From Candidatus Saccharimonadota bacterium (lineage in GTDB: Archaea > Nanohalarchaeota > Nanosalinia > Nanosalinales > Nanosalinaceae): 32,000 nucleotides of DNA. The translations under genes and the position numbers were made by a program. The DNA is taken from contig CP012986.1 of NCBI GenBank assembly GCA_001761425.1, positions 870,001-902,000 of the forward strand, written 5' to 3'. The notes under the pieces are model-generated. The model had not been told where the DNA came from. It ran no database searches and worked only from the letters and a program-made list of their open reading frames with translations. This document shows positions 1 to 32,000 of this stretch, piece after piece (the first letter of the stretch is position 1; each line of letters starts with the position of its first letter).

Positions 1-16
1 GTTCTGGCTGAGAGAT

Positions 17-433
17 GTGAAGATGCTTGAGCAGAGTTATGGGTTGCTGAGAAGGATTTTGATAGTTCTTGTCGGTGTCTTAGTGCTTTACCGGCATGTG
101 AGGCAGGGTTCGGTTCTGGAGCAGTTTTCACAGTGGATAGTCTTCGCTCTTGTACTTTACCTGGAACTGGCTATCTCGTGGTTCCTGATGAGGACAATCG
201 ATCACATAGACCTGAGTTCGGACCTTAAAAACTGGACTCTACGGCTTCTAGGCCTTCCAACCGTCTTCGCAGGTTCAACGATATCTCTGGGGGCCCAGCC
301 ACTGATAACTTTCTCCTATACGCCAGAACTCTACGGCAACAACGTTTTCCTCGCCGGTATCCTGGTGATGATACTTGGAGGATTCATGATCTACAGGAGC
401 ACGAGAAGACAGCCAGCACTGAAGATATGGTAG
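17..433 (+). CDS. hypothetical integral membrane protein
   Basis: 138-aa ORF (GTG at 17, in-frame ATG at 23). Several hydrophobic helices (ILIVLVGVLVLY, WIVFALVLYLELAISWFLM, VFLAGILVMILGGFMIY). No family motif recognised. Confidence 0.45.
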   Translation: MKMLEQSYGLLRRILIVLVGVLVLYRHVRQGSVLEQFSQWIVFALVLYLELAISWFLMRTIDHIDLSSDLKNWTLRLLGLPTVFAGSTISLGAQPLITFSYTPELYGNNVFLAGILVMILGGFMIYRSTRRQPALKIW

Positions 434-568
434 AAAAACCCACAAAAAAGAATCTGTGACCGCATTTGAGATCTGTGTTTTCCGGAGTGGAAGAGTGCTT
501 AAATTAAACTCTGCCAAATATTTTCGTGATTGACAATGTAGAGTTCGAGACCCGCATATCTATAAGAT

Positions 569-862
569 ATGCTTCGACTAAATTTTACCATGGTAGAATT
601 CGAGACTATCGAGAAAGAAAGACGTGATTATGGAAACTTTCCGGGAGAAAAATTCATCGAGGTAAGCCGGAACAAGGCCATCCAGGACGACGGATCGGAG
701 AACAGCTTTATCCAGATCGCCACCGGTTACTACAACGATGAAGAACCTCAGTACAAGAAAAGGTTCACAGTCCCGACTGACGATAAAGCAGTGGATCAGA
801 TCGTTGAAAAACTTCCCGAAATGTTCGAGAAAGAGAAAGAAAATCGCGAATCAGAGGAGTAA
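569..862 (+). CDS. hypothetical small acidic cytoplasmic protein
   Basis: 97-aa ORF with ATG at 569 and a second in-frame ATG at 590 (MVEFETIEK...). Acidic, no TM segment. Followed by an AGGCCT hairpin plus a T6 run. Product not recognised. Confidence 0.5.
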   Translation: MLRLNFTMVEFETIEKERRDYGNFPGEKFIEVSRNKAIQDDGSENSFIQIATGYYNDEEPQYKKRFTVPTDDKAVDQIVEKLPEMFEKEKENRESEE

Positions 863-870
863 AAAATTAC

Positions 871-898
871 AGGCCTTACTGGAGGCCTCAACTTTTTT
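871..898 (+). terminator. hairpin plus oligo-T terminator candidate built from two AGGCCT palindromes
   Basis: AGGCCT (871-876) - tactgg - AGGCCT (883-888) can form a 6-bp stem with a 6-nt loop. T6 follows at 893-898. The structure starts 9 nt after the stop codon of 569-862. Confidence 0.4.
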
Positions 899-995
899 CC
901 AGTGTTTTTTCACTGCATCATCTACTTCTTGAAACAGTCCAGTAGTCGGGTCCTGAAGGCCAGTTTTTTTATCCAGGGTTTCGAAAATTTTCTGT

Positions 996-1202
996 ATGCA
1001 CTGGATTCAGAAGAAAATGATGGATTATCATCACGGTTATTTCATGGGTGTAGGCCTTGGACTTTTCCTGTTCGGCTTTGCAGTACAGGTCTTTTTGCTT
1101 CCTGAAGGCCTGAGACCGGAGAGTTTCCAGCTACTGACTGTTATTGGAGCATTGTTACTGGGTTATGGGACAGGAAGATGTGACCAGAAGGCCTGTAACT
1201 AA
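996..1202 (+). CDS. hypothetical small membrane protein
   Basis: 68-aa ORF with two hydrophobic helices (GYFMGVGLGLFLFGFAVQVFLL, LLTVIGALLLGYG). In-frame ATG ATG at 1017-1022 lies about 28 nt downstream of an A/T-rich box (984-992). Short ORF, weak support. Confidence 0.35.
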   Translation: MHWIQKKMMDYHHGYFMGVGLGLFLFGFAVQVFLLPEGLRPESFQLLTVIGALLLGYGTGRCDQKACN

Positions 1203-1232
1203 AAAAGCGTGTGGTGCTGGATTCGAGTTTTT

Positions 1233-1760
1233 TTATTGGTTTCTGTGATGCCAGTAAAACAGTAGTCTGGAGAATATTTCGTCCAGGGCTATGGTGAGTG
1301 TTATTATGAGGCCTGAAAAGCTTCCTAGGACTGCTGAGGCCTTTTGTTCTAGTGTGTTGAAGGCTGGGCCTTCTGATAGAGCGGTTTCCAGGAGCAGGTC
1401 GGTCGAGGACATGAATCCTCGGCAGTAAGGTTGTTCTGTGAAGATGCATGGTCGGTAGAGCAGTCCGAGTGCCAGTGTTGAGATCATTGCCGATGTTGCG
1501 ACCATGAGTTCTCCTTTCTCCCATTTTCCCTGGTATTTTTGCTCGAGGCTGTGTCTAAGCCGTGGGTAGAGGATCCTTGACCATATTGTCGCCAGTGAAA
1601 CTGAGATTACAGTAGCTGCTGTGAGCAGTATCCAGGCTGAGATAGGGACGAGCTGTCTGACCGGGCCAGCGGTAGATAGAAGGCCGAAAAAGATAGGGGG
1701 AACGATAAAGCCTAGAACAGGTGCAGAAACGAAAATTAAGGCCTTTCTGAAGTGATTCAT
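1233..1760 (-). CDS. hypothetical integral membrane protein
   Basis: 175-aa ORF with multiple hydrophobic segments (ALIFVSAPVLGFIVPPIFFGLL, ISAWILLTAATVISVSLATIW, MVATSAMISTLALGLLY, VLGSFSGLIITLTIAL). No family motif recognised. Confidence 0.55.
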   Translation of the reverse strand: MNHFRKALIFVSAPVLGFIVPPIFFGLLSTAGPVRQLVPISAWILLTAATVISVSLATIWSRILYPRLRHSLEQKYQGKWEKGELMVATSAMISTLALGLLYRPCIFTEQPYCRGFMSSTDLLLETALSEGPAFNTLEQKASAVLGSFSGLIITLTIALDEIFSRLLFYWHHRNQ

Positions 1761-1865
1761 ATCTAATTAGTTAAAGACGGAACTTGATAAGATTTTCCTG
1801 CGGAAGATTCTAGCTCACGGGAAAATAATCTTTTTGAACATCTAAATCCAGTTCTGTATTACAGG

Positions 1866-2201
1866 ATGGCCCTAGTTTACCCTGAGATAACTTTCGCATA
1901 TGTAATCAGTTTAATCGCTGGTATCTACGGCTTAGCTCTTTTAATATTTCTGAGGGAACTTAGGAAAAGGCCTGAAACAGTTATGGCACGTTTTAAACTT
2001 AACAGGGAGAAAACGACGACTGATTTCAGGAATATGCTGGCAGGTAATATCGTCCTGGCATTTTCCATGGTTTTACTGCTGGCAGCATCGATCAGTCAGA
2101 ACGAGGCGATACTGAACATTTCCTACACGATCCAGATACTATCCTCCAGCGTAATAGTCTACACTATCTCAACATGGGTGAAAGAATATGCAGTTAAGTA
2201 A
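1866..2201 (+). CDS. hypothetical 3-TM membrane protein (tandem pair, member 1)
   Basis: 111-aa ORF. Layout is TM helix, basic loop (RELRKRPE), then two more TM helices. Overlaps the next ORF by 14 nt. Confidence 0.5.
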   Translation: MALVYPEITFAYVISLIAGIYGLALLIFLRELRKRPETVMARFKLNREKTTTDFRNMLAGNIVLAFSMVLLLAASISQNEAILNISYTIQILSSSVIVYTISTWVKEYAVK

Positions 2202-2538
2202 TCCCCTGACTTTGCTAGCCGTTATAGGCCTCACAGCATTTGCCTTGGCCTCTTACTTCAATTACCAGGTATACAGAAGGCTTAAGAATGAGGGAGAGAC
2301 CACGATAGAATATCTGTTGATCAGAAGTGAGATAAAAAAGGCCTTGGAACTGCTTGTAGCATCGATCCTGATTTTTCTGCTGTCAACGCTGGTAACAGTG
2401 CTCGCTATTGAAACTGAAAGAATTCTACTGTCGCAGATTATCAGAGCAGGGAGTGCAGTAATGTTTATCTCTTATACAGGATTCTTTGCGGTGCTGGCGA
2501 TCTATACAAGGCCTGAGAAACTCGGAGGCCTTACGTAG
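2188..2538 (+). CDS. hypothetical 3-TM membrane protein (tandem pair, member 2)
   Basis: 116-aa ORF with the same layout as 1866-2201: TM helix, basic loop (YRRLKNEGE), two TM helices. The stop codon is flanked by a pair of AGGCCT copies (2526, 2553). Confidence 0.5.
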   Translation: MQLSNPLTLLAVIGLTAFALASYFNYQVYRRLKNEGETTIEYLLIRSEIKKALELLVASILIFLLSTLVTVLAIETERILLSQIIRAGSAVMFISYTGFFAVLAIYTRPEKLGGLT

Positions 2539-2579
2539 AAAATTGAAAGTAGAGGCCTGTAATTAACGCAATTTTTGAT

Positions 2580-3524
2580 CTAGATTTTGTCTACGTTGTC
2601 TTTGAGTGTTTCCATCTCTTTTGAGATTTTTCTGATTTCTTCTTTCATCTCTTTTTTCTGTTCTTTCAGTTTCTGAATATTGTTTTTCATGTCTTTTTTC
2701 TGTTCCTTGAGGGCTGTTTTTTTCTTCCTGAGCTTCTTCACTTTCTTCTTCAGTTTTTTGCCCTTGGTGTTGATCTTCTTTATTTTCTTTTTTTCATTGT
2801 TTTTTCTGTCTCTGAGCTGGCTGATCTCTTGTTGAAGGCCTTTTTTCTCTTCCCTGAGTTGTTTAACTTGTTTTTCTGCTTTCTCCTTTTCTTCCTTTGC
2901 TTCTACGGCCTGAGCGATTTTTTCATCCATCTTGTTGACTTTATCGAGTAACTGGCCGAAATCTTCGTCCGCTTCCAAATCTTCCAGATCATCAAGGCCT
3001 TCAGTTTCGCTGTTCGAATCTTCTGCATCTGTGTCGATTTCTTCTGTTTCATCTTCTATCTCCAGGTCTTCGTCATCGATTTCCAGATCTATATCTTCTT
3101 CCAGCTCTTCTAATTCATCGTCTTCGGATTCTGGTTCTCCGGTATCTTTATCTTCTGTTTCTTCACCCGGTTCACTGGTCTGTTCGTCTGCTTCAGTTTT
3201 TTGATCCTCGTTTTCCTCCTGTTTTTCTTCCTGTTTGTCTGTGTCGTTTGAGGCCTCTGTTTTTTCTTCGGAGTTTTCTTCAGAGGTTTCTGTTTTTTCT
3301 TCTGGTTGATCTGAGGCCTGTTTTTCTTGGTTGTTTTCGTTTTCAGGCGTTTCTTCTTTTTCTTTGTTTTTCTGTGTTTTTTCCTGTTGTTTGCTGTCCG
3401 TTTCGTCTTCTTGAGTGTTTTTGGCTTCTTCTACTTCTTGTTCTGTGTGTTCTTTCTTCTGGTGTAGCTTGAGGCCTTTTTTGCTGTTCATTTTTTTGTC
3501 GCATACCGGACAGGTGTAAGCCAT
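2580..3524 (-). CDS. C2H2 zinc-finger protein with poly-acidic middle and lysine-rich coiled-coil C-terminus
   Basis: 314-aa ORF with ATG start. N-terminal finger is YTCPVCDKKMNSKKGLKLHQKKEH (C-x2-C-x12-H-x4-H). About 190 aa of E/D-rich low complexity follow. The C-terminus is K-rich and heptad-like (KKLKKKVKKLRKKKTALKEQKK...). Lies 34 nt downstream of 3559-5151 on the same strand. Confidence 0.75.
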   Translation of the reverse strand: MAYTCPVCDKKMNSKKGLKLHQKKEHTEQEVEEAKNTQEDETDSKQQEKTQKNKEKEETPENENNQEKQASDQPEEKTETSEENSEEKTEASNDTDKQEEKQEENEDQKTEADEQTSEPGEETEDKDTGEPESEDDELEELEEDIDLEIDDEDLEIEDETEEIDTDAEDSNSETEGLDDLEDLEADEDFGQLLDKVNKMDEKIAQAVEAKEEKEKAEKQVKQLREEKKGLQQEISQLRDRKNNEKKKIKKINTKGKKLKKKVKKLRKKKTALKEQKKDMKNNIQKLKEQKKEMKEEIRKISKEMETLKDNVDKI

Positions 3525-3558
3525 ATGTTATGCTGTGGGTGTGGTGGTTGAAAAAAGT

Positions 3559-5151
3559 TTACTGGTTTTCAAACTGTTTTTTCAGCATTTGCAGAAGTTC
3601 TGGTTCTTCGGCCTGCATCTGGGTTCTGTGGGCTTTTAGCTTGTGTTTGATAAGTTTTTTGTGGAGTGCGAATTTTTCTCTGCAGTATGGGCATTCCTGT
3701 AGTTCTTCGGAGTGTACGTCTTCTTTGTGTTTTTTTAGGGCGTTGCTTGATCTGAATGTTTTTCTGCAGTTATCGCATCTGAAAAGCTCTACATCTTCGT
3801 GATTTATTTTTTTGCCTTTGAAAATCTGTAGTATTTTGGCTTTGAGGAACTGGAGGATGCTTTTCTGGCCTTCTTCAAGTTCCAGTACGAAAAGTGACTG
3901 TTCAAGATTTGAGATCCTGTCCTTTATACCTGCGGAGTTGTCTTCCATATCCTGGTATATTTTCTCTATCTTCTGTTTCTGAATCTGTTTTTTCTTTACT
4001 GCTTCCAGTGACTCTCTGTTTTCTTTCACCTTCTGATCTATATCGGCCATCTTTTCGTGGACTTGTATAAACCTGTCAATAGTCTTTTCGTCTATGGAGT
4101 CCTGTACTTCAGAGTTCTCAGCTATTTCCCTGATTTCTTCCACATCGTAGTTGGATTTCAGCTCTTCTATCTGGTCTTCAAGGCTTTCAAGGCCTTCAAT
4201 GTGTTCATAAACTGATTCAAGCTCTTGTTCTGTTACGAATCTGGTGTCCTCGTAGTCATCTATTTTTTCTATGGTGGCTTCTACTGCTGGAATCAGTCTC
4301 TGCATCTGTTTTTCTTTCTCCTCGACCGTGTTTTTGACTTCTTCAAAGTCCTGTTTTTCCGGCAGGTCGTTTACCTTGATCTGTACATCGTCGAAGAGTT
4401 TTCTTAGCTCGTGGAACCTGTCTGAGAGGCCTTCCTGTTGTTCTTCTATTCTTTCGACTTCTGAGACCTTTTCCTGCATTTCCAGGAACATGTCTTCTAC
4501 TTTGTTGGAGTAGGAATCCATTTTTTGTTCCTTTTCCTTGGCTTTCTGTAGATCCGACCTGATCTCTTTTTTCATGTCCTTTATCTGGTCGAGGCCTTCG
4601 AAGTCGTTGACTGTGGATCTTAGTTCGGATAATTCGTCTCTCAGGCCTTTTATTTCGTCTCTTGTGCTTTCTAACTGGCCTTCTATTTTTTCTATTTTTG
4701 CGTCTCTTTCCTCTATCTTTTTTTCTACTTCTCTTGGCTCTATTTTTTCTACGAGGTCCAGTGCTTTGTCTGCTTCCTGTTCTATTTTTCCTATTTTTTT
4801 CTCGTTTGATCGGGAGTTTTCTTTTGTGCTTCCGAGCCTGTCGGAGATTGTGTCCAGTCTTTCGTTGAAGGAGTTTACCCGTTGGCTCATGCTTTCTACC
4901 TGTGTTATGGCCTTCTGGTTGTTGCTCTTCATGTCCTGGACTTTTTTGCTCAGTTCCTGTGGTACTTCTGAGTCTGTCTGGACTTCTTCAGTTTCTTCTT
5001 CGGATCCGTCTATGGCCTCTCCCAGTGCGTCGTATATCTCTCCGTGCTCGTTTTTCTTGTGCATCTTGAGGTCTCTTACAGAATCGAAACCTTCCTCTCC
5101 ACAGTCTGCGCAGTTAAGTTGTTCTTTTTCGGACGGAGAGACTAGATCCAT
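3559..5151 (-). CDS. long coiled-coil protein capped by C2H2 zinc fingers at both ends
   Basis: 530-aa ORF with ATG start. N-terminal finger is NCADCGEEGFDSVRDLKMHKKNEH. About 430 aa of E/K/L/I heptad-rich sequence follow. Two C-terminal canonical fingers are FRCDNCRKTFRSSNALKKHKEDVH and QECPYCREKFALHKKLIKHKLKAH (C-x2-C-x3-F-x5-L-x2-H-x4-H). Confidence 0.8.
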   Translation of the reverse strand: MDLVSPSEKEQLNCADCGEEGFDSVRDLKMHKKNEHGEIYDALGEAIDGSEEETEEVQTDSEVPQELSKKVQDMKSNNQKAITQVESMSQRVNSFNERLDTISDRLGSTKENSRSNEKKIGKIEQEADKALDLVEKIEPREVEKKIEERDAKIEKIEGQLESTRDEIKGLRDELSELRSTVNDFEGLDQIKDMKKEIRSDLQKAKEKEQKMDSYSNKVEDMFLEMQEKVSEVERIEEQQEGLSDRFHELRKLFDDVQIKVNDLPEKQDFEEVKNTVEEKEKQMQRLIPAVEATIEKIDDYEDTRFVTEQELESVYEHIEGLESLEDQIEELKSNYDVEEIREIAENSEVQDSIDEKTIDRFIQVHEKMADIDQKVKENRESLEAVKKKQIQKQKIEKIYQDMEDNSAGIKDRISNLEQSLFVLELEEGQKSILQFLKAKILQIFKGKKINHEDVELFRCDNCRKTFRSSNALKKHKEDVHSEELQECPYCREKFALHKKLIKHKLKAHRTQMQAEEPELLQMLKKQFENQ

Positions 5152-5172
5152 GGTTATCTTTTCTCCTCGTTG

Positions 5173-5182
5173 AAATATAAGC
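5173..5182 (-). promoter_or_regulatory. TATA-box candidate for the 530-aa zinc-finger gene
   Basis: The minus strand reads GCTTATATTT, centred about 26 nt upstream of the ATG at 5151 and just after the giant gene stop (5186-5188). This could equally be a co-transcribed spacer (GGAG lies 13-16 nt upstream of the ATG). Confidence 0.3.
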
Positions 5183-5185
5183 TTG

Positions 5186-6313
5186 TCACATGTCTATTTC
5201 GTCTTCCAGCTCATTATTTAGCTCCTCTAGGTAGGTGTCTACGAGGTTGAAGCTCATCTTTCTAAGGTTCTTCTTGGCGAGGTTCAGACGTGATCTGTAG
5301 TCAAATACGTCCTCTCCCATGTCATCCAGTACATCTATCATGTCCTCTATCTTATCGATTCTTCTGTTGTAATCTTCGAATTTCTCGAGTTTGTCGTCAG
5401 ATATTTTTTCTGGACTGTGCTTTAGAGGCCTGAAGTCGACGAAGTAAGGCCTGCCGTGGTTGTAACTGGAGTTTTGTATCATTCCTGTTCCTGTGTTTGA
5501 TTTTGTGACTCCCTGTGAGATGTGGTCGCCGTATTTTCTCTGTATTCTGTCCAGGTCTCCTTCGTATTCTGTTCTCATCTGTACCTGTGTGCCGATGTTG
5601 GCTCTTACTTCTTCTGGGAAGTCGCCTATGACCTGGGAGATAAGTAGCATTCCTATGCCCCATTTACGGAATTCACGGGCTCCTCTTTCTAATTGTTTGA
5701 CTCCTTCTCCTGTTCCACCGAATTTTTCCAGTACTCTGTGTGCCTCGTCGTAGACTATGAGAGTTTGAAGTTGATCTGTTTCCTCAGGGTTGTATTCGAA
5801 TATCTGTTTGATTGTGTCCGAAAGGTATTTTTCAAGTTCTTCGTTGTCCAGCTTATGCATTGAGAAAACATGTATGCTGCCCTCGTCTTCCCCGCTTCTA
5901 AGTACATCTGTGATGTCTACTGTATCCTGGTCTGCTTCTACAGCTCTGATGTTCCCGGTGTAGTCGCGGGTGTCGGATTCGCTCATGCCGAAGTCTCCGA
6001 AGAAGGCCTCCATCTGCTGGTCCTCGTTTTCCTCGAGGTATCCCGACCATTGGCCTGTTGGATCTAGCACTATGACATTTACTCCTTTTTCCAGTGCCTC
6101 TTCTGCGATAACCTCTGCTGCTACTGTTTTTCCTGCTCCTGTGGCTCCTGCTGCTAGACAGTGTGTTTTCAGGTCTTCAAGGTTGAGGAATGCTCTCTTG
6201 CCGATTTCCGAAAGCTGTCCGACGAAGGCTGTTCTTCCTGTTTCATCGGGTAGTTCTGCGTTGTCGACCTGTTCGTCAAATCTTTTCTTTTTCTCCTCTA
6301 TTTTCTTCTTGCG
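5186..6313 (-). other. cytoplasmic HerA/FtsK-superfamily (DUF87/COG0433-like) ATPase domain of the giant protein
   Basis: Walker A GATGAGKT at 6125-6148. The DPTGQWSGY segment resembles the HerA DPHGEY motif. Walker B LIVYDEAH at 5738-5761. FRKWGIGMLLISQ resembles the EGRK.G...ISQ motif of HerA-like ATPases. Confidence 0.75.
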
Positions 6314-9300
6314 GTAGTAGTAGTATCCTCCTGCAGAAGATAGTATTATGAGGATAAAGATTGAGAGCAGCCAGTATCTATTCTGGATTCCTACGGTTTG
6401 GCGGTCCAGTAAAGGTTTCTGTAAATCTACCTGTCCGACAGCAGTTGCTGATCTGTTACCTGGGATATTTGAGTATTCTACTGAGGCCCTGGCTTCATAT
6501 GTCCCTAGTTCAGCGTCTTCAGGGATATTCATGCTGATTATTCTATCGATGGTGGTCTGAACAGCAAATGTCTGGGTTTTTTTGGCTATGACTTCATTGT
6601 CTGTTATGTCGACTATTTCTATTTTTGTTTCTGCGTCTACAGCTCTGGAGAATCCTTGGTTGCTGAAGGATATTTTGATTCTGGCCTGTTCTCCGGGCTG
6701 GAAGCTTTCTACCGTAGGTTCTATAGTAACATCAAGTAAGCGGTTTTCAGCACTTACTATATCTATGTTTATAGGCACAGATCTTTCGTTATTAGGTCCT
6801 TTTATCTGTATGAAGCCGCTGAACTTCTTCAATCTGGAATTGTTTGAAGCATTTACTGAGATTCTTACAGTTCTGAACTCTCCTGGTTCCATGGTAATGT
6901 TATTTTCCAGCGATACCAGCTCAGCTATATTATCTGTTTTCTCCAGTTGTATCTCTACGGTTTCATCTCTCGGATTCTGCAGCGAAATTGCAGTGGATTT
7001 GCGCTCACCAGGCTGTAAGGAAACTGTTACTTCGCTATTGCCTATTGCTAGGTCGTCTTGTGATTCGTTAAGTTGATCAGCTATCTCGTCCAGCGAGTCA
7101 TCGTTAGATGAATCTGTATTACCTCCGAAAGGAGGTTCAAAGTTTCCTCCAGTACCTGAATCAGTGTTTGATCCTTCTGTATTCGAGGCGATATCCTCCA
7201 GAAGTGAATCAAGATCAGAAAGATCTGATAGTTCTGAGAGATCCCCTATTTCTCCTGTCAGGTTGACATTCAGGTTATTATCTGTAGATGAGGATTCATC
7301 CTCGACAAGTATGTATGAGGAAAAGCCTGAGATGTTGTTGACATAGAGGTTCTCCGAGTTCACATCTATGAATGTCTGATCGCCTGCCACTGCTTCATAA
7401 CTTGACTGACAGGATTCAGCCTTTGAAAGATTGTATTGCTCGCATTTCAGGACCTGTAGGTTACCTTGGTAATCTATGCTGTTTTTCAGTTCTGAGTAAT
7501 CGAAGGATAGGCTTCCTGATATATTTTCGAATGAATCTGAGATAACACCAAATCCTGAGAGATACTCCTGTTCGACATTAACTAGGTCGTCACTGATTTC
7601 TGCATCGAACTTTGGAGGACTGCTATTAATCATCTCGCCTGTGACAGAATCTACATTAGCAACCTTGTCATCATCAACCACGATCTCTGCTCTACTGTAG
7701 TTACCGCTCTTAATAGTCTGGTTGTAGCTATTGTTGACAGGCTCAACCGAATCAGATACTTCTCCTCCTTCATCTACAAGTCTGATCTCCGTCTGGTTCG
7801 AGGGTTCTCCAGCTTCTCCCTCTACATTTAGAGGCCTGAAAACACGGAAGTATTCGCTTCCTGATTGTCCTGTGTTGTCCTCTACATCGGTTGATTCAAA
7901 GCTCACATTGTAAAGGCCTTCTTCCTGGGTCTGTGCGAACTCTCCTTTCCAGGTTCTGCTTTCCTGTTCAGATAACGGTGTGGTATCATTTGGTGTCAGC
8001 TCAAGTTGTACGCTGTTTTGCCCAGGTGTGATTATGTTTGCAGTTACCTGTTCTCCTGTTATCTGGCTTTCGTCCTTGAGCGTTACTTCAATGCTGGAGT
8101 TCTCATTTTCCGTGACCGGTTCAGCTGTCAGATTTACGAATTCTGGAGGGGTTACATCTGCGTAGGATACTTCTGTTTTTTCCTCTATGCTTGAACGGAA
8201 TTCTGTGGAAGTGGATGAGTATATGAAGGTATGTTTTATTCCGTCCTTTATGTCTGGGCTTTGGAACTCTGTTTCCCACATTTTTGTCGATGGATTGTAG
8301 TTTTCTGGGATGTCCAGCGTTTTTCCTGATGCTTCGAGCTTTATGTCGACTTCATTTCCTTGTCCAATGGTCTGGTCGGATCTTGTAAGGTTGAACCGGG
8401 CTTTTATGGTGTCTCCTGCGACCAGATCTTGTTTCCGGTTCTGGTAAGTGTTGTTGAATCTTATGTCCTGTACGAACAGTGTCATGTTTGCGATGTTGTG
8501 CTGATCTAGCTCCGTACTTGATGATGGATCTATGCTGAAGTTGTAGGGTTCGGTTCCCTTTGGATCTATCTGATCTGTATCCGATCTTACCTGGATATTC
8601 TTTGTCTCTCCTGGTTCTATGTTCTTCTCGAATGGGTCTGTGGAGTCCTCTCCCAGATAGAACTCGAAGTCTCTCGGATTGTCGATGGCAAGTGGTTCGA
8701 GAGGTACATTTCCTGTATTTTTGACAGAGAAGGTTGTGATATTCAGGTTGCCCTGATTGGCTGGTATGGTCTGGCTGTCGTTCTCTGGTTCGATTTCTAC
8801 AGATCTCTGTTCTGGTACAACTACTGTGGTGCCGTTGAGCTGTTTATTCGTTCTCTCTGAGATTGCCTTGATCTGGATCTCTTCTGTGGTTGGTTGAAGG
8901 TATTCTGCCGCCGACATTTCGTAATTTACTGTTTTTGATTCTCCGCTGTCCAGGTCGAATCCGGTCTGACTGAAGCCTGTTATCCCAAGTTCGGAGTCAC
9001 ATCCTATACATTCAAACTGGATGTCCTCTAGCCTTGTGTTTCCAGCGGATTTGACTGTTAGGCTGCCGTTCTCTGTGGAGCCGTGAGGTATATTTACAGT
9101 CTGTGCTCCGGTTACATTCATCTTGATGTTGGCTGTGGCCGATGCAGTTAAAGTATTCTCTGTACCTGATACACTGCTTCCATCCGGGTTGTTCCAGGCA
9201 GGAGTGATACTGGCGAAGTAATCCGGGATAAACTCAGTGTTTGCAGCTGCAACAATCTCGGCATCAAAGGTCTTGTTCTCACGGGCCGATACATCTCCTA

Positions 9301-12300
9301 TATTTATGAAAGTATCACGATCCGAAAAGTTGATTTTATCTACATCTGCAGCACGAGGATCTGTCTCATCTATTGAAAGAGTTAATGATACATCTTCAAC
9401 ATCAACACGGCCTCCCATAACATTCCCTGTCAATGTTTTGGTATCTCCCGAGTTTGCTGTAACATCATCCAGTTCTACACTGTCCTGTTCCATATCGAGC
9501 TGTATATTAGCTCTATCTCTTACAGTAAAGTTGTATTCATCGCTTGTCCTTCTGTTGCCGTTTTCATCTACTGCCTCAAATCTTACTCCGTAGGTATGGT
9601 CGTTTGATGGAAGATCTCTTCCAAGTTTGTCAGGCTTGATCTCGTCCGAGAAGTCTCCTTGTGGCGATTGAATATTGAAGTCATCGTTTCCTACCCTGAT
9701 CTCCTTCTCTACATTATCTAGATACTTTGTTATAGTAATGTTCATCTGCTTGAGGCCTTCTGTGTTTGTCGTTCCTGCGTTGTCACTTACTGTTCCGTTT
9801 ATCGTGATATTGTTGCCGTTACCTGTTATTTCGGGAATTTCTATATTGCTGAAGGTAGGGGCAGGGTCTTTAACCGTTCCTTCAACAGGTATGTTAATTT
9901 GCTGGGGGCTACATTCAGATGGGGCTGTACATTCTATGGAGATGTTAGCTGAGTAATTACTGGGGATGTCTGTTGCGTACTCTGTAGTATAACCTACGGT
10001 GGCTGGAGGAGAACTTATCTGGTATTCATAGTCTGAGAAGGAGTCGATCGTGGATGAGTAAGATTCAGATCCGTGATCTGGGACTTTGGATTCGTTACTG
10101 AAAAACAGGTTATCATCATCACCCTGTGAAATCTGGCTTTCTACATCCCAGGAAAGTTCACGGTTACCGGTGTTTTCCAGTGTCAGTTCAAATAGGTCTT
10201 CTCTTGAATCAAGTTCAAGTGTCCCTAGTTTTACAGGGTTCGAGGCATTGATCTCGTCTGGTATTTGCACCTCTTCATCCAGAGCCCTCAGATCAGGATC
10301 CCATTTGGGCGAGTCCTTTACTTCGACGGTGATGTTTGCTGAGTTTGTCTCGTCCGCATCGTCAGAGTAAGACTTCAAAAGCGTGGAATAATTGCCTGGA
10401 GGAGTACCTTCTGGTATCTGACCGTTCATCTCGAAGATGCTTACGGTATCTCCGGTACCTCTGTCGTATCCGCCATCTTTAGCCCTGAAGAATCCATCAA
10501 TCCATGATTTGTTAAATCTGTCGCTGCTAACAGTCCATCCAATCCCTGTAGCAGTTCCTGTACCCTCGTTCTCTATCGTGAGGTTTGCGGCTCCGTCTGG
10601 CGATATGAAGTTTCCTGAAAAACCATCTTCATATGTCAGCGAAAGATTCTGCTGGAACAGAGGAAGCTTGCTGAGTGTCACAGAAAGTGTCACAGGATCA
10701 GAACTTCTCTTATTGAAGCCTCCCGAGGTATTAAATTCTGTGGAAATATTCAAGTTATAATCTGCCTGTGTAGAGGCCTCTGAAACATCTATTACGGCAT
10801 CGACCTCTCTTGTTTCCCCGGCGCTGATGTTGTAGTACTGTTTTACTGTCCTCCAGTCTCTTCCCCCTCTGTCTTCCAGTATCTTATCGGTTTCGTTGGC
10901 TTTCGGAAGCTCTTCTCCAAACACTTTCAGGCCTCTGACTTCCGTGTTTCCTGTGTTGGTGACATTTATCGGAACGGTTTTGTTCAATCCGTTGTTAAGG
11001 GTGACTCCCTGTACTGGAATATCATTTTGAGGGACTGAAACCTCGATATCTGTGGAGTCCTCTACCTCTACCACAGTTGTGTTTCTTGCTCTGATACCGT
11101 CTTCATCTGTGGAGTTTATGTTTACTTCGAAGCTGCCCGTGTTTTCAGGGGCGTTGAGACTTGTACTGTAGAATCCGGATTCGTCAGTTGAAACTAGATC
11201 GGTTTCACCTGTCTCTTCCAGTTTGACCTCTACAGATGCATTTACTCTCTCATCAGATAGGCTCTGTCTTACAGTGCCGTTGAGTTCAAACTCTCTTCCG
11301 AGGCCTACTGTTTGATCGCTCTTGATTGCTGATACTGAGCCGTTGGTGACCTGTAGTTTTAGTTCCGGAGAGTTAAGCTCTCTTAGGCCTTGAGAATCTT
11401 TTGCGTTTAATTCGAAACTGTATTCTCCTTCAGCATCGTAGATCTCGGAGATGTTTTCCTGTAATTTCCAGACTTCCTGTTTGTTCAGGTCTCTTTCATA
11501 GGTGTTTCCTTCCGGTGTCTGGATGTAGGCCCACATTCTTTCTATAGGATTTCCGTGTGATTCCAGAGTGGTGTTTATCTGGAACCTGTCCTCTGGATCA
11601 ACTGTTTTATCGCCGTTAGCGAGGTCTGTGATGTTGGAGGATGAGAATTTCAGGCTGGTAGTGACTGAGGTTTCGTTCAGGCCTTGAATTCCGTTGTTGT
11701 TGGTTACAAAGTATTCTATGTTTGATTCTCCGGAGAAGTCTGGTGCTGTGAAGGTTGTCTCAAAGGTTCCGTTTTCATCGACGGGTACTTCAGGTTCCGT
11801 GTTTTCTACGAGTACTTCTGTGTAGTTTATCTTTGCGTTGAATTTGCCGTTTTCTGTCTGGAAACTTGCTTTATTGGTTCCTGTACTGAGATTATCTAGC
11901 TTTTTGGTCTGGCTGTTTCCAGGAGTTATTCTTCCGGAGTAGTTGGCTTCCTGTTCGCCGTCTCCGTCTATATCGAGGCCTGGATCTTCAGTTGCGTATC
12001 TTCTTACCAGCCTCAGTTTTTCAATTATCGGTGCATCGGTGACATTGCTTTCCATCTGTACATTGAGGCGGAAGTCTTGGCTGTCCAGCATTGAGCCTGT
12101 GATTTCATATCTTGTCTGATCTTCGTCAAGCGGTATAGGATCTGAGTCTCCGCCTTCCGAGCTGATAACTTTTACCTCTGCACTCTGGTTCATGGTATCG
12201 GTTTCTGCCTCCAGGACGAGAGATTCTGTTCTTACCGTTTCAGAAAATGATTTGAGGCCTGTGGTCAGTTCCTGCTGCTCGTTTTTATCTCCTGCCCGGT

Positions 12301-15133
12301 TTCTCAGATTGAAGGGGTTAGCGGTCCTGCCGTAGATCCTTAGCTCGTCTATATCTCCTCTGAATCCGTTTCCTCCTATATCTGGTCTGTAGCCTATGTA
12401 GGCGTTGCCTGTGGTCAGATCTGGATCAGCTCCCAGAGTTATCTGATTGAAGTCTCCTCCCTGTCCCGTCGAAATCTCAAGGCTTCCATCCACAGAGTCG
12501 TACACCAATGTCACCATGTTCCATTTTCCGACATCTATGTTTCCGCTGTCGGTGCTAACATTACTGGTTGTACCGGAGATGTTGGTTTCAGCATAGACAT
12601 TTCCTCCTTCAACGATCTGGACAGTCAAACTATCTTCAACTGCTAAGATAGTGTAGGGATCTCCGCTACCTGACCCGAGGTGACCTGAGGAAGAAGGCAG
12701 AGAATGAGGCCTGACCCATGCATTGATACTGAAGCTTCCTGTAGATGAAAAGATAGGTGAGGAGGATTTGAAGCCGTCAGTTCCGGAAAATCCTATGGAA
12801 TCGGTGTTTAATATTCCTTCCTGTCCTAGCTGCGGAGAACCAACCGTTTGAAGACCTTGATCCCCGGCAGAGTCCGAGAGCGGTCCTGAAGAATCGTCCA
12901 TTGCATAATAATGATTCAGATTCGAGCTGTTTTCTTTAAGATCGGAATTTGGGTATCCTAGTGAAAGTGTTCTGTTAGTGACATCGCTGTCTCTTTTGTT
13001 CGAGTGATCTGTGCCTGTCCTGCTCTGGAATGCGTCCCAGTCAGTAGCATTGCTCCAGATTGATTGCTCGTCAACTCCTGAGTACTGTCCATAGAAAGTT
13101 ACTTCTGCGTTTTGAGGAGTCTGCGACCCGTTTACAGGTATATTTGCCTGGTCGCCGGTTCCGATGTTTTCCAGATTTATGCTTTCATTTATCCTGTTTT
13201 TTCCTTTCACGACATCCTCGTAGAGCAGGCTGATGTTTCCTGTATAGTCCTGGATAGATCTTCCTCCGTTGCCGTCACCGGTTATTATACTTACATTACC
13301 TGTAACATTGAATGTATCTCCTGGCTCGACTTTTTCCCTGTGACCGGGCTCTACCTCTATGTCTCTCACTTTGAAGCTGGATTCCTCTAGTTCTGTGTCC
13401 TCAAAGTTCGATGCATAGTCACTGGCTCCGTAATCCGCTTTGTAAAGGCCGTACTGTCCCTCCAAGAATTCCTGGACAGGCCTTGAACTACTCCATTTGA
13501 TCTTCGGATCCTTCCTAGCCTTTAGATCGATACGGGAGAGTACAGGTGATCTGGAGGCATTTGATGTCTGGAAACTCAGGTTCAGTCTGAAAGTATCTGA
13601 ATTGTTTTCAAGGCCTGAAACAGACCTGATCTGCGACCCCTGACTTAGATTTATTTCTTCGGACAACTCTTCAAACATGCCGTCCGAGTCCGGGTCGCTC
13701 TCGACCCTGACCTGTATTTCCTCTTGGTTAAGGCTTCCTTCAAAGTTCAGGAGCTTCAGTATATCTCTGATTTCTTTCTCTGTATTCAGTGTATCGGTCT
13801 GTATACTTCCCTGTCTTTTACTTAGCCTTTCAATCCTCTCCTCGGGTAATGAATGGTTGTAAATCCTCAGGTTGTCCATCTTTCCGTAGAAGGCCCTGCC
13901 TATGAATGTACCGGAGTCTCCTATCACCGGGTTTCTCTGGAACTGTGGTAAACCAAAGCTGTAAGTGCTTGATCCTGATCTTTCCCCGTCAACATAAATC
14001 GCCAGGTGGGTGCCGTTGTACATGCCTGTCAGGTGATGCCATTCACCGTCGTCTACAGATCTTGATCCACTCAGAATGACTCCATTCCCGCCGTTCTGGA
14101 CTTCCAAGACCGGCACTCCCTCTTCTACTCTTAATTCAGGATTAATGTTATCTCCGCCATTGGAAGCTCTGGAGTATACTGCGCCGTTCTCTGATGTCTT
14201 GATCCATGTTGAGACTGTGAAATTGGAATTGAGGTTGAGTGCCGAGGAGTCCTCTATTTCAAGTGAGCCTCCGCCTAGTTCAGTTCCGTTGGTGGAGAAA
14301 ACCCCTCCTGTGTTCCTGTTTACTGAGCCTGAGACTGTCGCATTATTCCCTTGACCTGATAAATCTCTTACAGGGCCGGATTCCCGTTCCATCGGCATAT
14401 CAAGCACTAGATCATCGGATGGGTTTTCCTGAGGCCCTATCCTCAGTTTCTCTGCGGTGATTCCTCTCTGAAGATCAGCATGAGTTAGATGTGATGTTTT
14501 TCCAGAGTCCCAGTCGGCTTCCTTCTCTAGTTTATCACCCAATACATTCTCAGCACTGAGATTTAATCTTTTCCTGGAACCGTCAGGAAGCGTAATATTT
14601 GCATAGACATTTTTCACAAAGTTCAGGCTCTTCCTTGTCTCCACTGAAAAGTCTACATCTTGTCCAGGATCCACAAAACTGGTTTTCTCCAGTCCTGTGT
14701 CCTGATAACGCCTTTTCTTGGGAGAAACAGAAGAGCTGTTATCAACTCTTATTCTTGTCTTCAGGTTCTCTGTTCTCAACCTCGAGATACCCTCATCGTT
14801 GACTGAGAAGATTCTTACCTCTCTATCCCCGGCGTTCAGAGGCGAGGTAAAGTTTCCGATCACAAAGCCTCCCGAAGAATTAGTTACCCCGCTCCTGGCC
14901 TCTAACTGTCCGTCAGAGCCCCTGTACCTGATTTCTATTCTTTCATCTGTATAGTTTACCTTCTTCACTCCTCCTGAACCATCCTGAATGTACTTCTTCA
15001 CTGAGCCCTGAACTGTAAAGTTCTCGTCCGGATCAACTCTTTTCGGATATGACTGGCTGAGGTTATATCTAAGGCCTCTTATCGATATATTAAAGGCCTC
15101 TGTGCTTTCCTTTCCGTTAAGGGTTGTATTCAC
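5186..15133 (-). CDS. giant surface (adhesin-like) protein with C-terminal TM helix and cytoplasmic HerA/DUF87-type ATPase; probably the 3' part of a larger gene
   Basis: 3315-aa uninterrupted ORF (GTG at 15133; frame open upstream to 15652). The extracellular part has repeated beta-sandwich-like units, two LamG/ConA-like lectin modules, CARDB-like V.NTGN units and very dense N-x-S/T sequons. A single TM helix (YWLLSIFILIILSSAGGYYYY) is followed by RKKKIEEKKKR. The cytoplasmic part has P-loop ATPase motifs GATGAGKT, VLDPTGQWSGY, LIVYDEAH and FRKWGIGMLLISQ. Confidence 0.9.
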   Translation of the reverse strand: MNTTLNGKESTEAFNISIRGLRYNLSQSYPKRVDPDENFTVQGSVKKYIQDGSGGVKKVNYTDERIEIRYRGSDGQLEARSGVTNSSGGFVIGNFTSPLNAGDREVRIFSVNDEGISRLRTENLKTRIRVDNSSSVSPKKRRYQDTGLEKTSFVDPGQDVDFSVETRKSLNFVKNVYANITLPDGSRKRLNLSAENVLGDKLEKEADWDSGKTSHLTHADLQRGITAEKLRIGPQENPSDDLVLDMPMERESGPVRDLSGQGNNATVSGSVNRNTGGVFSTNGTELGGGSLEIEDSSALNLNSNFTVSTWIKTSENGAVYSRASNGGDNINPELRVEEGVPVLEVQNGGNGVILSGSRSVDDGEWHHLTGMYNGTHLAIYVDGERSGSSTYSFGLPQFQRNPVIGDSGTFIGRAFYGKMDNLRIYNHSLPEERIERLSKRQGSIQTDTLNTEKEIRDILKLLNFEGSLNQEEIQVRVESDPDSDGMFEELSEEINLSQGSQIRSVSGLENNSDTFRLNLSFQTSNASRSPVLSRIDLKARKDPKIKWSSSRPVQEFLEGQYGLYKADYGASDYASNFEDTELEESSFKVRDIEVEPGHREKVEPGDTFNVTGNVSIITGDGNGGRSIQDYTGNISLLYEDVVKGKNRINESINLENIGTGDQANIPVNGSQTPQNAEVTFYGQYSGVDEQSIWSNATDWDAFQSRTGTDHSNKRDSDVTNRTLSLGYPNSDLKENSSNLNHYYAMDDSSGPLSDSAGDQGLQTVGSPQLGQEGILNTDSIGFSGTDGFKSSSPIFSSTGSFSINAWVRPHSLPSSSGHLGSGSGDPYTILAVEDSLTVQIVEGGNVYAETNISGTTSNVSTDSGNIDVGKWNMVTLVYDSVDGSLEISTGQGGDFNQITLGADPDLTTGNAYIGYRPDIGGNGFRGDIDELRIYGRTANPFNLRNRAGDKNEQQELTTGLKSFSETVRTESLVLEAETDTMNQSAEVKVISSEGGDSDPIPLDEDQTRYEITGSMLDSQDFRLNVQMESNVTDAPIIEKLRLVRRYATEDPGLDIDGDGEQEANYSGRITPGNSQTKKLDNLSTGTNKASFQTENGKFNAKINYTEVLVENTEPEVPVDENGTFETTFTAPDFSGESNIEYFVTNNNGIQGLNETSVTTSLKFSSSNITDLANGDKTVDPEDRFQINTTLESHGNPIERMWAYIQTPEGNTYERDLNKQEVWKLQENISEIYDAEGEYSFELNAKDSQGLRELNSPELKLQVTNGSVSAIKSDQTVGLGREFELNGTVRQSLSDERVNASVEVKLEETGETDLVSTDESGFYSTSLNAPENTGSFEVNINSTDEDGIRARNTTVVEVEDSTDIEVSVPQNDIPVQGVTLNNGLNKTVPINVTNTGNTEVRGLKVFGEELPKANETDKILEDRGGRDWRTVKQYYNISAGETREVDAVIDVSEASTQADYNLNISTEFNTSGGFNKRSSDPVTLSVTLSKLPLFQQNLSLTYEDGFSGNFISPDGAANLTIENEGTGTATGIGWTVSSDRFNKSWIDGFFRAKDGGYDRGTGDTVSIFEMNGQIPEGTPPGNYSTLLKSYSDDADETNSANITVEVKDSPKWDPDLRALDEEVQIPDEINASNPVKLGTLELDSREDLFELTLENTGNRELSWDVESQISQGDDDNLFFSNESKVPDHGSESYSSTIDSFSDYEYQISSPPATVGYTTEYATDIPSNYSANISIECTAPSECSPQQINIPVEGTVKDPAPTFSNIEIPEITGNGNNITINGTVSDNAGTTNTEGLKQMNITITKYLDNVEKEIRVGNDDFNIQSPQGDFSDEIKPDKLGRDLPSNDHTYGVRFEAVDENGNRRTSDEYNFTVRDRANIQLDMEQDSVELDDVTANSGDTKTLTGNVMGGRVDVEDVSLTLSIDETDPRAADVDKINFSDRDTFINIGDVSARENKTFDAEIVAAANTEFIPDYFASITPAWNNPDGSSVSGTENTLTASATANIKMNVTGAQTVNIPHGSTENGSLTVKSAGNTRLEDIQFECIGCDSELGITGFSQTGFDLDSGESKTVNYEMSAAEYLQPTTEEIQIKAISERTNKQLNGTTVVVPEQRSVEIEPENDSQTIPANQGNLNITTFSVKNTGNVPLEPLAIDNPRDFEFYLGEDSTDPFEKNIEPGETKNIQVRSDTDQIDPKGTEPYNFSIDPSSSTELDQHNIANMTLFVQDIRFNNTYQNRKQDLVAGDTIKARFNLTRSDQTIGQGNEVDIKLEASGKTLDIPENYNPSTKMWETEFQSPDIKDGIKHTFIYSSTSTEFRSSIEEKTEVSYADVTPPEFVNLTAEPVTENENSSIEVTLKDESQITGEQVTANIITPGQNSVQLELTPNDTTPLSEQESRTWKGEFAQTQEEGLYNVSFESTDVEDNTGQSGSEYFRVFRPLNVEGEAGEPSNQTEIRLVDEGGEVSDSVEPVNNSYNQTIKSGNYSRAEIVVDDDKVANVDSVTGEMINSSPPKFDAEISDDLVNVEQEYLSGFGVISDSFENISGSLSFDYSELKNSIDYQGNLQVLKCEQYNLSKAESCQSSYEAVAGDQTFIDVNSENLYVNNISGFSSYILVEDESSSTDNNLNVNLTGEIGDLSELSDLSDLDSLLEDIASNTEGSNTDSGTGGNFEPPFGGNTDSSNDDSLDEIADQLNESQDDLAIGNSEVTVSLQPGERKSTAISLQNPRDETVEIQLEKTDNIAELVSLENNITMEPGEFRTVRISVNASNNSRLKKFSGFIQIKGPNNERSVPINIDIVSAENRLLDVTIEPTVESFQPGEQARIKISFSNQGFSRAVDAETKIEIVDITDNEVIAKKTQTFAVQTTIDRIISMNIPEDAELGTYEARASVEYSNIPGNRSATAVGQVDLQKPLLDRQTVGIQNRYWLLSIFILIILSSAGGYYYYRKKKIEEKKKRFDEQVDNAELPDETGRTAFVGQLSEIGKRAFLNLEDLKTHCLAAGATGAGKTVAAEVIAEEALEKGVNVIVLDPTGQWSGYLEENEDQQMEAFFGDFGMSESDTRDYTGNIRAVEADQDTVDITDVLRSGEDEGSIHVFSMHKLDNEELEKYLSDTIKQIFEYNPEETDQLQTLIVYDEAHRVLEKFGGTGEGVKQLERGAREFRKWGIGMLLISQVIGDFPEEVRANIGTQVQMRTEYEGDLDRIQRKYGDHISQGVTKSNTGTGMIQNSSYNHGRPYFVDFRPLKHSPEKISDDKLEKFEDYNRRIDKIEDMIDVLDDMGEDVFDYRSRLNLAKKNLRKMSFNLVDTYLEELNNELEDEIDM
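6314..6376 (-). other. single transmembrane helix separating the extracellular and cytoplasmic parts of the giant protein
   Basis: Codons for YWLLSIFILIILSSAGGYYYY, followed on the C-terminal side by RKKKIEEKKKR (positive-inside rule). Confidence 0.8.
12311..12915 (-). other. LamG/concanavalin-A-like lectin module 2 of the giant protein
   Basis: FSINAWVRP...GKWNMVTLVYDSVDGSLEI...NAYIGYRP...FRGDIDELRIYGRTANPF. The W/hydrophobic core and the D-E-L-R-I-Y ending are typical of Laminin_G_3-type domains. Confidence 0.65.
13838..14416 (-). other. LamG/concanavalin-A-like lectin module 1 of the giant protein
   Basis: NFTVSTWIKTS...DDGEWHHLTGMYNGTHLAIYVDGERS...FIGRAFYGKMDNLRIYNHSLPEERI, the same pattern as module 2. 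Confidence 0.65.
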
Positions 15134-15655
15134 TCTCAGGGTCTGGTTGCCTAGACTGTCTGTTGACTGTATCTTCGGAACCTCAAGAGTCAGGTTAAAG
15201 TATCCGTTACCGGATTCAGGTGTGACAGGTGAGTTTTCAGCTTCAGTTCCGTTGAAAAATACATTTACAGGGTTGTATGTCGAACCGTTCAGAGTTATCT
15301 TCTGTCCAGGGTTGACTATGGAGTCGTTTACTCCTGTCCAGCCCAGGGATCTGTTGTTTATATTGTATATATCATTGTCTTGCGGTGAGTCATCTATCCC
15401 TTCTTCGTTCTGAGTATTTAAGGTAAACCGCTTCAGGCCTACTGTAGGGTTTATCTGCTGGAAGAATGAGTATCCTCCTGAACTGTTAGTTACGACCTGG
15501 TTGGTATTCAGGTTCTGGCTTTGATTGAAGTAATTGAGCTCGATGCTCTGGTTATCATAGGGTAGACGGTTTGATCCTCTTGATCCGTCGTCCTCTTTAT
15601 GAGATAGCTGGAGTTCGAGAAAGATAGATCTTCGCCGGGTTTGAGAAGGAAATCA
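15134..15655 (-). other. in-frame upstream extension of the giant ORF and frame-change junction with the 766-aa ORF
   Basis: The 5186-15133 frame stays open for 173 codons upstream of its GTG, to a stop at 15653-15655. It encodes another copy of the repeat unit found in 15508-17808. The two frames overlap in 15511-15652, and the best junction is near 15614-15625. Confidence 0.7.
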
Positions 15656-17808
15656 GGTTGATTGTCTATTTCAATCTCTCTCAGGGAGATGTTCCACGAT
15701 TCCTGTCTGATCTGGCCGTTCAACCTTGTCATTGCTTTCAAGGTATAGTTCCCGAGATTTTGTTCCTCCTCTATCTGAAGAGTTTTTACAGAAGTCTCGA
15801 AGTAGCCATCAGTTCCTGGAGTCACATTCAGCCTGGACTCAAACCCTCCTGTCCTGTTCTCGAGGTATACCTCAACGCGGTTGTGAGCTGTTCCGTTCAG
15901 GCCTATCTTCTGCCCAGGGTCCAGGATCGTGTCATTGATATCCATCAGAGATATATTTTTTCTTCCGAGGCCTTCTATGCCGTTGGCGTTTTCAGCTTCT
16001 GTCCGGTAATATTTTCTGCCTTTTGTGAAGGGTACATCAGCTGATAGAGAGGATCCTCCGGTACTGTTGGTAGTGAATGTTTGAGAGTATATTTCGTTTC
16101 CTGAACTGAGTACTGTCCAGTTTGCTTCTTCACCGGCATAATCTGTGGTCTCTGTTGCACCAGAGCCGTCTTCTTTTACAAGTTCAAGTATTGAATCAGC
16201 CTCCAGAATCTGTGAAGGTTTCAGTATGTAATCAGAGAACTGTTGAACCTGTATATTTCTGTGTGATATCTGAAATGTCTCTGTAATTGTGTTACCTGAG
16301 ATTGTTGATGAAACCTCCATAGTGTAGTTCCCAAGATCTTCTTTTTCATTTATGTCAAGGCTGTTGACAGTTATGTTGTAAAAGCCGTCTGATGACCTTG
16401 GTTCTGTTTCACCTACCGCAGTTCCGTTAATCTTTACAGTTACGGTCGATGATGCTGTGCCGTTCACCTTGATAGGTTCTTCAGTGTTGACTATACTTTG
16501 ATTGATGAATGCTGAGAACGCTATCTGGCTCTCGACGGTTCCCTTGGTTGATTCCTCTTCTTTTACCTGGTTAGAGTTCGCGTTTCCACCCCATCCATTG
16601 TTCGGTAAGTCGGATGATCCAGGTCCTGGATCCGCAGTTACGGAGAGGCTTTCATCTTTTATGGAGTATTCGTAGTAGACATGTCCTCCACCTCCACCTC
16701 CGCCGAATGCGTCCTGTCCGCGGTCTATCTTCTCCATGTAGGTTCCTCCATCAGCCCTGACTTCTCCGTCGCCGAAGATTCCTCCTGAAGAAATCCATAT
16801 CGATCCTCCAGCTCCTCCACCCGGAGAGTACCCGGAAGAACCGAAGGAACCTCCTCCATCAAGTCCATTGGATAACACATTACCTGTGATGTTCACTTTG
16901 TTGCTTGCTACAAGCTTGATCGTTCCTCCACCGGATCCCATTCTGATATCATTCGGATTATTCTTCCTGTACTCGTCATTTGTCTCAATCCAGGCATCAG
17001 AATCTAGAGGATCCTGATCCGGGTCATCAAAATTCCCGTTGCCGTCCGTAGCATTCAGTATCTTCTGCCTCAGCTCACCGCCGTAATTGCCCGCTGAACC
17101 GTGACCTTCTTTATTGTCTACCCGAGAGAGTAGATATGTATCTATCTGTGCTCCTCCACCTGAACCGAAAGTACTGGGGTCCTCTGAAGTACCATAAGTA
17201 TTCGAGTTATCAGATCCGTACCCACCACCGTGACCGTAGTACTCACCGTTTTTGTACGAACCTCCTTTTCCACCGTGACCTCCGCCTCCTGCACCGGTGT
17301 TACTGTTCCCGTCACCGGAGACTCCTCCTCCAGGCCCACCTCCGAAACAGAAACCATCTGATGAAGAACCAAAGTTACAACTTCCCGAATTGGAGCTGGC
17401 TGACTGCCATCCAAGGCCTGAAGCATCTAGCACACCGCCTTCTTCGACTCTTATATTATACGCAGAGATGTTGATGTTAGCATGTACCGCACCGCCAGAT
17501 TTCACGATGAAATCTGCATCGTCCAGGGATACAGAGGCTCTTGGAGAATTACCTTCTTTCTTGTGATCGGTATAAAGCCTTCCTCCGGACTTAACAATAA
17601 TATCAGAGTCTCCTGTTGTCTCTTCGCCTGTAATATCCTGAGAACTTGTAATATTGCAGCTATCTCCTCCTGTCAGACTTCCAGAATCACAGGAAATCGC
17701 AGAAACAGGGCTTGCAAATACCACAAAAACCAGGATAGTCGCTAAGATAAATTTAGGTCCAGAACCGGTATAACTATGGTAGTCTATCGTCAAAAAGGAC
17801 ATCCTCAA
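15508..17808 (-). CDS. N-terminal part of the giant surface protein (signal/anchor helix, glycine-rich module, beta-sandwich repeats)
   Basis: 766-aa ORF (TTG at 17808, ATG at 17802). Hydrophobic N-terminus FILATILVFVVFASPVSA. Glycine-rich region. Two repeat units (IKVNGTASSTVTVKINGTAVGE...DGFYNITV...LGNYTMEV and IGLNGTAHNRVEVYLEN...DGYFETSV...LGNYTLKA) continue in the other frame toward 15133. Confidence 0.8.
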   Translation of the reverse strand: MRMSFLTIDYHSYTGSGPKFILATILVFVVFASPVSAISCDSGSLTGGDSCNITSSQDITGEETTGDSDIIVKSGGRLYTDHKKEGNSPRASVSLDDADFIVKSGGAVHANINISAYNIRVEEGGVLDASGLGWQSASSNSGSCNFGSSSDGFCFGGGPGGGVSGDGNSNTGAGGGGHGGKGGSYKNGEYYGHGGGYGSDNSNTYGTSEDPSTFGSGGGAQIDTYLLSRVDNKEGHGSAGNYGGELRQKILNATDGNGNFDDPDQDPLDSDAWIETNDEYRKNNPNDIRMGSGGGTIKLVASNKVNITGNVLSNGLDGGGSFGSSGYSPGGGAGGSIWISSGGIFGDGEVRADGGTYMEKIDRGQDAFGGGGGGGHVYYEYSIKDESLSVTADPGPGSSDLPNNGWGGNANSNQVKEEESTKGTVESQIAFSAFINQSIVNTEEPIKVNGTASSTVTVKINGTAVGETEPRSSDGFYNITVNSLDINEKEDLGNYTMEVSSTISGNTITETFQISHRNIQVQQFSDYILKPSQILEADSILELVKEDGSGATETTDYAGEEANWTVLSSGNEIYSQTFTTNSTGGSSLSADVPFTKGRKYYRTEAENANGIEGLGRKNISLMDINDTILDPGQKIGLNGTAHNRVEVYLENRTGGFESRLNVTPGTDGYFETSVKTLQIEEEQNLGNYTLKAMTRLNGQIRQESWNISLREIEIDNQPDFLLKPGEDLSFSNSSYLIKRTTDQEDQTVYPMITRASSSITSIKART
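16579..17601 (-). other. glycine-rich, probably beta-solenoid-like module
   Basis: Residues about 70-410 of the 766-aa ORF. Contains repeated IVKSGG(R/A) strands and tracts such as GGGPGGGVSGDGNSNTGAGGGGHGGKGGS, GSGGGTIKLVASNKVNITGNVLSNGLDGGGSFG, GGGAGGSIWISSGGIFGDGEVRADGG and FGGGGGGGH. Confidence 0.5.
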
Positions 17809-18007
17809 CTGTATACTGAATCATGTATTATCGTTAATTAAAGTAATCCCTTGGTCCAGTTTAGGCCTTTTCTTCATATCAAAAACCGGAAAGTTATGAA
17901 AATAAAAAGGAATGCGGGTGGAAGAGACCTCACAAATAGACTGGCCTAGGTAAAGATAATAAATCAGAAGTCCGCTAAACAGTATAAGAGGTGTCCTGAT
18001 AATCCAG

Positions 18008-18385
18008 TTGATCACTGCTCCCTTTTACCTGTTGATAATCCTGGCAGTGACGGCTATAGGCCTTGGATGCTTCAGAAAACCGGGAAAATATTTTTTGACC
18101 GCTGATTTACATGTGCTGATATTTCTGGAGAGGTTCAAGCTATACCTGTGGAAAAAGTATGAGTCACTTTACTGGAAGAGAAACGCCGATGTAGGCAGCC
18201 AGGAGCTGGGTTATCTAGAGGAAGTAAGCTCCTTGGAAAAGGAAAGAGAGGTCCTGAAATACAGGAAGGAGAAGCTTGAGAGGGAGATAGACCGGAGAAA
18301 AAAAGTTGCAGAAAGATACCGCACTGAGATAGAGGAAGCCAGTTTAATGATATCTGAGCTGGATAGGAAACTCCCTAGAGATTAG
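18008..18385 (+). CDS. hypothetical membrane-anchored coiled-coil protein
   Basis: 125-aa ORF with TTG start (no in-frame ATG near the 5' end). N-terminal TM helix FYLLIILAVTAIGLGCF, then a charged helical region (EKEREVLKYRKEKLEREIDRRKKVAERYRTEIEE). Confidence 0.45.
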   Translation: MITAPFYLLIILAVTAIGLGCFRKPGKYFLTADLHVLIFLERFKLYLWKKYESLYWKRNADVGSQELGYLEEVSSLEKEREVLKYRKEKLEREIDRRKKVAERYRTEIEEASLMISELDRKLPRD

Positions 18386-18397
18386 AAAGGCCTTGAA

Positions 18398-19027
18398 TTA
18401 TTCTTCCAGGTATTGATCCATGTTGTCATCTATGGCATCGATCTTTCTAGCCATTTTCCCTCTCTTCTCCTTGAGTTCTTTAATCTTACTCGTTACCTCT
18501 AATCTTTCATCAGTTAAACTCTCTATCTCCGAACTCAGTTCCTCTGTATCATTCTTAATCTTTCTCTTTCTCTCCTTCAAGGCCTTTATTTTCTCCTGAC
18601 CTTCCTTCCTCCTATCCCTCTGAAGATCAACCTGCCTTTTAACAGCTTTTTTCTTAGCTCTTAACTTTTCAAGCTCGTCCTTCCTATCCTGCCTTGGCTT
18701 CTCTTCATTTATAGAATCTTCTAATCTTTTCTCTATATCATCCAGGATCTCAAGTTTTTCATCAACTTTATCCAGGCTGAAATCCGTATTCCTTTCTTCC
18801 TTAAAGAAATCTAAGAGTTCCTCTCTACCTTTTAGCCTTATCTCTGCATCCAGGAGATCTCCAGCAGAGTAATCCGACTTTTCAAAATCTTCTTTTACTT
18901 TACCAGGATCCCTGTCAAGAAACTTCCGCAAACCACTGTCCACATCAGCATGAGACTTGGACTGATGTATATGGAGGCCTCTCTCCGAGTCAAACTCCTG
19001 ACCACAGAAATGACACTCCATAACCAA
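18398..19027 (-). CDS. C2H2 zinc-finger coiled-coil protein (third paralogue)
   Basis: 209-aa ORF. Likely start is the ATG at 19021 (MECHFCGQEFDSERGLHIHQSKSH = C-x2-C-x3-F-x5-L-x2-H-x4-H). The C-terminal half is a K/R/E-rich coiled coil resembling the C-terminus of 2580-3524. Confidence 0.75.
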   Translation of the reverse strand: MVMECHFCGQEFDSERGLHIHQSKSHADVDSGLRKFLDRDPGKVKEDFEKSDYSAGDLLDAEIRLKGREELLDFFKEERNTDFSLDKVDEKLEILDDIEKRLEDSINEEKPRQDRKDELEKLRAKKKAVKRQVDLQRDRRKEGQEKIKALKERKRKIKNDTEELSSEIESLTDERLEVTSKIKELKEKRGKMARKIDAIDDNMDQYLEE

Positions 19028-19044
19028 CTATTCCCCAAGAGCCC

Positions 19045-19053
19045 ATATAAAAA
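19045..19053 (-). promoter_or_regulatory. TATA-box candidate for 18398-19027
   Basis: The minus strand reads TTTTTATAT, centred about 28 nt upstream of the ATG at 19021. This spacing fits a leaderless or near-leaderless archaeal transcript. Confidence 0.35.
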
Positions 19054-19120
19054 TTCAGTTTCCCGGAAATCCTAAAAACTGGGGGAAAATTGCCTTCGGT
19101 AAATTTAACAGTATTCAGGT

Positions 19121-19243
19121 AGCCCCGAGAGGGATTTGAACCCTCGACCTGCTCCTTTCTTGCTTTGAGCACACTTTCAGTTGAAAGGTGCGGTAACCAT
19201 GCGGTACAAGGGAGCTGCTCTAGCCAGGCTGAGCTATCGAGGC
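19121..19243 (-). tRNA. tRNA-Thr(UGU) with a 48-nt intron at the canonical 37/38 position
   Basis: Hand-folded cloverleaf. Acceptor GCCUCGA/UCGGGGC (one G-U pair). D arm GCUC-AGCCUGGCUA-GAGC. Anticodon stem GCUCC/GGAGC with mature loop CUUGUAA. Variable loop AGGUC. T arm GAGGG-UUCAAAU-CCCUC. Discriminator U, CCA not encoded. Intron is CCGCAUGG...GCAAGAA. Isotype is less certain than the tRNA call. Confidence 0.8.
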
Positions 19244-19766
19244 CTGTAAGTAAATGATTTGGTGGAGTTAACTGTTAAATATGGTGGGCTGTTGACCCGG
19301 TAAGGCCTTCCAGCTTCTTGACTTTTTCATACCGGGTTTTTCCTGAAGCAGTGATTTATGTAGGTGTTTGACGCTGTTGCACAGATTAGAGGATTTTTCT
19401 CCAGTTCTTCTTTTCCGGTCTAAGGAGGATTCCGAATTTTTTACCTCAACAGGCCCAGCTTAAGGAAGAGCACTTAAAACTTCGGCTGATACCAGGGTTA
19501 AAGAATCTCTGATGAAAAAGGCCTTGGACAGTTAATAATGGCCGAAGTTGAAGCATTTTTTGGATAAAAACTCCAGCAAATTTGAGTTTCCTGAAAAAAG
19601 AATTTGCTTCAGATAGCAGTAAACTTTGATCATTTCAAAAAAGAAGCAAAAGAGGTCGGAAACAGCACTTAATGCAGATGTTTGGAGACCTGAGCCAATC
19701 GCTGAAGAACAGGTTCTTAGATAATAAAGAAGATTTAGGAAGGAAAAAACTGACTAAATTTTGAGG

Positions 19767-21074
19767 TTAAACCGTTTCGAGTTCTTTCCCTTCGCTTCTC
19801 CATCCTGTGATTCCTTCTTTCAGGTTGTATGCTTCGAAGTTTTCTCTCTGTAGTAAGGCGGCGAATTTCTTGGATTTTCTGCCTCCTGGACAGACCAATA
19901 GTATTTTCTGGTTCTGGGCGAAAGGCTTTCCTGTTTCTATTAGTTCTTTGAGTTTTTCTTCGGGTATGTTAATGGAGCCTGGTATATGTGCCATCTGGTA
20001 TGCTGGATTAGAGCGTGAGTCTACGATAATAGGTCTTTCTTCTTCTATCCATTCTTCTGCGTTCTCTACTGAAATTTCTGGGACTTGTTCAAGCTCTTCT
20101 TCCGTTAGTGTTTCTGTGCCTTCTCTTTTGTCTCCGCCGAAGATTTCTGGTTTTCTTTCCTTGATGTAGGAGCGGTAGTGTTCGAATCGGTCGCAGGCGA
20201 AGAATACCGCTGTTTTCTGCTCTTCTACTTCCTGGTCTATTTCGGAAAGCTTTCGTTTCAGCGCTACGAAGTTTGCTCCCGTGGTCGGACCTGCGAGAAC
20301 CCCACATTCCCTGATAAGTGTCAGCATTCCTTCTAAGGCGTCTTTAGAGTCGATTACTGCTCTGTCGCTGTAGAGTTCTTTCTCGTAGAGGCCTACTTCC
20401 CACATTTCGTTTGCGGTTCTAATGCCTGGAATGAAGTCGTCCTGTGATGACACTATGCCTGTTACTTCGAGATCCGAATTCTCTTCCTTGAGCTTCTGTG
20501 CCACTCCTTTTGTACTGCCTGTTGTTCCTAGGCCTCCGAAAAGATAATCGACTTTCCCGAGGTCATCCAATATCTCCTGTCCTGTCTGCTCTCTATGAAC
20601 CTTGGTGTTTTTTTGGTTAGTATACTGTCCTGCACGAAAGTATTCTTCGCCCTCTCTGTTCATTAAACGGTCAAGATGCGTCAACGGATCATCCGGGTCA
20701 TTCGGGTCGGGGCACTCACTTTTACCTGGAAGTTCCTCTATTTCTGCTCCCATCATGATGAGTATGTCCTTGACCTCATCGACTTTGATACGGTTGGTAA
20801 TGGTCTTAAAATCAAGTCCGTGCGTTCCTGCAATTCCCTGGATTGCTTTAGCCGTGTTTCCACTTGAGGACTCCAGAAGCGTCTGATTCTTTTCCTTGAT
20901 TTCATCTATGTCGTCTCTGATTAGTTCCCAGGCTACACGGTCTTTGATTGAGCCGAAAGGACTGTGATACTCCAGCTTGACATAGACATCGATATTCTTC
21001 AGCCCTGTGACTTCTTTATCGAGTTTCAGCATCGGGGTTTCGCCGATCAGCTCCGTTATTGAATCAACTTTCAT
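19767..21074 (-). CDS. fold-type II PLP enzyme (cysteine synthase/SbnA-like) fused to a C-terminal rhodanese domain
   Basis: 435-aa ORF. PLP-lysine motif SPFGSIKDR (K44), SSGNTAKA, and glycine loop GGLGTTGST. The C-terminal ~100 aa form a rhodanese-like domain (IIVDSRSNPAYQMAHIPGSINIP) with an intact active-site loop CPGGRKS (Cys codon 19890-19892). Confidence 0.85.
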   Translation of the reverse strand: MKVDSITELIGETPMLKLDKEVTGLKNIDVYVKLEYHSPFGSIKDRVAWELIRDDIDEIKEKNQTLLESSSGNTAKAIQGIAGTHGLDFKTITNRIKVDEVKDILIMMGAEIEELPGKSECPDPNDPDDPLTHLDRLMNREGEEYFRAGQYTNQKNTKVHREQTGQEILDDLGKVDYLFGGLGTTGSTKGVAQKLKEENSDLEVTGIVSSQDDFIPGIRTANEMWEVGLYEKELYSDRAVIDSKDALEGMLTLIRECGVLAGPTTGANFVALKRKLSEIDQEVEEQKTAVFFACDRFEHYRSYIKERKPEIFGGDKREGTETLTEEELEQVPEISVENAEEWIEEERPIIVDSRSNPAYQMAHIPGSINIPEEKLKELIETGKPFAQNQKILLVCPGGRKSKKFAALLQRENFEAYNLKEGITGWRSEGKELETV

Positions 21075-21088
21075 TTCTTCTTCGACCT

Positions 21089-21694
21089 TTAATGTTGGTA
21101 AGCTAATTTCATCAATGCTCTTGGATCATGTCCTTGGGTTGTATGTGGGTTGATATCATCTCCGTGAATCCCTAGTTGTCTTTCTATGCTATTTCTAAAG
21201 CTGTTTACATCATCATGTTCTGATTCCGGACCAATCCAAGCTGTGCTGCCCTCCAAAATTACCTCGTCTAGAGGTTCATTGGTTACTTGGTGATTCACTT
21301 GGAACCCAATTAAGGGTTCATTTCCTTCTGCCGAATCAAGATAGTCCTCTATTACTTCTTTATCATCTAGAGGGAACTCAATATCCGAAGAAACATCTTC
21401 AGGGTATCCTGGACCTACTAATGTCATTCTATTCAATTCAACATTAGGCACATAGTTGAGCTGTTTTTTCACAGCCCCGAGTCTTTCTAGATCATGGTTA
21501 TCATATTCCAGATGAACATTACCGACTGGAACCGAGTCTCCGATATATAACTCAGATCCCTGAACTCTCTGGAGAAAGGTTTCTGGATTTTCAGTTTTCA
21601 CAGAACTCTGTTCAGGATCTAGATATACTAGACCATCATTTATCTGGTTTTGAAAATATTCGTCTGTGTTTCCATATTCAAAGTTGAATTTCAT
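21089..21694 (-). CDS. hypothetical acidic protein, unknown family
   Basis: 201-aa ORF. Its start overlaps the stop of the upstream decarboxylase gene by 4 nt, and it ends 14 nt before the next gene start. His/Asp-rich patches (HLEYDNHD, ESEHDD, IHGDDINPHTTQGHD). No motif recognised. Confidence 0.65.
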   Translation of the reverse strand: MKFNFEYGNTDEYFQNQINDGLVYLDPEQSSVKTENPETFLQRVQGSELYIGDSVPVGNVHLEYDNHDLERLGAVKKQLNYVPNVELNRMTLVGPGYPEDVSSDIEFPLDDKEVIEDYLDSAEGNEPLIGFQVNHQVTNEPLDEVILEGSTAWIGPESEHDDVNSFRNSIERQLGIHGDDINPHTTQGHDPRALMKLAYQH

Positions 21695-23112
21695 TTTAGT
21701 ATTTCTTCACCTGTGTAGAGGCTGTCTTTCTTCCAGTTGTTGTCGCCGTGAACCGCTACTTTGTCAGCGGGTTCGTGCTGGATGGTTCTGGACTCTCCGA
21801 AGTCCATATGGTATGCTGCGGTGTTCACGAAAACTACCAAGTCGTCTTCTTCTGGTTTTTCGTTGAGGAAGGTCTTGTGTTTGTAGATGAAGTCTGATTC
21901 CAGGCAGAGGTTGCCAACGAAATATACTCCGCCTTCAAGTTCTTCTCTGTCTTCGTCTCTATGGATGATGTATGGGTCTACCATCAATTCCCAGTTCTGC
22001 GGGTTGATGTTTGACTCGTTCATATCAAGTCCGACCAGTTTTTCTCCTTCAGCGTCTTCCTTTACGAAGTTTACTTTGCCGACTGTTATGCCTGCTAAGT
22101 CGAGTAATGCTCTTCCTGGCTCGATGTAAAGCTCTATCATATAGTCCCTGAGAAGGTCTCTGAACGTTCTCTCATAGCCTGGTATTTCCCTGGAAAGGAG
22201 TTTGCAGAGGTAGTCATCTTTGGCTGTTTCGTTGTAGTAGCTGTAAAGGTCGACTGAGCCTTTCACGCTCTGGTTTTCGGAACGCAGTCCGAAACTGTGG
22301 CTGTTCCAGGTTATTCCTTCTCTCTTACCTGCTACAGATTCCTGAATCGCTTCCAGGTATTCGCTCCATTCCTCTCCGCTCTCCAAGTAGTTTACTTTCA
22401 TTCCGCCTCCGATATCCAGTATCTGCGTTTGGTATCCTGCTAAGTGGAACTCTTTCACCAGGTCGAAGATGTTCTGAAGAGCGATAGCCTTCTTCCGCAT
22501 ATTCGCAGTGTCCAGGTGAAACGCAAAGCCCTGGAAGTTCACTGAACCGTATTCATCGAGCTTTCGGATTATCTCTTCTTTCTTTTGTGTAGGTATTCCA
22601 AAACGTGAATGTTTCTGGATCGCTTTCCTGTCCGGTGGAACGAAGTTATTCAACCGGATCAGGACATCAGTTTCAGTATCAAACTGTTGGCTGTATTCTT
22701 CGACTTTTTCGAATTCTTCAAAGCTATCGATATGTAGTGTGGATCCGTGACGGACTGCCAAACGGAGAAATTTTCTGTTTTTCGGCCCCGTAGCGAGTAT
22801 CTCTTTTCCCTTGAATCCTTCCGACAAAGCGTTTTTGAGTTCGTTTTCCGACGCCACATCTATCCCTATATCCTCTTTTCTGCCTTGAACAATCAGCGAT
22901 TCTGATTTATTGGCCTTGTGGGCGAAGAATATTTTGCCCTCAATTCCGTGTTCATCAAAGACATCTCTGAATGCCTGAATATTTTTTGAAAAGTTTTCTG
23001 GCAGCATTATATTCAAAGGAGAGCCGAAGCCATCTGCCAGTTCTTTCAGCGTTTCTTCATCTTGAACGATTTTGTCTACTACTTTGTTGGTTTTCGGAGT
23101 CAGTTCCAGCAT
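21691..23112 (-). CDS. type III PLP-dependent decarboxylase (Orn/DAP/Arg decarboxylase fold)
   Basis: 473-aa ORF. FFAHKANK (PLP lysine K66), GFAFHLDT, ILDIGGG, IEPGRAL, and GNLCLESD (the G..C...D substrate loop). TAATG overlap with the upstream gene. Confidence 0.85.
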   Translation of the reverse strand: MLELTPKTNKVVDKIVQDEETLKELADGFGSPLNIMLPENFSKNIQAFRDVFDEHGIEGKIFFAHKANKSESLIVQGRKEDIGIDVASENELKNALSEGFKGKEILATGPKNRKFLRLAVRHGSTLHIDSFEEFEKVEEYSQQFDTETDVLIRLNNFVPPDRKAIQKHSRFGIPTQKKEEIIRKLDEYGSVNFQGFAFHLDTANMRKKAIALQNIFDLVKEFHLAGYQTQILDIGGGMKVNYLESGEEWSEYLEAIQESVAGKREGITWNSHSFGLRSENQSVKGSVDLYSYYNETAKDDYLCKLLSREIPGYERTFRDLLRDYMIELYIEPGRALLDLAGITVGKVNFVKEDAEGEKLVGLDMNESNINPQNWELMVDPYIIHRDEDREELEGGVYFVGNLCLESDFIYKHKTFLNEKPEEDDLVVFVNTAAYHMDFGESRTIQHEPADKVAVHGDNNWKKDSLYTGEEILK

Positions 23113-24065
23113 TATACTTCACTCCAAGAGAACTCTTCATCTATCTGGGTTTTGACATCCCCGCAGGCATCCTTAATATGCTGTTTCTCAGAGACCTTGC
23201 GGTGGATTTCCTTTAGTTTCTCAAGTCGTTTATCAGGCTCGACTTTTCGATCCTCTGAGGTTTCCGCTATCCCCTGGAAGACCTGTTTTTCATCCGAGTT
23301 CAGTAGATCCAAGCTTAACGGGTTGTGCTGTTGTCGTGCCATCTTGATTTCGGATTTTCTCGGCAGATAACCGATTATCTCCGAGTCGATGTTTTCTTCT
23401 AGGTATTCTCTGTCGTGCTTGCAGTCTACCTTGTTGCCGACCACAGCTACGTTCTCGAAAACCTCGGCCTCTTCTGAAAGCTCTTTATACTGTTCATAAA
23501 CTTTGATTCCCTCGGGTGTAGGCTCAACTACCAGAACTATCAAATCAAACTGTGCATGGAGAGTATTAGCAAATGCGTCAGTCCCTGCTACCATATCAGA
23601 TACGAGCCATTCATCCTCTTCCAGCTTCAAGTGCGACAGAATGTTTTCGAACGATGTCAGTGCGGTGTGGTAGCAGCTCGCTCCGATGCCTTCTTTCTCG
23701 TATGTTCCGATGTGCATAAACCAGTTATCGCCGTATTCGGTCGCTAACTCGCTAAGAATCTTGTTGTCTTCTTCCAGTTTGACAAAGTTTGAACCTCTTC
23801 CTGGTGGAGTGCTTTTCACGACATTTGACTGGTCTTCAATACGAGGATTATCGCCTTTCACATACTCTCTGACTTTCTTCGAGTTCTCCTCTTTTGATAC
23901 TGCAAGCTCGGCTTCAAAATCTGCCTCTATCAGCTCTGCGAGATGCTGGTTTATGTCCGCATCTACTGCCAGCAACTGCTTATCCTGCTTTTTAAGGTAA
24001 TCTATAAATAATGCGGTAAATGTTGATTTCCCGCTTCCGCCTTTTCCTACAAATGCTGTTCTCAT
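23112..24065 (-). CDS. CooC/MinD-family P-loop ATPase (metal-centre maturation factor-like)
   Basis: 317-aa ORF. Deviant Walker A VGKGGSGKST, then LLAVDADINQHLAE as in CooC-type proteins. GASCYH lies where I would align the CooC C-x-C metal site. ATGA overlap with the upstream ORF. Confidence 0.8.
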   Translation of the reverse strand: MRTAFVGKGGSGKSTFTALFIDYLKKQDKQLLAVDADINQHLAELIEADFEAELAVSKEENSKKVREYVKGDNPRIEDQSNVVKSTPPGRGSNFVKLEEDNKILSELATEYGDNWFMHIGTYEKEGIGASCYHTALTSFENILSHLKLEEDEWLVSDMVAGTDAFANTLHAQFDLIVLVVEPTPEGIKVYEQYKELSEEAEVFENVAVVGNKVDCKHDREYLEENIDSEIIGYLPRKSEIKMARQQHNPLSLDLLNSDEKQVFQGIAETSEDRKVEPDKRLEKLKEIHRKVSEKQHIKDACGDVKTQIDEEFSWSEV

Positions 24066-24553
24066 GCTATCGCCTCTGCTGTTTCATACCAGTCGTTGGC
24101 TCTGTCTTGTATTCCTGCGGATTCGTAGGTTTGACCGATATGGCGGACGGTTTCGAGAACGTCTCTCCTGCTTGTATAGTCTGTTGCCTGTTCTGCCATC
24201 GAAGTGAACCATTCGTGGTAGTCTTCGGCATCTTGTTTGGATTCAAGTTCCTGAACTGTTTCTGCATCAAAGCTCTGAACTCCTTCTCTGAAACTTTCTA
24301 CAGCTATCTGATAAGTATTTTCACCAAGTTCTGCTGTTTGTCCTGCTTCTAATACTTCTGCTCCGTGAACTGCCTGAGTAAGCGGCTGATCTTGGGCTAC
24401 TTGGACGGCGTTAAGTCTTTGTTCGACATATCTTTCTGTTGCTTGTTCGAGTAGCTGGTCTTCTCCCCAGATTTCGTTTACTTCCTGTGCGACTTCGTAT
24501 GCTCCGTCAGTAGCTTCAAATGACTCTGGGACTTCGCCACGGCGTTCATACAT
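24062..24553 (-). CDS. hypothetical very acidic helical protein
   Basis: 163-aa ORF translationally coupled on both sides (8-nt and 4-nt overlaps). Rich in E/Q/A. No motif recognised. Confidence 0.6.
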   Translation of the reverse strand: MYERRGEVPESFEATDGAYEVAQEVNEIWGEDQLLEQATERYVEQRLNAVQVAQDQPLTQAVHGAEVLEAGQTAELGENTYQIAVESFREGVQSFDAETVQELESKQDAEDYHEWFTSMAEQATDYTSRRDVLETVRHIGQTYESAGIQDRANDWYETAEAIA

Positions 24554-25637
24554 CGTTCTGACATCTTCCTGTCGTGCCTGTTCGAGGTTCTCCTCTGCAA
24601 GGGATAGCAGCCGACCTTGAAACCCCAGGAGCTAAAATCTGATTCTGTTCAGGTTCAACGGTTGAAAGAGCATCCTTGATTTCATCGTATACTTCGTCAT
24701 CGTCCTCAATTACTGTGACACCTGGTTTAGAGCCTTCGCCATCCACTTCTCTTAACCTGACTTCACCGTCAACAAGGTCAAACACATTTCCTTCAGGAGT
24801 AAAACCTTTGCAACGAAGACCGTAATCTCCTACTGCGTCTTGAACCTGTTCTACGAACTCTTCTTCGTTTAGGTCTCTGTCAACGCTTACAGAGTATTTC
24901 TCTCCGTGCTGATGAGTATGTCCGTGATCGTGACTATGTTCGTCTTCTCCATGGTGGTCGCATCCACAGTCATCACTGTGGAAATCATTCATTCCAATCC
25001 CTGAGAAAACATCGATATGAGATGTCAGTAGCGAGGAATTCCAGTCATTTCGTTCGGAACTGATGGTCTGCCAGTCTGTCTCTCCAATACTGTAGACAGG
25101 TTTTTCAGGAGCAACATTCTGGAGATATTCATCTGCCTGCTCTATTTCATCTTCGTTTCCTTCTGTAAATGTGTATATTACTGCGTTTGATGAATTGATT
25201 GACCTATCGAGTCCATCCATAGCCTGTGTTGATTCTAATCTGTCGAGCGGTAGCAGCATCAAGTGGTTCTGAAGATCTACGCCTTCGAGTTCTGATACAT
25301 TTCCTGCGGCTTCCCAGGGATCCGCGAAACCTGTAGGTTCGACAAGTAAATGGTCGGAATCTCTGATTGTATTCCAGTTTTCTTCCAGTGTTTTCTCAAG
25401 GTCTCCTTGCCCGTCACAGCCGATGCATACATCTGGTATGCCTGATTTGGATTCATCTTCTACGCTGTATTTGTCGGTATCGACCATCGCCCCGATGTCA
25501 TTTGCGATCACATAGGGTTCGTCTCCTTGCTCCAGCATTCCTTCGACAAGTTGGTCGCCTAAAGTAGTTTTTCCTGCACCGAGCCGTCCTGTCAGTATAG
25601 TTGCGTCAACAGATTCGTCTTGAGTTCTTCTCATCAT
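24546..25637 (-). CDS. COG0523 (CobW/YjiA/ZigA-type) G3E metallochaperone GTPase with His/Cys-rich insert
   Basis: 363-aa ORF. Walker A GRLGAGKTT, VIANDIGA, VCIGCDG (in place of the usual C-x-C-C), LLVEPTGFADP. His/Cys-rich stretch HSDDCGCDHHGEDEHSHDHGHTHQHGE at 24906-24980. CobW_C-like tail. Confidence 0.8.
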   Translation of the reverse strand: MMRRTQDESVDATILTGRLGAGKTTLGDQLVEGMLEQGDEPYVIANDIGAMVDTDKYSVEDESKSGIPDVCIGCDGQGDLEKTLEENWNTIRDSDHLLVEPTGFADPWEAAGNVSELEGVDLQNHLMLLPLDRLESTQAMDGLDRSINSSNAVIYTFTEGNEDEIEQADEYLQNVAPEKPVYSIGETDWQTISSERNDWNSSLLTSHIDVFSGIGMNDFHSDDCGCDHHGEDEHSHDHGHTHQHGEKYSVSVDRDLNEEEFVEQVQDAVGDYGLRCKGFTPEGNVFDLVDGEVRLREVDGEGSKPGVTVIEDDDEVYDEIKDALSTVEPEQNQILAPGVSRSAAIPCRGEPRTGTTGRCQNDV

Positions 25638-25671
25638 ATCTTTGTTAAAGAATCTAAAGTTTTTTAATAAT

Positions 25672-25704
25672 AAGAGTTAAGCTAGAAGTATAATCTTAAT
25701 ACTT
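25672..25704. promoter_or_regulatory. imperfect inverted repeat in the divergent promoter region (candidate NikR operator)
   Basis: AAGAGTTAAG (25672-25681) - N13 - CTTAATACTT (25695-25704), with 8 of 10 positions complementary. Lies in the 68-nt A/T-rich spacer between the 25637 (-) and 25706 (+) starts. No match to known NikR consensus sequences was established. Confidence 0.2.
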
Positions 25705-25705
25705 A

Positions 25706-26137
25706 ATGATAAATCTGAAACAGAAAACTATCAACGCCAACCATCGACTCTACGAGGCAGAACAAAATGCAAGACAAGAGCAAATACGGAACATAGAAAT
25801 CAGAAAACTTAATCCGCACGAAGAAGTAATTAAAGAAAATCTGAAAAAAGTTCTAACATCTCTCAAAGTCGAAGAAAGACTGAAAGAACCGATAATCGTA
25901 GATAAAGAAACCAGAGTAATCCTTGACGGTCATCACAGAGTGAAAGCATTCGCTCTGCTTGGACTAAAGAAGATTCCCTGCAAACTTGTCGACTATAATT
26001 CAAACGAAATAACAGTTGAGTCGCGTCGGAATCGAAAGATAACCAAGGAAGAGGTTATAGAGAAAGGCCTCAGCGATGAGCTTTTCCCTCCGAAGACGTC
26101 AAAACACAAGATAGGTCGGAAAATTAACAATTCTTAA
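25706..26137 (+). CDS. ParB/sulfiredoxin-like domain protein
   Basis: 143-aa ORF. IEIRKLNPHEE...EPIIVDKETRVILDGHHRVKAFALLG resembles the ParB N-terminal (ParBc) fold motif. Confidence 0.6.
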   Translation: MINLKQKTINANHRLYEAEQNARQEQIRNIEIRKLNPHEEVIKENLKKVLTSLKVEERLKEPIIVDKETRVILDGHHRVKAFALLGLKKIPCKLVDYNSNEITVESRRNRKITKEEVIEKGLSDELFPPKTSKHKIGRKINNS

Positions 26138-26163
26138 TAAATTTCATATCACTTTGTAACAAT

Positions 26164-26547
26164 ATGAGCGTTGTAAGCGTATCACTAAACGACAAGCTGC
26201 TCGAAGACATTGACGATTTCATGGACGAACAAGGCTTCTCAGGTAGAAGTGAAGTGATGAGAACAGCTGTCAGAGCTTTACTCAGGGATAGAAAAGAAAT
26301 ATCAGGCCTTGAAGGAACAGTGGATGCTGTAATAATAGTGACGCACGAAGATGAAGATTCAGGAGAGATTGACGATATACAGCACGACTACCAGGAGACG
26401 ATCAGGACTCAGCTTCACAATCACATGGACGAACACAAATGTTTAGAGGTTTTTATGCTTCACGGAGAAGCAGAAAAAGTCAAAGAGCTATACAACAAGT
26501 TCCAGGCATCGAGTAAGGTTGAACAGGCGAAAATAATCGTGCCTTGA
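26164..26547 (+). CDS. nikR: nickel-responsive transcriptional regulator NikR
   Basis: 127-aa ORF. N-terminal ribbon-helix-helix (VSVSLNDKLLEDIDDFMDEQGFSGRSEVMRTAVRALL). C-terminal domain has H74, H85, H87 and C93, with the same spacing as the E. coli NikR high-affinity Ni ligands H76, H87, H89 and C95. Confidence 0.85.
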   Translation: MSVVSVSLNDKLLEDIDDFMDEQGFSGRSEVMRTAVRALLRDRKEISGLEGTVDAVIIVTHEDEDSGEIDDIQHDYQETIRTQLHNHMDEHKCLEVFMLHGEAEKVKELYNKFQASSKVEQAKIIVP

Positions 26548-26698
26548 TTTTTTGACCATGAATTTACTAAATTTTTGATTAATGACCCCAATTTTGGTTT
26601 CGCGAAGGATTAACGGCTCTGACTGTGATTTTATATCCTGATTTGAGCAGTTTTTATCGCCTTTTAGATTCGGAGAAGCAGATTTATGGATCAAGAGT

Positions 26699-26762
26699 AG
26701 GCCTTTTCCGGATTTGATGGTAGAGGCCTTTCATTTTTCGGGGAATTGGATGATTTAGGCCT
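26699..26762. repeat. three AGGCCT palindromes in a convergent intergenic region
   Basis: AGGCCT at 26699, 26724 and 26757, between the 3' ends of nikR (+) and 26772-27077 (-). T-runs lie nearby. Any two copies can pair as a 6-bp stem. Confidence 0.5.
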
Positions 26763-26771
26763 GTGGTGAGG

Positions 26772-27077
26772 TTATGTGTCTACGTCGTCTGGTAGTTCGT
26801 CGTCGTCTGGTCCTTGTTCTCTTTCTGCCTTGTCTTTGATGCGGTAGACGTTTGTTGAACGTGTGCATTCTGGGCATTCGATCCACCAGGGTCTTGAGCC
26901 AAGTTCCACGTCGTGTCTTTCGAACTCGTGCTGGCAGTAAGGACATGTTAGTTCGAAGAAGAAGTTTTCGTAGTCGTAGCTGAACATTTTGATGTGTCCA
27001 GTTTCTTCTCCTTCATCGTTTTCCACCTTTCTATTGGTTGCGTATTCGACGCGGTCGTAGTCTACGTCTTTTTCCAT
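26772..27077 (-). CDS. small zinc-ribbon protein
   Basis: 101-aa ORF. CPYC-x17-CPEC four-cysteine ribbon. Acidic N- and C-termini. Confidence 0.6.
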   Translation of the reverse strand: MEKDVDYDRVEYATNRKVENDEGEETGHIKMFSYDYENFFFELTCPYCQHEFERHDVELGSRPWWIECPECTRSTNVYRIKDKAEREQGPDDDELPDDVDT

Positions 27078-27160
27078 GGCTACTACACTAAGTATAACGG
27101 GGATGAATTAGTTTTAAGTTTTTCATCTATAAGGATTTTCCGAGTTCTGAAAGAAATTGT

Positions 27161-27685
27161 TTATGCGAGCATCTCCCTGTAAACCAGGTCCAGTTCTTCA
27201 TCTGAGACCTCGATCTCTACCTGTTTAAGGCCTTCGATATCTCCGATAGCCTGTTCGATGTCTAAAAATTCCTTCGGTTCATCAGTTTTCAACTGTTTGA
27301 TACCAGGATTGTACTCCCTGAGTTTTCTGAGATCCCATTTTCTGTCCGAGTTCAGAACTACAAGGTCGTATCCGTCCATCGTCGCCAGTAAGGCCTTTAC
27401 TGCGTCTTCTCTGTCTTCGATCCTGATGTAGGCCTGTTCCTGGAGAGGTCTTCCTTTCAGGCCTTCTTTTGTCTCTCCTTCTACGGTGTATTCTTCGATT
27501 CCAGGGGTTTTTTCGAGGAATTCTGTGTTTTCTGCTTCGATTACTACTTTTTCTCCCTGTATCTGTGCGTTTCCTTTTCTTTTTTCCAGTTGTTCTTTCA
27601 TTAACTGGATTTTTTCGGTGGGTTTGATTTCGATCTTCATGTTCTCTGTTTTTCGGTTAAAACCTTTTATTTGGGCGTTGACCAA
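27161..27685 (-). CDS. hypothetical cytoplasmic protein
   Basis: 174-aa ORF. The more likely start is the ATG at 27640 (MKIEIKPTEK...), about 30 nt from an A/T box. Charged, no TM segment. No family recognised. Confidence 0.6.
   Translation of the reverse strand: MVNAQIKGFNRKTENMKIEIKPTEKIQLMKEQLEKRKGNAQIQGEKVVIEAENTEFLEKTPGIEEYTVEGETKEGLKGRPLQEQAYIRIEDREDAVKALLATMDGYDLVVLNSDRKWDLRKLREYNPGIKQLKTDEPKEFLDIEQAIGDIEGLKQVEIEVSDEELDLVYREMLA
27663..27674. promoter_or_regulatory. shared A/T box between divergent genes (bidirectional TATA candidate)
   Basis: CCTTTTATTTGG lies about 27 nt upstream of the ATG at 27695 (+) and about 30 nt upstream of the ATG at 27640 (-). Confidence 0.3.
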
Positions 27686-28051
27686 ACTATTGTGATGGGC
27701 TTTTTTGATCGGAATGATGACGATGAGCAGGTTGAGGAGGTAACTCTTTCAGTACCTGATGAAGACGAGGAAGAGGGACGGCTTAAGGATGAGGCAGAGG
27801 CCCGTCTGACCGGTGATAGTTCTTCAGAGTCTTCGGATTCAGATGATACTTCAGGAATGCTTCCCGGAATGGGATCTTCCTCTAGCTCTACAGGAAGCTC
27901 TGGCAAGTCTTCCGGCCGTTCGAGAAGCAGTGGAAAGAAAGAGTCCGTCAGCCTTGAAGATATTCACAGGCAGAACAAGCAGATTAAAAGCATACTGAAG
28001 GATATCAGGTCAGAGATCAAGGACGAAGGTGACATGAATGGGGTACTATGA
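27671..28051 (+). CDS. acidic/serine-rich disordered protein with C-terminal amphipathic helix
   Basis: 126-aa ORF (TTG at 27671; likely ATG at 27695 giving MGFFDRNDDDEQ...). D/E/S low complexity, then LEDIHRQNKQIKSILKDIRSEIKD. Overlaps the next ORF by 14 nt. Confidence 0.5.
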   Translation: MGVDQTIVMGFFDRNDDDEQVEEVTLSVPDEDEEEGRLKDEAEARLTGDSSSESSDSDDTSGMLPGMGSSSSSTGSSGKSSGRSRSSGKKESVSLEDIHRQNKQIKSILKDIRSEIKDEGDMNGVL

Positions 28052-28526
28052 CAACGTGAAAGATTCTATAAGAGATGAAAACAGCGAAAAAGACAGCGGT
28101 GAAGAAGAGGCCTCAGGTTCAGGCAGTGATTCAAGCCCTGGTGCAGGAAACTTTGATACTTTGAGAGAAGCAGCCGAAGAGACAAAGGTAGAGGAAGATG
28201 AAGAGAGCGGAGACGATACACCGATTGAGATACTTGAAGAAGACGGTCTTAGACAGGAGGCGCCGTCGAATCAACGCACAGAGGCCTCGACGCAGAGACA
28301 GAAAAAAACACAGAAAAGATCTCAGCAGAGAACCAAGGAGAAACAGAGACGGCAGGGAAACTCTAATGAAGGCCTGAACAAGAGCGAAAATGTTTCACAG
28401 GCCTCTGAAGCCCAGAATGATTCTCGAACTGTTTCTGGAGATACCTCCGACTTGGAGGATAAACTGGATAAAATCATCGAGCAGAATGCTCGTATGATCG
28501 AGATACTGGAAGGCTTCGGGAACTAG
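28038..28526 (+). CDS. acidic disordered protein with C-terminal amphipathic helix (paralogue-like of 27671-28051)
   Basis: 162-aa ORF starting MGYYDNVKD. Acidic/Ser-rich region, a basic patch (QRQKKTQKRSQQRTKEKQRRQ), then LEDKLDKIIEQNARMIEILEG. Confidence 0.5.
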   Translation: MGYYDNVKDSIRDENSEKDSGEEEASGSGSDSSPGAGNFDTLREAAEETKVEEDEESGDDTPIEILEEDGLRQEAPSNQRTEASTQRQKKTQKRSQQRTKEKQRRQGNSNEGLNKSENVSQASEAQNDSRTVSGDTSDLEDKLDKIIEQNARMIEILEGFGN

Positions 28527-28591
28527 AAGGCCTTAACTGCTTCTGGGGCTTTTAGCGTAGGAAAATCTCTTTTTTACTGGAGATTTTCGGT

Positions 28592-28870
28592 TTATTCTAC
28601 TACTTCTACGCTTATTTTCTGTCGGCCTTCGTCTGTTGTTTCGACTTCTTCTCTGAGTGTGATCTCGAGTTCCAGTGTTCTCTGTTCGCTTCCCTGGTAG
28701 AAGTTAAGTGATAGGTCTGTGTCTTCTGTTGGCTCTATCTCTACTTCCTCCTTCCCTTTGAAGCTGAGGCCTACTTTGCCTTCTCTGATCTTCTGGGAGA
28801 AGTTTTCCAGGAAATTGGCGAGTTCATCGTTGTCAAAACTGAAATCAAGGTCGACTTCCTTGCTGGACAT
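28592..28870 (-). CDS. small acidic protein, amphi-Trp-domain-like (weak)
   Basis: 92-aa ORF. The pattern FSFDNDELANFLENFSQKIREGKVGLSFKG...VEIEPTEDTDLSLNF...LELEITL resembles small amphi-Trp-type proteins common in halophilic archaea. The terminal Trp residues are absent. Confidence 0.5.
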   Translation of the reverse strand: MSSKEVDLDFSFDNDELANFLENFSQKIREGKVGLSFKGKEEVEIEPTEDTDLSLNFYQGSEQRTLELEITLREEVETTDEGRQKISVEVVE

Positions 28871-28915
28871 AGGATAAAAGGGGTAGTAAAAAGTTTTATT
28901 TTTGGTGCCTGTTCG

Positions 28916-29212
28916 TTACTCCTTGTTCATTAATTTCCGTGCCAGGAAGTGGTCTTTTTCGTTGAGTTCTCTGACTGCTTCGGTTGAGAACAGGTATGCT
29001 GTGCCCATAAGAAGTAGTCCTACATAGGCCTGCATTGTTTCAGGTGGCTGGTGGAAGTAAAACACTGAGATAACCATCATGAGGCCTGAGATGAATAATG
29101 TCATTGAGAGGCCCATTTCGGCTTCTGTGGATAGCTTTGGTAGGCCGAAACTGTCTCTTTCTGGTTCTGAGTTTGTTTCAGATTCAGGTTCTGATTCTTT
29201 ATCTTCTGCCAT
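28916..29212 (-). CDS. hypothetical 2-TM membrane protein
   Basis: 98-aa ORF. Acidic N-terminus, then helices GLSMTLFISGLMMVISVFYF and YVGLLLMGTAYLFS. Confidence 0.55.
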   Translation of the reverse strand: MAEDKESEPESETNSEPERDSFGLPKLSTEAEMGLSMTLFISGLMMVISVFYFHQPPETMQAYVGLLLMGTAYLFSTEAVRELNEKDHFLARKLMNKE

Positions 29213-29255
29213 AGGTAAGTATTATTGAAGGACCATTTAAATTTTATCTGTTTGC

Positions 29256-29642
29256 TCAGTCCAGGTCCTCTACATTTACATCGCTGTTACCTGGTTCAAA
29301 GGCTGACGGCAGGTGGATATGATATACTCCCTCGGATTTCTCGATGACAAGCGGCATCTCTTCCAGGAGACGTGAAACGTTGATATTGTATACTCCTTCT
29401 TCCTCAACGCTGATGGAGTCCAGATCGAACTCTAGCTTGATGTTGCCTTTTTCCTTGCTTCCCTCGGCTATCATGCTCTGGATATCTGTCTTGACCTCTT
29501 CTTTCTCTTCTTCAAGTTCTTCTTCAGAAAGCGATTCCTCGTTTTCGTACATGAACAGGGAGGAACCGCATTCACAGCCGTCTATAAGTTCATCGGAATC
29601 GTCTTCATATGTAAGACCGCAGTTCATGCATCTGTGTGGCAT
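29256..29642 (-). CDS. archaeal Zn-ribbon protein (DUF2072-like)
   Basis: 128-aa ORF. N-terminus MPHRCMNCGLTYEDDSDELIDGCECGSSLFMYE matches my memory of the conserved archaeal Zn-ribbon family found next to DUF2073 and a small GTPase. Confidence 0.7.
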   Translation of the reverse strand: MPHRCMNCGLTYEDDSDELIDGCECGSSLFMYENEESLSEEELEEEKEEVKTDIQSMIAEGSKEKGNIKLEFDLDSISVEEEGVYNINVSRLLEEMPLVIEKSEGVYHIHLPSAFEPGNSDVNVEDLD

Positions 29643-29738
29643 TCAAAACCTACCTCCATAACTTTTTTCCCGTCTAAAAATTCGAACAGCTTCTTCCGCT
29701 TTACCCTGGGAAGACTGTAGAAAACGTCTCATTTTTGC

Positions 29739-30128
29739 CTAGTTGCTTTCGTCTTCGAGTTTGGCGAGGAACGAAACAGTATCTTTCTCCTCTTTGATTT
29801 TCTCCATCACACGTGAGTTGCCAACGATCGTGAGGCCTCTTCTGTATTCCTCGTTAAGAAATTTCTGGTAGACCAGTCTCTTCGCCTTGTCTAACCGTGT
29901 ATTTCCTGCGTCAAGGCCTAGAAACTCTACGCCTGGAAAGTCTTCGTCGACCTGTTCCATTGAACTCTGGATCAGTTCGCTTTTTTCTTCAGGTGTCCAG
30001 GCCTCTTCAAGTACAAGTACTGCGTTTTCCTGGACTTTTTCGAGTACTATGTCCAGTTTTTCGTTGAACTGCTGGTCTGTCAGTTTCTCCTTTGACAGGA
30101 ACTCGATGGTGACTCCGTCCTCTCCCAT
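29739..30128 (-). CDS. DUF2073-like conserved archaeal protein
   Basis: 129-aa ORF. IEFLSKEKL...VLVLEEAWTPEEKSELIQSSMEQVDEDFPGVEF resembles the DUF2073 pattern. TAATG overlap with the upstream GTPase gene. Confidence 0.65.
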   Translation of the reverse strand: MGEDGVTIEFLSKEKLTDQQFNEKLDIVLEKVQENAVLVLEEAWTPEEKSELIQSSMEQVDEDFPGVEFLGLDAGNTRLDKAKRLVYQKFLNEEYRRGLTIVGNSRVMEKIKEEKDTVSFLAKLEDESN

Positions 30129-30772
30129 TACGTTAACCTTTCAATTATTTCCTCATAAAGTTTGTCGATGTTTTCTCCTTCTTTCGCAGAGATTTCAAGC
30201 ACTGGATGCTGTGGGAATGCGTCTCTGACTCTTTCCGGATCTGCATCCTCCAGATCTGTCTTGTTAGCCAGTACAAGGATCGGTATGTCTTTTGCTTCCA
30301 GGTTGCCGATGATCGTAACGTTTACCTGTGTGTATGGATCTTCTGTGGAGTCAAAGATTACGAGACATGCGTCTACATCGTCAAGATACTTGATAGCTTC
30401 TACTATGCCTTTTGTTGCTTCCTTGGCTCTTCCTTTTGCCTGTTCCTCTTCAAGACCGTGCTCTGTGAAGTCCTTGAAGTCTACATTCGTGGATATTCCA
30501 GGCATGTCCAGAAGGTTGAGATCCAGTGTTCTACCGTCCTCGGATTCTATTGTGACTTTCTCCTTTTTTTCAACGGCTCTGGTCTCGTGCGGTACTTCGG
30601 ATACGTTGCTCATCTCCTCGCCTGTCAGGTCCTGGGAGATCTGGTTCGCTAACGTGGACTTGCCTGCGTTAGGAGGGCCGTAGATCCCTATCCCGATATC
30701 ATCTTTTCCTGAACCACTGAACAAGTTGCTGATAAGTTTCCTGAGGCGAGATATCATTTTGACACCGCTCAA
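30128..30772 (-). CDS. small GTP-binding protein
   Basis: 214-aa ORF (TTG at 30772, ATG at 30758). G1 GPPNAGKST, G3 DMPG, G4 NKTD, G5 SAK. Confidence 0.85.
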   Translation of the reverse strand: MSGVKMISRLRKLISNLFSGSGKDDIGIGIYGPPNAGKSTLANQISQDLTGEEMSNVSEVPHETRAVEKKEKVTIESEDGRTLDLNLLDMPGISTNVDFKDFTEHGLEEEQAKGRAKEATKGIVEAIKYLDDVDACLVIFDSTEDPYTQVNVTIIGNLEAKDIPILVLANKTDLEDADPERVRDAFPQHPVLEISAKEGENIDKLYEEIIERLT

Positions 30773-30853
30773 TAATAAATCCGGAGACTAGATATAAAAA
30801 CCATTTCATTGAAAGGCATGGATTAAATAAAAAAAGCGGTTCAAATCACAGAT

Positions 30854-31288
30854 ATGAGAACTGAAAAAGGAGTGGTCGTGGTAGCATACAAAGAAGTCAG
30901 GAGAAACCTCCGCTACCTCGTACTCAAAAGAACAAAGAACTGGGAAGGCTGGGAACTACCAAAAGGCCACCTCGAAAACGACAACTACAGAGAAACCGTC
31001 AAACTCGAACTAGGTGAGGAAACAGGCCTGGAAGAGGAAAAAATTGAAGAAGTACAGGAAATGGAAAAGAAGCTCGAATGGACCTTTGAAGACGACGGAG
31101 AAAATGTGAAACGGGAGTACAAGGCCTTTGTTGTGAAGATAGGTGAGGATGCTGTGGTCGATGTTTCCGGTAATCCTCATGATGAGCATGAGAACGGGTT
31201 TTTCCTGGATTACGAGGACGCTTCTTCGCTCTTGACCTATGATAATCAGAAAGAGCTTCTGGAACAGGGTAAGGAGAGCCTGGAGTAA
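30854..31288 (+). CDS. Nudix hydrolase (Ap4A-hydrolase-like)
   Basis: 144-aa ORF. WELPKGHLENDNYRETVKLELGEETGLE is a slightly shortened Nudix box with the PKGH.E and E-E-x-G-L signature. Confidence 0.75.
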   Translation: MRTEKGVVVVAYKEVRRNLRYLVLKRTKNWEGWELPKGHLENDNYRETVKLELGEETGLEEEKIEEVQEMEKKLEWTFEDDGENVKREYKAFVVKIGEDAVVDVSGNPHDEHENGFFLDYEDASSLLTYDNQKELLEQGKESLE

Positions 31289-31334
31289 CTTATATGTTAA
31301 AAGGCCTTGATGCCGAGTATTTGTTTGTGATACT

Positions 31335-31589
31335 ATGAGCAAGCCTGATGAACTTCTGGAGGTTTACCAGTTTGAACAGTGTCCTTACTGTTCGAAGGTC
31401 CGTAAACAGCTTACAGAGATGCAGATAGACTTTATCGCAAGACAGGTCGAACCGAACGGAGATCGTGAGAAGCCTGAGGAGTTGACCGGTGAGACACAGG
31501 TTCCAGTCCTGGTTGATCCTGACAATGACACAGTGATGAACGAGAGCGATGACATAATCCAGTATCTGGAAGAAACTTACGGAGAATAA
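31335..31589 (+). CDS. glutaredoxin-like protein
   Basis: 84-aa ORF. CPYC active site in YQFEQCPYCSKVRKQL. VPVLVDP and a D-rich end are consistent with a thioredoxin fold. Confidence 0.8.
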   Translation: MSKPDELLEVYQFEQCPYCSKVRKQLTEMQIDFIARQVEPNGDREKPEELTGETQVPVLVDPDNDTVMNESDDIIQYLEETYGE

Positions 31590-31600
31590 ATTCTTTCTCA

Positions 31601-31630
31601 AGGCCTTGAAAAAGGCCTGGTTCTTTTTTT
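31601..31630 (+). terminator. bidirectional hairpin/oligo-T terminator candidate built from two AGGCCT palindromes
   Basis: AGGCCTT (31601-31607) - GAAA - AAGGCCT (31612-31618) gives a 7-bp stem with a GAAA loop. T7 follows at 31624-31630. It sits between the convergent stops at 31589 (+) and 31629 (-). Confidence 0.5.
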
Positions 31631-31994
31631 ACAGCACTTTTTTGACTTTGTCTACTGCGTCACTCATCTCTACTTTTACTAGGCCCATGTTGACGTCGCT
31701 TTCTGTTAGTATTGCGAGTATTCCTTCGTCTCCTGCTCCTGTGGCGATAAGTTTTCCGTTAGCTGCTTCTATACTTACTTCGTCCACGTCTCCCATGTTC
31801 AATGCTTCGCTGGCGGTTTCTCCTGATCCTACCGTGGATGCTGTCATCGCACCGACCTGATCGTCATCAATGTCCTGGCCAAGGTTGGATGCGATCAGTA
31901 AACCGTCTCTTCGTACCACTGCTGCTCCTTTAATCCCCTGGACACTGTCCAGATCATCCAGCGGCTCGTTCAACTTTTCCTCCTTACTTGACAT
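31629..31994 (-). CDS. roadblock/LC7 (MglB-like) domain protein
   Basis: 121-aa ORF. LDSVQGIKGAAVVRRDGLLIASNLG...VSIEAANGKLIATGAGDEGILAILT is typical of the Robl/LC7 fold. Confidence 0.8.
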   Translation of the reverse strand: MSSKEEKLNEPLDDLDSVQGIKGAAVVRRDGLLIASNLGQDIDDDQVGAMTASTVGSGETASEALNMGDVDEVSIEAANGKLIATGAGDEGILAILTESDVNMGLVKVEMSDAVDKVKKVL

Positions 31995-32000
31995 TTTATA

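Follow-up and report, generated by a model that had tools for sequence, protein, structure and literature searches.

AGGCCT as a lineage-specific highly iterated palindrome in a subset of Nanohaloarchaea

A subset of Nanohaloarchaea has a lineage-specific 'highly iterated palindrome' (HIP), the hexamer AGGCCT. In one small halophilic archaeon that lives in symbiosis, about 70% of the positions in coding sequence at which the proteins permit it, and some amino acids too, have been turned into this one word. The DNA analysed here, called the window below, is a stretch of 32,000 nucleotides from a 1.1-Mb nanohaloarchaeal (DPANN) contig. It had previously been described in a sequence-only reading, which noticed the excess and offered three explanations for it.

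Abundance of AGGCCT in the window

An exact count yielded 81 AGGCCT sites at a GC content of 44.3%, in agreement with the roughly 80 copies, their coordinates and the 43% GC given in the sequence-only reading, whose copy numbers for the two dense blocks (Table 1) were also correct. Its expectation of five to six copies was matched by a mononucleotide model (5.7) and by 100 dinucleotide-preserving shuffles (5.9 +/- 2.4, maximum 12, none of the 100 reaching 81), and the enrichment in the window is 14-fold. Per-strand Markov expectations were 6.5 for order 1, 15.1 for order 2, 34.9 for order 3, and 73.9 for order 4. The values at high order simply take up the motif, for AGGCCT accounts for 81 of the 96 AGGCC and 81 of the 97 GGCCT. 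AGGCCT has the top z-score among all 4096 hexamers of the window (z = 24, order-2 model), and the words ranked directly below it all overlap it. Sixty-two sites lie in coding sequence (2.2/kb) and 19 in intergenic DNA (5.8/kb). Within-gene shuffling of synonymous codons left 12.3 +/- 2.8 coding sites with a maximum of 21, which rules out codon or amino acid bias as the source. The enrichment is real and acts at the level of DNA.

Past the end of the window the density is still 3.9/kb over 9.3 kb, and the spacing of sites is Poisson-like (pooled coefficient of variation 1.09). Close pairs of sites, which had been singled out as hairpin-forming, do not exceed the Poisson frequency, and their special standing is not supported. 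The giant gene has 24 positions that synonymous changes could turn into AGGCCT, of which 18 are realised. These occupy all three codon phases, and arithmetic on the gene's reading frame bears out the phases reported for 7832 (R-P), 7914 and 9753 (G-L), and 10774 (xAG-GCC-T). Significance had been seen in the neighbourhood of its HerA-type motor; this is uninformative, as the motif goes on beyond the window and relatives, an enriched genome among them, do not have the giant gene at this locus. The sites reported directly after stop codons at 18388 and 28528 are in place. The site at 19240 does overlap a tRNA 5' end, that of an intron-containing tRNA(UGA) on the minus strand (19118-19244, 48-nt intron), which was missed by a default ARAGORN run but found with introns allowed and by an Rfam tRNA match of 52 bits at 19121-19243.

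Table 1. Features of the window that bear on the distribution of AGGCCT
Feature	Position	Strand	Basis or remark
Dense block, 24 sites (4.6/kb)	1..5185	.	site count
Convergent (3'-3') spacer, 5 sites (871, 883, 1052, 1106, 1189)	863..1232	.	
Giant 3315-aa gene (Laminin_G_3, MG2, C-terminal HerA/DUF87), 18 sites	5186..15133	-	
Site over first acceptor-stem bases (GGCCU) of intron-containing tRNA(UGA)	19240..19245	.	
Two sites (20389, 20530) gained in this lineage only, inside the cassette's PALP-rhodanese gene	20389..20535	-	
AGGCCT-free desert	20536..26064	.	largest gap, 5535 bp, vs mean spacing of about 330 bp
Five-gene cassette (201-aa unknown, PLP decarboxylase, CbiA-like protein, 163-aa unknown, CobW)	21089-25637		
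Dense block, 25 sites; core region syntenic with relatives 26772-31994	26065..32000	.	
Convergent spacer, 3 sites (26699, 26724, 26757)	26548..26771	.	
Site at invariant Gly-Leu dipeptide, clearest synonymous in-situ conversion	28767..28772	-	orthologue alignment
Site made together with a Gly-Ile to Gly-Leu change, NUDIX gene	31024..31029	+	aligned hexamers
Convergent spacer, 2 sites 12 bp apart (31601, 31613), 6-bp stem possible	31590..31628	.	

Origin of the sites by point substitution

In the genes of the window 62 of 85 synonymously reachable positions (73%) are realised as AGGCCT, including 38 of 46 in the phase xxA-GGC-CTx and every one in the genes at 2188-2538 and 2580-3524. Of 65 Gly-Leu pairs 44 have the glycine codon GGC, which makes up only 26% of all glycine codons. 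The coding capacity for AGGCCT is close to saturation. Aligned positions in non-enriched genomes read AGGACT, AGGTCT, or AGGGCT. At the invariant Gly-Leu dipeptide AGGCCT is found in seven of eight enriched genomes, and all 22 non-enriched orthologues encode Gly-Leu there, mostly as AGGACT. At the NUDIX site 19 of 20 non-enriched orthologues have Gly-Ile where the window has Gly-Leu. Of 12 sites that could be aligned, about two-thirds involve an amino acid other than that of most non-enriched genomes, and peptide contexts compatible with the motif number 14.1 per 1000 amino acids in enriched genomes versus 8.7 in non-enriched ones. The force behind AGGCCT is strong enough to alter proteins.

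The ratio of the motif to its one-mismatch variants is shifted 10.8-fold at the outer, 13.8-fold at the middle, and 16.9-fold at the inner positions; all six are favoured about equally, and the whole hexamer, not a part of it, is recognised. A weak purine preference at -1 noted earlier was recovered by counting (A 40%, G 30%, T 10%), but apart from this 'not T' the flanks are uninformative, with nothing from +/-2 outward. The copies are independent sites which arose by point substitution in situ. That they are a dispersed repeat, a miniature mobile element, a product of codon or amino acid bias, or an assembly artefact can practically be dismissed, as nothing beyond the raw count speaks for it (the commonest octamer, AAGGCCTT, has 16 copies in the window). 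A repeat or element, which the sequence-only reading had itself considered, was rejected by the uninformative flanks and by sites lying in frame within conserved genes without indels relative to orthologues, bias by the codon-preserving shuffles, and an artefact by the recurrence of the enrichment in independent assemblies, two complete genomes among them.

Distribution among relatives

The comparison with relatives which had been proposed gave a 16.3-fold enrichment over 118 kb in seven enriched genomes and 1.04-fold over 318 kb in 25 non-enriched ones. In enriched genomes the density is 2.5-4.4/kb, on both strands and in all reading frames. An enrichment of 10-21-fold occurs in three separate lineage groups; sister lineages with good support stand near 1-fold, and some others fall in between. 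Not one of 200 bootstraps joined the strongly enriched genomes into a single clade, and one pair (L013, L009) with 21-fold enrichment is sister to a group (L206, L029, L010) with 0.6-2.7-fold at 99.5% support. The realised fraction of positions is graded across genomes, with values of 59-75% at the top, 15-47% in the middle, and 0-8% at the bottom. Close relatives differ by gain or loss of the enrichment, which behaves as if tied to a mobile gene.

Selection might instead preserve AGGCCT sites, each of them advantageous, because an abundant chromosomal protein binds there to organise the nucleoid or to act in replication, segregation, or repair. Such an explanation, which is in line with recognition of the whole hexamer and with the few sites in the window's divergent, promoter-bearing spacers, has already been argued for HIP1 (PMC5861425), but it appears unlikely here. 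Selection would have to be effective at about 3000 sites in a genome of 1.1 Mb and powerful enough to alter amino acids, the spacing is random rather than regular, and sister lineages thrive without the motif. Separate enriched lineages do occupy shared positions, but this is expected in any case, given how few positions can be reached and how close these are to saturation. Large effective population sizes may leave room for per-site selection.

An exchanged cassette without sites

The desert spans the five-gene cassette, the 5' part of the PALP-rhodanese gene, and a ParB_N gene. Cassette genes share 84-93% amino acid identity with those of other lineages, and at fourfold degenerate sites they are 52-62% identical as compared to 31-45% for flanking core genes. 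The cassette is site-free in further enriched genomes (L209, L204, L208, L210, L214). Judged from these identities, the site-free stretch of about 5.5 kb is a cassette swapped between lineages after the surrounding genome had diverged. At the two sites gained in its PALP-rhodanese gene all six alignable orthologues read AGGTCT, AGGGCT, AGGACT, AGGATT, CGGACT, or CGGATT. Recently exchanged DNA is motif-free and undergoing conversion to AGGCCT. A low-GC island in L034 is likewise without the motif. The cassette has two motif-compatible peptide contexts where 12.5 are expected, a shortage for which simple recency fails to account.

These data bear on the first proposal of the earlier reading, a signal for DNA uptake or self-recognition. 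In such a signal, whether DUS/USS-like or Chi-like, a receptor or recombination factor preferring AGGCCT DNA, methylated or not, would spread the motif among conspecifics by biased uptake and recombination. The density, which spans both strands and every frame, the lack of sites in exchanged or foreign DNA, and the clear exchange of DNA among these lineages by homologous recombination would fit, as would the concentration of sites in convergent spacers of the window (13 in 751 bp versus 1 in 552 bp of divergent ones). In a cyanobacterium methylated HIP1 boosts natural transformation more than 100-fold, and HIP1 abundance tracks DNA-uptake genes (10.1101/2024.09.10.611283, 10.64898/2026.06.24.733823). 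Yet AGGCCT is a bare palindrome of just 6 bp, its enrichment is sporadic in close relatives and no stable family trait, close inverted pairs are not in excess, and enriched genomes have imported a cassette of more than 4 kb with zero sites. The spacer contrast is modest over eight loci with crude gene calls (7.1/kb convergent versus 5.2/kb divergent). We know of no sequence-specific DNA uptake in archaea. An uptake signal is considered rather unlikely.

Methylation as the candidate driving force

The likeliest candidate for recognising AGGCCT is a Type II DNA methyltransferase that is mobile and probably orphan. Under this proposal a mutation or an incoming allele which completes an AGGCCT open to methylation would be kept preferentially, by methylation-coupled mismatch-repair bias or by recombination, and each tolerated position would be ratcheted towards AGGCCT in a molecular drive acting on the whole site. 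This HIP-type drive on the target of a lineage-specific methyltransferase is favoured tentatively, and we infer drive rather than per-site selection. The second proposal of the sequence-only reading, a target of methylating or DNA-binding activity, is the best fit of the three, with AGGCCT as a candidate target. In the enriched genome M3_22 the only restriction-modification gene is that of a Type II methyltransferase with predicted m4C specificity (PMC10609329). A methyltransferase gene was not found in the window, its 9.3-kb flank, or about 1.2 Mb of related loci. Depletion of one-mismatch neighbours, a trace that a pure mutational sink might leave, is not visible, and the Poisson spacing does not match a saturation set by repair-tract distance.

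The third proposal, in which an m5C methyltransferase is coupled to Vsr-type very-short-patch repair that turns T:G at the methylated cytosine into C:G so that sites pile up, is largely refuted by the neighbour spectrum and thus very unlikely. An archaeal precedent for GGCC-type m5C methylation with T/G-mismatch repair is M.MthTI with Mig.Mth on plasmid pFV1. AGGTCT/AGACCT stands at 0.86 of the non-enriched level, no lower than AGGACT (0.76) or AGGCGT (0.68). AGGCTT/AAGCCT, which may have come from deamination, is slightly higher, not lower, in enriched than in non-enriched genomes (1.59 versus 1.18). The outer A/T positions, which such repair cannot drive, are enriched about as strongly as the cytosines, and conversions are mostly GGA to GGC, a transversion. 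The Dcm/Vsr pair of E. coli yields only a small CCWGG excess. For M3_22 a REBASE survey showed neither a Vsr gene nor an m5C methyltransferase (PMC10609329).

Comparison with known systems

AGGCCT is also the recognition sequence of StuI isoschizomers and of M.AboORF2079P/AboORF2079P from Alcanivorax borkumensis SK2, where SMRT sequencing showed the second cytosine of each strand to be methylated (AgGCcT) at nearly all 1674 sites (PMC12128166). That organism, in contrast to the source of the window, is bacterial, has an active endonuclease, and carries only about 0.5 site/kb. Like CCWGG under Dcm/Vsr in E. coli, AGGCCT would be a methyltransferase target whose abundance depends on repair, and with M.MthTI/Mig.Mth of the Methanothermobacter plasmid it shares the GGCC core and the archaeal setting; it differs from both in showing no specific loss of a T-containing neighbour, in not being confined to the cytosine position, and in a far larger magnitude.

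The uptake sequences of Neisseria (DUS) and Pasteurellaceae (USS) are 9-12-nt non-palindromic words with an extended consensus, stable within families, frequently arranged as inverted pairs at short distance, and linked to competence by type IV pili. AGGCCT resembles them in its overabundance across the genome on either strand and in every frame, its enrichment near gene 3' ends, its absence from recent acquisitions, and the possible explanation by molecular drive; as a 6-bp palindrome of sporadic occurrence with neither extended consensus nor close-pair excess it is unlike them.

The closest likeness is to the cyanobacterial palindromes, namely HIP1 (GCGATCGC), GGCGCC in Calothrix PCC 7103, GCsGC in Cyanothece PCC 7822, and rCCGGy in Oscillatoria PCC 10802. 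The alternate HIPs (GGCGCC, observed/expected about 15 or more) are sporadic, and each co-occurs with a methyltransferase of matching specificity (PMC4390886). AGGCCT, too, is a short GC-rich palindrome of sporadic phylogeny with an observed/expected ratio of 15 or more, of the hexameric kind that Type II methyltransferases typically target, present as independent sites throughout coding and non-coding DNA at about 1/kb or more, and open to the same proposals of a repair ratchet, selection, or a transformation aid (PMC4390886, PMC5861425, 10.1101/2024.09.10.611283). It is an archaeal counterpart of these palindromes. Differences are the archaeal (DPANN) host, the identity with the StuI site, the higher density, and a cognate methyltransferase that is a candidate, with no gene found in the loci read. 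The archaeal motif also differs in that it nearly saturates the reachable codon positions and has measurably remodelled the proteins.

Abundance and Arrangement of AGGCCT

The hexamer AGGCCT occurs 81 times in the 32 kb window, which has a GC content of 44.3% and for which base composition predicts 5.7 copies. The strong over-representation claimed by a sequence-only reading was thereby borne out by the exact count, and the positions listed by this reading agreed exactly with the recount. Its counts for separate blocks of the window were correct as well, as were the codon phases stated for the giant gene, the sites just 3′ of stop codons, the site overlapping the 5′ end of a tRNA, and the preference for purines at position −1. 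Dinucleotide-preserving shuffles yielded 5.9 ± 2.4 copies with a maximum of 12, and Markov models gave expectations per strand of 6.5 (order 1) and 15.1 (order 2). The values of 34.9 and 73.9 obtained with orders 3 and 4 are high because these models absorb the motif itself, 81 of the 96 AGGCC and 81 of the 97 GGCCT words being parts of AGGCCT. The hexamer is the second commonest of the window and, judged in its order-2 context, ranks first by z-score among the 4096 hexamers, the next-ranked words being words which overlap it. Shuffling of synonymous codons within genes, which keeps the protein sequence and the codon usage of each gene, yielded 12.3 ± 2.8 sites (maximum 21) versus 62 coding sites observed, and codon or amino acid bias is therefore excluded. 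As the 9.3 kb rightward of the window contain 36 further copies (3.9 per kb), the excess is genomic and not local. A related locus, L203, was found to be 100% identical to the window in a strain-level comparison.

The coding sites amount to 2.2 per kb and the 19 intergenic sites to 5.8 per kb. If a position is called reachable where the protein permits AGGCCT by synonymous codon choice, 62 of 85 reachable positions (73%) are realised; of the 46 in the Gly-Leu phase, 38 are. GGC is the codon of 44 of the 65 glycines preceding leucine and of 26% of all glycines. In the flanks of 368 sites from seven enriched loci, i.e., loci from nanohaloarchaeal genomes with an excess of AGGCCT, T is avoided at −1 and A at +1, the flanks being otherwise uninformative. 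The bare hexamer is the unit and not a longer repeat. A dispersed repeat of the MITE or REP type was rejected on the same grounds, with no conserved sequence found beyond the core and no insertions in the in-frame comparison with orthologues. Distances between sites are exponentially distributed (pooled CV 1.09) with a share below 50 bp equal to expectation; the close, potentially hairpin-forming pairs which had been singled out from the sequence occur no more often than expected from a Poisson process. Convergent 3′-3′ spacers of the window carry 13 sites in 751 bp, and divergent spacers one site in 552 bp. Over eight enriched loci the densities were 7.1 (convergent), 5.2 (divergent), 4.5 (tandem), and 2.8 (coding) sites per kb, a contrast weaker than in the window and resting on crude calls of open reading frames. 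The tRNA (anticodon UGA) scored 52 bits with Rfam; default ARAGORN gave a false negative due to the 48-nucleotide intron and found the gene when introns were allowed.

Coordinates of features and codon phases of AGGCCT sites
Feature	Sequence	Position	AGGCCT sites
Codon phase xxA-GGC-CTx (Gly-Leu)	window		38 (coding)
Codon phase xAG-GCC-Txx	window		17 (coding)
Codon phase AGG-CCT (Arg-Pro)	window		7 (coding)
Variable island	window	863-19766	1.8-5 per kb
Giant gene (3315 aa)	window	5186-15133(-)	
tRNA gene	window	19118-19244(-)	
Metal-related cassette	window	19767-26547	
Metal-related cassette	L206	6217-13723	
Metal-related cassette	L209	6265-13663	
Site-free stretch	window	20536-26064	0
Five cassette genes	window	21089-25637	0
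CbiA-like protein gene	window	23112-24065	0
Syntenic block used for alignment	window	26772-31288	
Collinear gene block	window	28592-30757	
GTPase gene	window	30128-30757	0
Low-GC island with the following Mrr_cat gene	L034	861-7647	
Mrr_cat endonuclease gene	L034	6946-7647	
Patch of sites	L206	5157-6993	6

Variable Island and Site-Free Cassette

The giant gene encodes a protein with Laminin_G_3 and MG2 domains and a C-terminal HerA/DUF87 ATPase domain. In a crude hydropathy scan of this protein no stretch of 19 residues exceeded a mean Kyte-Doolittle value of 1.8, and the membrane anchor ascribed to the motor by the sequence-only reading is therefore only putative. The gene is part of a variable insertion missing here in relatives, including the enriched L209. 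The whole island of about 19 kb, located between the orthologue of gene 569-862 and the cassette, is absent at the locus in relatives. Apart from the giant Laminin_G/MG2/HerA protein it encodes two C2H2 zinc-finger/coiled-coil proteins and a protein of 764 aa which matches MG2 weakly. The island resembles a variable surface-protein island, yet is already rich in AGGCCT. The neighbourhood of a HerA-type motor, to which the sequence-only reading had attached meaning, is uninformative because the motif is found genome-wide.

AGGCCT is absent from a gap of 5535 bp, the mean distance between sites being about 330 bp. When metagenomes were scanned with the CbiA-like protein encoded in this gap, 12 related loci were retrieved. 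In three of them (L206, L209, and L213) the cassette sits between orthologues of genes 569-862 and 26772-27077 in the order NikR, ParB_N, CobW, 163-aa protein, CbiA-like protein, PLP decarboxylase, and PALP-rhodanese, the orientation in the window being inverted relative to these loci. The cassette proteins are 84–93% identical across lineages, with 52–62% identity at 4-fold degenerate sites. At such sites the flanking core genes, including the equally conserved GTPase, show only 31–45% identity, and the genes adjoining the cassette have 40–76% amino acid identity across the same lineages. The higher 4-fold identity of the cassette as compared to its flanks therefore indicates exchange between lineages after the genomes had diverged. 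In mosaic cassettes (L204, L207, L208, L209, L210, and L214) the CobW and 163-aa genes are only 24–28% identical, and these divergent genes carry AGGCCT. The conserved part is AGGCCT-free in the enriched L209, L204, L208, L210, and L214. In the PALP gene the Gly-Leu positions 20389 and 20530 are already AGGCCT in the lineage of the window, and all six alignable orthologues have AGGACT, AGGTCT, AGGGCT, AGGATT, CGGACT, or CGGATT.

The cassette genes contain two motif-compatible contexts versus 12.5 ± 3.5 from shuffled proteins, and among windows of the same size in non-enriched proteomes only 0.3% have so low a count. Recent import accounts for the missing sites of the cassette, but not for the missing potential sites. 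A second example is provided by the complete genome M3_22 (L034), in which an island of low GC (37.7% versus 45.9%) is AGGCCT-free over 5.7 kb, contains a gene with an AbiTii domain, and is directly followed by a Mrr_cat restriction-endonuclease gene. AGGCCT is thus under-represented in recently acquired DNA, both in the cassette and in this island.

Origin of the Sites

By an exact protein match the window is placed on a contig of 1,125,078 bp (Ga0136257_100001) from JGI metagenome 3300010222. Reference genomes scanned with the conserved GTPase assigned it to a nanohaloarchaeon (DPANN), with Candidatus Nanohalobium metagenome-assembled genomes being nearest. In the syntenic block the sites of the window were codon-aligned to eight genomes with and 22 without enrichment. 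At position 28767 an invariant Gly-Leu is encoded by AGGCCT in seven of the eight enriched genomes and mostly by AGGACT in the non-enriched ones, and position 27459 has the same pattern. No insertions or deletions were found at the aligned sites of this block, and the AGGCCT sites arose in place through substitution. Within the block the GTPase (MMR_HSR1), OapB, OapC, two small proteins, and an Amphi-Trp protein are collinear across nanohaloarchaea, and GTPase, OapB, and OapC are still neighbours in more distantly related nanohaloarchaea as well as in a metagenome-assembled genome of Aenigmatarchaeota. The GTPase itself has no motif-compatible contexts.

The excess over expectation was 16.3-fold in 118 kb of enriched and 1.04-fold in 318 kb of non-enriched sequence. 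Between these two sets the ratio of the motif to its one-mismatch neighbours shifted 10.8-fold at the outer, 13.8-fold at the middle, and 16.9-fold at the inner positions, and from this similar shift in all three symmetry classes it follows that the acting force reads the whole hexamer. The remaining NGGCCN words occur at equal levels in both sets. An explanation by very-short-patch (Vsr) repair, which had been proposed from the sequence, is disfavoured. It predicts a specific loss of AGGTCT or AGGCTT, for which the ratios of enriched to non-enriched were 0.86 and 1.35, and transversion neighbours were depleted as much as AGGTCT or more. It further predicts enrichment only at the methylated cytosine, whereas the outer positions are driven as well, and the commonest conversion, GGA to GGC, is a transversion.

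Another finding was that the proteins differ, too. Enriched loci have 14.1 motif-compatible peptide contexts per 1000 residues as compared to 8.7 for non-enriched ones, and the window without the giant gene and the cassette has 59 such contexts versus 37.9 from shuffled proteins (P < 0.001). About two-thirds of the 12 window sites in alignable conserved genes go along with an amino acid differing from the non-enriched majority. Examples are site 31024, with Gly-Leu in the window and Gly-Ile in 19 of 20 orthologues, and site 29082, where Gly-Leu is faced by Gly-Thr, Gly-Val, or Gly-Ser. The proteins have been measurably reshaped by a force acting on the DNA, and the changed codon choice and amino acids matter for analyses of evolutionary rate and codon usage in DPANN archaea.

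Distribution among Relatives

A bootstrapped neighbour-joining tree was calculated from eight concatenated syntenic proteins (1055 columns, 200 replicates). All enriched genomes fall into one clade (94.5% support) which also holds non-enriched ones, and the strongly enriched genomes were monophyletic in none of the 200 bootstraps. Three enriched groups interleave with groups at about 1-fold. Two genomes at 21-fold (L013, L009) are sister to three at 0.6–2.7-fold (L206, L029, L010) with 99.5% support, L034 and L015 (10–14-fold) group with L019 (3-fold) and L047 (0.6-fold), and the window forms a clade with L003 and L002 (100% support). The realised fraction of reachable positions is 59–75% in strongly enriched genomes, 15–47% in an intermediate set (L034, L209, L012, L006, L010, L206, L016, and L011), and 0–8% in the remaining ones. 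The trait is evolutionarily labile, having been either gained repeatedly or lost repeatedly with subsequent decay, a behaviour expected of a trait linked to a mobile gene. The patch of sites in the otherwise non-enriched L206, which has only 8 sites in 21 kb overall, might have been imported from an enriched relative, an idea dropped as no matching donor sequence was found.

Enrichment recurs in genomes assembled independently, two of them complete, which refutes an assembly artefact just as the shuffles refute codon bias and the flanks a repeat element. Enriched genomes include Ga0136257_100001, NZ_CP180230.1, and CP046106.1, and non-enriched ones J07AB43 and NHA25. The force acting at the DNA level in these DPANN genomes is real and strong. 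Full-text literature searches turned up no publication describing an excess of AGGCCT in archaea, nanohaloarchaea included.

Possible Mechanisms

Three readings are left, namely a methyltransferase-linked drive acting on the whole site, an uptake or recombination signal, and a selected protein-binding site. The first is favoured, though it is held tentatively and falls somewhat short of probable. The StuI site AGGCCT is a six-base palindrome of canonical Type II form, and AGGCCT-specific methylation occurs in Alcanivorax borkumensis (PMC12128166). The sporadic occurrence is like that of the alternate highly iterated palindromes of cyanobacteria, each of which has a matching methyltransferase (PMC4390886). 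In the repair-ratchet model put forward for such palindromes any mutation completing a methylatable site would be favoured, in keeping with a shift that is uniform over the hexamer; the model presupposes methyl-directed mismatch repair, an assumption for nanohaloarchaea. With about 3000 sites per 1.1-Mb genome and with amino acid changes, a deterministic bias is easier to conceive than selection site by site, and selection of AGGCCT as a protein-binding site is considered rather unlikely.

Against a methyltransferase-linked drive stands that no methyltransferase gene was found in the window, 9.3 kb of its flank, and about 1.2 Mb of related loci. A regular expression search of every open reading frame there for m5C and N4/N6 methyltransferase motifs gave nothing usable, and the only gene family restricted to enriched loci was a 140-aa reading frame common to L012 and L209. 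For those window proteins which lacked an annotation, PADLOC, NCBIfam, and Pfam searches returned nothing but coiled-coil noise and ParB_N, a domain also occurring in non-enriched relatives. A REBASE survey of archaeal genomes lists for M3_22 one Type II methyltransferase, a candidate predicted to be of the m4C type, but no m5C methyltransferase and no Vsr or T:G glycosylase gene (PMC10609329).

Megablast of 13 kb against a phage collection gave no match. Viral contigs with three AGGCCT within about 80 bp were mostly tandem repeats or chance among the matches listed, and one better candidate among these (L164) is a plasmid or phage of bacterial type. Two related IMG/VR contigs (L083 and L158, GC 36%) carry dispersed AGGCCT with unrelated flanks, the first 13 copies over 3.6 kb and the second 8 over 5 kb, an excess inflated by the selection of clusters in the scan. 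In 14.3 kb of a Micrarchaeota metagenome-assembled genome (L081) GCGCGC/CGCGCG is about 11-fold over the expectation from composition (25–27 copies), which may be another lineage-specific DPANN palindrome or a simple effect of alternating repeats.

Comparison with Known Systems

A pure uptake or recombination signal is likewise considered rather unlikely. Like the bacterial DNA uptake sequences (DUS/USS), AGGCCT is enriched in convergent spacers and scarce in recently acquired DNA. However, it fails two of their defining features: DUS/USS have a non-palindromic core of 9–12 nucleotides with an extended consensus, whereas AGGCCT is a 6-bp palindrome with flanks informative only at −1 and +1, and they frequently form close inverted pairs as terminator hairpins, whereas AGGCCT has no excess of pairs. 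The signature of Vsr-type repair, i.e., neighbour depletion and enrichment of the cytosine only, is not shown either. Methylated HIP1, a highly iterated palindrome of cyanobacteria, is reported to boost natural transformation, and its abundance to track DNA-uptake genes (preprints 10.1101/2024.09.10.611283 and 10.64898/2026.06.24.733823), so that methylation and uptake may be two faces of one mechanism. More speculative, and decidedly doubtful, is the idea that AGGCCT, probably methylated, serves as a tag of self in nanohaloarchaeal DNA traffic. Conspecific DNA would then be marked for uptake or recombination, or be spared from the nucleases with which these symbionts, auxotrophic for nucleotides, attack host DNA. 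If true, a first identity signal of the uptake or Chi type would thereby be known from Archaea, and repeated gain and loss would define recombination compatibility groups inside the clade.

The hyperabundant palindromes of cyanobacteria have been an open problem for three decades. Nanohaloarchaeal AGGCCT adds an independent case, evolutionarily young and labile, from very small archaeal genomes. As enriched, intermediate, and non-enriched sister lineages have been sequenced and some relatives are in culture, a natural series is at hand to find the gene and to split drive from selection, and this ready-made series could render the long-standing question testable. In practice the motif offers a strong signature by which nanohaloarchaeal contigs can be binned, and it helps to date the exchange of DNA between lineages. 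With HIP1 and its alternates AGGCCT shares that it is a GC-rich palindrome far above other words, that its sites are independent and dispersed over coding and noncoding DNA in all three codon phases, and that it is lineage-specific and absent from related genomes. Judged by sequence-level criteria alone, AGGCCT belongs in form with the highly iterated palindromes.

Follow-up and report, generated by a model that had tools for sequence, protein, structure and literature searches.

By alignment and profile comparison, the 530-residue protein Z1 is a combination of known parts, C2H2 zinc fingers and a SPEARE-type neighbour, with a previously undescribed core family. It is tentatively read here as the version, in nanohaloarchaea, of a conserved coiled-coil protein that acts in the cytoplasm as partner or adaptor of a membrane-anchored HerA/VirB4-like ATPase; this ATPase forms the inner end of the giant SPEARE-type surface proteins. 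The window, that is, the whole stretch of 32,000 nucleotides that was analysed, comes from the Nanohaloarchaeota (DPANN). Its relevant features, all on the minus strand, are the following.

2580..3524, minus: Z2, a protein of 314 aa that begins 34 nt behind Z1 and has a C2H2 finger at its N terminus
3559..5151, minus: Z1, an ORF of 530 aa with an ATG start (ORF call and translation)
3562..3627, minus: C-terminal tail of Z1, aa 509-530, with the motif EEPxLLxxLxxQF
3628..3699, minus: C2H2 finger 3 of Z1, aa 485-508, ECPYCREKFALHKKLIKHKLKAH, C487-x2-C490-x12-H503-x4-H508
3712..3783, minus: C2H2 finger 2 of Z1, aa 457-480, FRCDNCRKTFRSSNALKKHKEDVH, C459-x2-C462-x12-H475-x4-H480
3820..4281, minus: second, variable helical region of Z1, aa 291-444 (AF2 helices, periodicity)
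4282..4959, minus: conserved helical core of Z1, aa 65-290 (22-sequence alignment)
4960..5043, minus: acidic low-complexity linker of Z1, aa 37-64, net charge -11
5044..5118, minus: N-terminal C2H2 finger of Z1, aa 12-36, C14-x2-C17-x13-H31-x4-H36
5152..5185, minus: 34-nt spacer between the giant ORF and Z1, with the A/T-rich, TATA-like box cttatattt
5186..15133, minus: giant ORF with a listed length of 3315 aa, encoding a surface protein of the SPEARE type
5189..6313, minus: P-loop ATPase domain and C-terminal helical tail of the giant protein, Walker A GATGAGKT, Walker B LIVYDEAH
6314..6376, minus: single TM helix, giant aa 2920-2940, YWLLSIFILIILSSAGGYYYY, followed by RKKK (read from the sequence)
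15508..17808, minus: ORF of 766 aa carrying a signal peptide; it is the real N-terminal portion of the giant gene
18398..19021, minus: Z3, 207 aa, with the finger MECHFCGQEFDSERGLHIHQSKSH (six-frame scan, translation)

The Z1 reading frame is real and lies, as the first-pass annotation had it, 34 nt behind the stop of the giant ORF on the same strand. Its product is laid out as an N-terminal finger, an acidic linker, the conserved helical core, the second helical region, two C-terminal fingers and a short tail. It is acidic as a whole (pI 4.8), and no signal peptide or TM segment was found in the sequence. The linker is poorly conserved, and residues 39-64 have an AF2 pLDDT below 50 with no predicted secondary structure. 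The TATA-like box lies about 31 to 23 nt ahead of the Z1 ATG, and a comparable A/T box is present at an equal distance from the start in 6/6 orthologous loci, which suggests a putative promoter. A separate TATA-like box seems to precede each gene and there is a T-run behind the Z1 stop, so that Z1 and the giant gene may be transcribed separately. A promoter and terminator scan of the window was uninformative, the models being bacterial and the organism archaeal. A word-index search of the indexed protein database with Z1, Z3 and the 145-aa homologue P0112 as queries gave very few relatives, and most Z1 orthologues were recovered from scans of genome and metagenome contigs. Four of these are full-length and are 42-54% identical in a five-sequence alignment that includes the window.

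Profile scores, conserved ligands and the predicted fold all identify the Z1 fingers as genuine classical C2H2 modules. The three fingers described at first pass were quoted exactly, with the x13 spacing of the N-terminal finger and the F-x5-L core of fingers 2 and 3; the x13 spacing is peculiar to the window, while all four full-length orthologues have x12. The six cysteines of Z1 are all finger ligands, and the 12 ligand positions are invariant in the five-sequence alignment; a metagenomic fragment, P0006 (98% identical), carries C459R, that is, Arg at the first Cys of finger 2. In 20,000 residue shuffles of Z1, at least one C2H2 pattern arose in 0.04% and three patterns in none, and the six frames of the whole window hold 5 such patterns against 0.14 expected. 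Whole Z1 passes the Pfam cut-offs for zf-C2H2_4 (30.4 bits, cut-off 27) and zf-C2H2 (26.5 bits, cut-off 25.2). Scored singly, finger 2 is the only one of the three fingers of the window's Z1 to pass a Pfam cut-off (zf-C2H2 25.7, zf-C2H2_4 26.3 and zf-C2H2_jaz 25.4 bits). Finger 3 alone reaches 18-19 bits, and the N-terminal finger alone gives a weak match to Pfam ZN142 (16.7 bits, against 22-26 bits for the orthologue finger). In the orthologues three fingers are counted, at 37-41 bits. Finger 2 matches the PDB sequences of ZBTB20, ZFAT and the consensus finger (E about 2e-5). AF2 predicts a beta-beta-alpha fold at all three fingers, with pLDDT 63-77 (about 75 at the N-terminal finger), and in a Foldseek search the full-length model (pLDDT 62, pTM 0.22) matched tandem-finger structures only, none at E <= 0.001.

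Selection on the fingers is indicated by the invariance of all ligands at 42-54% identity and by the recognition helix of finger 3, FALHKxL[IL][KR]H, which is kept in four orthologues and in P0112. The linker between fingers 2 and 3, SEELQE, has six residues and is acidic; the corresponding linkers of the orthologues (SDELEK, SEEPQR, GQKLEI, EEEELV) also have six residues and are mostly acidic. The C-terminal finger pair is basic in 4/5 sequences (window, L006, L007 and L008; net +3 to +7, pI about 9-9.5), and it has a net charge of -8 in the L001 clade. The tail motif is kept in L006, L007, L008 and P0112 and is missing from the L001/L023 clade; AF2 places a helix at 509-529. The fingers may bind nucleic acid and may have the 'bridging' role suggested at first pass; we word this conditionally because the linker is acidic and not of the TGEKP type and because the L001 finger pair is at net -8. 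The statement that classical C2H2 fingers are rare in prokaryotes stands in so far as they are uncommon, but they are not unprecedented in archaea and archaeal viruses (PMC3541406).

The part of Z1 between the fingers had been described as a heptad-rich coiled coil of about 430 residues. Its helical character and heptad periodicity hold up, but not the continuous, anonymous rod: AF2 predicts a helical region of about 380 residues (roughly 65-444), interrupted at the conserved Pro139, Pro264 and Pro288 and at several loops, and these breaks point to a segmented coiled-coil-type region. On the 22-sequence alignment, residues 65-290 are a distinct, previously undescribed conserved family and not a generic coiled coil. 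Gly107 and Pro139 are invariant, several other positions nearly so, and the motifs NERxDTxSDRLGST, KALDLVExxEP, NKVEDMFLEM and FHELRKxFDD recur. The hydrophobic columns of the family have a periodicity of 3.4-3.5 residues, which was reached by 0/500 permutations. Among the best 150 matches of an exhaustive search, about 21 matched the core in a single stretch, with E values of 1e-19 to 1e-25. The AF2 model of the core (pLDDT 81, pTM 0.30) has three long helices, and the ancestral module is read as two long helices that meet at the invariant Pro. In the second helical region, where many indels separate the orthologues, the periodicity is weaker and still significant; helices at 270-301, 308-333, 355-426 and 429-444 are predicted in or near it. 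Family members range from 204 to 1140 aa; the core at the N-terminal end stays constant, whereas the lengths differ widely through C-terminal extensions, mostly of further coiled coil, in which no enzymatic or toxin domains were found. At the extreme N terminus the family has a short motif, M-[DG]-L-[VLF].

Scans of 22 members against Pfam and NCBIfam returned coiled-coil noise only (DUF1664, NPV_P10, BLOC1_2), the core profile matched generic coiled coils alone among PDB sequences, and the core model had zero matches in Foldseek. Kinship of the core with PspA, Vipp1 and ESCRT-III was rejected: hhalign against an alignment of PspA and Vipp1 gave a probability of 0.6% and E 0.09. The PspA sequence used had been checked against PDB 4WHE and Vipp1 entries. 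Kinship had been suspected because some fingerless members have N termini of the MGLFGKKK type and because there were faint matches to PspA_IM30; in Pfam these matches reach 16-18 bits in two orthologues (cut-off 33.9), and they are missing from the recurrent family-wide matches.

By its domain content, the giant gene is a published SPEARE-type surface protein, with an ectodomain, one TM helix and a cytoplasmic HerA/VirB4-like ATPase. The listed ORF contains two Laminin_G_3 domains, Ig/PKD/MG2-like domains, the TM helix and the ATPase with its helical tail (Pfam: Laminin_G_3 137 bits, HerA_C 50.7, DUF87 43.6); in NCBIfam the best match of the ATPase is CedD, at 54 bits against a cut-off of 600. 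In the window the 766-aa ORF is split from the giant ORF by a 2-nt indel. The giant frame is open for 173 codons upstream of its GTG, overlapping the 766-aa ORF, and the giant gene reads through uninterrupted in the relative L031 (97% identical). The TM helix is followed by RKKK, so that by the positive-inside rule the ATPase is cytoplasmic, the topology also given in PMC10266531. Signal peptides and TM segments were likewise sought in Z2 and Z3, and none was found; Z1, Z2, Z3 and the ATPase are therefore all cytoplasmic. The C-terminal helical tail of the ATPase is acidic and conserved, and in L011 and L032 it is a separate small gene between the ATPase and core genes.

The functional link with the HerA-like motor, which had been thought plausible from the spacing of two genes, is much more strongly supported by synteny than that annotation could know. 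In 17/18 lineages examined, the core gene follows the orthologous ATPase either directly or with one small gene in between. Of the two grounds on which the first-pass annotation was to be given up, failure of the fingers in profile searches or ligand conservation and a lack of conserved synteny with the giant gene, neither applied when examined. This applies to 7/7 fingered lineages (window, L001 group, L023, L006, L007/L020, L008 and L021/L022) and to 10/11 fingerless ones (L009, L010, the P0004 contig, L011, L014, L015, L017, L032, L033 and L034). The exception is Ca. Nanohaloarchaeum antarcticus, in which a fingerless homologue follows a Cdc48-like AAA ATPase and no SPEARE-type ATPase was found at the locus. 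The ATPases are 75-78% identical to that of the window in fingered loci and 37-57% in fingerless loci; since the core gene loci also span 33-49% GC, the pairing is old. The core is 55-66% identical where the ATPase is 75-78%, which means that Z1 evolves much faster. On this synteny, co-occurrence with the ATPase belongs to core residues 65-290 and not to the fingers. Most linked lineages are fingerless, and the fingers are thus a nanohaloarchaeal, clade-specific addition. A HypA-like gene occurs beside fingerless homologues in L011/L012 alone, probably by coincidence, and the idea of a recurrent separate zinc-binding gene at such loci was dropped.

Two further finger genes accompany Z1. In Z2 the N-terminal finger (Pfam zf-met 24.6 bits, cut-off 21.2) is followed by about 160 aa of acidic linker (net -64), and the C-terminal part is a coiled coil rich in lysine (net +22). 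The order giant gene, Z1, Z2 is kept in all fingered loci with downstream sequence (7 lineages). Z3, encoded a short way upstream of the giant gene, is built like Z2: its N-terminal C2H2 finger is followed by a linker and then by a coiled coil, here basic. The two show a weak collinear similarity, and the one known relative of Z3 is 96% identical. Like the Z1 fingers, Z2 and Z3 are nanohaloarchaeal additions. P0112 (L018/L019), of 145 aa, keeps the N-terminal finger, the C-terminal finger pair, the tail and the Z2 neighbour (in L018) and has lost the core, and its locus has no giant gene alongside. This is the pattern expected if the core serves the giant ATPase and the fingers serve something else. 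The NCBI label on P0112 is already 'C2H2-type zinc finger protein'.

No genomic feature of Nanohaloarchaeota is more conspicuous than the giant SPEARE-type proteins, which other DPANN archaea have as well. Their function is disputed: they are seen either as an invasion tool with nuclease activity or as a secretion 'straw' for unknown effectors, powered by an ATPase of the VirB4 type (PMC6642349, PMC10266531). A core family beside the motor in 17/18 lineages offers this debate a concrete, testable second component. Furthermore, the three C2H2 fingers of Z1 and the two additional finger proteins at the locus point to a specific ligand, nucleic acid or protein, which could reveal what the giant machine moves. 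Z1 is also a rare case of classical C2H2 fingers recruited to a non-transcriptional architecture in archaea.

In the adaptor reading that we tentatively prefer, the helical core would be the ancestral module, which may oligomerise as a coiled coil and dock either on the ATPase itself or on the helical tail at the ATPase C terminus. One nanohaloarchaeal subclade would then have gained the N-terminal finger, the C-terminal finger pair and the short conserved tail, along with two accessory proteins from the same locus, Z2 and Z3, each made of a finger and a charged coiled coil. The fingers would serve as heads that bind a ligand at a distance of tens of nanometres from the motor, bringing nucleic acid or protein to the translocase or taking it over from there. 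The adaptor reading is favoured by the gene linkage, the conserved core, the shared cytoplasmic location and the natural variant P0112, by the type of ATPase, the superfamily of which (HerA, FtsK, VirB4, CedB/CedD) includes DNA translocases, and by the selection on the fingers, with a basic finger pair within an acidic protein in 4/5 orthologues. It is disfavoured by the Ca. Nanohaloarchaeum antarcticus exception, the apparently separate TATA-like boxes, the acidic non-canonical linker, the negative finger pair of L001, the C459R substitution in P0006 and the fast evolution of Z1. A more far-reaching form, in which giant protein, motor, partner and fingers make up a DPANN-specific apparatus for intercellular translocation of nucleic acid, seems quite improbable. 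In that form Z1 would be the cytoplasmic adaptor passing DNA or RNA to or from the motor at the symbiont-host contact site, and it would amount to an archaeal counterpart, in a single polypeptide, of the coupling systems of conjugation or of the Ced type.

Alternatively, Z1 and its fingerless relatives could themselves be what is moved, as cognate substrates or effectors exported into the host cell by the VirB4/FtsK-like ATPase of the giant, and the faster divergence of Z1 than of the ATPase also fits such a substrate role. The helical substrates of the FtsK-like type VII secretion ATPases (WXG100, LXG) have a similar layout. The constant core would then be a targeting domain, the variable C-terminal part a payload and the fingers a device acting on host nucleic acid. 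Short conserved motifs at the N terminus (M-[DG]-L-[VLF]) and the C terminus (EEPxLLxxL) agree with this, and PMC10266531 proposes the giant proteins as secretion 'straws' for 'yet unknown effectors'. We nevertheless consider export, and with it this division of roles, rather unlikely: there is one copy per ATPase gene, with structural residues invariant across distant lineages, which is more subunit-like than payload-like; the extensions are mostly coiled coil without enzymatic or toxin domains; zinc-stabilised fingers and a coiled coil of about 50 nm are an awkward cargo; and the coreless mini-version keeps its fingers at a locus without the giant gene. Another possibility, to which we give a lower probability, is that the fingers are protein-protein modules through which Z1, Z2 and Z3 build a scaffold in the cytoplasm, at the base of the giant and without nucleic acid. 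A motif outside the ligands, FDSERGLxxH, recurs in the N-terminal fingers of Z1, Z3 and P0112 and hints that they bind the same partner. In addition, Z2 and Z3 have lysine-rich coiled coils, where the Z1 helices and the tail of the giant are acidic. The non-TGEKP linker between the C-terminal fingers is in keeping with such a role, and in Ikaros paired C-terminal C2H2 fingers mediate dimerisation; the same is reported for some eukaryotic factors (PMC12774644). Yet Z3 is confined to very close relatives, and finger charge is not conserved. Least probable, and in our view very unlikely, is that Z1, Z2 and Z3 control the giant-gene locus by binding its DNA as regulators or as nucleoid-associated proteins, with coiled coils for dimerisation only. 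Classical C2H2 fingers do most often bind DNA, as the archaeal-virus C2H2 protein does (PMC3541406), three finger proteins flank one locus, and against the background of an acidic proteome the finger pair is basic, as are the Z2 and Z3 coiled coils. However, the part linked to the ATPase is the fingerless core, a recognisable DNA-binding domain is absent in 11 lineages, some 380 helical residues go far beyond the need of a dimerisation device, the linker is non-canonical and the fingers of the L001 clade are acidic.

Compared with known systems, the Z1 fingers resemble classical C2H2 fingers (Kruppel/TFIIIA type, PF00096, PF13894) in their C-x2-C-x12-H-x4-H spacing, F...L core, predicted beta-beta-alpha fold and Pfam scores above the gathering cut-offs, and the best PDB sequence and fold matches of Z1 are eukaryotic tandem fingers. 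They differ in being three only, split between the ends of a long helical protein, in the x13 spacing of the window's N-terminal finger and in a charge that varies across orthologues. Whereas polydactyl arrays of the Zif268/TFIIIA type have a 7-residue TGEKP-type linker, that of Z1 has six residues and is acidic. Among archaeal viruses, AFV1p06 is a C2H2 protein that binds DNA (PMC3541406). A preprint on a haloarchaeal cell-division zinc ribbon proved to have no relevance to Z1.

The giant protein shares with the SPEARE proteins (Hamm et al. 2019, PMC6642349; PMC10266531) a laminin-G/Ig-like ectodomain, a near-C-terminal TM helix, a cytoplasmic P-loop ATPase and a terminal coiled coil. The listed ORF has the length reported for 'SPEARE 3' of Ca. 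Nanopetramus SG9, which is a match of length alone. The SPEARE papers deal with the giant protein itself; the main texts searched mention neither zinc fingers nor a coiled-coil protein encoded beside the giant gene, and in SVXNc and BNXNv the gene after the giant is a second VirB4/TraG-like ATPase and not a coiled-coil protein (PMC10266531). The CCPs of DPANN type-IV-pilus-like loci (Hamm et al. 2023, 10.1101/2023.02.24.529834) are similar to the Z1 family in their long predicted coiled coils, their occurrence in cluster-2 DPANN and their suspected host interaction, and the sigma-1 structure 6GAO cited in that preprint is also among the weak coiled-coil matches of the core profile. CCPs are defined by CpaF, TadC or pilin neighbours, but the loci of the Z1 family have a HerA/VirB4-like ATPase, and no CpaF, TadC or pilin gene was found in the window or in any locus examined; the two are set apart by their gene neighbours. 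With Rad50/SMC proteins Z1 shares a long coiled coil, zinc-binding Cys motifs and the association with HerA seen in archaeal operons, but it has no ABC ATPase heads or P-loop, and its zinc sites are terminal C2H2 fingers and not a mid-coil CxxC hook. The weak NCBIfam matches of the Z1 family to Rad50, SMC and ASRP (20-37 bits, against cut-offs of 300-1087) reflect coiled coil only, and kinship was rejected.

Finally, the translocating ATPases of the HerA/FtsK/VirB4 superfamily are hexameric and work with partners, such as NurA with HerA, the coupling proteins and relaxosome adaptors of conjugation, and CedB/CedD. Although Z1 was not found to resemble NurA, relaxases or Ced components in sequence or fold, it is likewise a small cytoplasmic protein beside a translocating ATPase, and a nucleic-acid-binding accessory would suit a DNA translocase.

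The part of Z1, the 530-aa product of the gene under study, that travels with the ATPase of the giant surface protein is its conserved helical core. The C2H2 fingers at the two ends of Z1 are confined to a nanohaloarchaeal subclade. The genes and fingers concerned are the following, with fingers in Z1 numbering.

3559..5151, minus strand: Z1, ATG start, 530 aa (ORF call)
5186..15133, minus strand: giant ORF, 3315 aa as listed, GTG start; its stop lies 34 nt upstream of Z1
2580..3524, minus strand: Z2, N-terminal C2H2 finger above the Pfam zf-met cut-off
18398..19021, minus strand: Z3, just upstream of the giant gene; Z2-like layout with a basic coiled coil
N finger: C14-x2-C17-x13-H31-x4-H36
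Finger 2: C459-x2-C462-x12-H475-x4-H480
Finger 3: C487-x2-C490-x12-H503-x4-H508

The ORF at 3559-5151 is real and lies on the minus strand. Its coordinates bear out the first-pass annotation, which had it start 34 nt after the giant-gene stop on the same strand, and the three fingers read exactly as quoted there. All six Cys residues of Z1 are finger ligands. Among 20,000 residue shuffles of Z1, at least one finger pattern arises in 0.04% and three patterns in none, and the six frames of the whole window hold five patterns against 0.14 expected. In the zf-C2H2 profile check that had been proposed, the whole protein passes the Pfam gathering cut-offs of zf-C2H2_4 (30.4 bits; cut-off 27) and zf-C2H2 (26.5; 25.2). 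Scored singly, finger 2 (25.7-26.3 bits) is the sole finger of the window Z1 above cut-off; finger 3 reaches 18-19 bits and the N finger 16.7, the latter being low because its x13 spacing costs score.

Full-length orthologues of Z1, 42-54% identical, came from contig scans and one database match.

P0001 on contig L001, with a related clade in L023
L006, Candidatus Nanohalobium MAG
L007/L020, uncultured archaeon
L008, Nanohaloarchaea archaeon SW_4_43_9
L021/L022

Ligand conservation and synteny, on which the annotation had made its reading depend, were both recovered. All 12 finger ligands are invariant when the window is aligned with L001, L006, L007 and L008, four loci in which the N-finger spacing is the canonical x12. 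In each of L006, L008 and L023, the orthologues submitted to Pfam, three finger stretches are found (37-41 bits). The order giant gene, Z1, Z2 is kept in all fingered loci, that is, those whose core homologue bears fingers (for Z2, in each with downstream sequence). In one metagenomic fragment, P0006 (129 aa, 98% identical to Z1 aa 402-530), Arg replaces Cys459, with which the ligand set of finger 2 begins; the change reflects a sequencing error or else a strain in which this finger is disabled. L001 carries the archaeal neighbours TBP, PolD and GatABC, and record titles together with archaeal neighbours place the locus in the Nanohaloarchaeota, within DPANN. In L001 and L018 the start of Z2 was truncated by gene callers, so that its finger is cut off.

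The giant ORF contains two Laminin_G_3 domains, Ig/PKD/MG2-like domains and a single TM helix at aa 2920-2940 that precedes RKKK. Then come a P-loop domain (GATGAGKT, LIVYDEAH) and a terminal helical tail. The P-loop domain passes Pfam HerA_C and DUF87, and the HerA-like motor assigned to this gene earlier is thereby upheld. The top NCBIfam match is CedD, a DNA-import ATPase of Sulfolobales; its 54 bits, where the cut-off is 600, show membership of the superfamily and not of the family. The layout is that of the published 'SPEARE' architecture (PMC6642349), and 'SPEARE 3' of Ca. Nanopetramus SG9 has the same length, 3315 aa, as the listed ORF. A later analysis interprets the SPEARE architecture as a VirB4/TraG-like ATPase that is anchored by a TM helix and ends in a coiled coil, and proposes that it powers the secretion of effectors yet to be named (PMC10266531). 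Among nanohaloarchaea, Ca. Nanohalobium constans LC1Nh is reported to have no giant proteins, and the cultivated Ca. Nanohalococcus occultus SVXNc and Ca. Nanohaloarchaeum antarcticus carry one.

The listed ORF and a 766-aa ORF (15508-17808, minus strand; signal peptide, MG2-like) in fact belong to a single gene, about 4,200 aa long. In the 97%-identical contig L031 this gene is uninterrupted, and relative to L031 a 2-nt insertion near 15,595 divides it in the window; the frame of the giant ORF stays open for 173 codons upstream of the GTG. Similarly, a CobW/HypB/UreG-type GTPase gene (24062-25637, minus strand) is split into ORFs of 363 and 163 aa by a 2-nt deletion near 24,606 relative to the 93%-identical contig L030, which has one 527-aa gene. 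Each of the two indels could reflect faulty assembly or genuine pseudogenisation. L030 also keeps the gene order of window 19767-26547 (PLP enzyme and rhodanese, Orn/Arg decarboxylase-like, CbiA/MinD-like, CobW-like, ParB_N-like, NikR).

Most matches of an exhaustive profile search with Z1 are eukaryotic poly-finger proteins, aligned in the finger columns only. Among the best 150, about 21 proteins cover the Z1 middle in one stretch (E 1e-19 to 1e-25), and none of these 21, as retrieved, has fingers. The shared core comprises some 220 residues (aa 65-290), and in a 22-sequence alignment it shows invariant Gly107 and Pro139, several near-invariant positions and recognisable motifs. An AlphaFold2 model of residues 67-300, built from a 26-sequence alignment, has a pLDDT of 81 and predicts helices at 68-133 and 139-261, with a kink at the invariant Pro where they meet, and a third helix; their relative arrangement is left undefined by a pTM of 0.30. 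Hydrophobic columns across the family recur with a period of 3.4-3.5 residues, reached by none of 500 permutations, and the earlier description of the middle as heptad-rich coiled coil is therefore right; its picture of a single rod gives way to a segmented one. Searches of Pfam, NCBIfam, PDB sequences and PDB folds with the core returned generic coiled-coil noise and no family match. A relationship to PspA/ESCRT-III, at first suspected, was discarded after a test. Judged by its sequence, the Z1 middle is to be regarded as a family of its own. At the N terminus, many of its fingerless members have a short motif of hydrophobic and basic residues (MGLFGKKK, MGIFKRKKG). A small conserved domain, ...GY[ST]xxxIxxxL, closes the C terminus of some (P0057, P0058, P0070, P0094 and P0140).

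The association of this core with the ATPase was followed by tblastn, with the window ATPase domain, in loci having sequence upstream of the core gene.

Fingered lineages, ATPase-linked in 7/7: window, L001 group, L023, L006, L007/L020, L008, L021/L022
Fingerless lineages, ATPase-linked in 10/11: L009, L010, P0004 contig, L011, L014, L015, L017, L032, L033, L034

The ATPases of the fingerless lineages are 37-57% identical to that of the window, and these lineages span 33-48% GC. In linked loci the ATPase domain lies directly upstream of the core gene, save in L011 and L032, where one small gene intervenes (7358-7843 and 6297-6977, respectively). Its motif, GKDxFIxxLLLRNV..., resembles the helical tail fused to the C-terminus of the window ATPase, and this tail seems to be a separable module. 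The sole unlinked lineage found is Ca. Nanohaloarchaeum antarcticus (L028 5872-7017, contig NAR1_11), where the genes ahead of the fingerless 381-aa homologue encode a Cdc48-like double-AAA ATPase and a RadB/KaiC-like protein in place of a SPEARE-type ATPase.

The fingers also occur apart from the core, in P0112.

L018 8001-8438 and L019 5355-5792: P0112, 145 aa, a natural 'mini-Z1' of a nanohaloarchaeal MAG

This protein, named 'C2H2-type zinc finger protein' by NCBI, lacks the coiled-coil core and joins an N finger to the pair of C fingers and the tail. Its downstream neighbour is a Z2 homologue, and no giant gene adjoins it. In Z2 itself the finger is followed by some 160 linker residues that are extremely acidic (net -64), then by a coiled coil rich in lysine (net +22). 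The finger of Z3 most resembles the Z1 N finger, and Z3 has one known relative only, 96% identical. We read this as a modular system, in which the core serves the giant's ATPase, and the fingers and Z2 recognise something independent of the giant protein.

Given the observed gene linkage, topology and anatomy, we tentatively favour, with somewhat less than even confidence, Z1 as a cytoplasmic coiled-coil adaptor. Its core would dock on the ATPase or on the ATPase tail, while the finger 'heads' would bring in a ligand, either nucleic acid or protein. What we infer are the ATPase contact, the oligomeric state of Z1 and the nature of the ligand. That Z1 is instead an exported cognate substrate or effector seems unlikely, even if it accords with the proposal of unknown effectors (PMC10266531), with a layout of constant N-terminal and variable C-terminal parts, and with a divergence of Z1 faster than that of the ATPase. 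As to the ligand of an adaptor, the superfamily of the giant's ATPase includes DNA pumps. In four of five orthologues the two C-terminal fingers together have a basic pI of about 9-9.5, within a protein of pI 4.8, and the helix of finger 3 is conserved. The JAZ model is passed by finger 2 and zf-met by the Z2 finger, both models being linked in Pfam to the binding of RNA or dsRNA. On sequence grounds, these four features would argue for nucleic acid. Caution comes from the linker between fingers 2 and 3, which is six acidic residues and not TGEKP, from a net charge of -8 for the pair in the L001 clade, from a roughly neutral N finger and from the Arg of P0006. Furthermore, paired C2H2 fingers have well-known protein-protein roles. 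That Z1, Z2 and Z3 form a scaffold through protein-protein contacts alone appears rather improbable.

Local DNA-binding regulators are a still more doubtful reading. TATA-like A/T-rich boxes lie about 24-31 nt before the Z1 ATG (window 5152-5185) and are conserved in L001, L006, L007, L008, L021 and L023; CTTTTTTCAA is found just past the Z1 stop (window 3525-3558), about 24-33 nt before the Z2 ATG, and also in four of six orthologous loci. Since each gene has a TATA-like box about 24-31 nt ahead of its ATG and the stop of Z1 is succeeded by a T-run, the genes may not form an operon, and the arrangement suggests separate leaderless transcripts.

C2H2 fingers and the giant protein are both already known kinds. 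In the main texts searched, no neighbour of the giant gene is mentioned that would encode a coiled-coil or zinc-finger protein. DPANN coiled-coil proteins have been described in type-IV-pilus loci (2023 preprint, 10.1101/2023.02.24.529834); unlike these, the Z1-family loci examined are without pilus genes, a distinction of gene context only. The Z1 family offers a second, testable component for the contested SPEARE/giant-protein machinery.

Follow-up and report, generated by a model that had tools for sequence, protein, structure and literature searches.

A probably NikR-controlled nanohaloarchaeal operon is one version of a widespread, uncharacterised PLP-enzyme module that may build a metal ligand

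What might a nanohaloarchaeal operon produce when it joins two NTPases of metal-handling type to two PLP enzymes, one of them fused to a rhodanese, beside a divergent gene for NikR? The operon lies in the SG9 window, the whole 32-kb stretch of DNA analysed here, which comes from the salt-loving Nanohaloarchaea archaeon SG9. A preliminary description made from the sequence reported six minus-strand ORFs with overlaps and diagnostic motifs, all of which are present. The junctions, as read from the coordinates, are overlaps of 8, 4, 1 and 4 nt and one 14-nt gap.

26164..26547, plus strand: NikR nickel-responsive repressor, 127 aa (Pfam NikR_C, 67 bits, plus RHH)
25706..26137, plus strand: miniature SerK/SbnI-type kinase, 143 aa, basic, pI 9.8
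25638..25705, no strand: divergent promoter/operator spacer
25645-25667 and 25677-25699, within the spacer: two TTAA-N15-TTAA elements
25686-25704, within the spacer: AAGTAT-N7-ATACTT inverted repeat
25637-24546, minus strand: COG0523 ORF, 363 aa
24553-24062, minus strand: 163-aa ORF
24062..25637, minus strand: ancestral single COG0523-type gene, split by a 2-nt deletion in SG9
24065-23112, minus strand: CooC-like deviant-Walker-A ATPase, 317 aa, with a CbiA/MinD-type P-loop
23112-21691, minus strand: DAP-decarboxylase-like fold-type III PLP enzyme, 473 aa, with FAHKANK, EPGRAL and GNLCLESD
21694-21089, minus strand: acidic 201-aa ORF, between the decarboxylase and the fusion enzyme
21074-19767, minus strand: CysM/SbnA-like fold-type II PLP enzyme fused to a single-domain rhodanese (PALP-Rhd), 435 aa

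The first minus-strand protein is a COG0523 GTPase with a His/Cys-rich insert, as proposed (Pfam cobW/CobW-HypB-UreG domain, 61 bits; stretch HSDDCGCDHHGEDEHSHDHGHTHQHGE). It is built as a divergent G3E NTPase with a P-loop, a His/Cys-rich linker, a CobW_C-like strand region and an extra acidic helical C-terminal domain. The cobW-domain P-loop, His-rich linker and metal-regulated context are shared with ZigA, YciC/ZagA, YeiR and CobW, but the SG9 protein reads C-I-G-C (CxxC) in place of the canonical CxCC, has a degenerate NKxD and carries the added acidic domain of ~160 aa. The 163-aa acidic ORF is present as described, yet it is this C-terminal domain rather than a separate gene, cut off by a 2-nt deletion between window positions 24607 and 24606 (GCTGC--TATCC in the DNA alignment). 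Both parts form a single reading frame of ~525 aa in the relatives L093, L094 and L098 (85-89% identity), and fused ORFs of 497-541 aa occur in L003, L008, L010, L093, L094 and L098. Because they are one frame in relatives, the 8-nt overlap is a frameshift scar and not translational coupling, as had been suggested for the whole operon; the other overlaps and the gap are confirmed. Sequence comparison indicates an ancestral operon of five genes. The COG0523 gene also evolves extremely fast, existing as two very divergent alleles (23-25% identity) in contexts otherwise ~90% identical. It is deleted in the close relative L011, is allelically replaced in other contigs, and among all module loci is found solely in Nanohaloarchaea.

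The second NTPase belongs to the CooC/MinD type, and its best PDB match is CooC1 (3KJE, E 1e-8). CooC, an ATPase that inserts nickel into CO dehydrogenase, shares its fold family and the deviant Walker A motif GKGGxGK[ST]. The metal-site motifs occupy identical alignment columns, with sCYH against qCYC of CooC1, placing Cys131-Tyr-His133 at CooC's Cys-x-Cys site. Neither C131 nor H133 varies among 12 diverse members, and across 57 members conservation of each is at least 90%. Unlike CooC, the SG9-type ATPase has Cys-x-His for Cys-x-Cys and a ~60-residue insert with an invariant TTPP, and its conserved neighbour is a PLP enzyme, with no CODH/ACS gene nearby. The remark that no target metalloenzyme is present is correct for the window, although it overlooked that this conserved neighbour is PALP-Rhd itself.

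The assignments of the two PLP enzymes also stand. The decarboxylase matches Pfam Orn_Arg_deC_N (the Orn/DAP/Arg decarboxylase N-domain, 99 bits) in addition to its motifs, scores 152 bits against the NCBIfam lysA model, under the cut-off of 298, and has DAP decarboxylases as its top PDB matches. PALP-Rhd joins a Pfam PALP domain (150 bits) to a Rhodanese domain (63 bits), with the PLP lysine, Lys44, in GSIKDR and the rhodanese cysteine, Cys396, in CPGGRKS. In the family conservation profile, the rhodanese cysteine is at least 90% conserved, accompanied by a conserved cysteine in an 'ECPDP' loop and by a CysM-like PGIR motif. By score, SbnA and CysK/CysM are equally near to the SG9 PALP domain (148 and 149 bits), both far under the NCBIfam cut-offs (350 for SbnA). 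A second prokaryotic PALP-Rhd subfamily, beside the same ATPase, matches PDB 8H4H at E 9e-95; the SG9 type aligns with it over the full length (121 bits, 25% identity) and forms a separate, shorter subfamily only distantly related to the 8H4H type. The 'CPDP'-loop cysteine is common to both prokaryotic subfamilies, whereas the eukaryote-looking 8H4H has QPAP.

Neither the 163-aa nor the 201-aa ORF has a Pfam or NCBIfam match. The latter is of no known family, as stated earlier, but it is not part of the core. It has only two relatives among 1.84 billion representatives and 5.8 billion clusters, it is missing from L011 and L093-L098, and its syntenic copy in L091 is 26% identical next to a decarboxylase that is 92% identical. 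Its AlphaFold model is unusable (pLDDT 37). The ORF is a hypervariable insert specific to its lineage.

Divergent from the operon, NikR and a ParB-type gene are adjacent as described, and NikR adjoins the module in several other nanohaloarchaeal contigs (L010, L011, L016 and L093-L096). The 'ParB/Srx-like' label needs revision, since sequence, motifs and predicted fold all identify the gene as a serine kinase of SerK/SbnI type. It matches Pfam ParB_N and the NCBIfam models SerK (4.7e-17) and SbnI (1.3e-7), and aligns with the free serine kinase 5X0B at 1.8e-9 over both its N- and C-terminal motifs. Although ~100 central residues of SerK are missing, the PHE motif with the catalytic Glu, DGHHR and the C-terminal PKTSKH motif are retained. 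The AlphaFold model (pLDDT 88) has SerK or SbnI proteins as all nine of its best Foldseek matches, with a TM score of 0.72 to 5X0B. Judging by homology and modelled fold, the kinase probably supplies O-phospho-L-serine (OPS), and homologues are also present in bacterial modules. In an alignment with the NikR of P. horikoshii (2BJ1, E 2e-20), the SG9 repressor keeps H..(10)..HxHxxxHxC and its Ni ligands. The spacer between the two transcription units is strongly conserved over six nanohaloarchaeal loci. TTAA-N15-TTAA occurs twice in the window, both times inside this spacer, where ~0.9 matches are expected for the window as a whole; another copy lies upstream of a ZigA-like cobW operon in L008. 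We infer that the spacer is a candidate NikR operator, and NikR probably regulates the divergent operon.

Gene-neighbourhood analysis places orthologues together in many other genomes. The decarboxylase has 598 homologues at E<=1e-10 and 472 genome relatives, and PALP-Rhd follows it immediately in every genome locus with downstream sequence. This recurrence makes the arrangement far from chance. The conserved unit is not the six-gene set but the decarboxylase/PALP-Rhd pair, which occurs in Nanohaloarchaea, CPR, Clostridia, Melainabacteria and actinomycetes. To the listed genes, this wider view adds partners that had been missed: a desulfurase of genuine SufS-family membership next after PALP-Rhd in 65 loci, a Fur-family regulator in 36, a methyltransferase of some kind in 43, a flavin amine-oxidase-type protein plus GNAT in Obscuribacterales, and ZnuA/ABC-3 metal ABC transporters. 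The CooC-like ATPase lies upstream in 39 loci. In the reverse direction, 47 of 58 metagenome loci collected from the ATPase family have a PALP(-Rhd) gene downstream, directly adjacent in 28 and with the decarboxylase in between in 19.

The compact operon of gut Clostridia reads fur, cooC-like, decarboxylase, PALP-Rhd, sufS; in a CPR bacterium, fur diverges from cooC-like, decarboxylase and PALP-Rhd, and actinomycete loci lack the ATPase but retain decarboxylase, PALP-Rhd and SufS. Alkaliphilus metalliredigens flanks the module with MntR/MntABC-type genes and CbiMQO, and a ZigA-like paralogue (426 bits) adjoins it in L008. In all, 62 of 84 loci have a metal regulator or a cluster of transporter genes. 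The proposed link to metals is supported. PerR and Fur models score the bacterial Fur-family regulators equally well, and these proteins do not sort into Zur, Nur, Fur or PerR. This conserved module is uncharacterised and covered by neither a curated family nor a paper: none of the core proteins has an equivalog in NCBIfam (June 2026), Pfam and NCBIfam profiles assign the core proteins to no described pathway, and full-text literature searches returned no paper on the gene combination. The initial statement that the cluster maps to no known pathway is upheld.

Among characterised chemistries, β-substitution of OPS is the nearest, as in SbnI/SbnA/SbnH, fungal Fda4 and AMA synthase. Staphyloferrin B synthesis offers the same three enzyme types, namely a ParB-fold free serine kinase (SbnI), a cysteine-synthase-family PLP enzyme that condenses OPS with L-Glu (SbnA) and a fold-type III decarboxylase (SbnH), also in a metal-regulated cluster. 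The SbnA/SbnH analogy drawn earlier is strengthened by the SerK/SbnI-type identity of the divergent gene. The SG9 system differs in its 143-aa miniature kinase, in a PLP enzyme that carries a rhodanese and misses the SbnA equivalog cut-off, in control by NikR or Fur-family regulators, and in its CooC-like and COG0523 NTPases. As noted before, the window contains no SbnB-like dehydrogenase, IucA/IucC-type synthetase (SbnC/E/F) or transporter; Fda3-type oxidoreductases, NIS synthetases and CntL/CntM homologues are likewise absent from it.

The fungal PLP enzyme Fda4 belongs to the cysteine-synthase family, carries a rhodanese-like domain and condenses OPS with L-Ala; its cluster further encodes an FAD oxidoreductase and a GNAT (PMC12751119). 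This Dap module (Fda4/Fda3/Fda5) shares with ours the PALP plus rhodanese-like architecture and, in Obscuribacterales, the flavin enzyme and GNAT; AMA synthase makes aspergillomarasmine A, and AMA-type products are metal chelators. In contrast to both, the shorter SG9-type enzyme is invariably linked to a decarboxylase and, as a rule, to SufS, and no CooC-like ATPase is reported for the fungal systems considered here. SbnA, CmnB, AMA synthase and Tln5 are all OPS users (bioRxiv 10.1101/2025.10.30.685158). The nucleophile could also be protein-bound sulfur, here a rhodanese persulfide, as in the SerK/CysM routes, although our module adds a decarboxylase, SufS and metal NTPases, and its regulators are metal sensors. 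In Archaea, SerK feeds OPS to a CysK/CysM-family O-phosphoserine sulfhydrylase, and Mycobacterium CysM takes sulfur from the protein-bound donor CysO. The [S,S]-EDDS cluster of Amycolatopsis japonicum contains SbnA-like and DAP-decarboxylase-like genes, and is not known to encode a rhodanese fusion, a SufS or a CooC-like ATPase. It is Zur-regulated, metal-repressed and makes an ethylenediamine-type aminocarboxylate zincophore (PMC6103462), resembling our module in the metal control and the type of product envisaged for it.

Taken together, we give roughly an even chance to the operon being the nickel-regulated nanohaloarchaeal version of a widespread module that converts OPS to a small metal-binding compound of aminoethyl type, either an amino acid or an amine. 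The miniature kinase would phosphorylate L-serine to OPS, and the PALP domain would eliminate phosphate to give an aminoacrylate, adding a nucleophile at C-β. That nucleophile may be an amino-acid amine, the kind used by SbnA, AMA synthase, Fda4 and Tln5. It may instead be sulfur, bound as a persulfide to the cysteine of the fused rhodanese and, in most bacterial loci, perhaps loaded there by the adjacent SufS. C-N and C-S bond formation seem evenly balanced to us; a pure C-N pathway leaves the conserved rhodanese cysteine and the adjacent SufS unexplained. This step would yield a diamino-dicarboxylate isosteric with diaminopimelate, from which the decarboxylase would remove one α-carboxylate, leaving a 2-aminoethyl chelating unit of ethylenediamine or aminoethyl-thioether type, as SbnH does for staphyloferrin B. 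More speculatively, the CooC-like ATPase, through its Cys/His site, and the nanohaloarchaeal COG0523 NTPase might handle the metal, loading or unloading the ligand or metallating PALP-Rhd. Adjacency and the operator-like spacer suggest that NikR, or a Fur-family regulator in bacteria, would switch the operon by metal supply. Zur regulons are known to contain both metallophore clusters and COG0523 genes (PMC6103462).

Sulfur assimilation would explain several of the same parts, yet we consider it unlikely. PALP-Rhd would then be an OPS-dependent synthase of cysteine, cysteine persulfide or a low-molecular-weight thiol, of archaeal SerK plus OPS-sulfhydrylase type; thiosulfate or SufS would supply the sulfane sulfur that its rhodanese delivers, the decarboxylase would yield cysteamine or some similar thiol amine as a redox or metal buffer, and the NTPases would merely be co-regulated. 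SerK is the first enzyme in the Thermococcus serine-to-cysteine route, and the kinase's SerK and PDB matches, the PALP domain's best scores with cysKM/CysM models, PGIR, the conserved rhodanese cysteine and the 65 adjacent SufS genes are consistent with such a role, as are the PerR-like scores of the regulators and the oxidative-stress genes flanking the gut operon (glutathione peroxidase, a thioredoxin-reductase-like gene and desulfoferrodoxin). However, a cysteine-consuming SufS beside a cysteine-making enzyme would be a futile pair, and cysteine synthesis alone needs neither the strictly linked decarboxylase nor a dedicated CooC-like ATPase. The sole characterised PALP plus rhodanese-like enzyme that we found forms a C-N bond, and NikR, MntR-type, ZnuA/ABC-3, CbiMQO and ZigA-like cobW genes make up part of the context.

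Slightly less probable is assembly of a metallocentre or cofactor, in which the ATPase, together with COG0523 in the nanohaloarchaeal case, would place Ni or Zn in PALP-Rhd or in a small sulfur-containing product of that enzyme. SufS and a rhodanese together form a classic sulfur relay in the synthesis of cofactors. The pairing of ATPase with PALP(-Rhd) is the most deeply conserved of all, spanning both PALP-Rhd subfamilies; the invariant Cys-x-His, the shared 'CPDP' cysteine and minimal operons that need no transporter fit as well. The actinomycete loci without the ATPase argue against this reading, as does the lack of a co-located candidate client enzyme, and a metal-binding motif in PALP-Rhd or the decarboxylase is hypothetical. 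Least probable, and quite improbable, is that unrelated enzymes and NTPases share only a metal-starvation promoter, as COG0523 genes do that typically sit in Zur regulons beside unrelated enzymes (PMC6103462). The nanohaloarchaeal COG0523 gene is indeed dispensable. The ATPase, however, keeps its place directly upstream of the decarboxylase or PALP-Rhd in CPR, Clostridia, Melainabacteria, one proteobacterial MAG and Archaea, and its coding region overlaps both neighbours in SG9, a linkage much tighter than regulon membership.

The small N/S-donor ligand under nickel control that was first suggested remains the best reading of the operon. No SufS gene lies within the SG9 window, and no exporter or importer is found there, in the minimal gut Clostridia operon or in the CPR locus, so that an intracellular ligand fits better than a secreted metallophore. 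Should metallocentre assembly prove to be the function instead, the outcome would be either a metal cofactor of a new kind or a PLP enzyme that depends on metal.

The source of the window is a 1.125-Mb contig of Nanohaloarchaea archaeon SG9, in which a minus-strand operon faces two plus-strand genes. The features with window positions used below are:

19767-21074, minus strand: PALP-Rhd, a CysM/SbnA-like fold-type II PLP domain fused to a rhodanese domain, 435 aa
21089-21694, minus strand: acidic ORF of 201 aa between the decarboxylase and PALP-Rhd genes
25638-25705: divergent spacer
25706-26137, plus strand: 143-aa gene, called mini-SerK here
26164-26547, plus strand: NikR

All six ORFs of the preliminary description lie where it placed them, with overlaps of 8, 4, 1 and 4 nt and one 14-nt gap. 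They run as a COG0523 protein, a 163-aa ORF, a CooC-like ATPase, a decarboxylase, the 201-aa ORF and PALP-Rhd. Profile searches agree with its domain calls (cobW, CbiA/MinD-type, Orn/DAP-type, and PALP plus rhodanese) and match neither the 163-aa nor the 201-aa ORF to a family; genes for NikR and a ParB_N protein diverge from the operon. The preliminary description could not map the gene set to a known pathway, and we find neither an NCBIfam equivalog (June 2026 release) nor a paper covering this combination; public annotations of the proteins are generic. The finding is real, and no described pathway explains the operon.

Several other features of the window were recorded. Directly downstream of the operon lies a 123-nt tRNA, probably intron-containing (19121-19243, minus strand), which Rfam detects at 52 bits and ARAGORN misses. 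A giant ORF of 3315 aa with Laminin_G, DUF87 and HerA-type matches (5186-15133, minus strand) is followed by a 766-aa Gly-rich, secreted-looking protein (15508-17808, minus strand); both fit the giant surface or interaction proteins typical of Nanohaloarchaea. In the products of two minus-strand genes (3559-5151 and 18398-19027), a C2H2-type zinc finger is joined to long coiled coils that give weak SMC/Rad50-like matches. The origin-associated proteins OapC and OapB (29256-30128, minus strand), adjoining a GTPase (30128-30772), suggest a replication origin near the right end of the window.

The decarboxylase and PALP-Rhd genes are co-located in many other taxa, and among the best 80 genome loci PALP-Rhd immediately follows the decarboxylase wherever downstream sequence exists. 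The pair occurs in Nanohaloarchaea, a CPR bacterium, Clostridia and other Bacillota, Obscuribacterales/Melainabacteria, Planktothrix, Chloroflexota, proteobacterial MAGs, Micromonospora and Actinoplanes; a plasmid collection yields two Streptomyces matches, both unannotated records. Clustering of the ORFs neighbouring decarboxylase loci identifies as recurrent partners a SufS-family cysteine desulfurase (65 loci), the CooC-like ATPase (39 loci) and a Fur-family regulator (36 loci), and one gut Clostridia contig carries a tidy operon of fur, cooC-like, decarboxylase, PALP-Rhd and sufS genes. The preliminary description was sound in its instinct for SbnA/SbnH-like logic, nickel control and an N/S-donor ligand, but not in treating the six genes as a unit, which neighbourhood comparison shows to be one lineage's elaboration of a smaller core with a very wide distribution.

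A metal regulator or transporter cluster accompanies the module in 62 of 84 loci, the recurrent transporter types being ZnuA/ABC-3, Nik/Opp-ATPase, ArsP_1/DUF1980 and CbiMQO. The Fur-family regulators could not be assigned to Zur, Fur, PerR or Nur, and a search before seven bacterial operons for riboswitches or leader RNAs detected tRNAs alone. In Obscuribacterales, the neighbourhood also holds a flavin amine-oxidase/CrtI-type protein, a GNAT, an Asp/Asn-hydroxylase-like protein, two methyltransferases, a BT1/MFS transporter and a 514-aa protein with a DGNHR motif, around which alone it resembles mini-SerK (E 0.016) and which has no match in the PDB. Arsenic metabolism was considered on account of ArsP_1 permease, TehB-like methyltransferase and ArsA-like matches; it was rejected because the permease occurs in three loci only and because regulation is by Fur-family proteins or NikR instead of ArsR. 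A NIS siderophore or opine metallophore cluster was likewise rejected for its absent synthetases, as neither the window (Pfam) nor the annotated recurrent neighbour families contain an IucA/IucC synthetase or a nicotianamine-synthase-like or opine dehydrogenase gene of the CntL/CntM type.

The CbiA/MinD-type ATPase has CooC as its best solved relative and shares with it a deviant Walker A motif, here GKGGSGKST, of which K8, G9, G10, G12 and K13 are invariant in the ATPase family alignment. At the columns of the CooC1 C-Y-C nickel/zinc site, by contrast, the SG9 protein reads C131-Y-H133, and both Cys131 and His133 are invariant across the family. Neither the window nor the neighbour families that recur in 164 related loci include a CODH/ACS gene; on this absence and the altered CxC motif, CODH maturation was rejected. 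In a reverse scan, metagenome contigs were queried with the ATPase family, giving 58 loci with enough downstream sequence: 19 show the order ATPase, decarboxylase, PALP-Rhd, 28 place the ATPase directly before a second, longer PALP-Rhd subfamily, and 11 have neither arrangement. Many of these loci carry Fur-family regulators upstream, and several carry bacterial mini-SerK genes.

This second subfamily (~480-530 aa; related loci L102-L172, for example L127 positions 1812-3395 and L166 positions 443-3703) follows the CooC-like ATPase with no decarboxylase, and its loci have a Fur-family gene upstream and sometimes mini-SerK too. Its members match PDB entries 8H4H/8H4Q ('Rhodanese domain-containing protein') at E 9e-95 and align over their full length with SG9 PALP-Rhd, with which they have in common SSGNT, a 'CPDP' loop cysteine, PG[IV]RT and the rhodanese C-x-x-G-x-x-S loop; some gut-type members (479 aa) show no recognisable rhodanese cysteine loop. 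From the reverse-scan counts and this alignment, the CooC-like ATPase and PALP-Rhd are the deepest conserved pair, and the decarboxylase and SufS mark the subfamily to which SG9 belongs.

SG9 PALP-Rhd itself scores 150 bits against PALP, and its GSIKDR motif, which contains the Schiff-base lysine, is kept as NPFGS.KD in 62 sequences. Against the SbnA model TIGR03945 it reaches 147.8 bits, on a par with its cysKM score of 149.1 and far from the trusted cut-off of 349.95; its scores against the cysteine synthase equivalogs also lie below the cut-offs (cysKM 149/344, CysM 135/413 and cysK 130/351 bits). A directly relevant precedent is Fusarium Fda4, a PLP enzyme of the cysteine synthase family that carries a rhodanese-like domain and joins O-phospho-L-serine (OPS) to L-alanine; the FAD oxidoreductase Fda3 converts its product to L-2,3-diaminopropionate, and a GNAT is encoded in the same cluster (PMC12751119). 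SbnA, CmnB, AMA synthase and Tln5 likewise carry out beta-substitution on OPS, using other amines (bioRxiv 10.1101/2025.10.30.685158). The cysteine-synthase-type PLP and rhodanese(-like) architecture common to Fda4 and SG9 PALP-Rhd, together with the adjoining SerK/SbnI-like kinase gene, points indirectly, by analogy, to use of OPS and an amine nucleophile.

The decarboxylase, a fold-III PLP enzyme with its PLP-binding barrel at the N-terminus (PF02784, 99 bits), belongs to a large, well-defined subfamily with 598 matches at E<=1e-10 and 472 relatives in species-representative genomes. Within the family alignment, K66 (the AHKAN lysine), E331-P-G and C403 of the C-terminal domain are invariant; C-L-E-S-D, with an extra Leu, replaces the canonical C-E-S motif, and PDB alignments are limited to the N-terminal half. 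Identity as the LysA of lysine biosynthesis was rejected on its score below the cut-off of model TIGR01048 (152 versus 297.9 bits) and its strict linkage to PALP-Rhd. The 201-aa ORF that follows it has no match in Pfam or NCBIfam, one close homologue in a word-indexed search and 2 relatives among 1.84 billion representative proteins by exhaustive HMMER. The copy at L003 is 86% identical; the second relative, a syntenic copy at L091 (471-1130), is 26% identical beside a decarboxylase that is 92% identical. The ORF is missing from this slot in L011 and L093-L098, and its AlphaFold model is unusable (pLDDT 37). By these comparisons, it is a hypervariable, lineage-restricted insert. In L013, a 670-nt filler (989-1663) separates the decarboxylase and PALP-Rhd genes.

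The COG0523 gene is restricted to Nanohaloarchaea among the related loci. Its product is a cobW-type P-loop protein with a His/Cys-rich linker (PF02492, 61.3 bits versus a cut-off of 20.7, residues 12-181) and a P-loop, GRLGAGKTT, that conforms to Walker A GxxGxGK[ST]. The conserved metal-binding motif of COG0523 proteins, GCxCC, is absent: the SG9 protein has VCIGCDGQGD, a CxxC with no CC, and its L003 counterpart VCMACNTEG. The guanine-specificity motif NKxD is not recognisable (AVIYTFTEGNED), and Pfam CobW_C goes undetected although a strand-rich region succeeds the His-rich linker; against NCBIfam equivalogs the protein scores 34 bits, far below the cut-off of 332. The 163-aa ORF, previously taken for a separate gene, is by origin the C-terminal domain of this protein. 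Distant nanohaloarchaeal relatives encode it as the C-terminal domain of cobW proteins 497-516 aa long, and three contigs at 85-89% identity to SG9 have both parts in one uninterrupted frame, relative to which the SG9 assembly has a 2-nt deletion between 24607 and 24606 that may be a true mutation or an assembly error. Two COG0523 alleles (L003, L010, L095, L096 and L099 versus L093, L094 and L098) share no more than 23-25% identity, in contigs where the adjoining CooC-like and decarboxylase genes are 84-92% identical, and in L011 the gene is deleted down to an N-terminal remnant of ~35 codons. These divergent alleles in similar contexts and the L011 deletion suggest that the gene is replaced like a cassette or evolves very fast. 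L008 also carries, next to the module, an operon (3350-7056) in which two flavoprotein genes accompany a ZigA-like COG0523 gene (426 bits).

The divergent 143-aa gene had been described as ParB/Srx-like; its ParB_N domain is confirmed, and its identity is refined by matches to the NCBIfam SerK and SbnI models (62 bits versus an equivalog cut-off of 380, at 143 aa versus ~240 aa for the full-length two-domain proteins). It aligns with Thermococcus kodakarensis SerK (5X0B) at the N-terminal PHE/DGHHR and the C-terminal PKTxxH and omits ~100 central residues, and H38, E39 at the position of the catalytic Glu, D74-G-H-H, K130, T131 and H134 are invariant or nearly so in its family. The AlphaFold model is confident (pLDDT 88), and its nine best Foldseek matches are all SerK or SbnI, above ParB, Noc and sulfiredoxin. 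By sequence and predicted fold, it is a putative miniature SerK/SbnI-type free serine kinase. The neighbouring NikR (PF08753, 67 bits, plus PF01402, RHH) retains the H..HxH...HxC His/Cys nickel ligands of Pyrococcus horikoshii NikR 2BJ1, which we take to be the His3Cys high-affinity Ni site. The 68-bp spacer is strongly conserved among nanohaloarchaeal loci and holds the sole two TTAA-N15-TTAA elements of the 32-kb window; a third copy lies upstream of the ZigA-like cobW operon of L008. We infer from these sequences that NikR may bind the spacer. In the nanohaloarchaeal relative L010 (3561-4326), a glyoxalase-family gene comes after nikR, which lies opposite a ZnuABC-type transporter; these neighbours hint at a wider nickel regulon. 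Zur regulons typically include metallophore clusters and COG0523 genes (PMC6103462).

Gene content, motifs and linkage conservation are direct observations, to which the predicted kinase fold is added, and from them we infer substrates, a product and a role for the NTPases. For staphyloferrin B, OPS comes from SbnI, and an intermediate containing 2,3-diaminopropionate (Dap) is decarboxylated by SbnH. In the SG9 module, mini-SerK would produce OPS, PALP-Rhd would exchange its phosphate for an amine or for rhodanese-borne sulfur to give a diamino-dicarboxylate resembling diaminopimelate (DAP), and the DAP-decarboxylase-like enzyme would cut this down to an aminoethyl-type chelator. Metal would be handled by the CooC-like and COG0523 NTPases, under the control of NikR or, in bacteria, a Fur-family protein. 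Such a metal-responsive pathway has the strongest support of the readings and, in our judgement, an even chance of being correct. The bond made by PALP-Rhd may be C-S, as the conserved rhodanese cysteine and the adjacent SufS would favour, or C-N, as favoured by the Fda4 precedent, the flavoprotein and GNAT partners and the lack of SufS in the SG9 window. The minimal operons lack transporters, which favours a ligand kept inside the cell no less than a secreted metallophore.

Other readings of the same genes carry less weight. OPS-dependent synthesis of cysteine or a thiol would also employ the putative kinase, and it is unlikely. Assembly of a metal centre or cofactor by a dedicated CooC paralogue is less probable still. 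Lower again stands the idea that this Cys/His paralogue, aided by COG0523 in Nanohaloarchaea, is the pathway's metal insertase, either metallating PALP-Rhd through its 'CPDP'-loop and rhodanese cysteines or putting Ni/Zn into an S/N-donor product of SufS, PALP-Rhd and the decarboxylase; this would result in a metal-ligand cofactor not known before and common to DPANN archaea, CPR bacteria, gut Clostridia and Melainabacteria. Mere co-location within a regulon seems the most doubtful. OPS-based chelator or Dap-type biosynthesis is of a known kind; the strict pairing with a Cys/His CooC paralogue is new.

If the chelator pathway is correct, it would be a route, so far unrecognised and with a very wide phylogenetic spread, by which a small metal chelator is made in DPANN archaea, CPR bacteria, abundant gut Clostridia, Melainabacteria and actinomycetes. 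It would use the same OPS chemistry as staphyloferrin B precursors, EDDS and aspergillomarasmine A, compounds that attract attention as zincophores and as inhibitors of metallo-beta-lactamases. It would also give a first functional context to a large CooC-like family with Cys-x-His and no CODH partner and widen the known client range of metallochaperone NTPases. The compact operon of five genes in Clostridia is a system open to direct testing. That organisms with minimal genomes and otherwise no biosynthetic capacity retain the module suggests an important role for it in the metal economy of symbiotic life.
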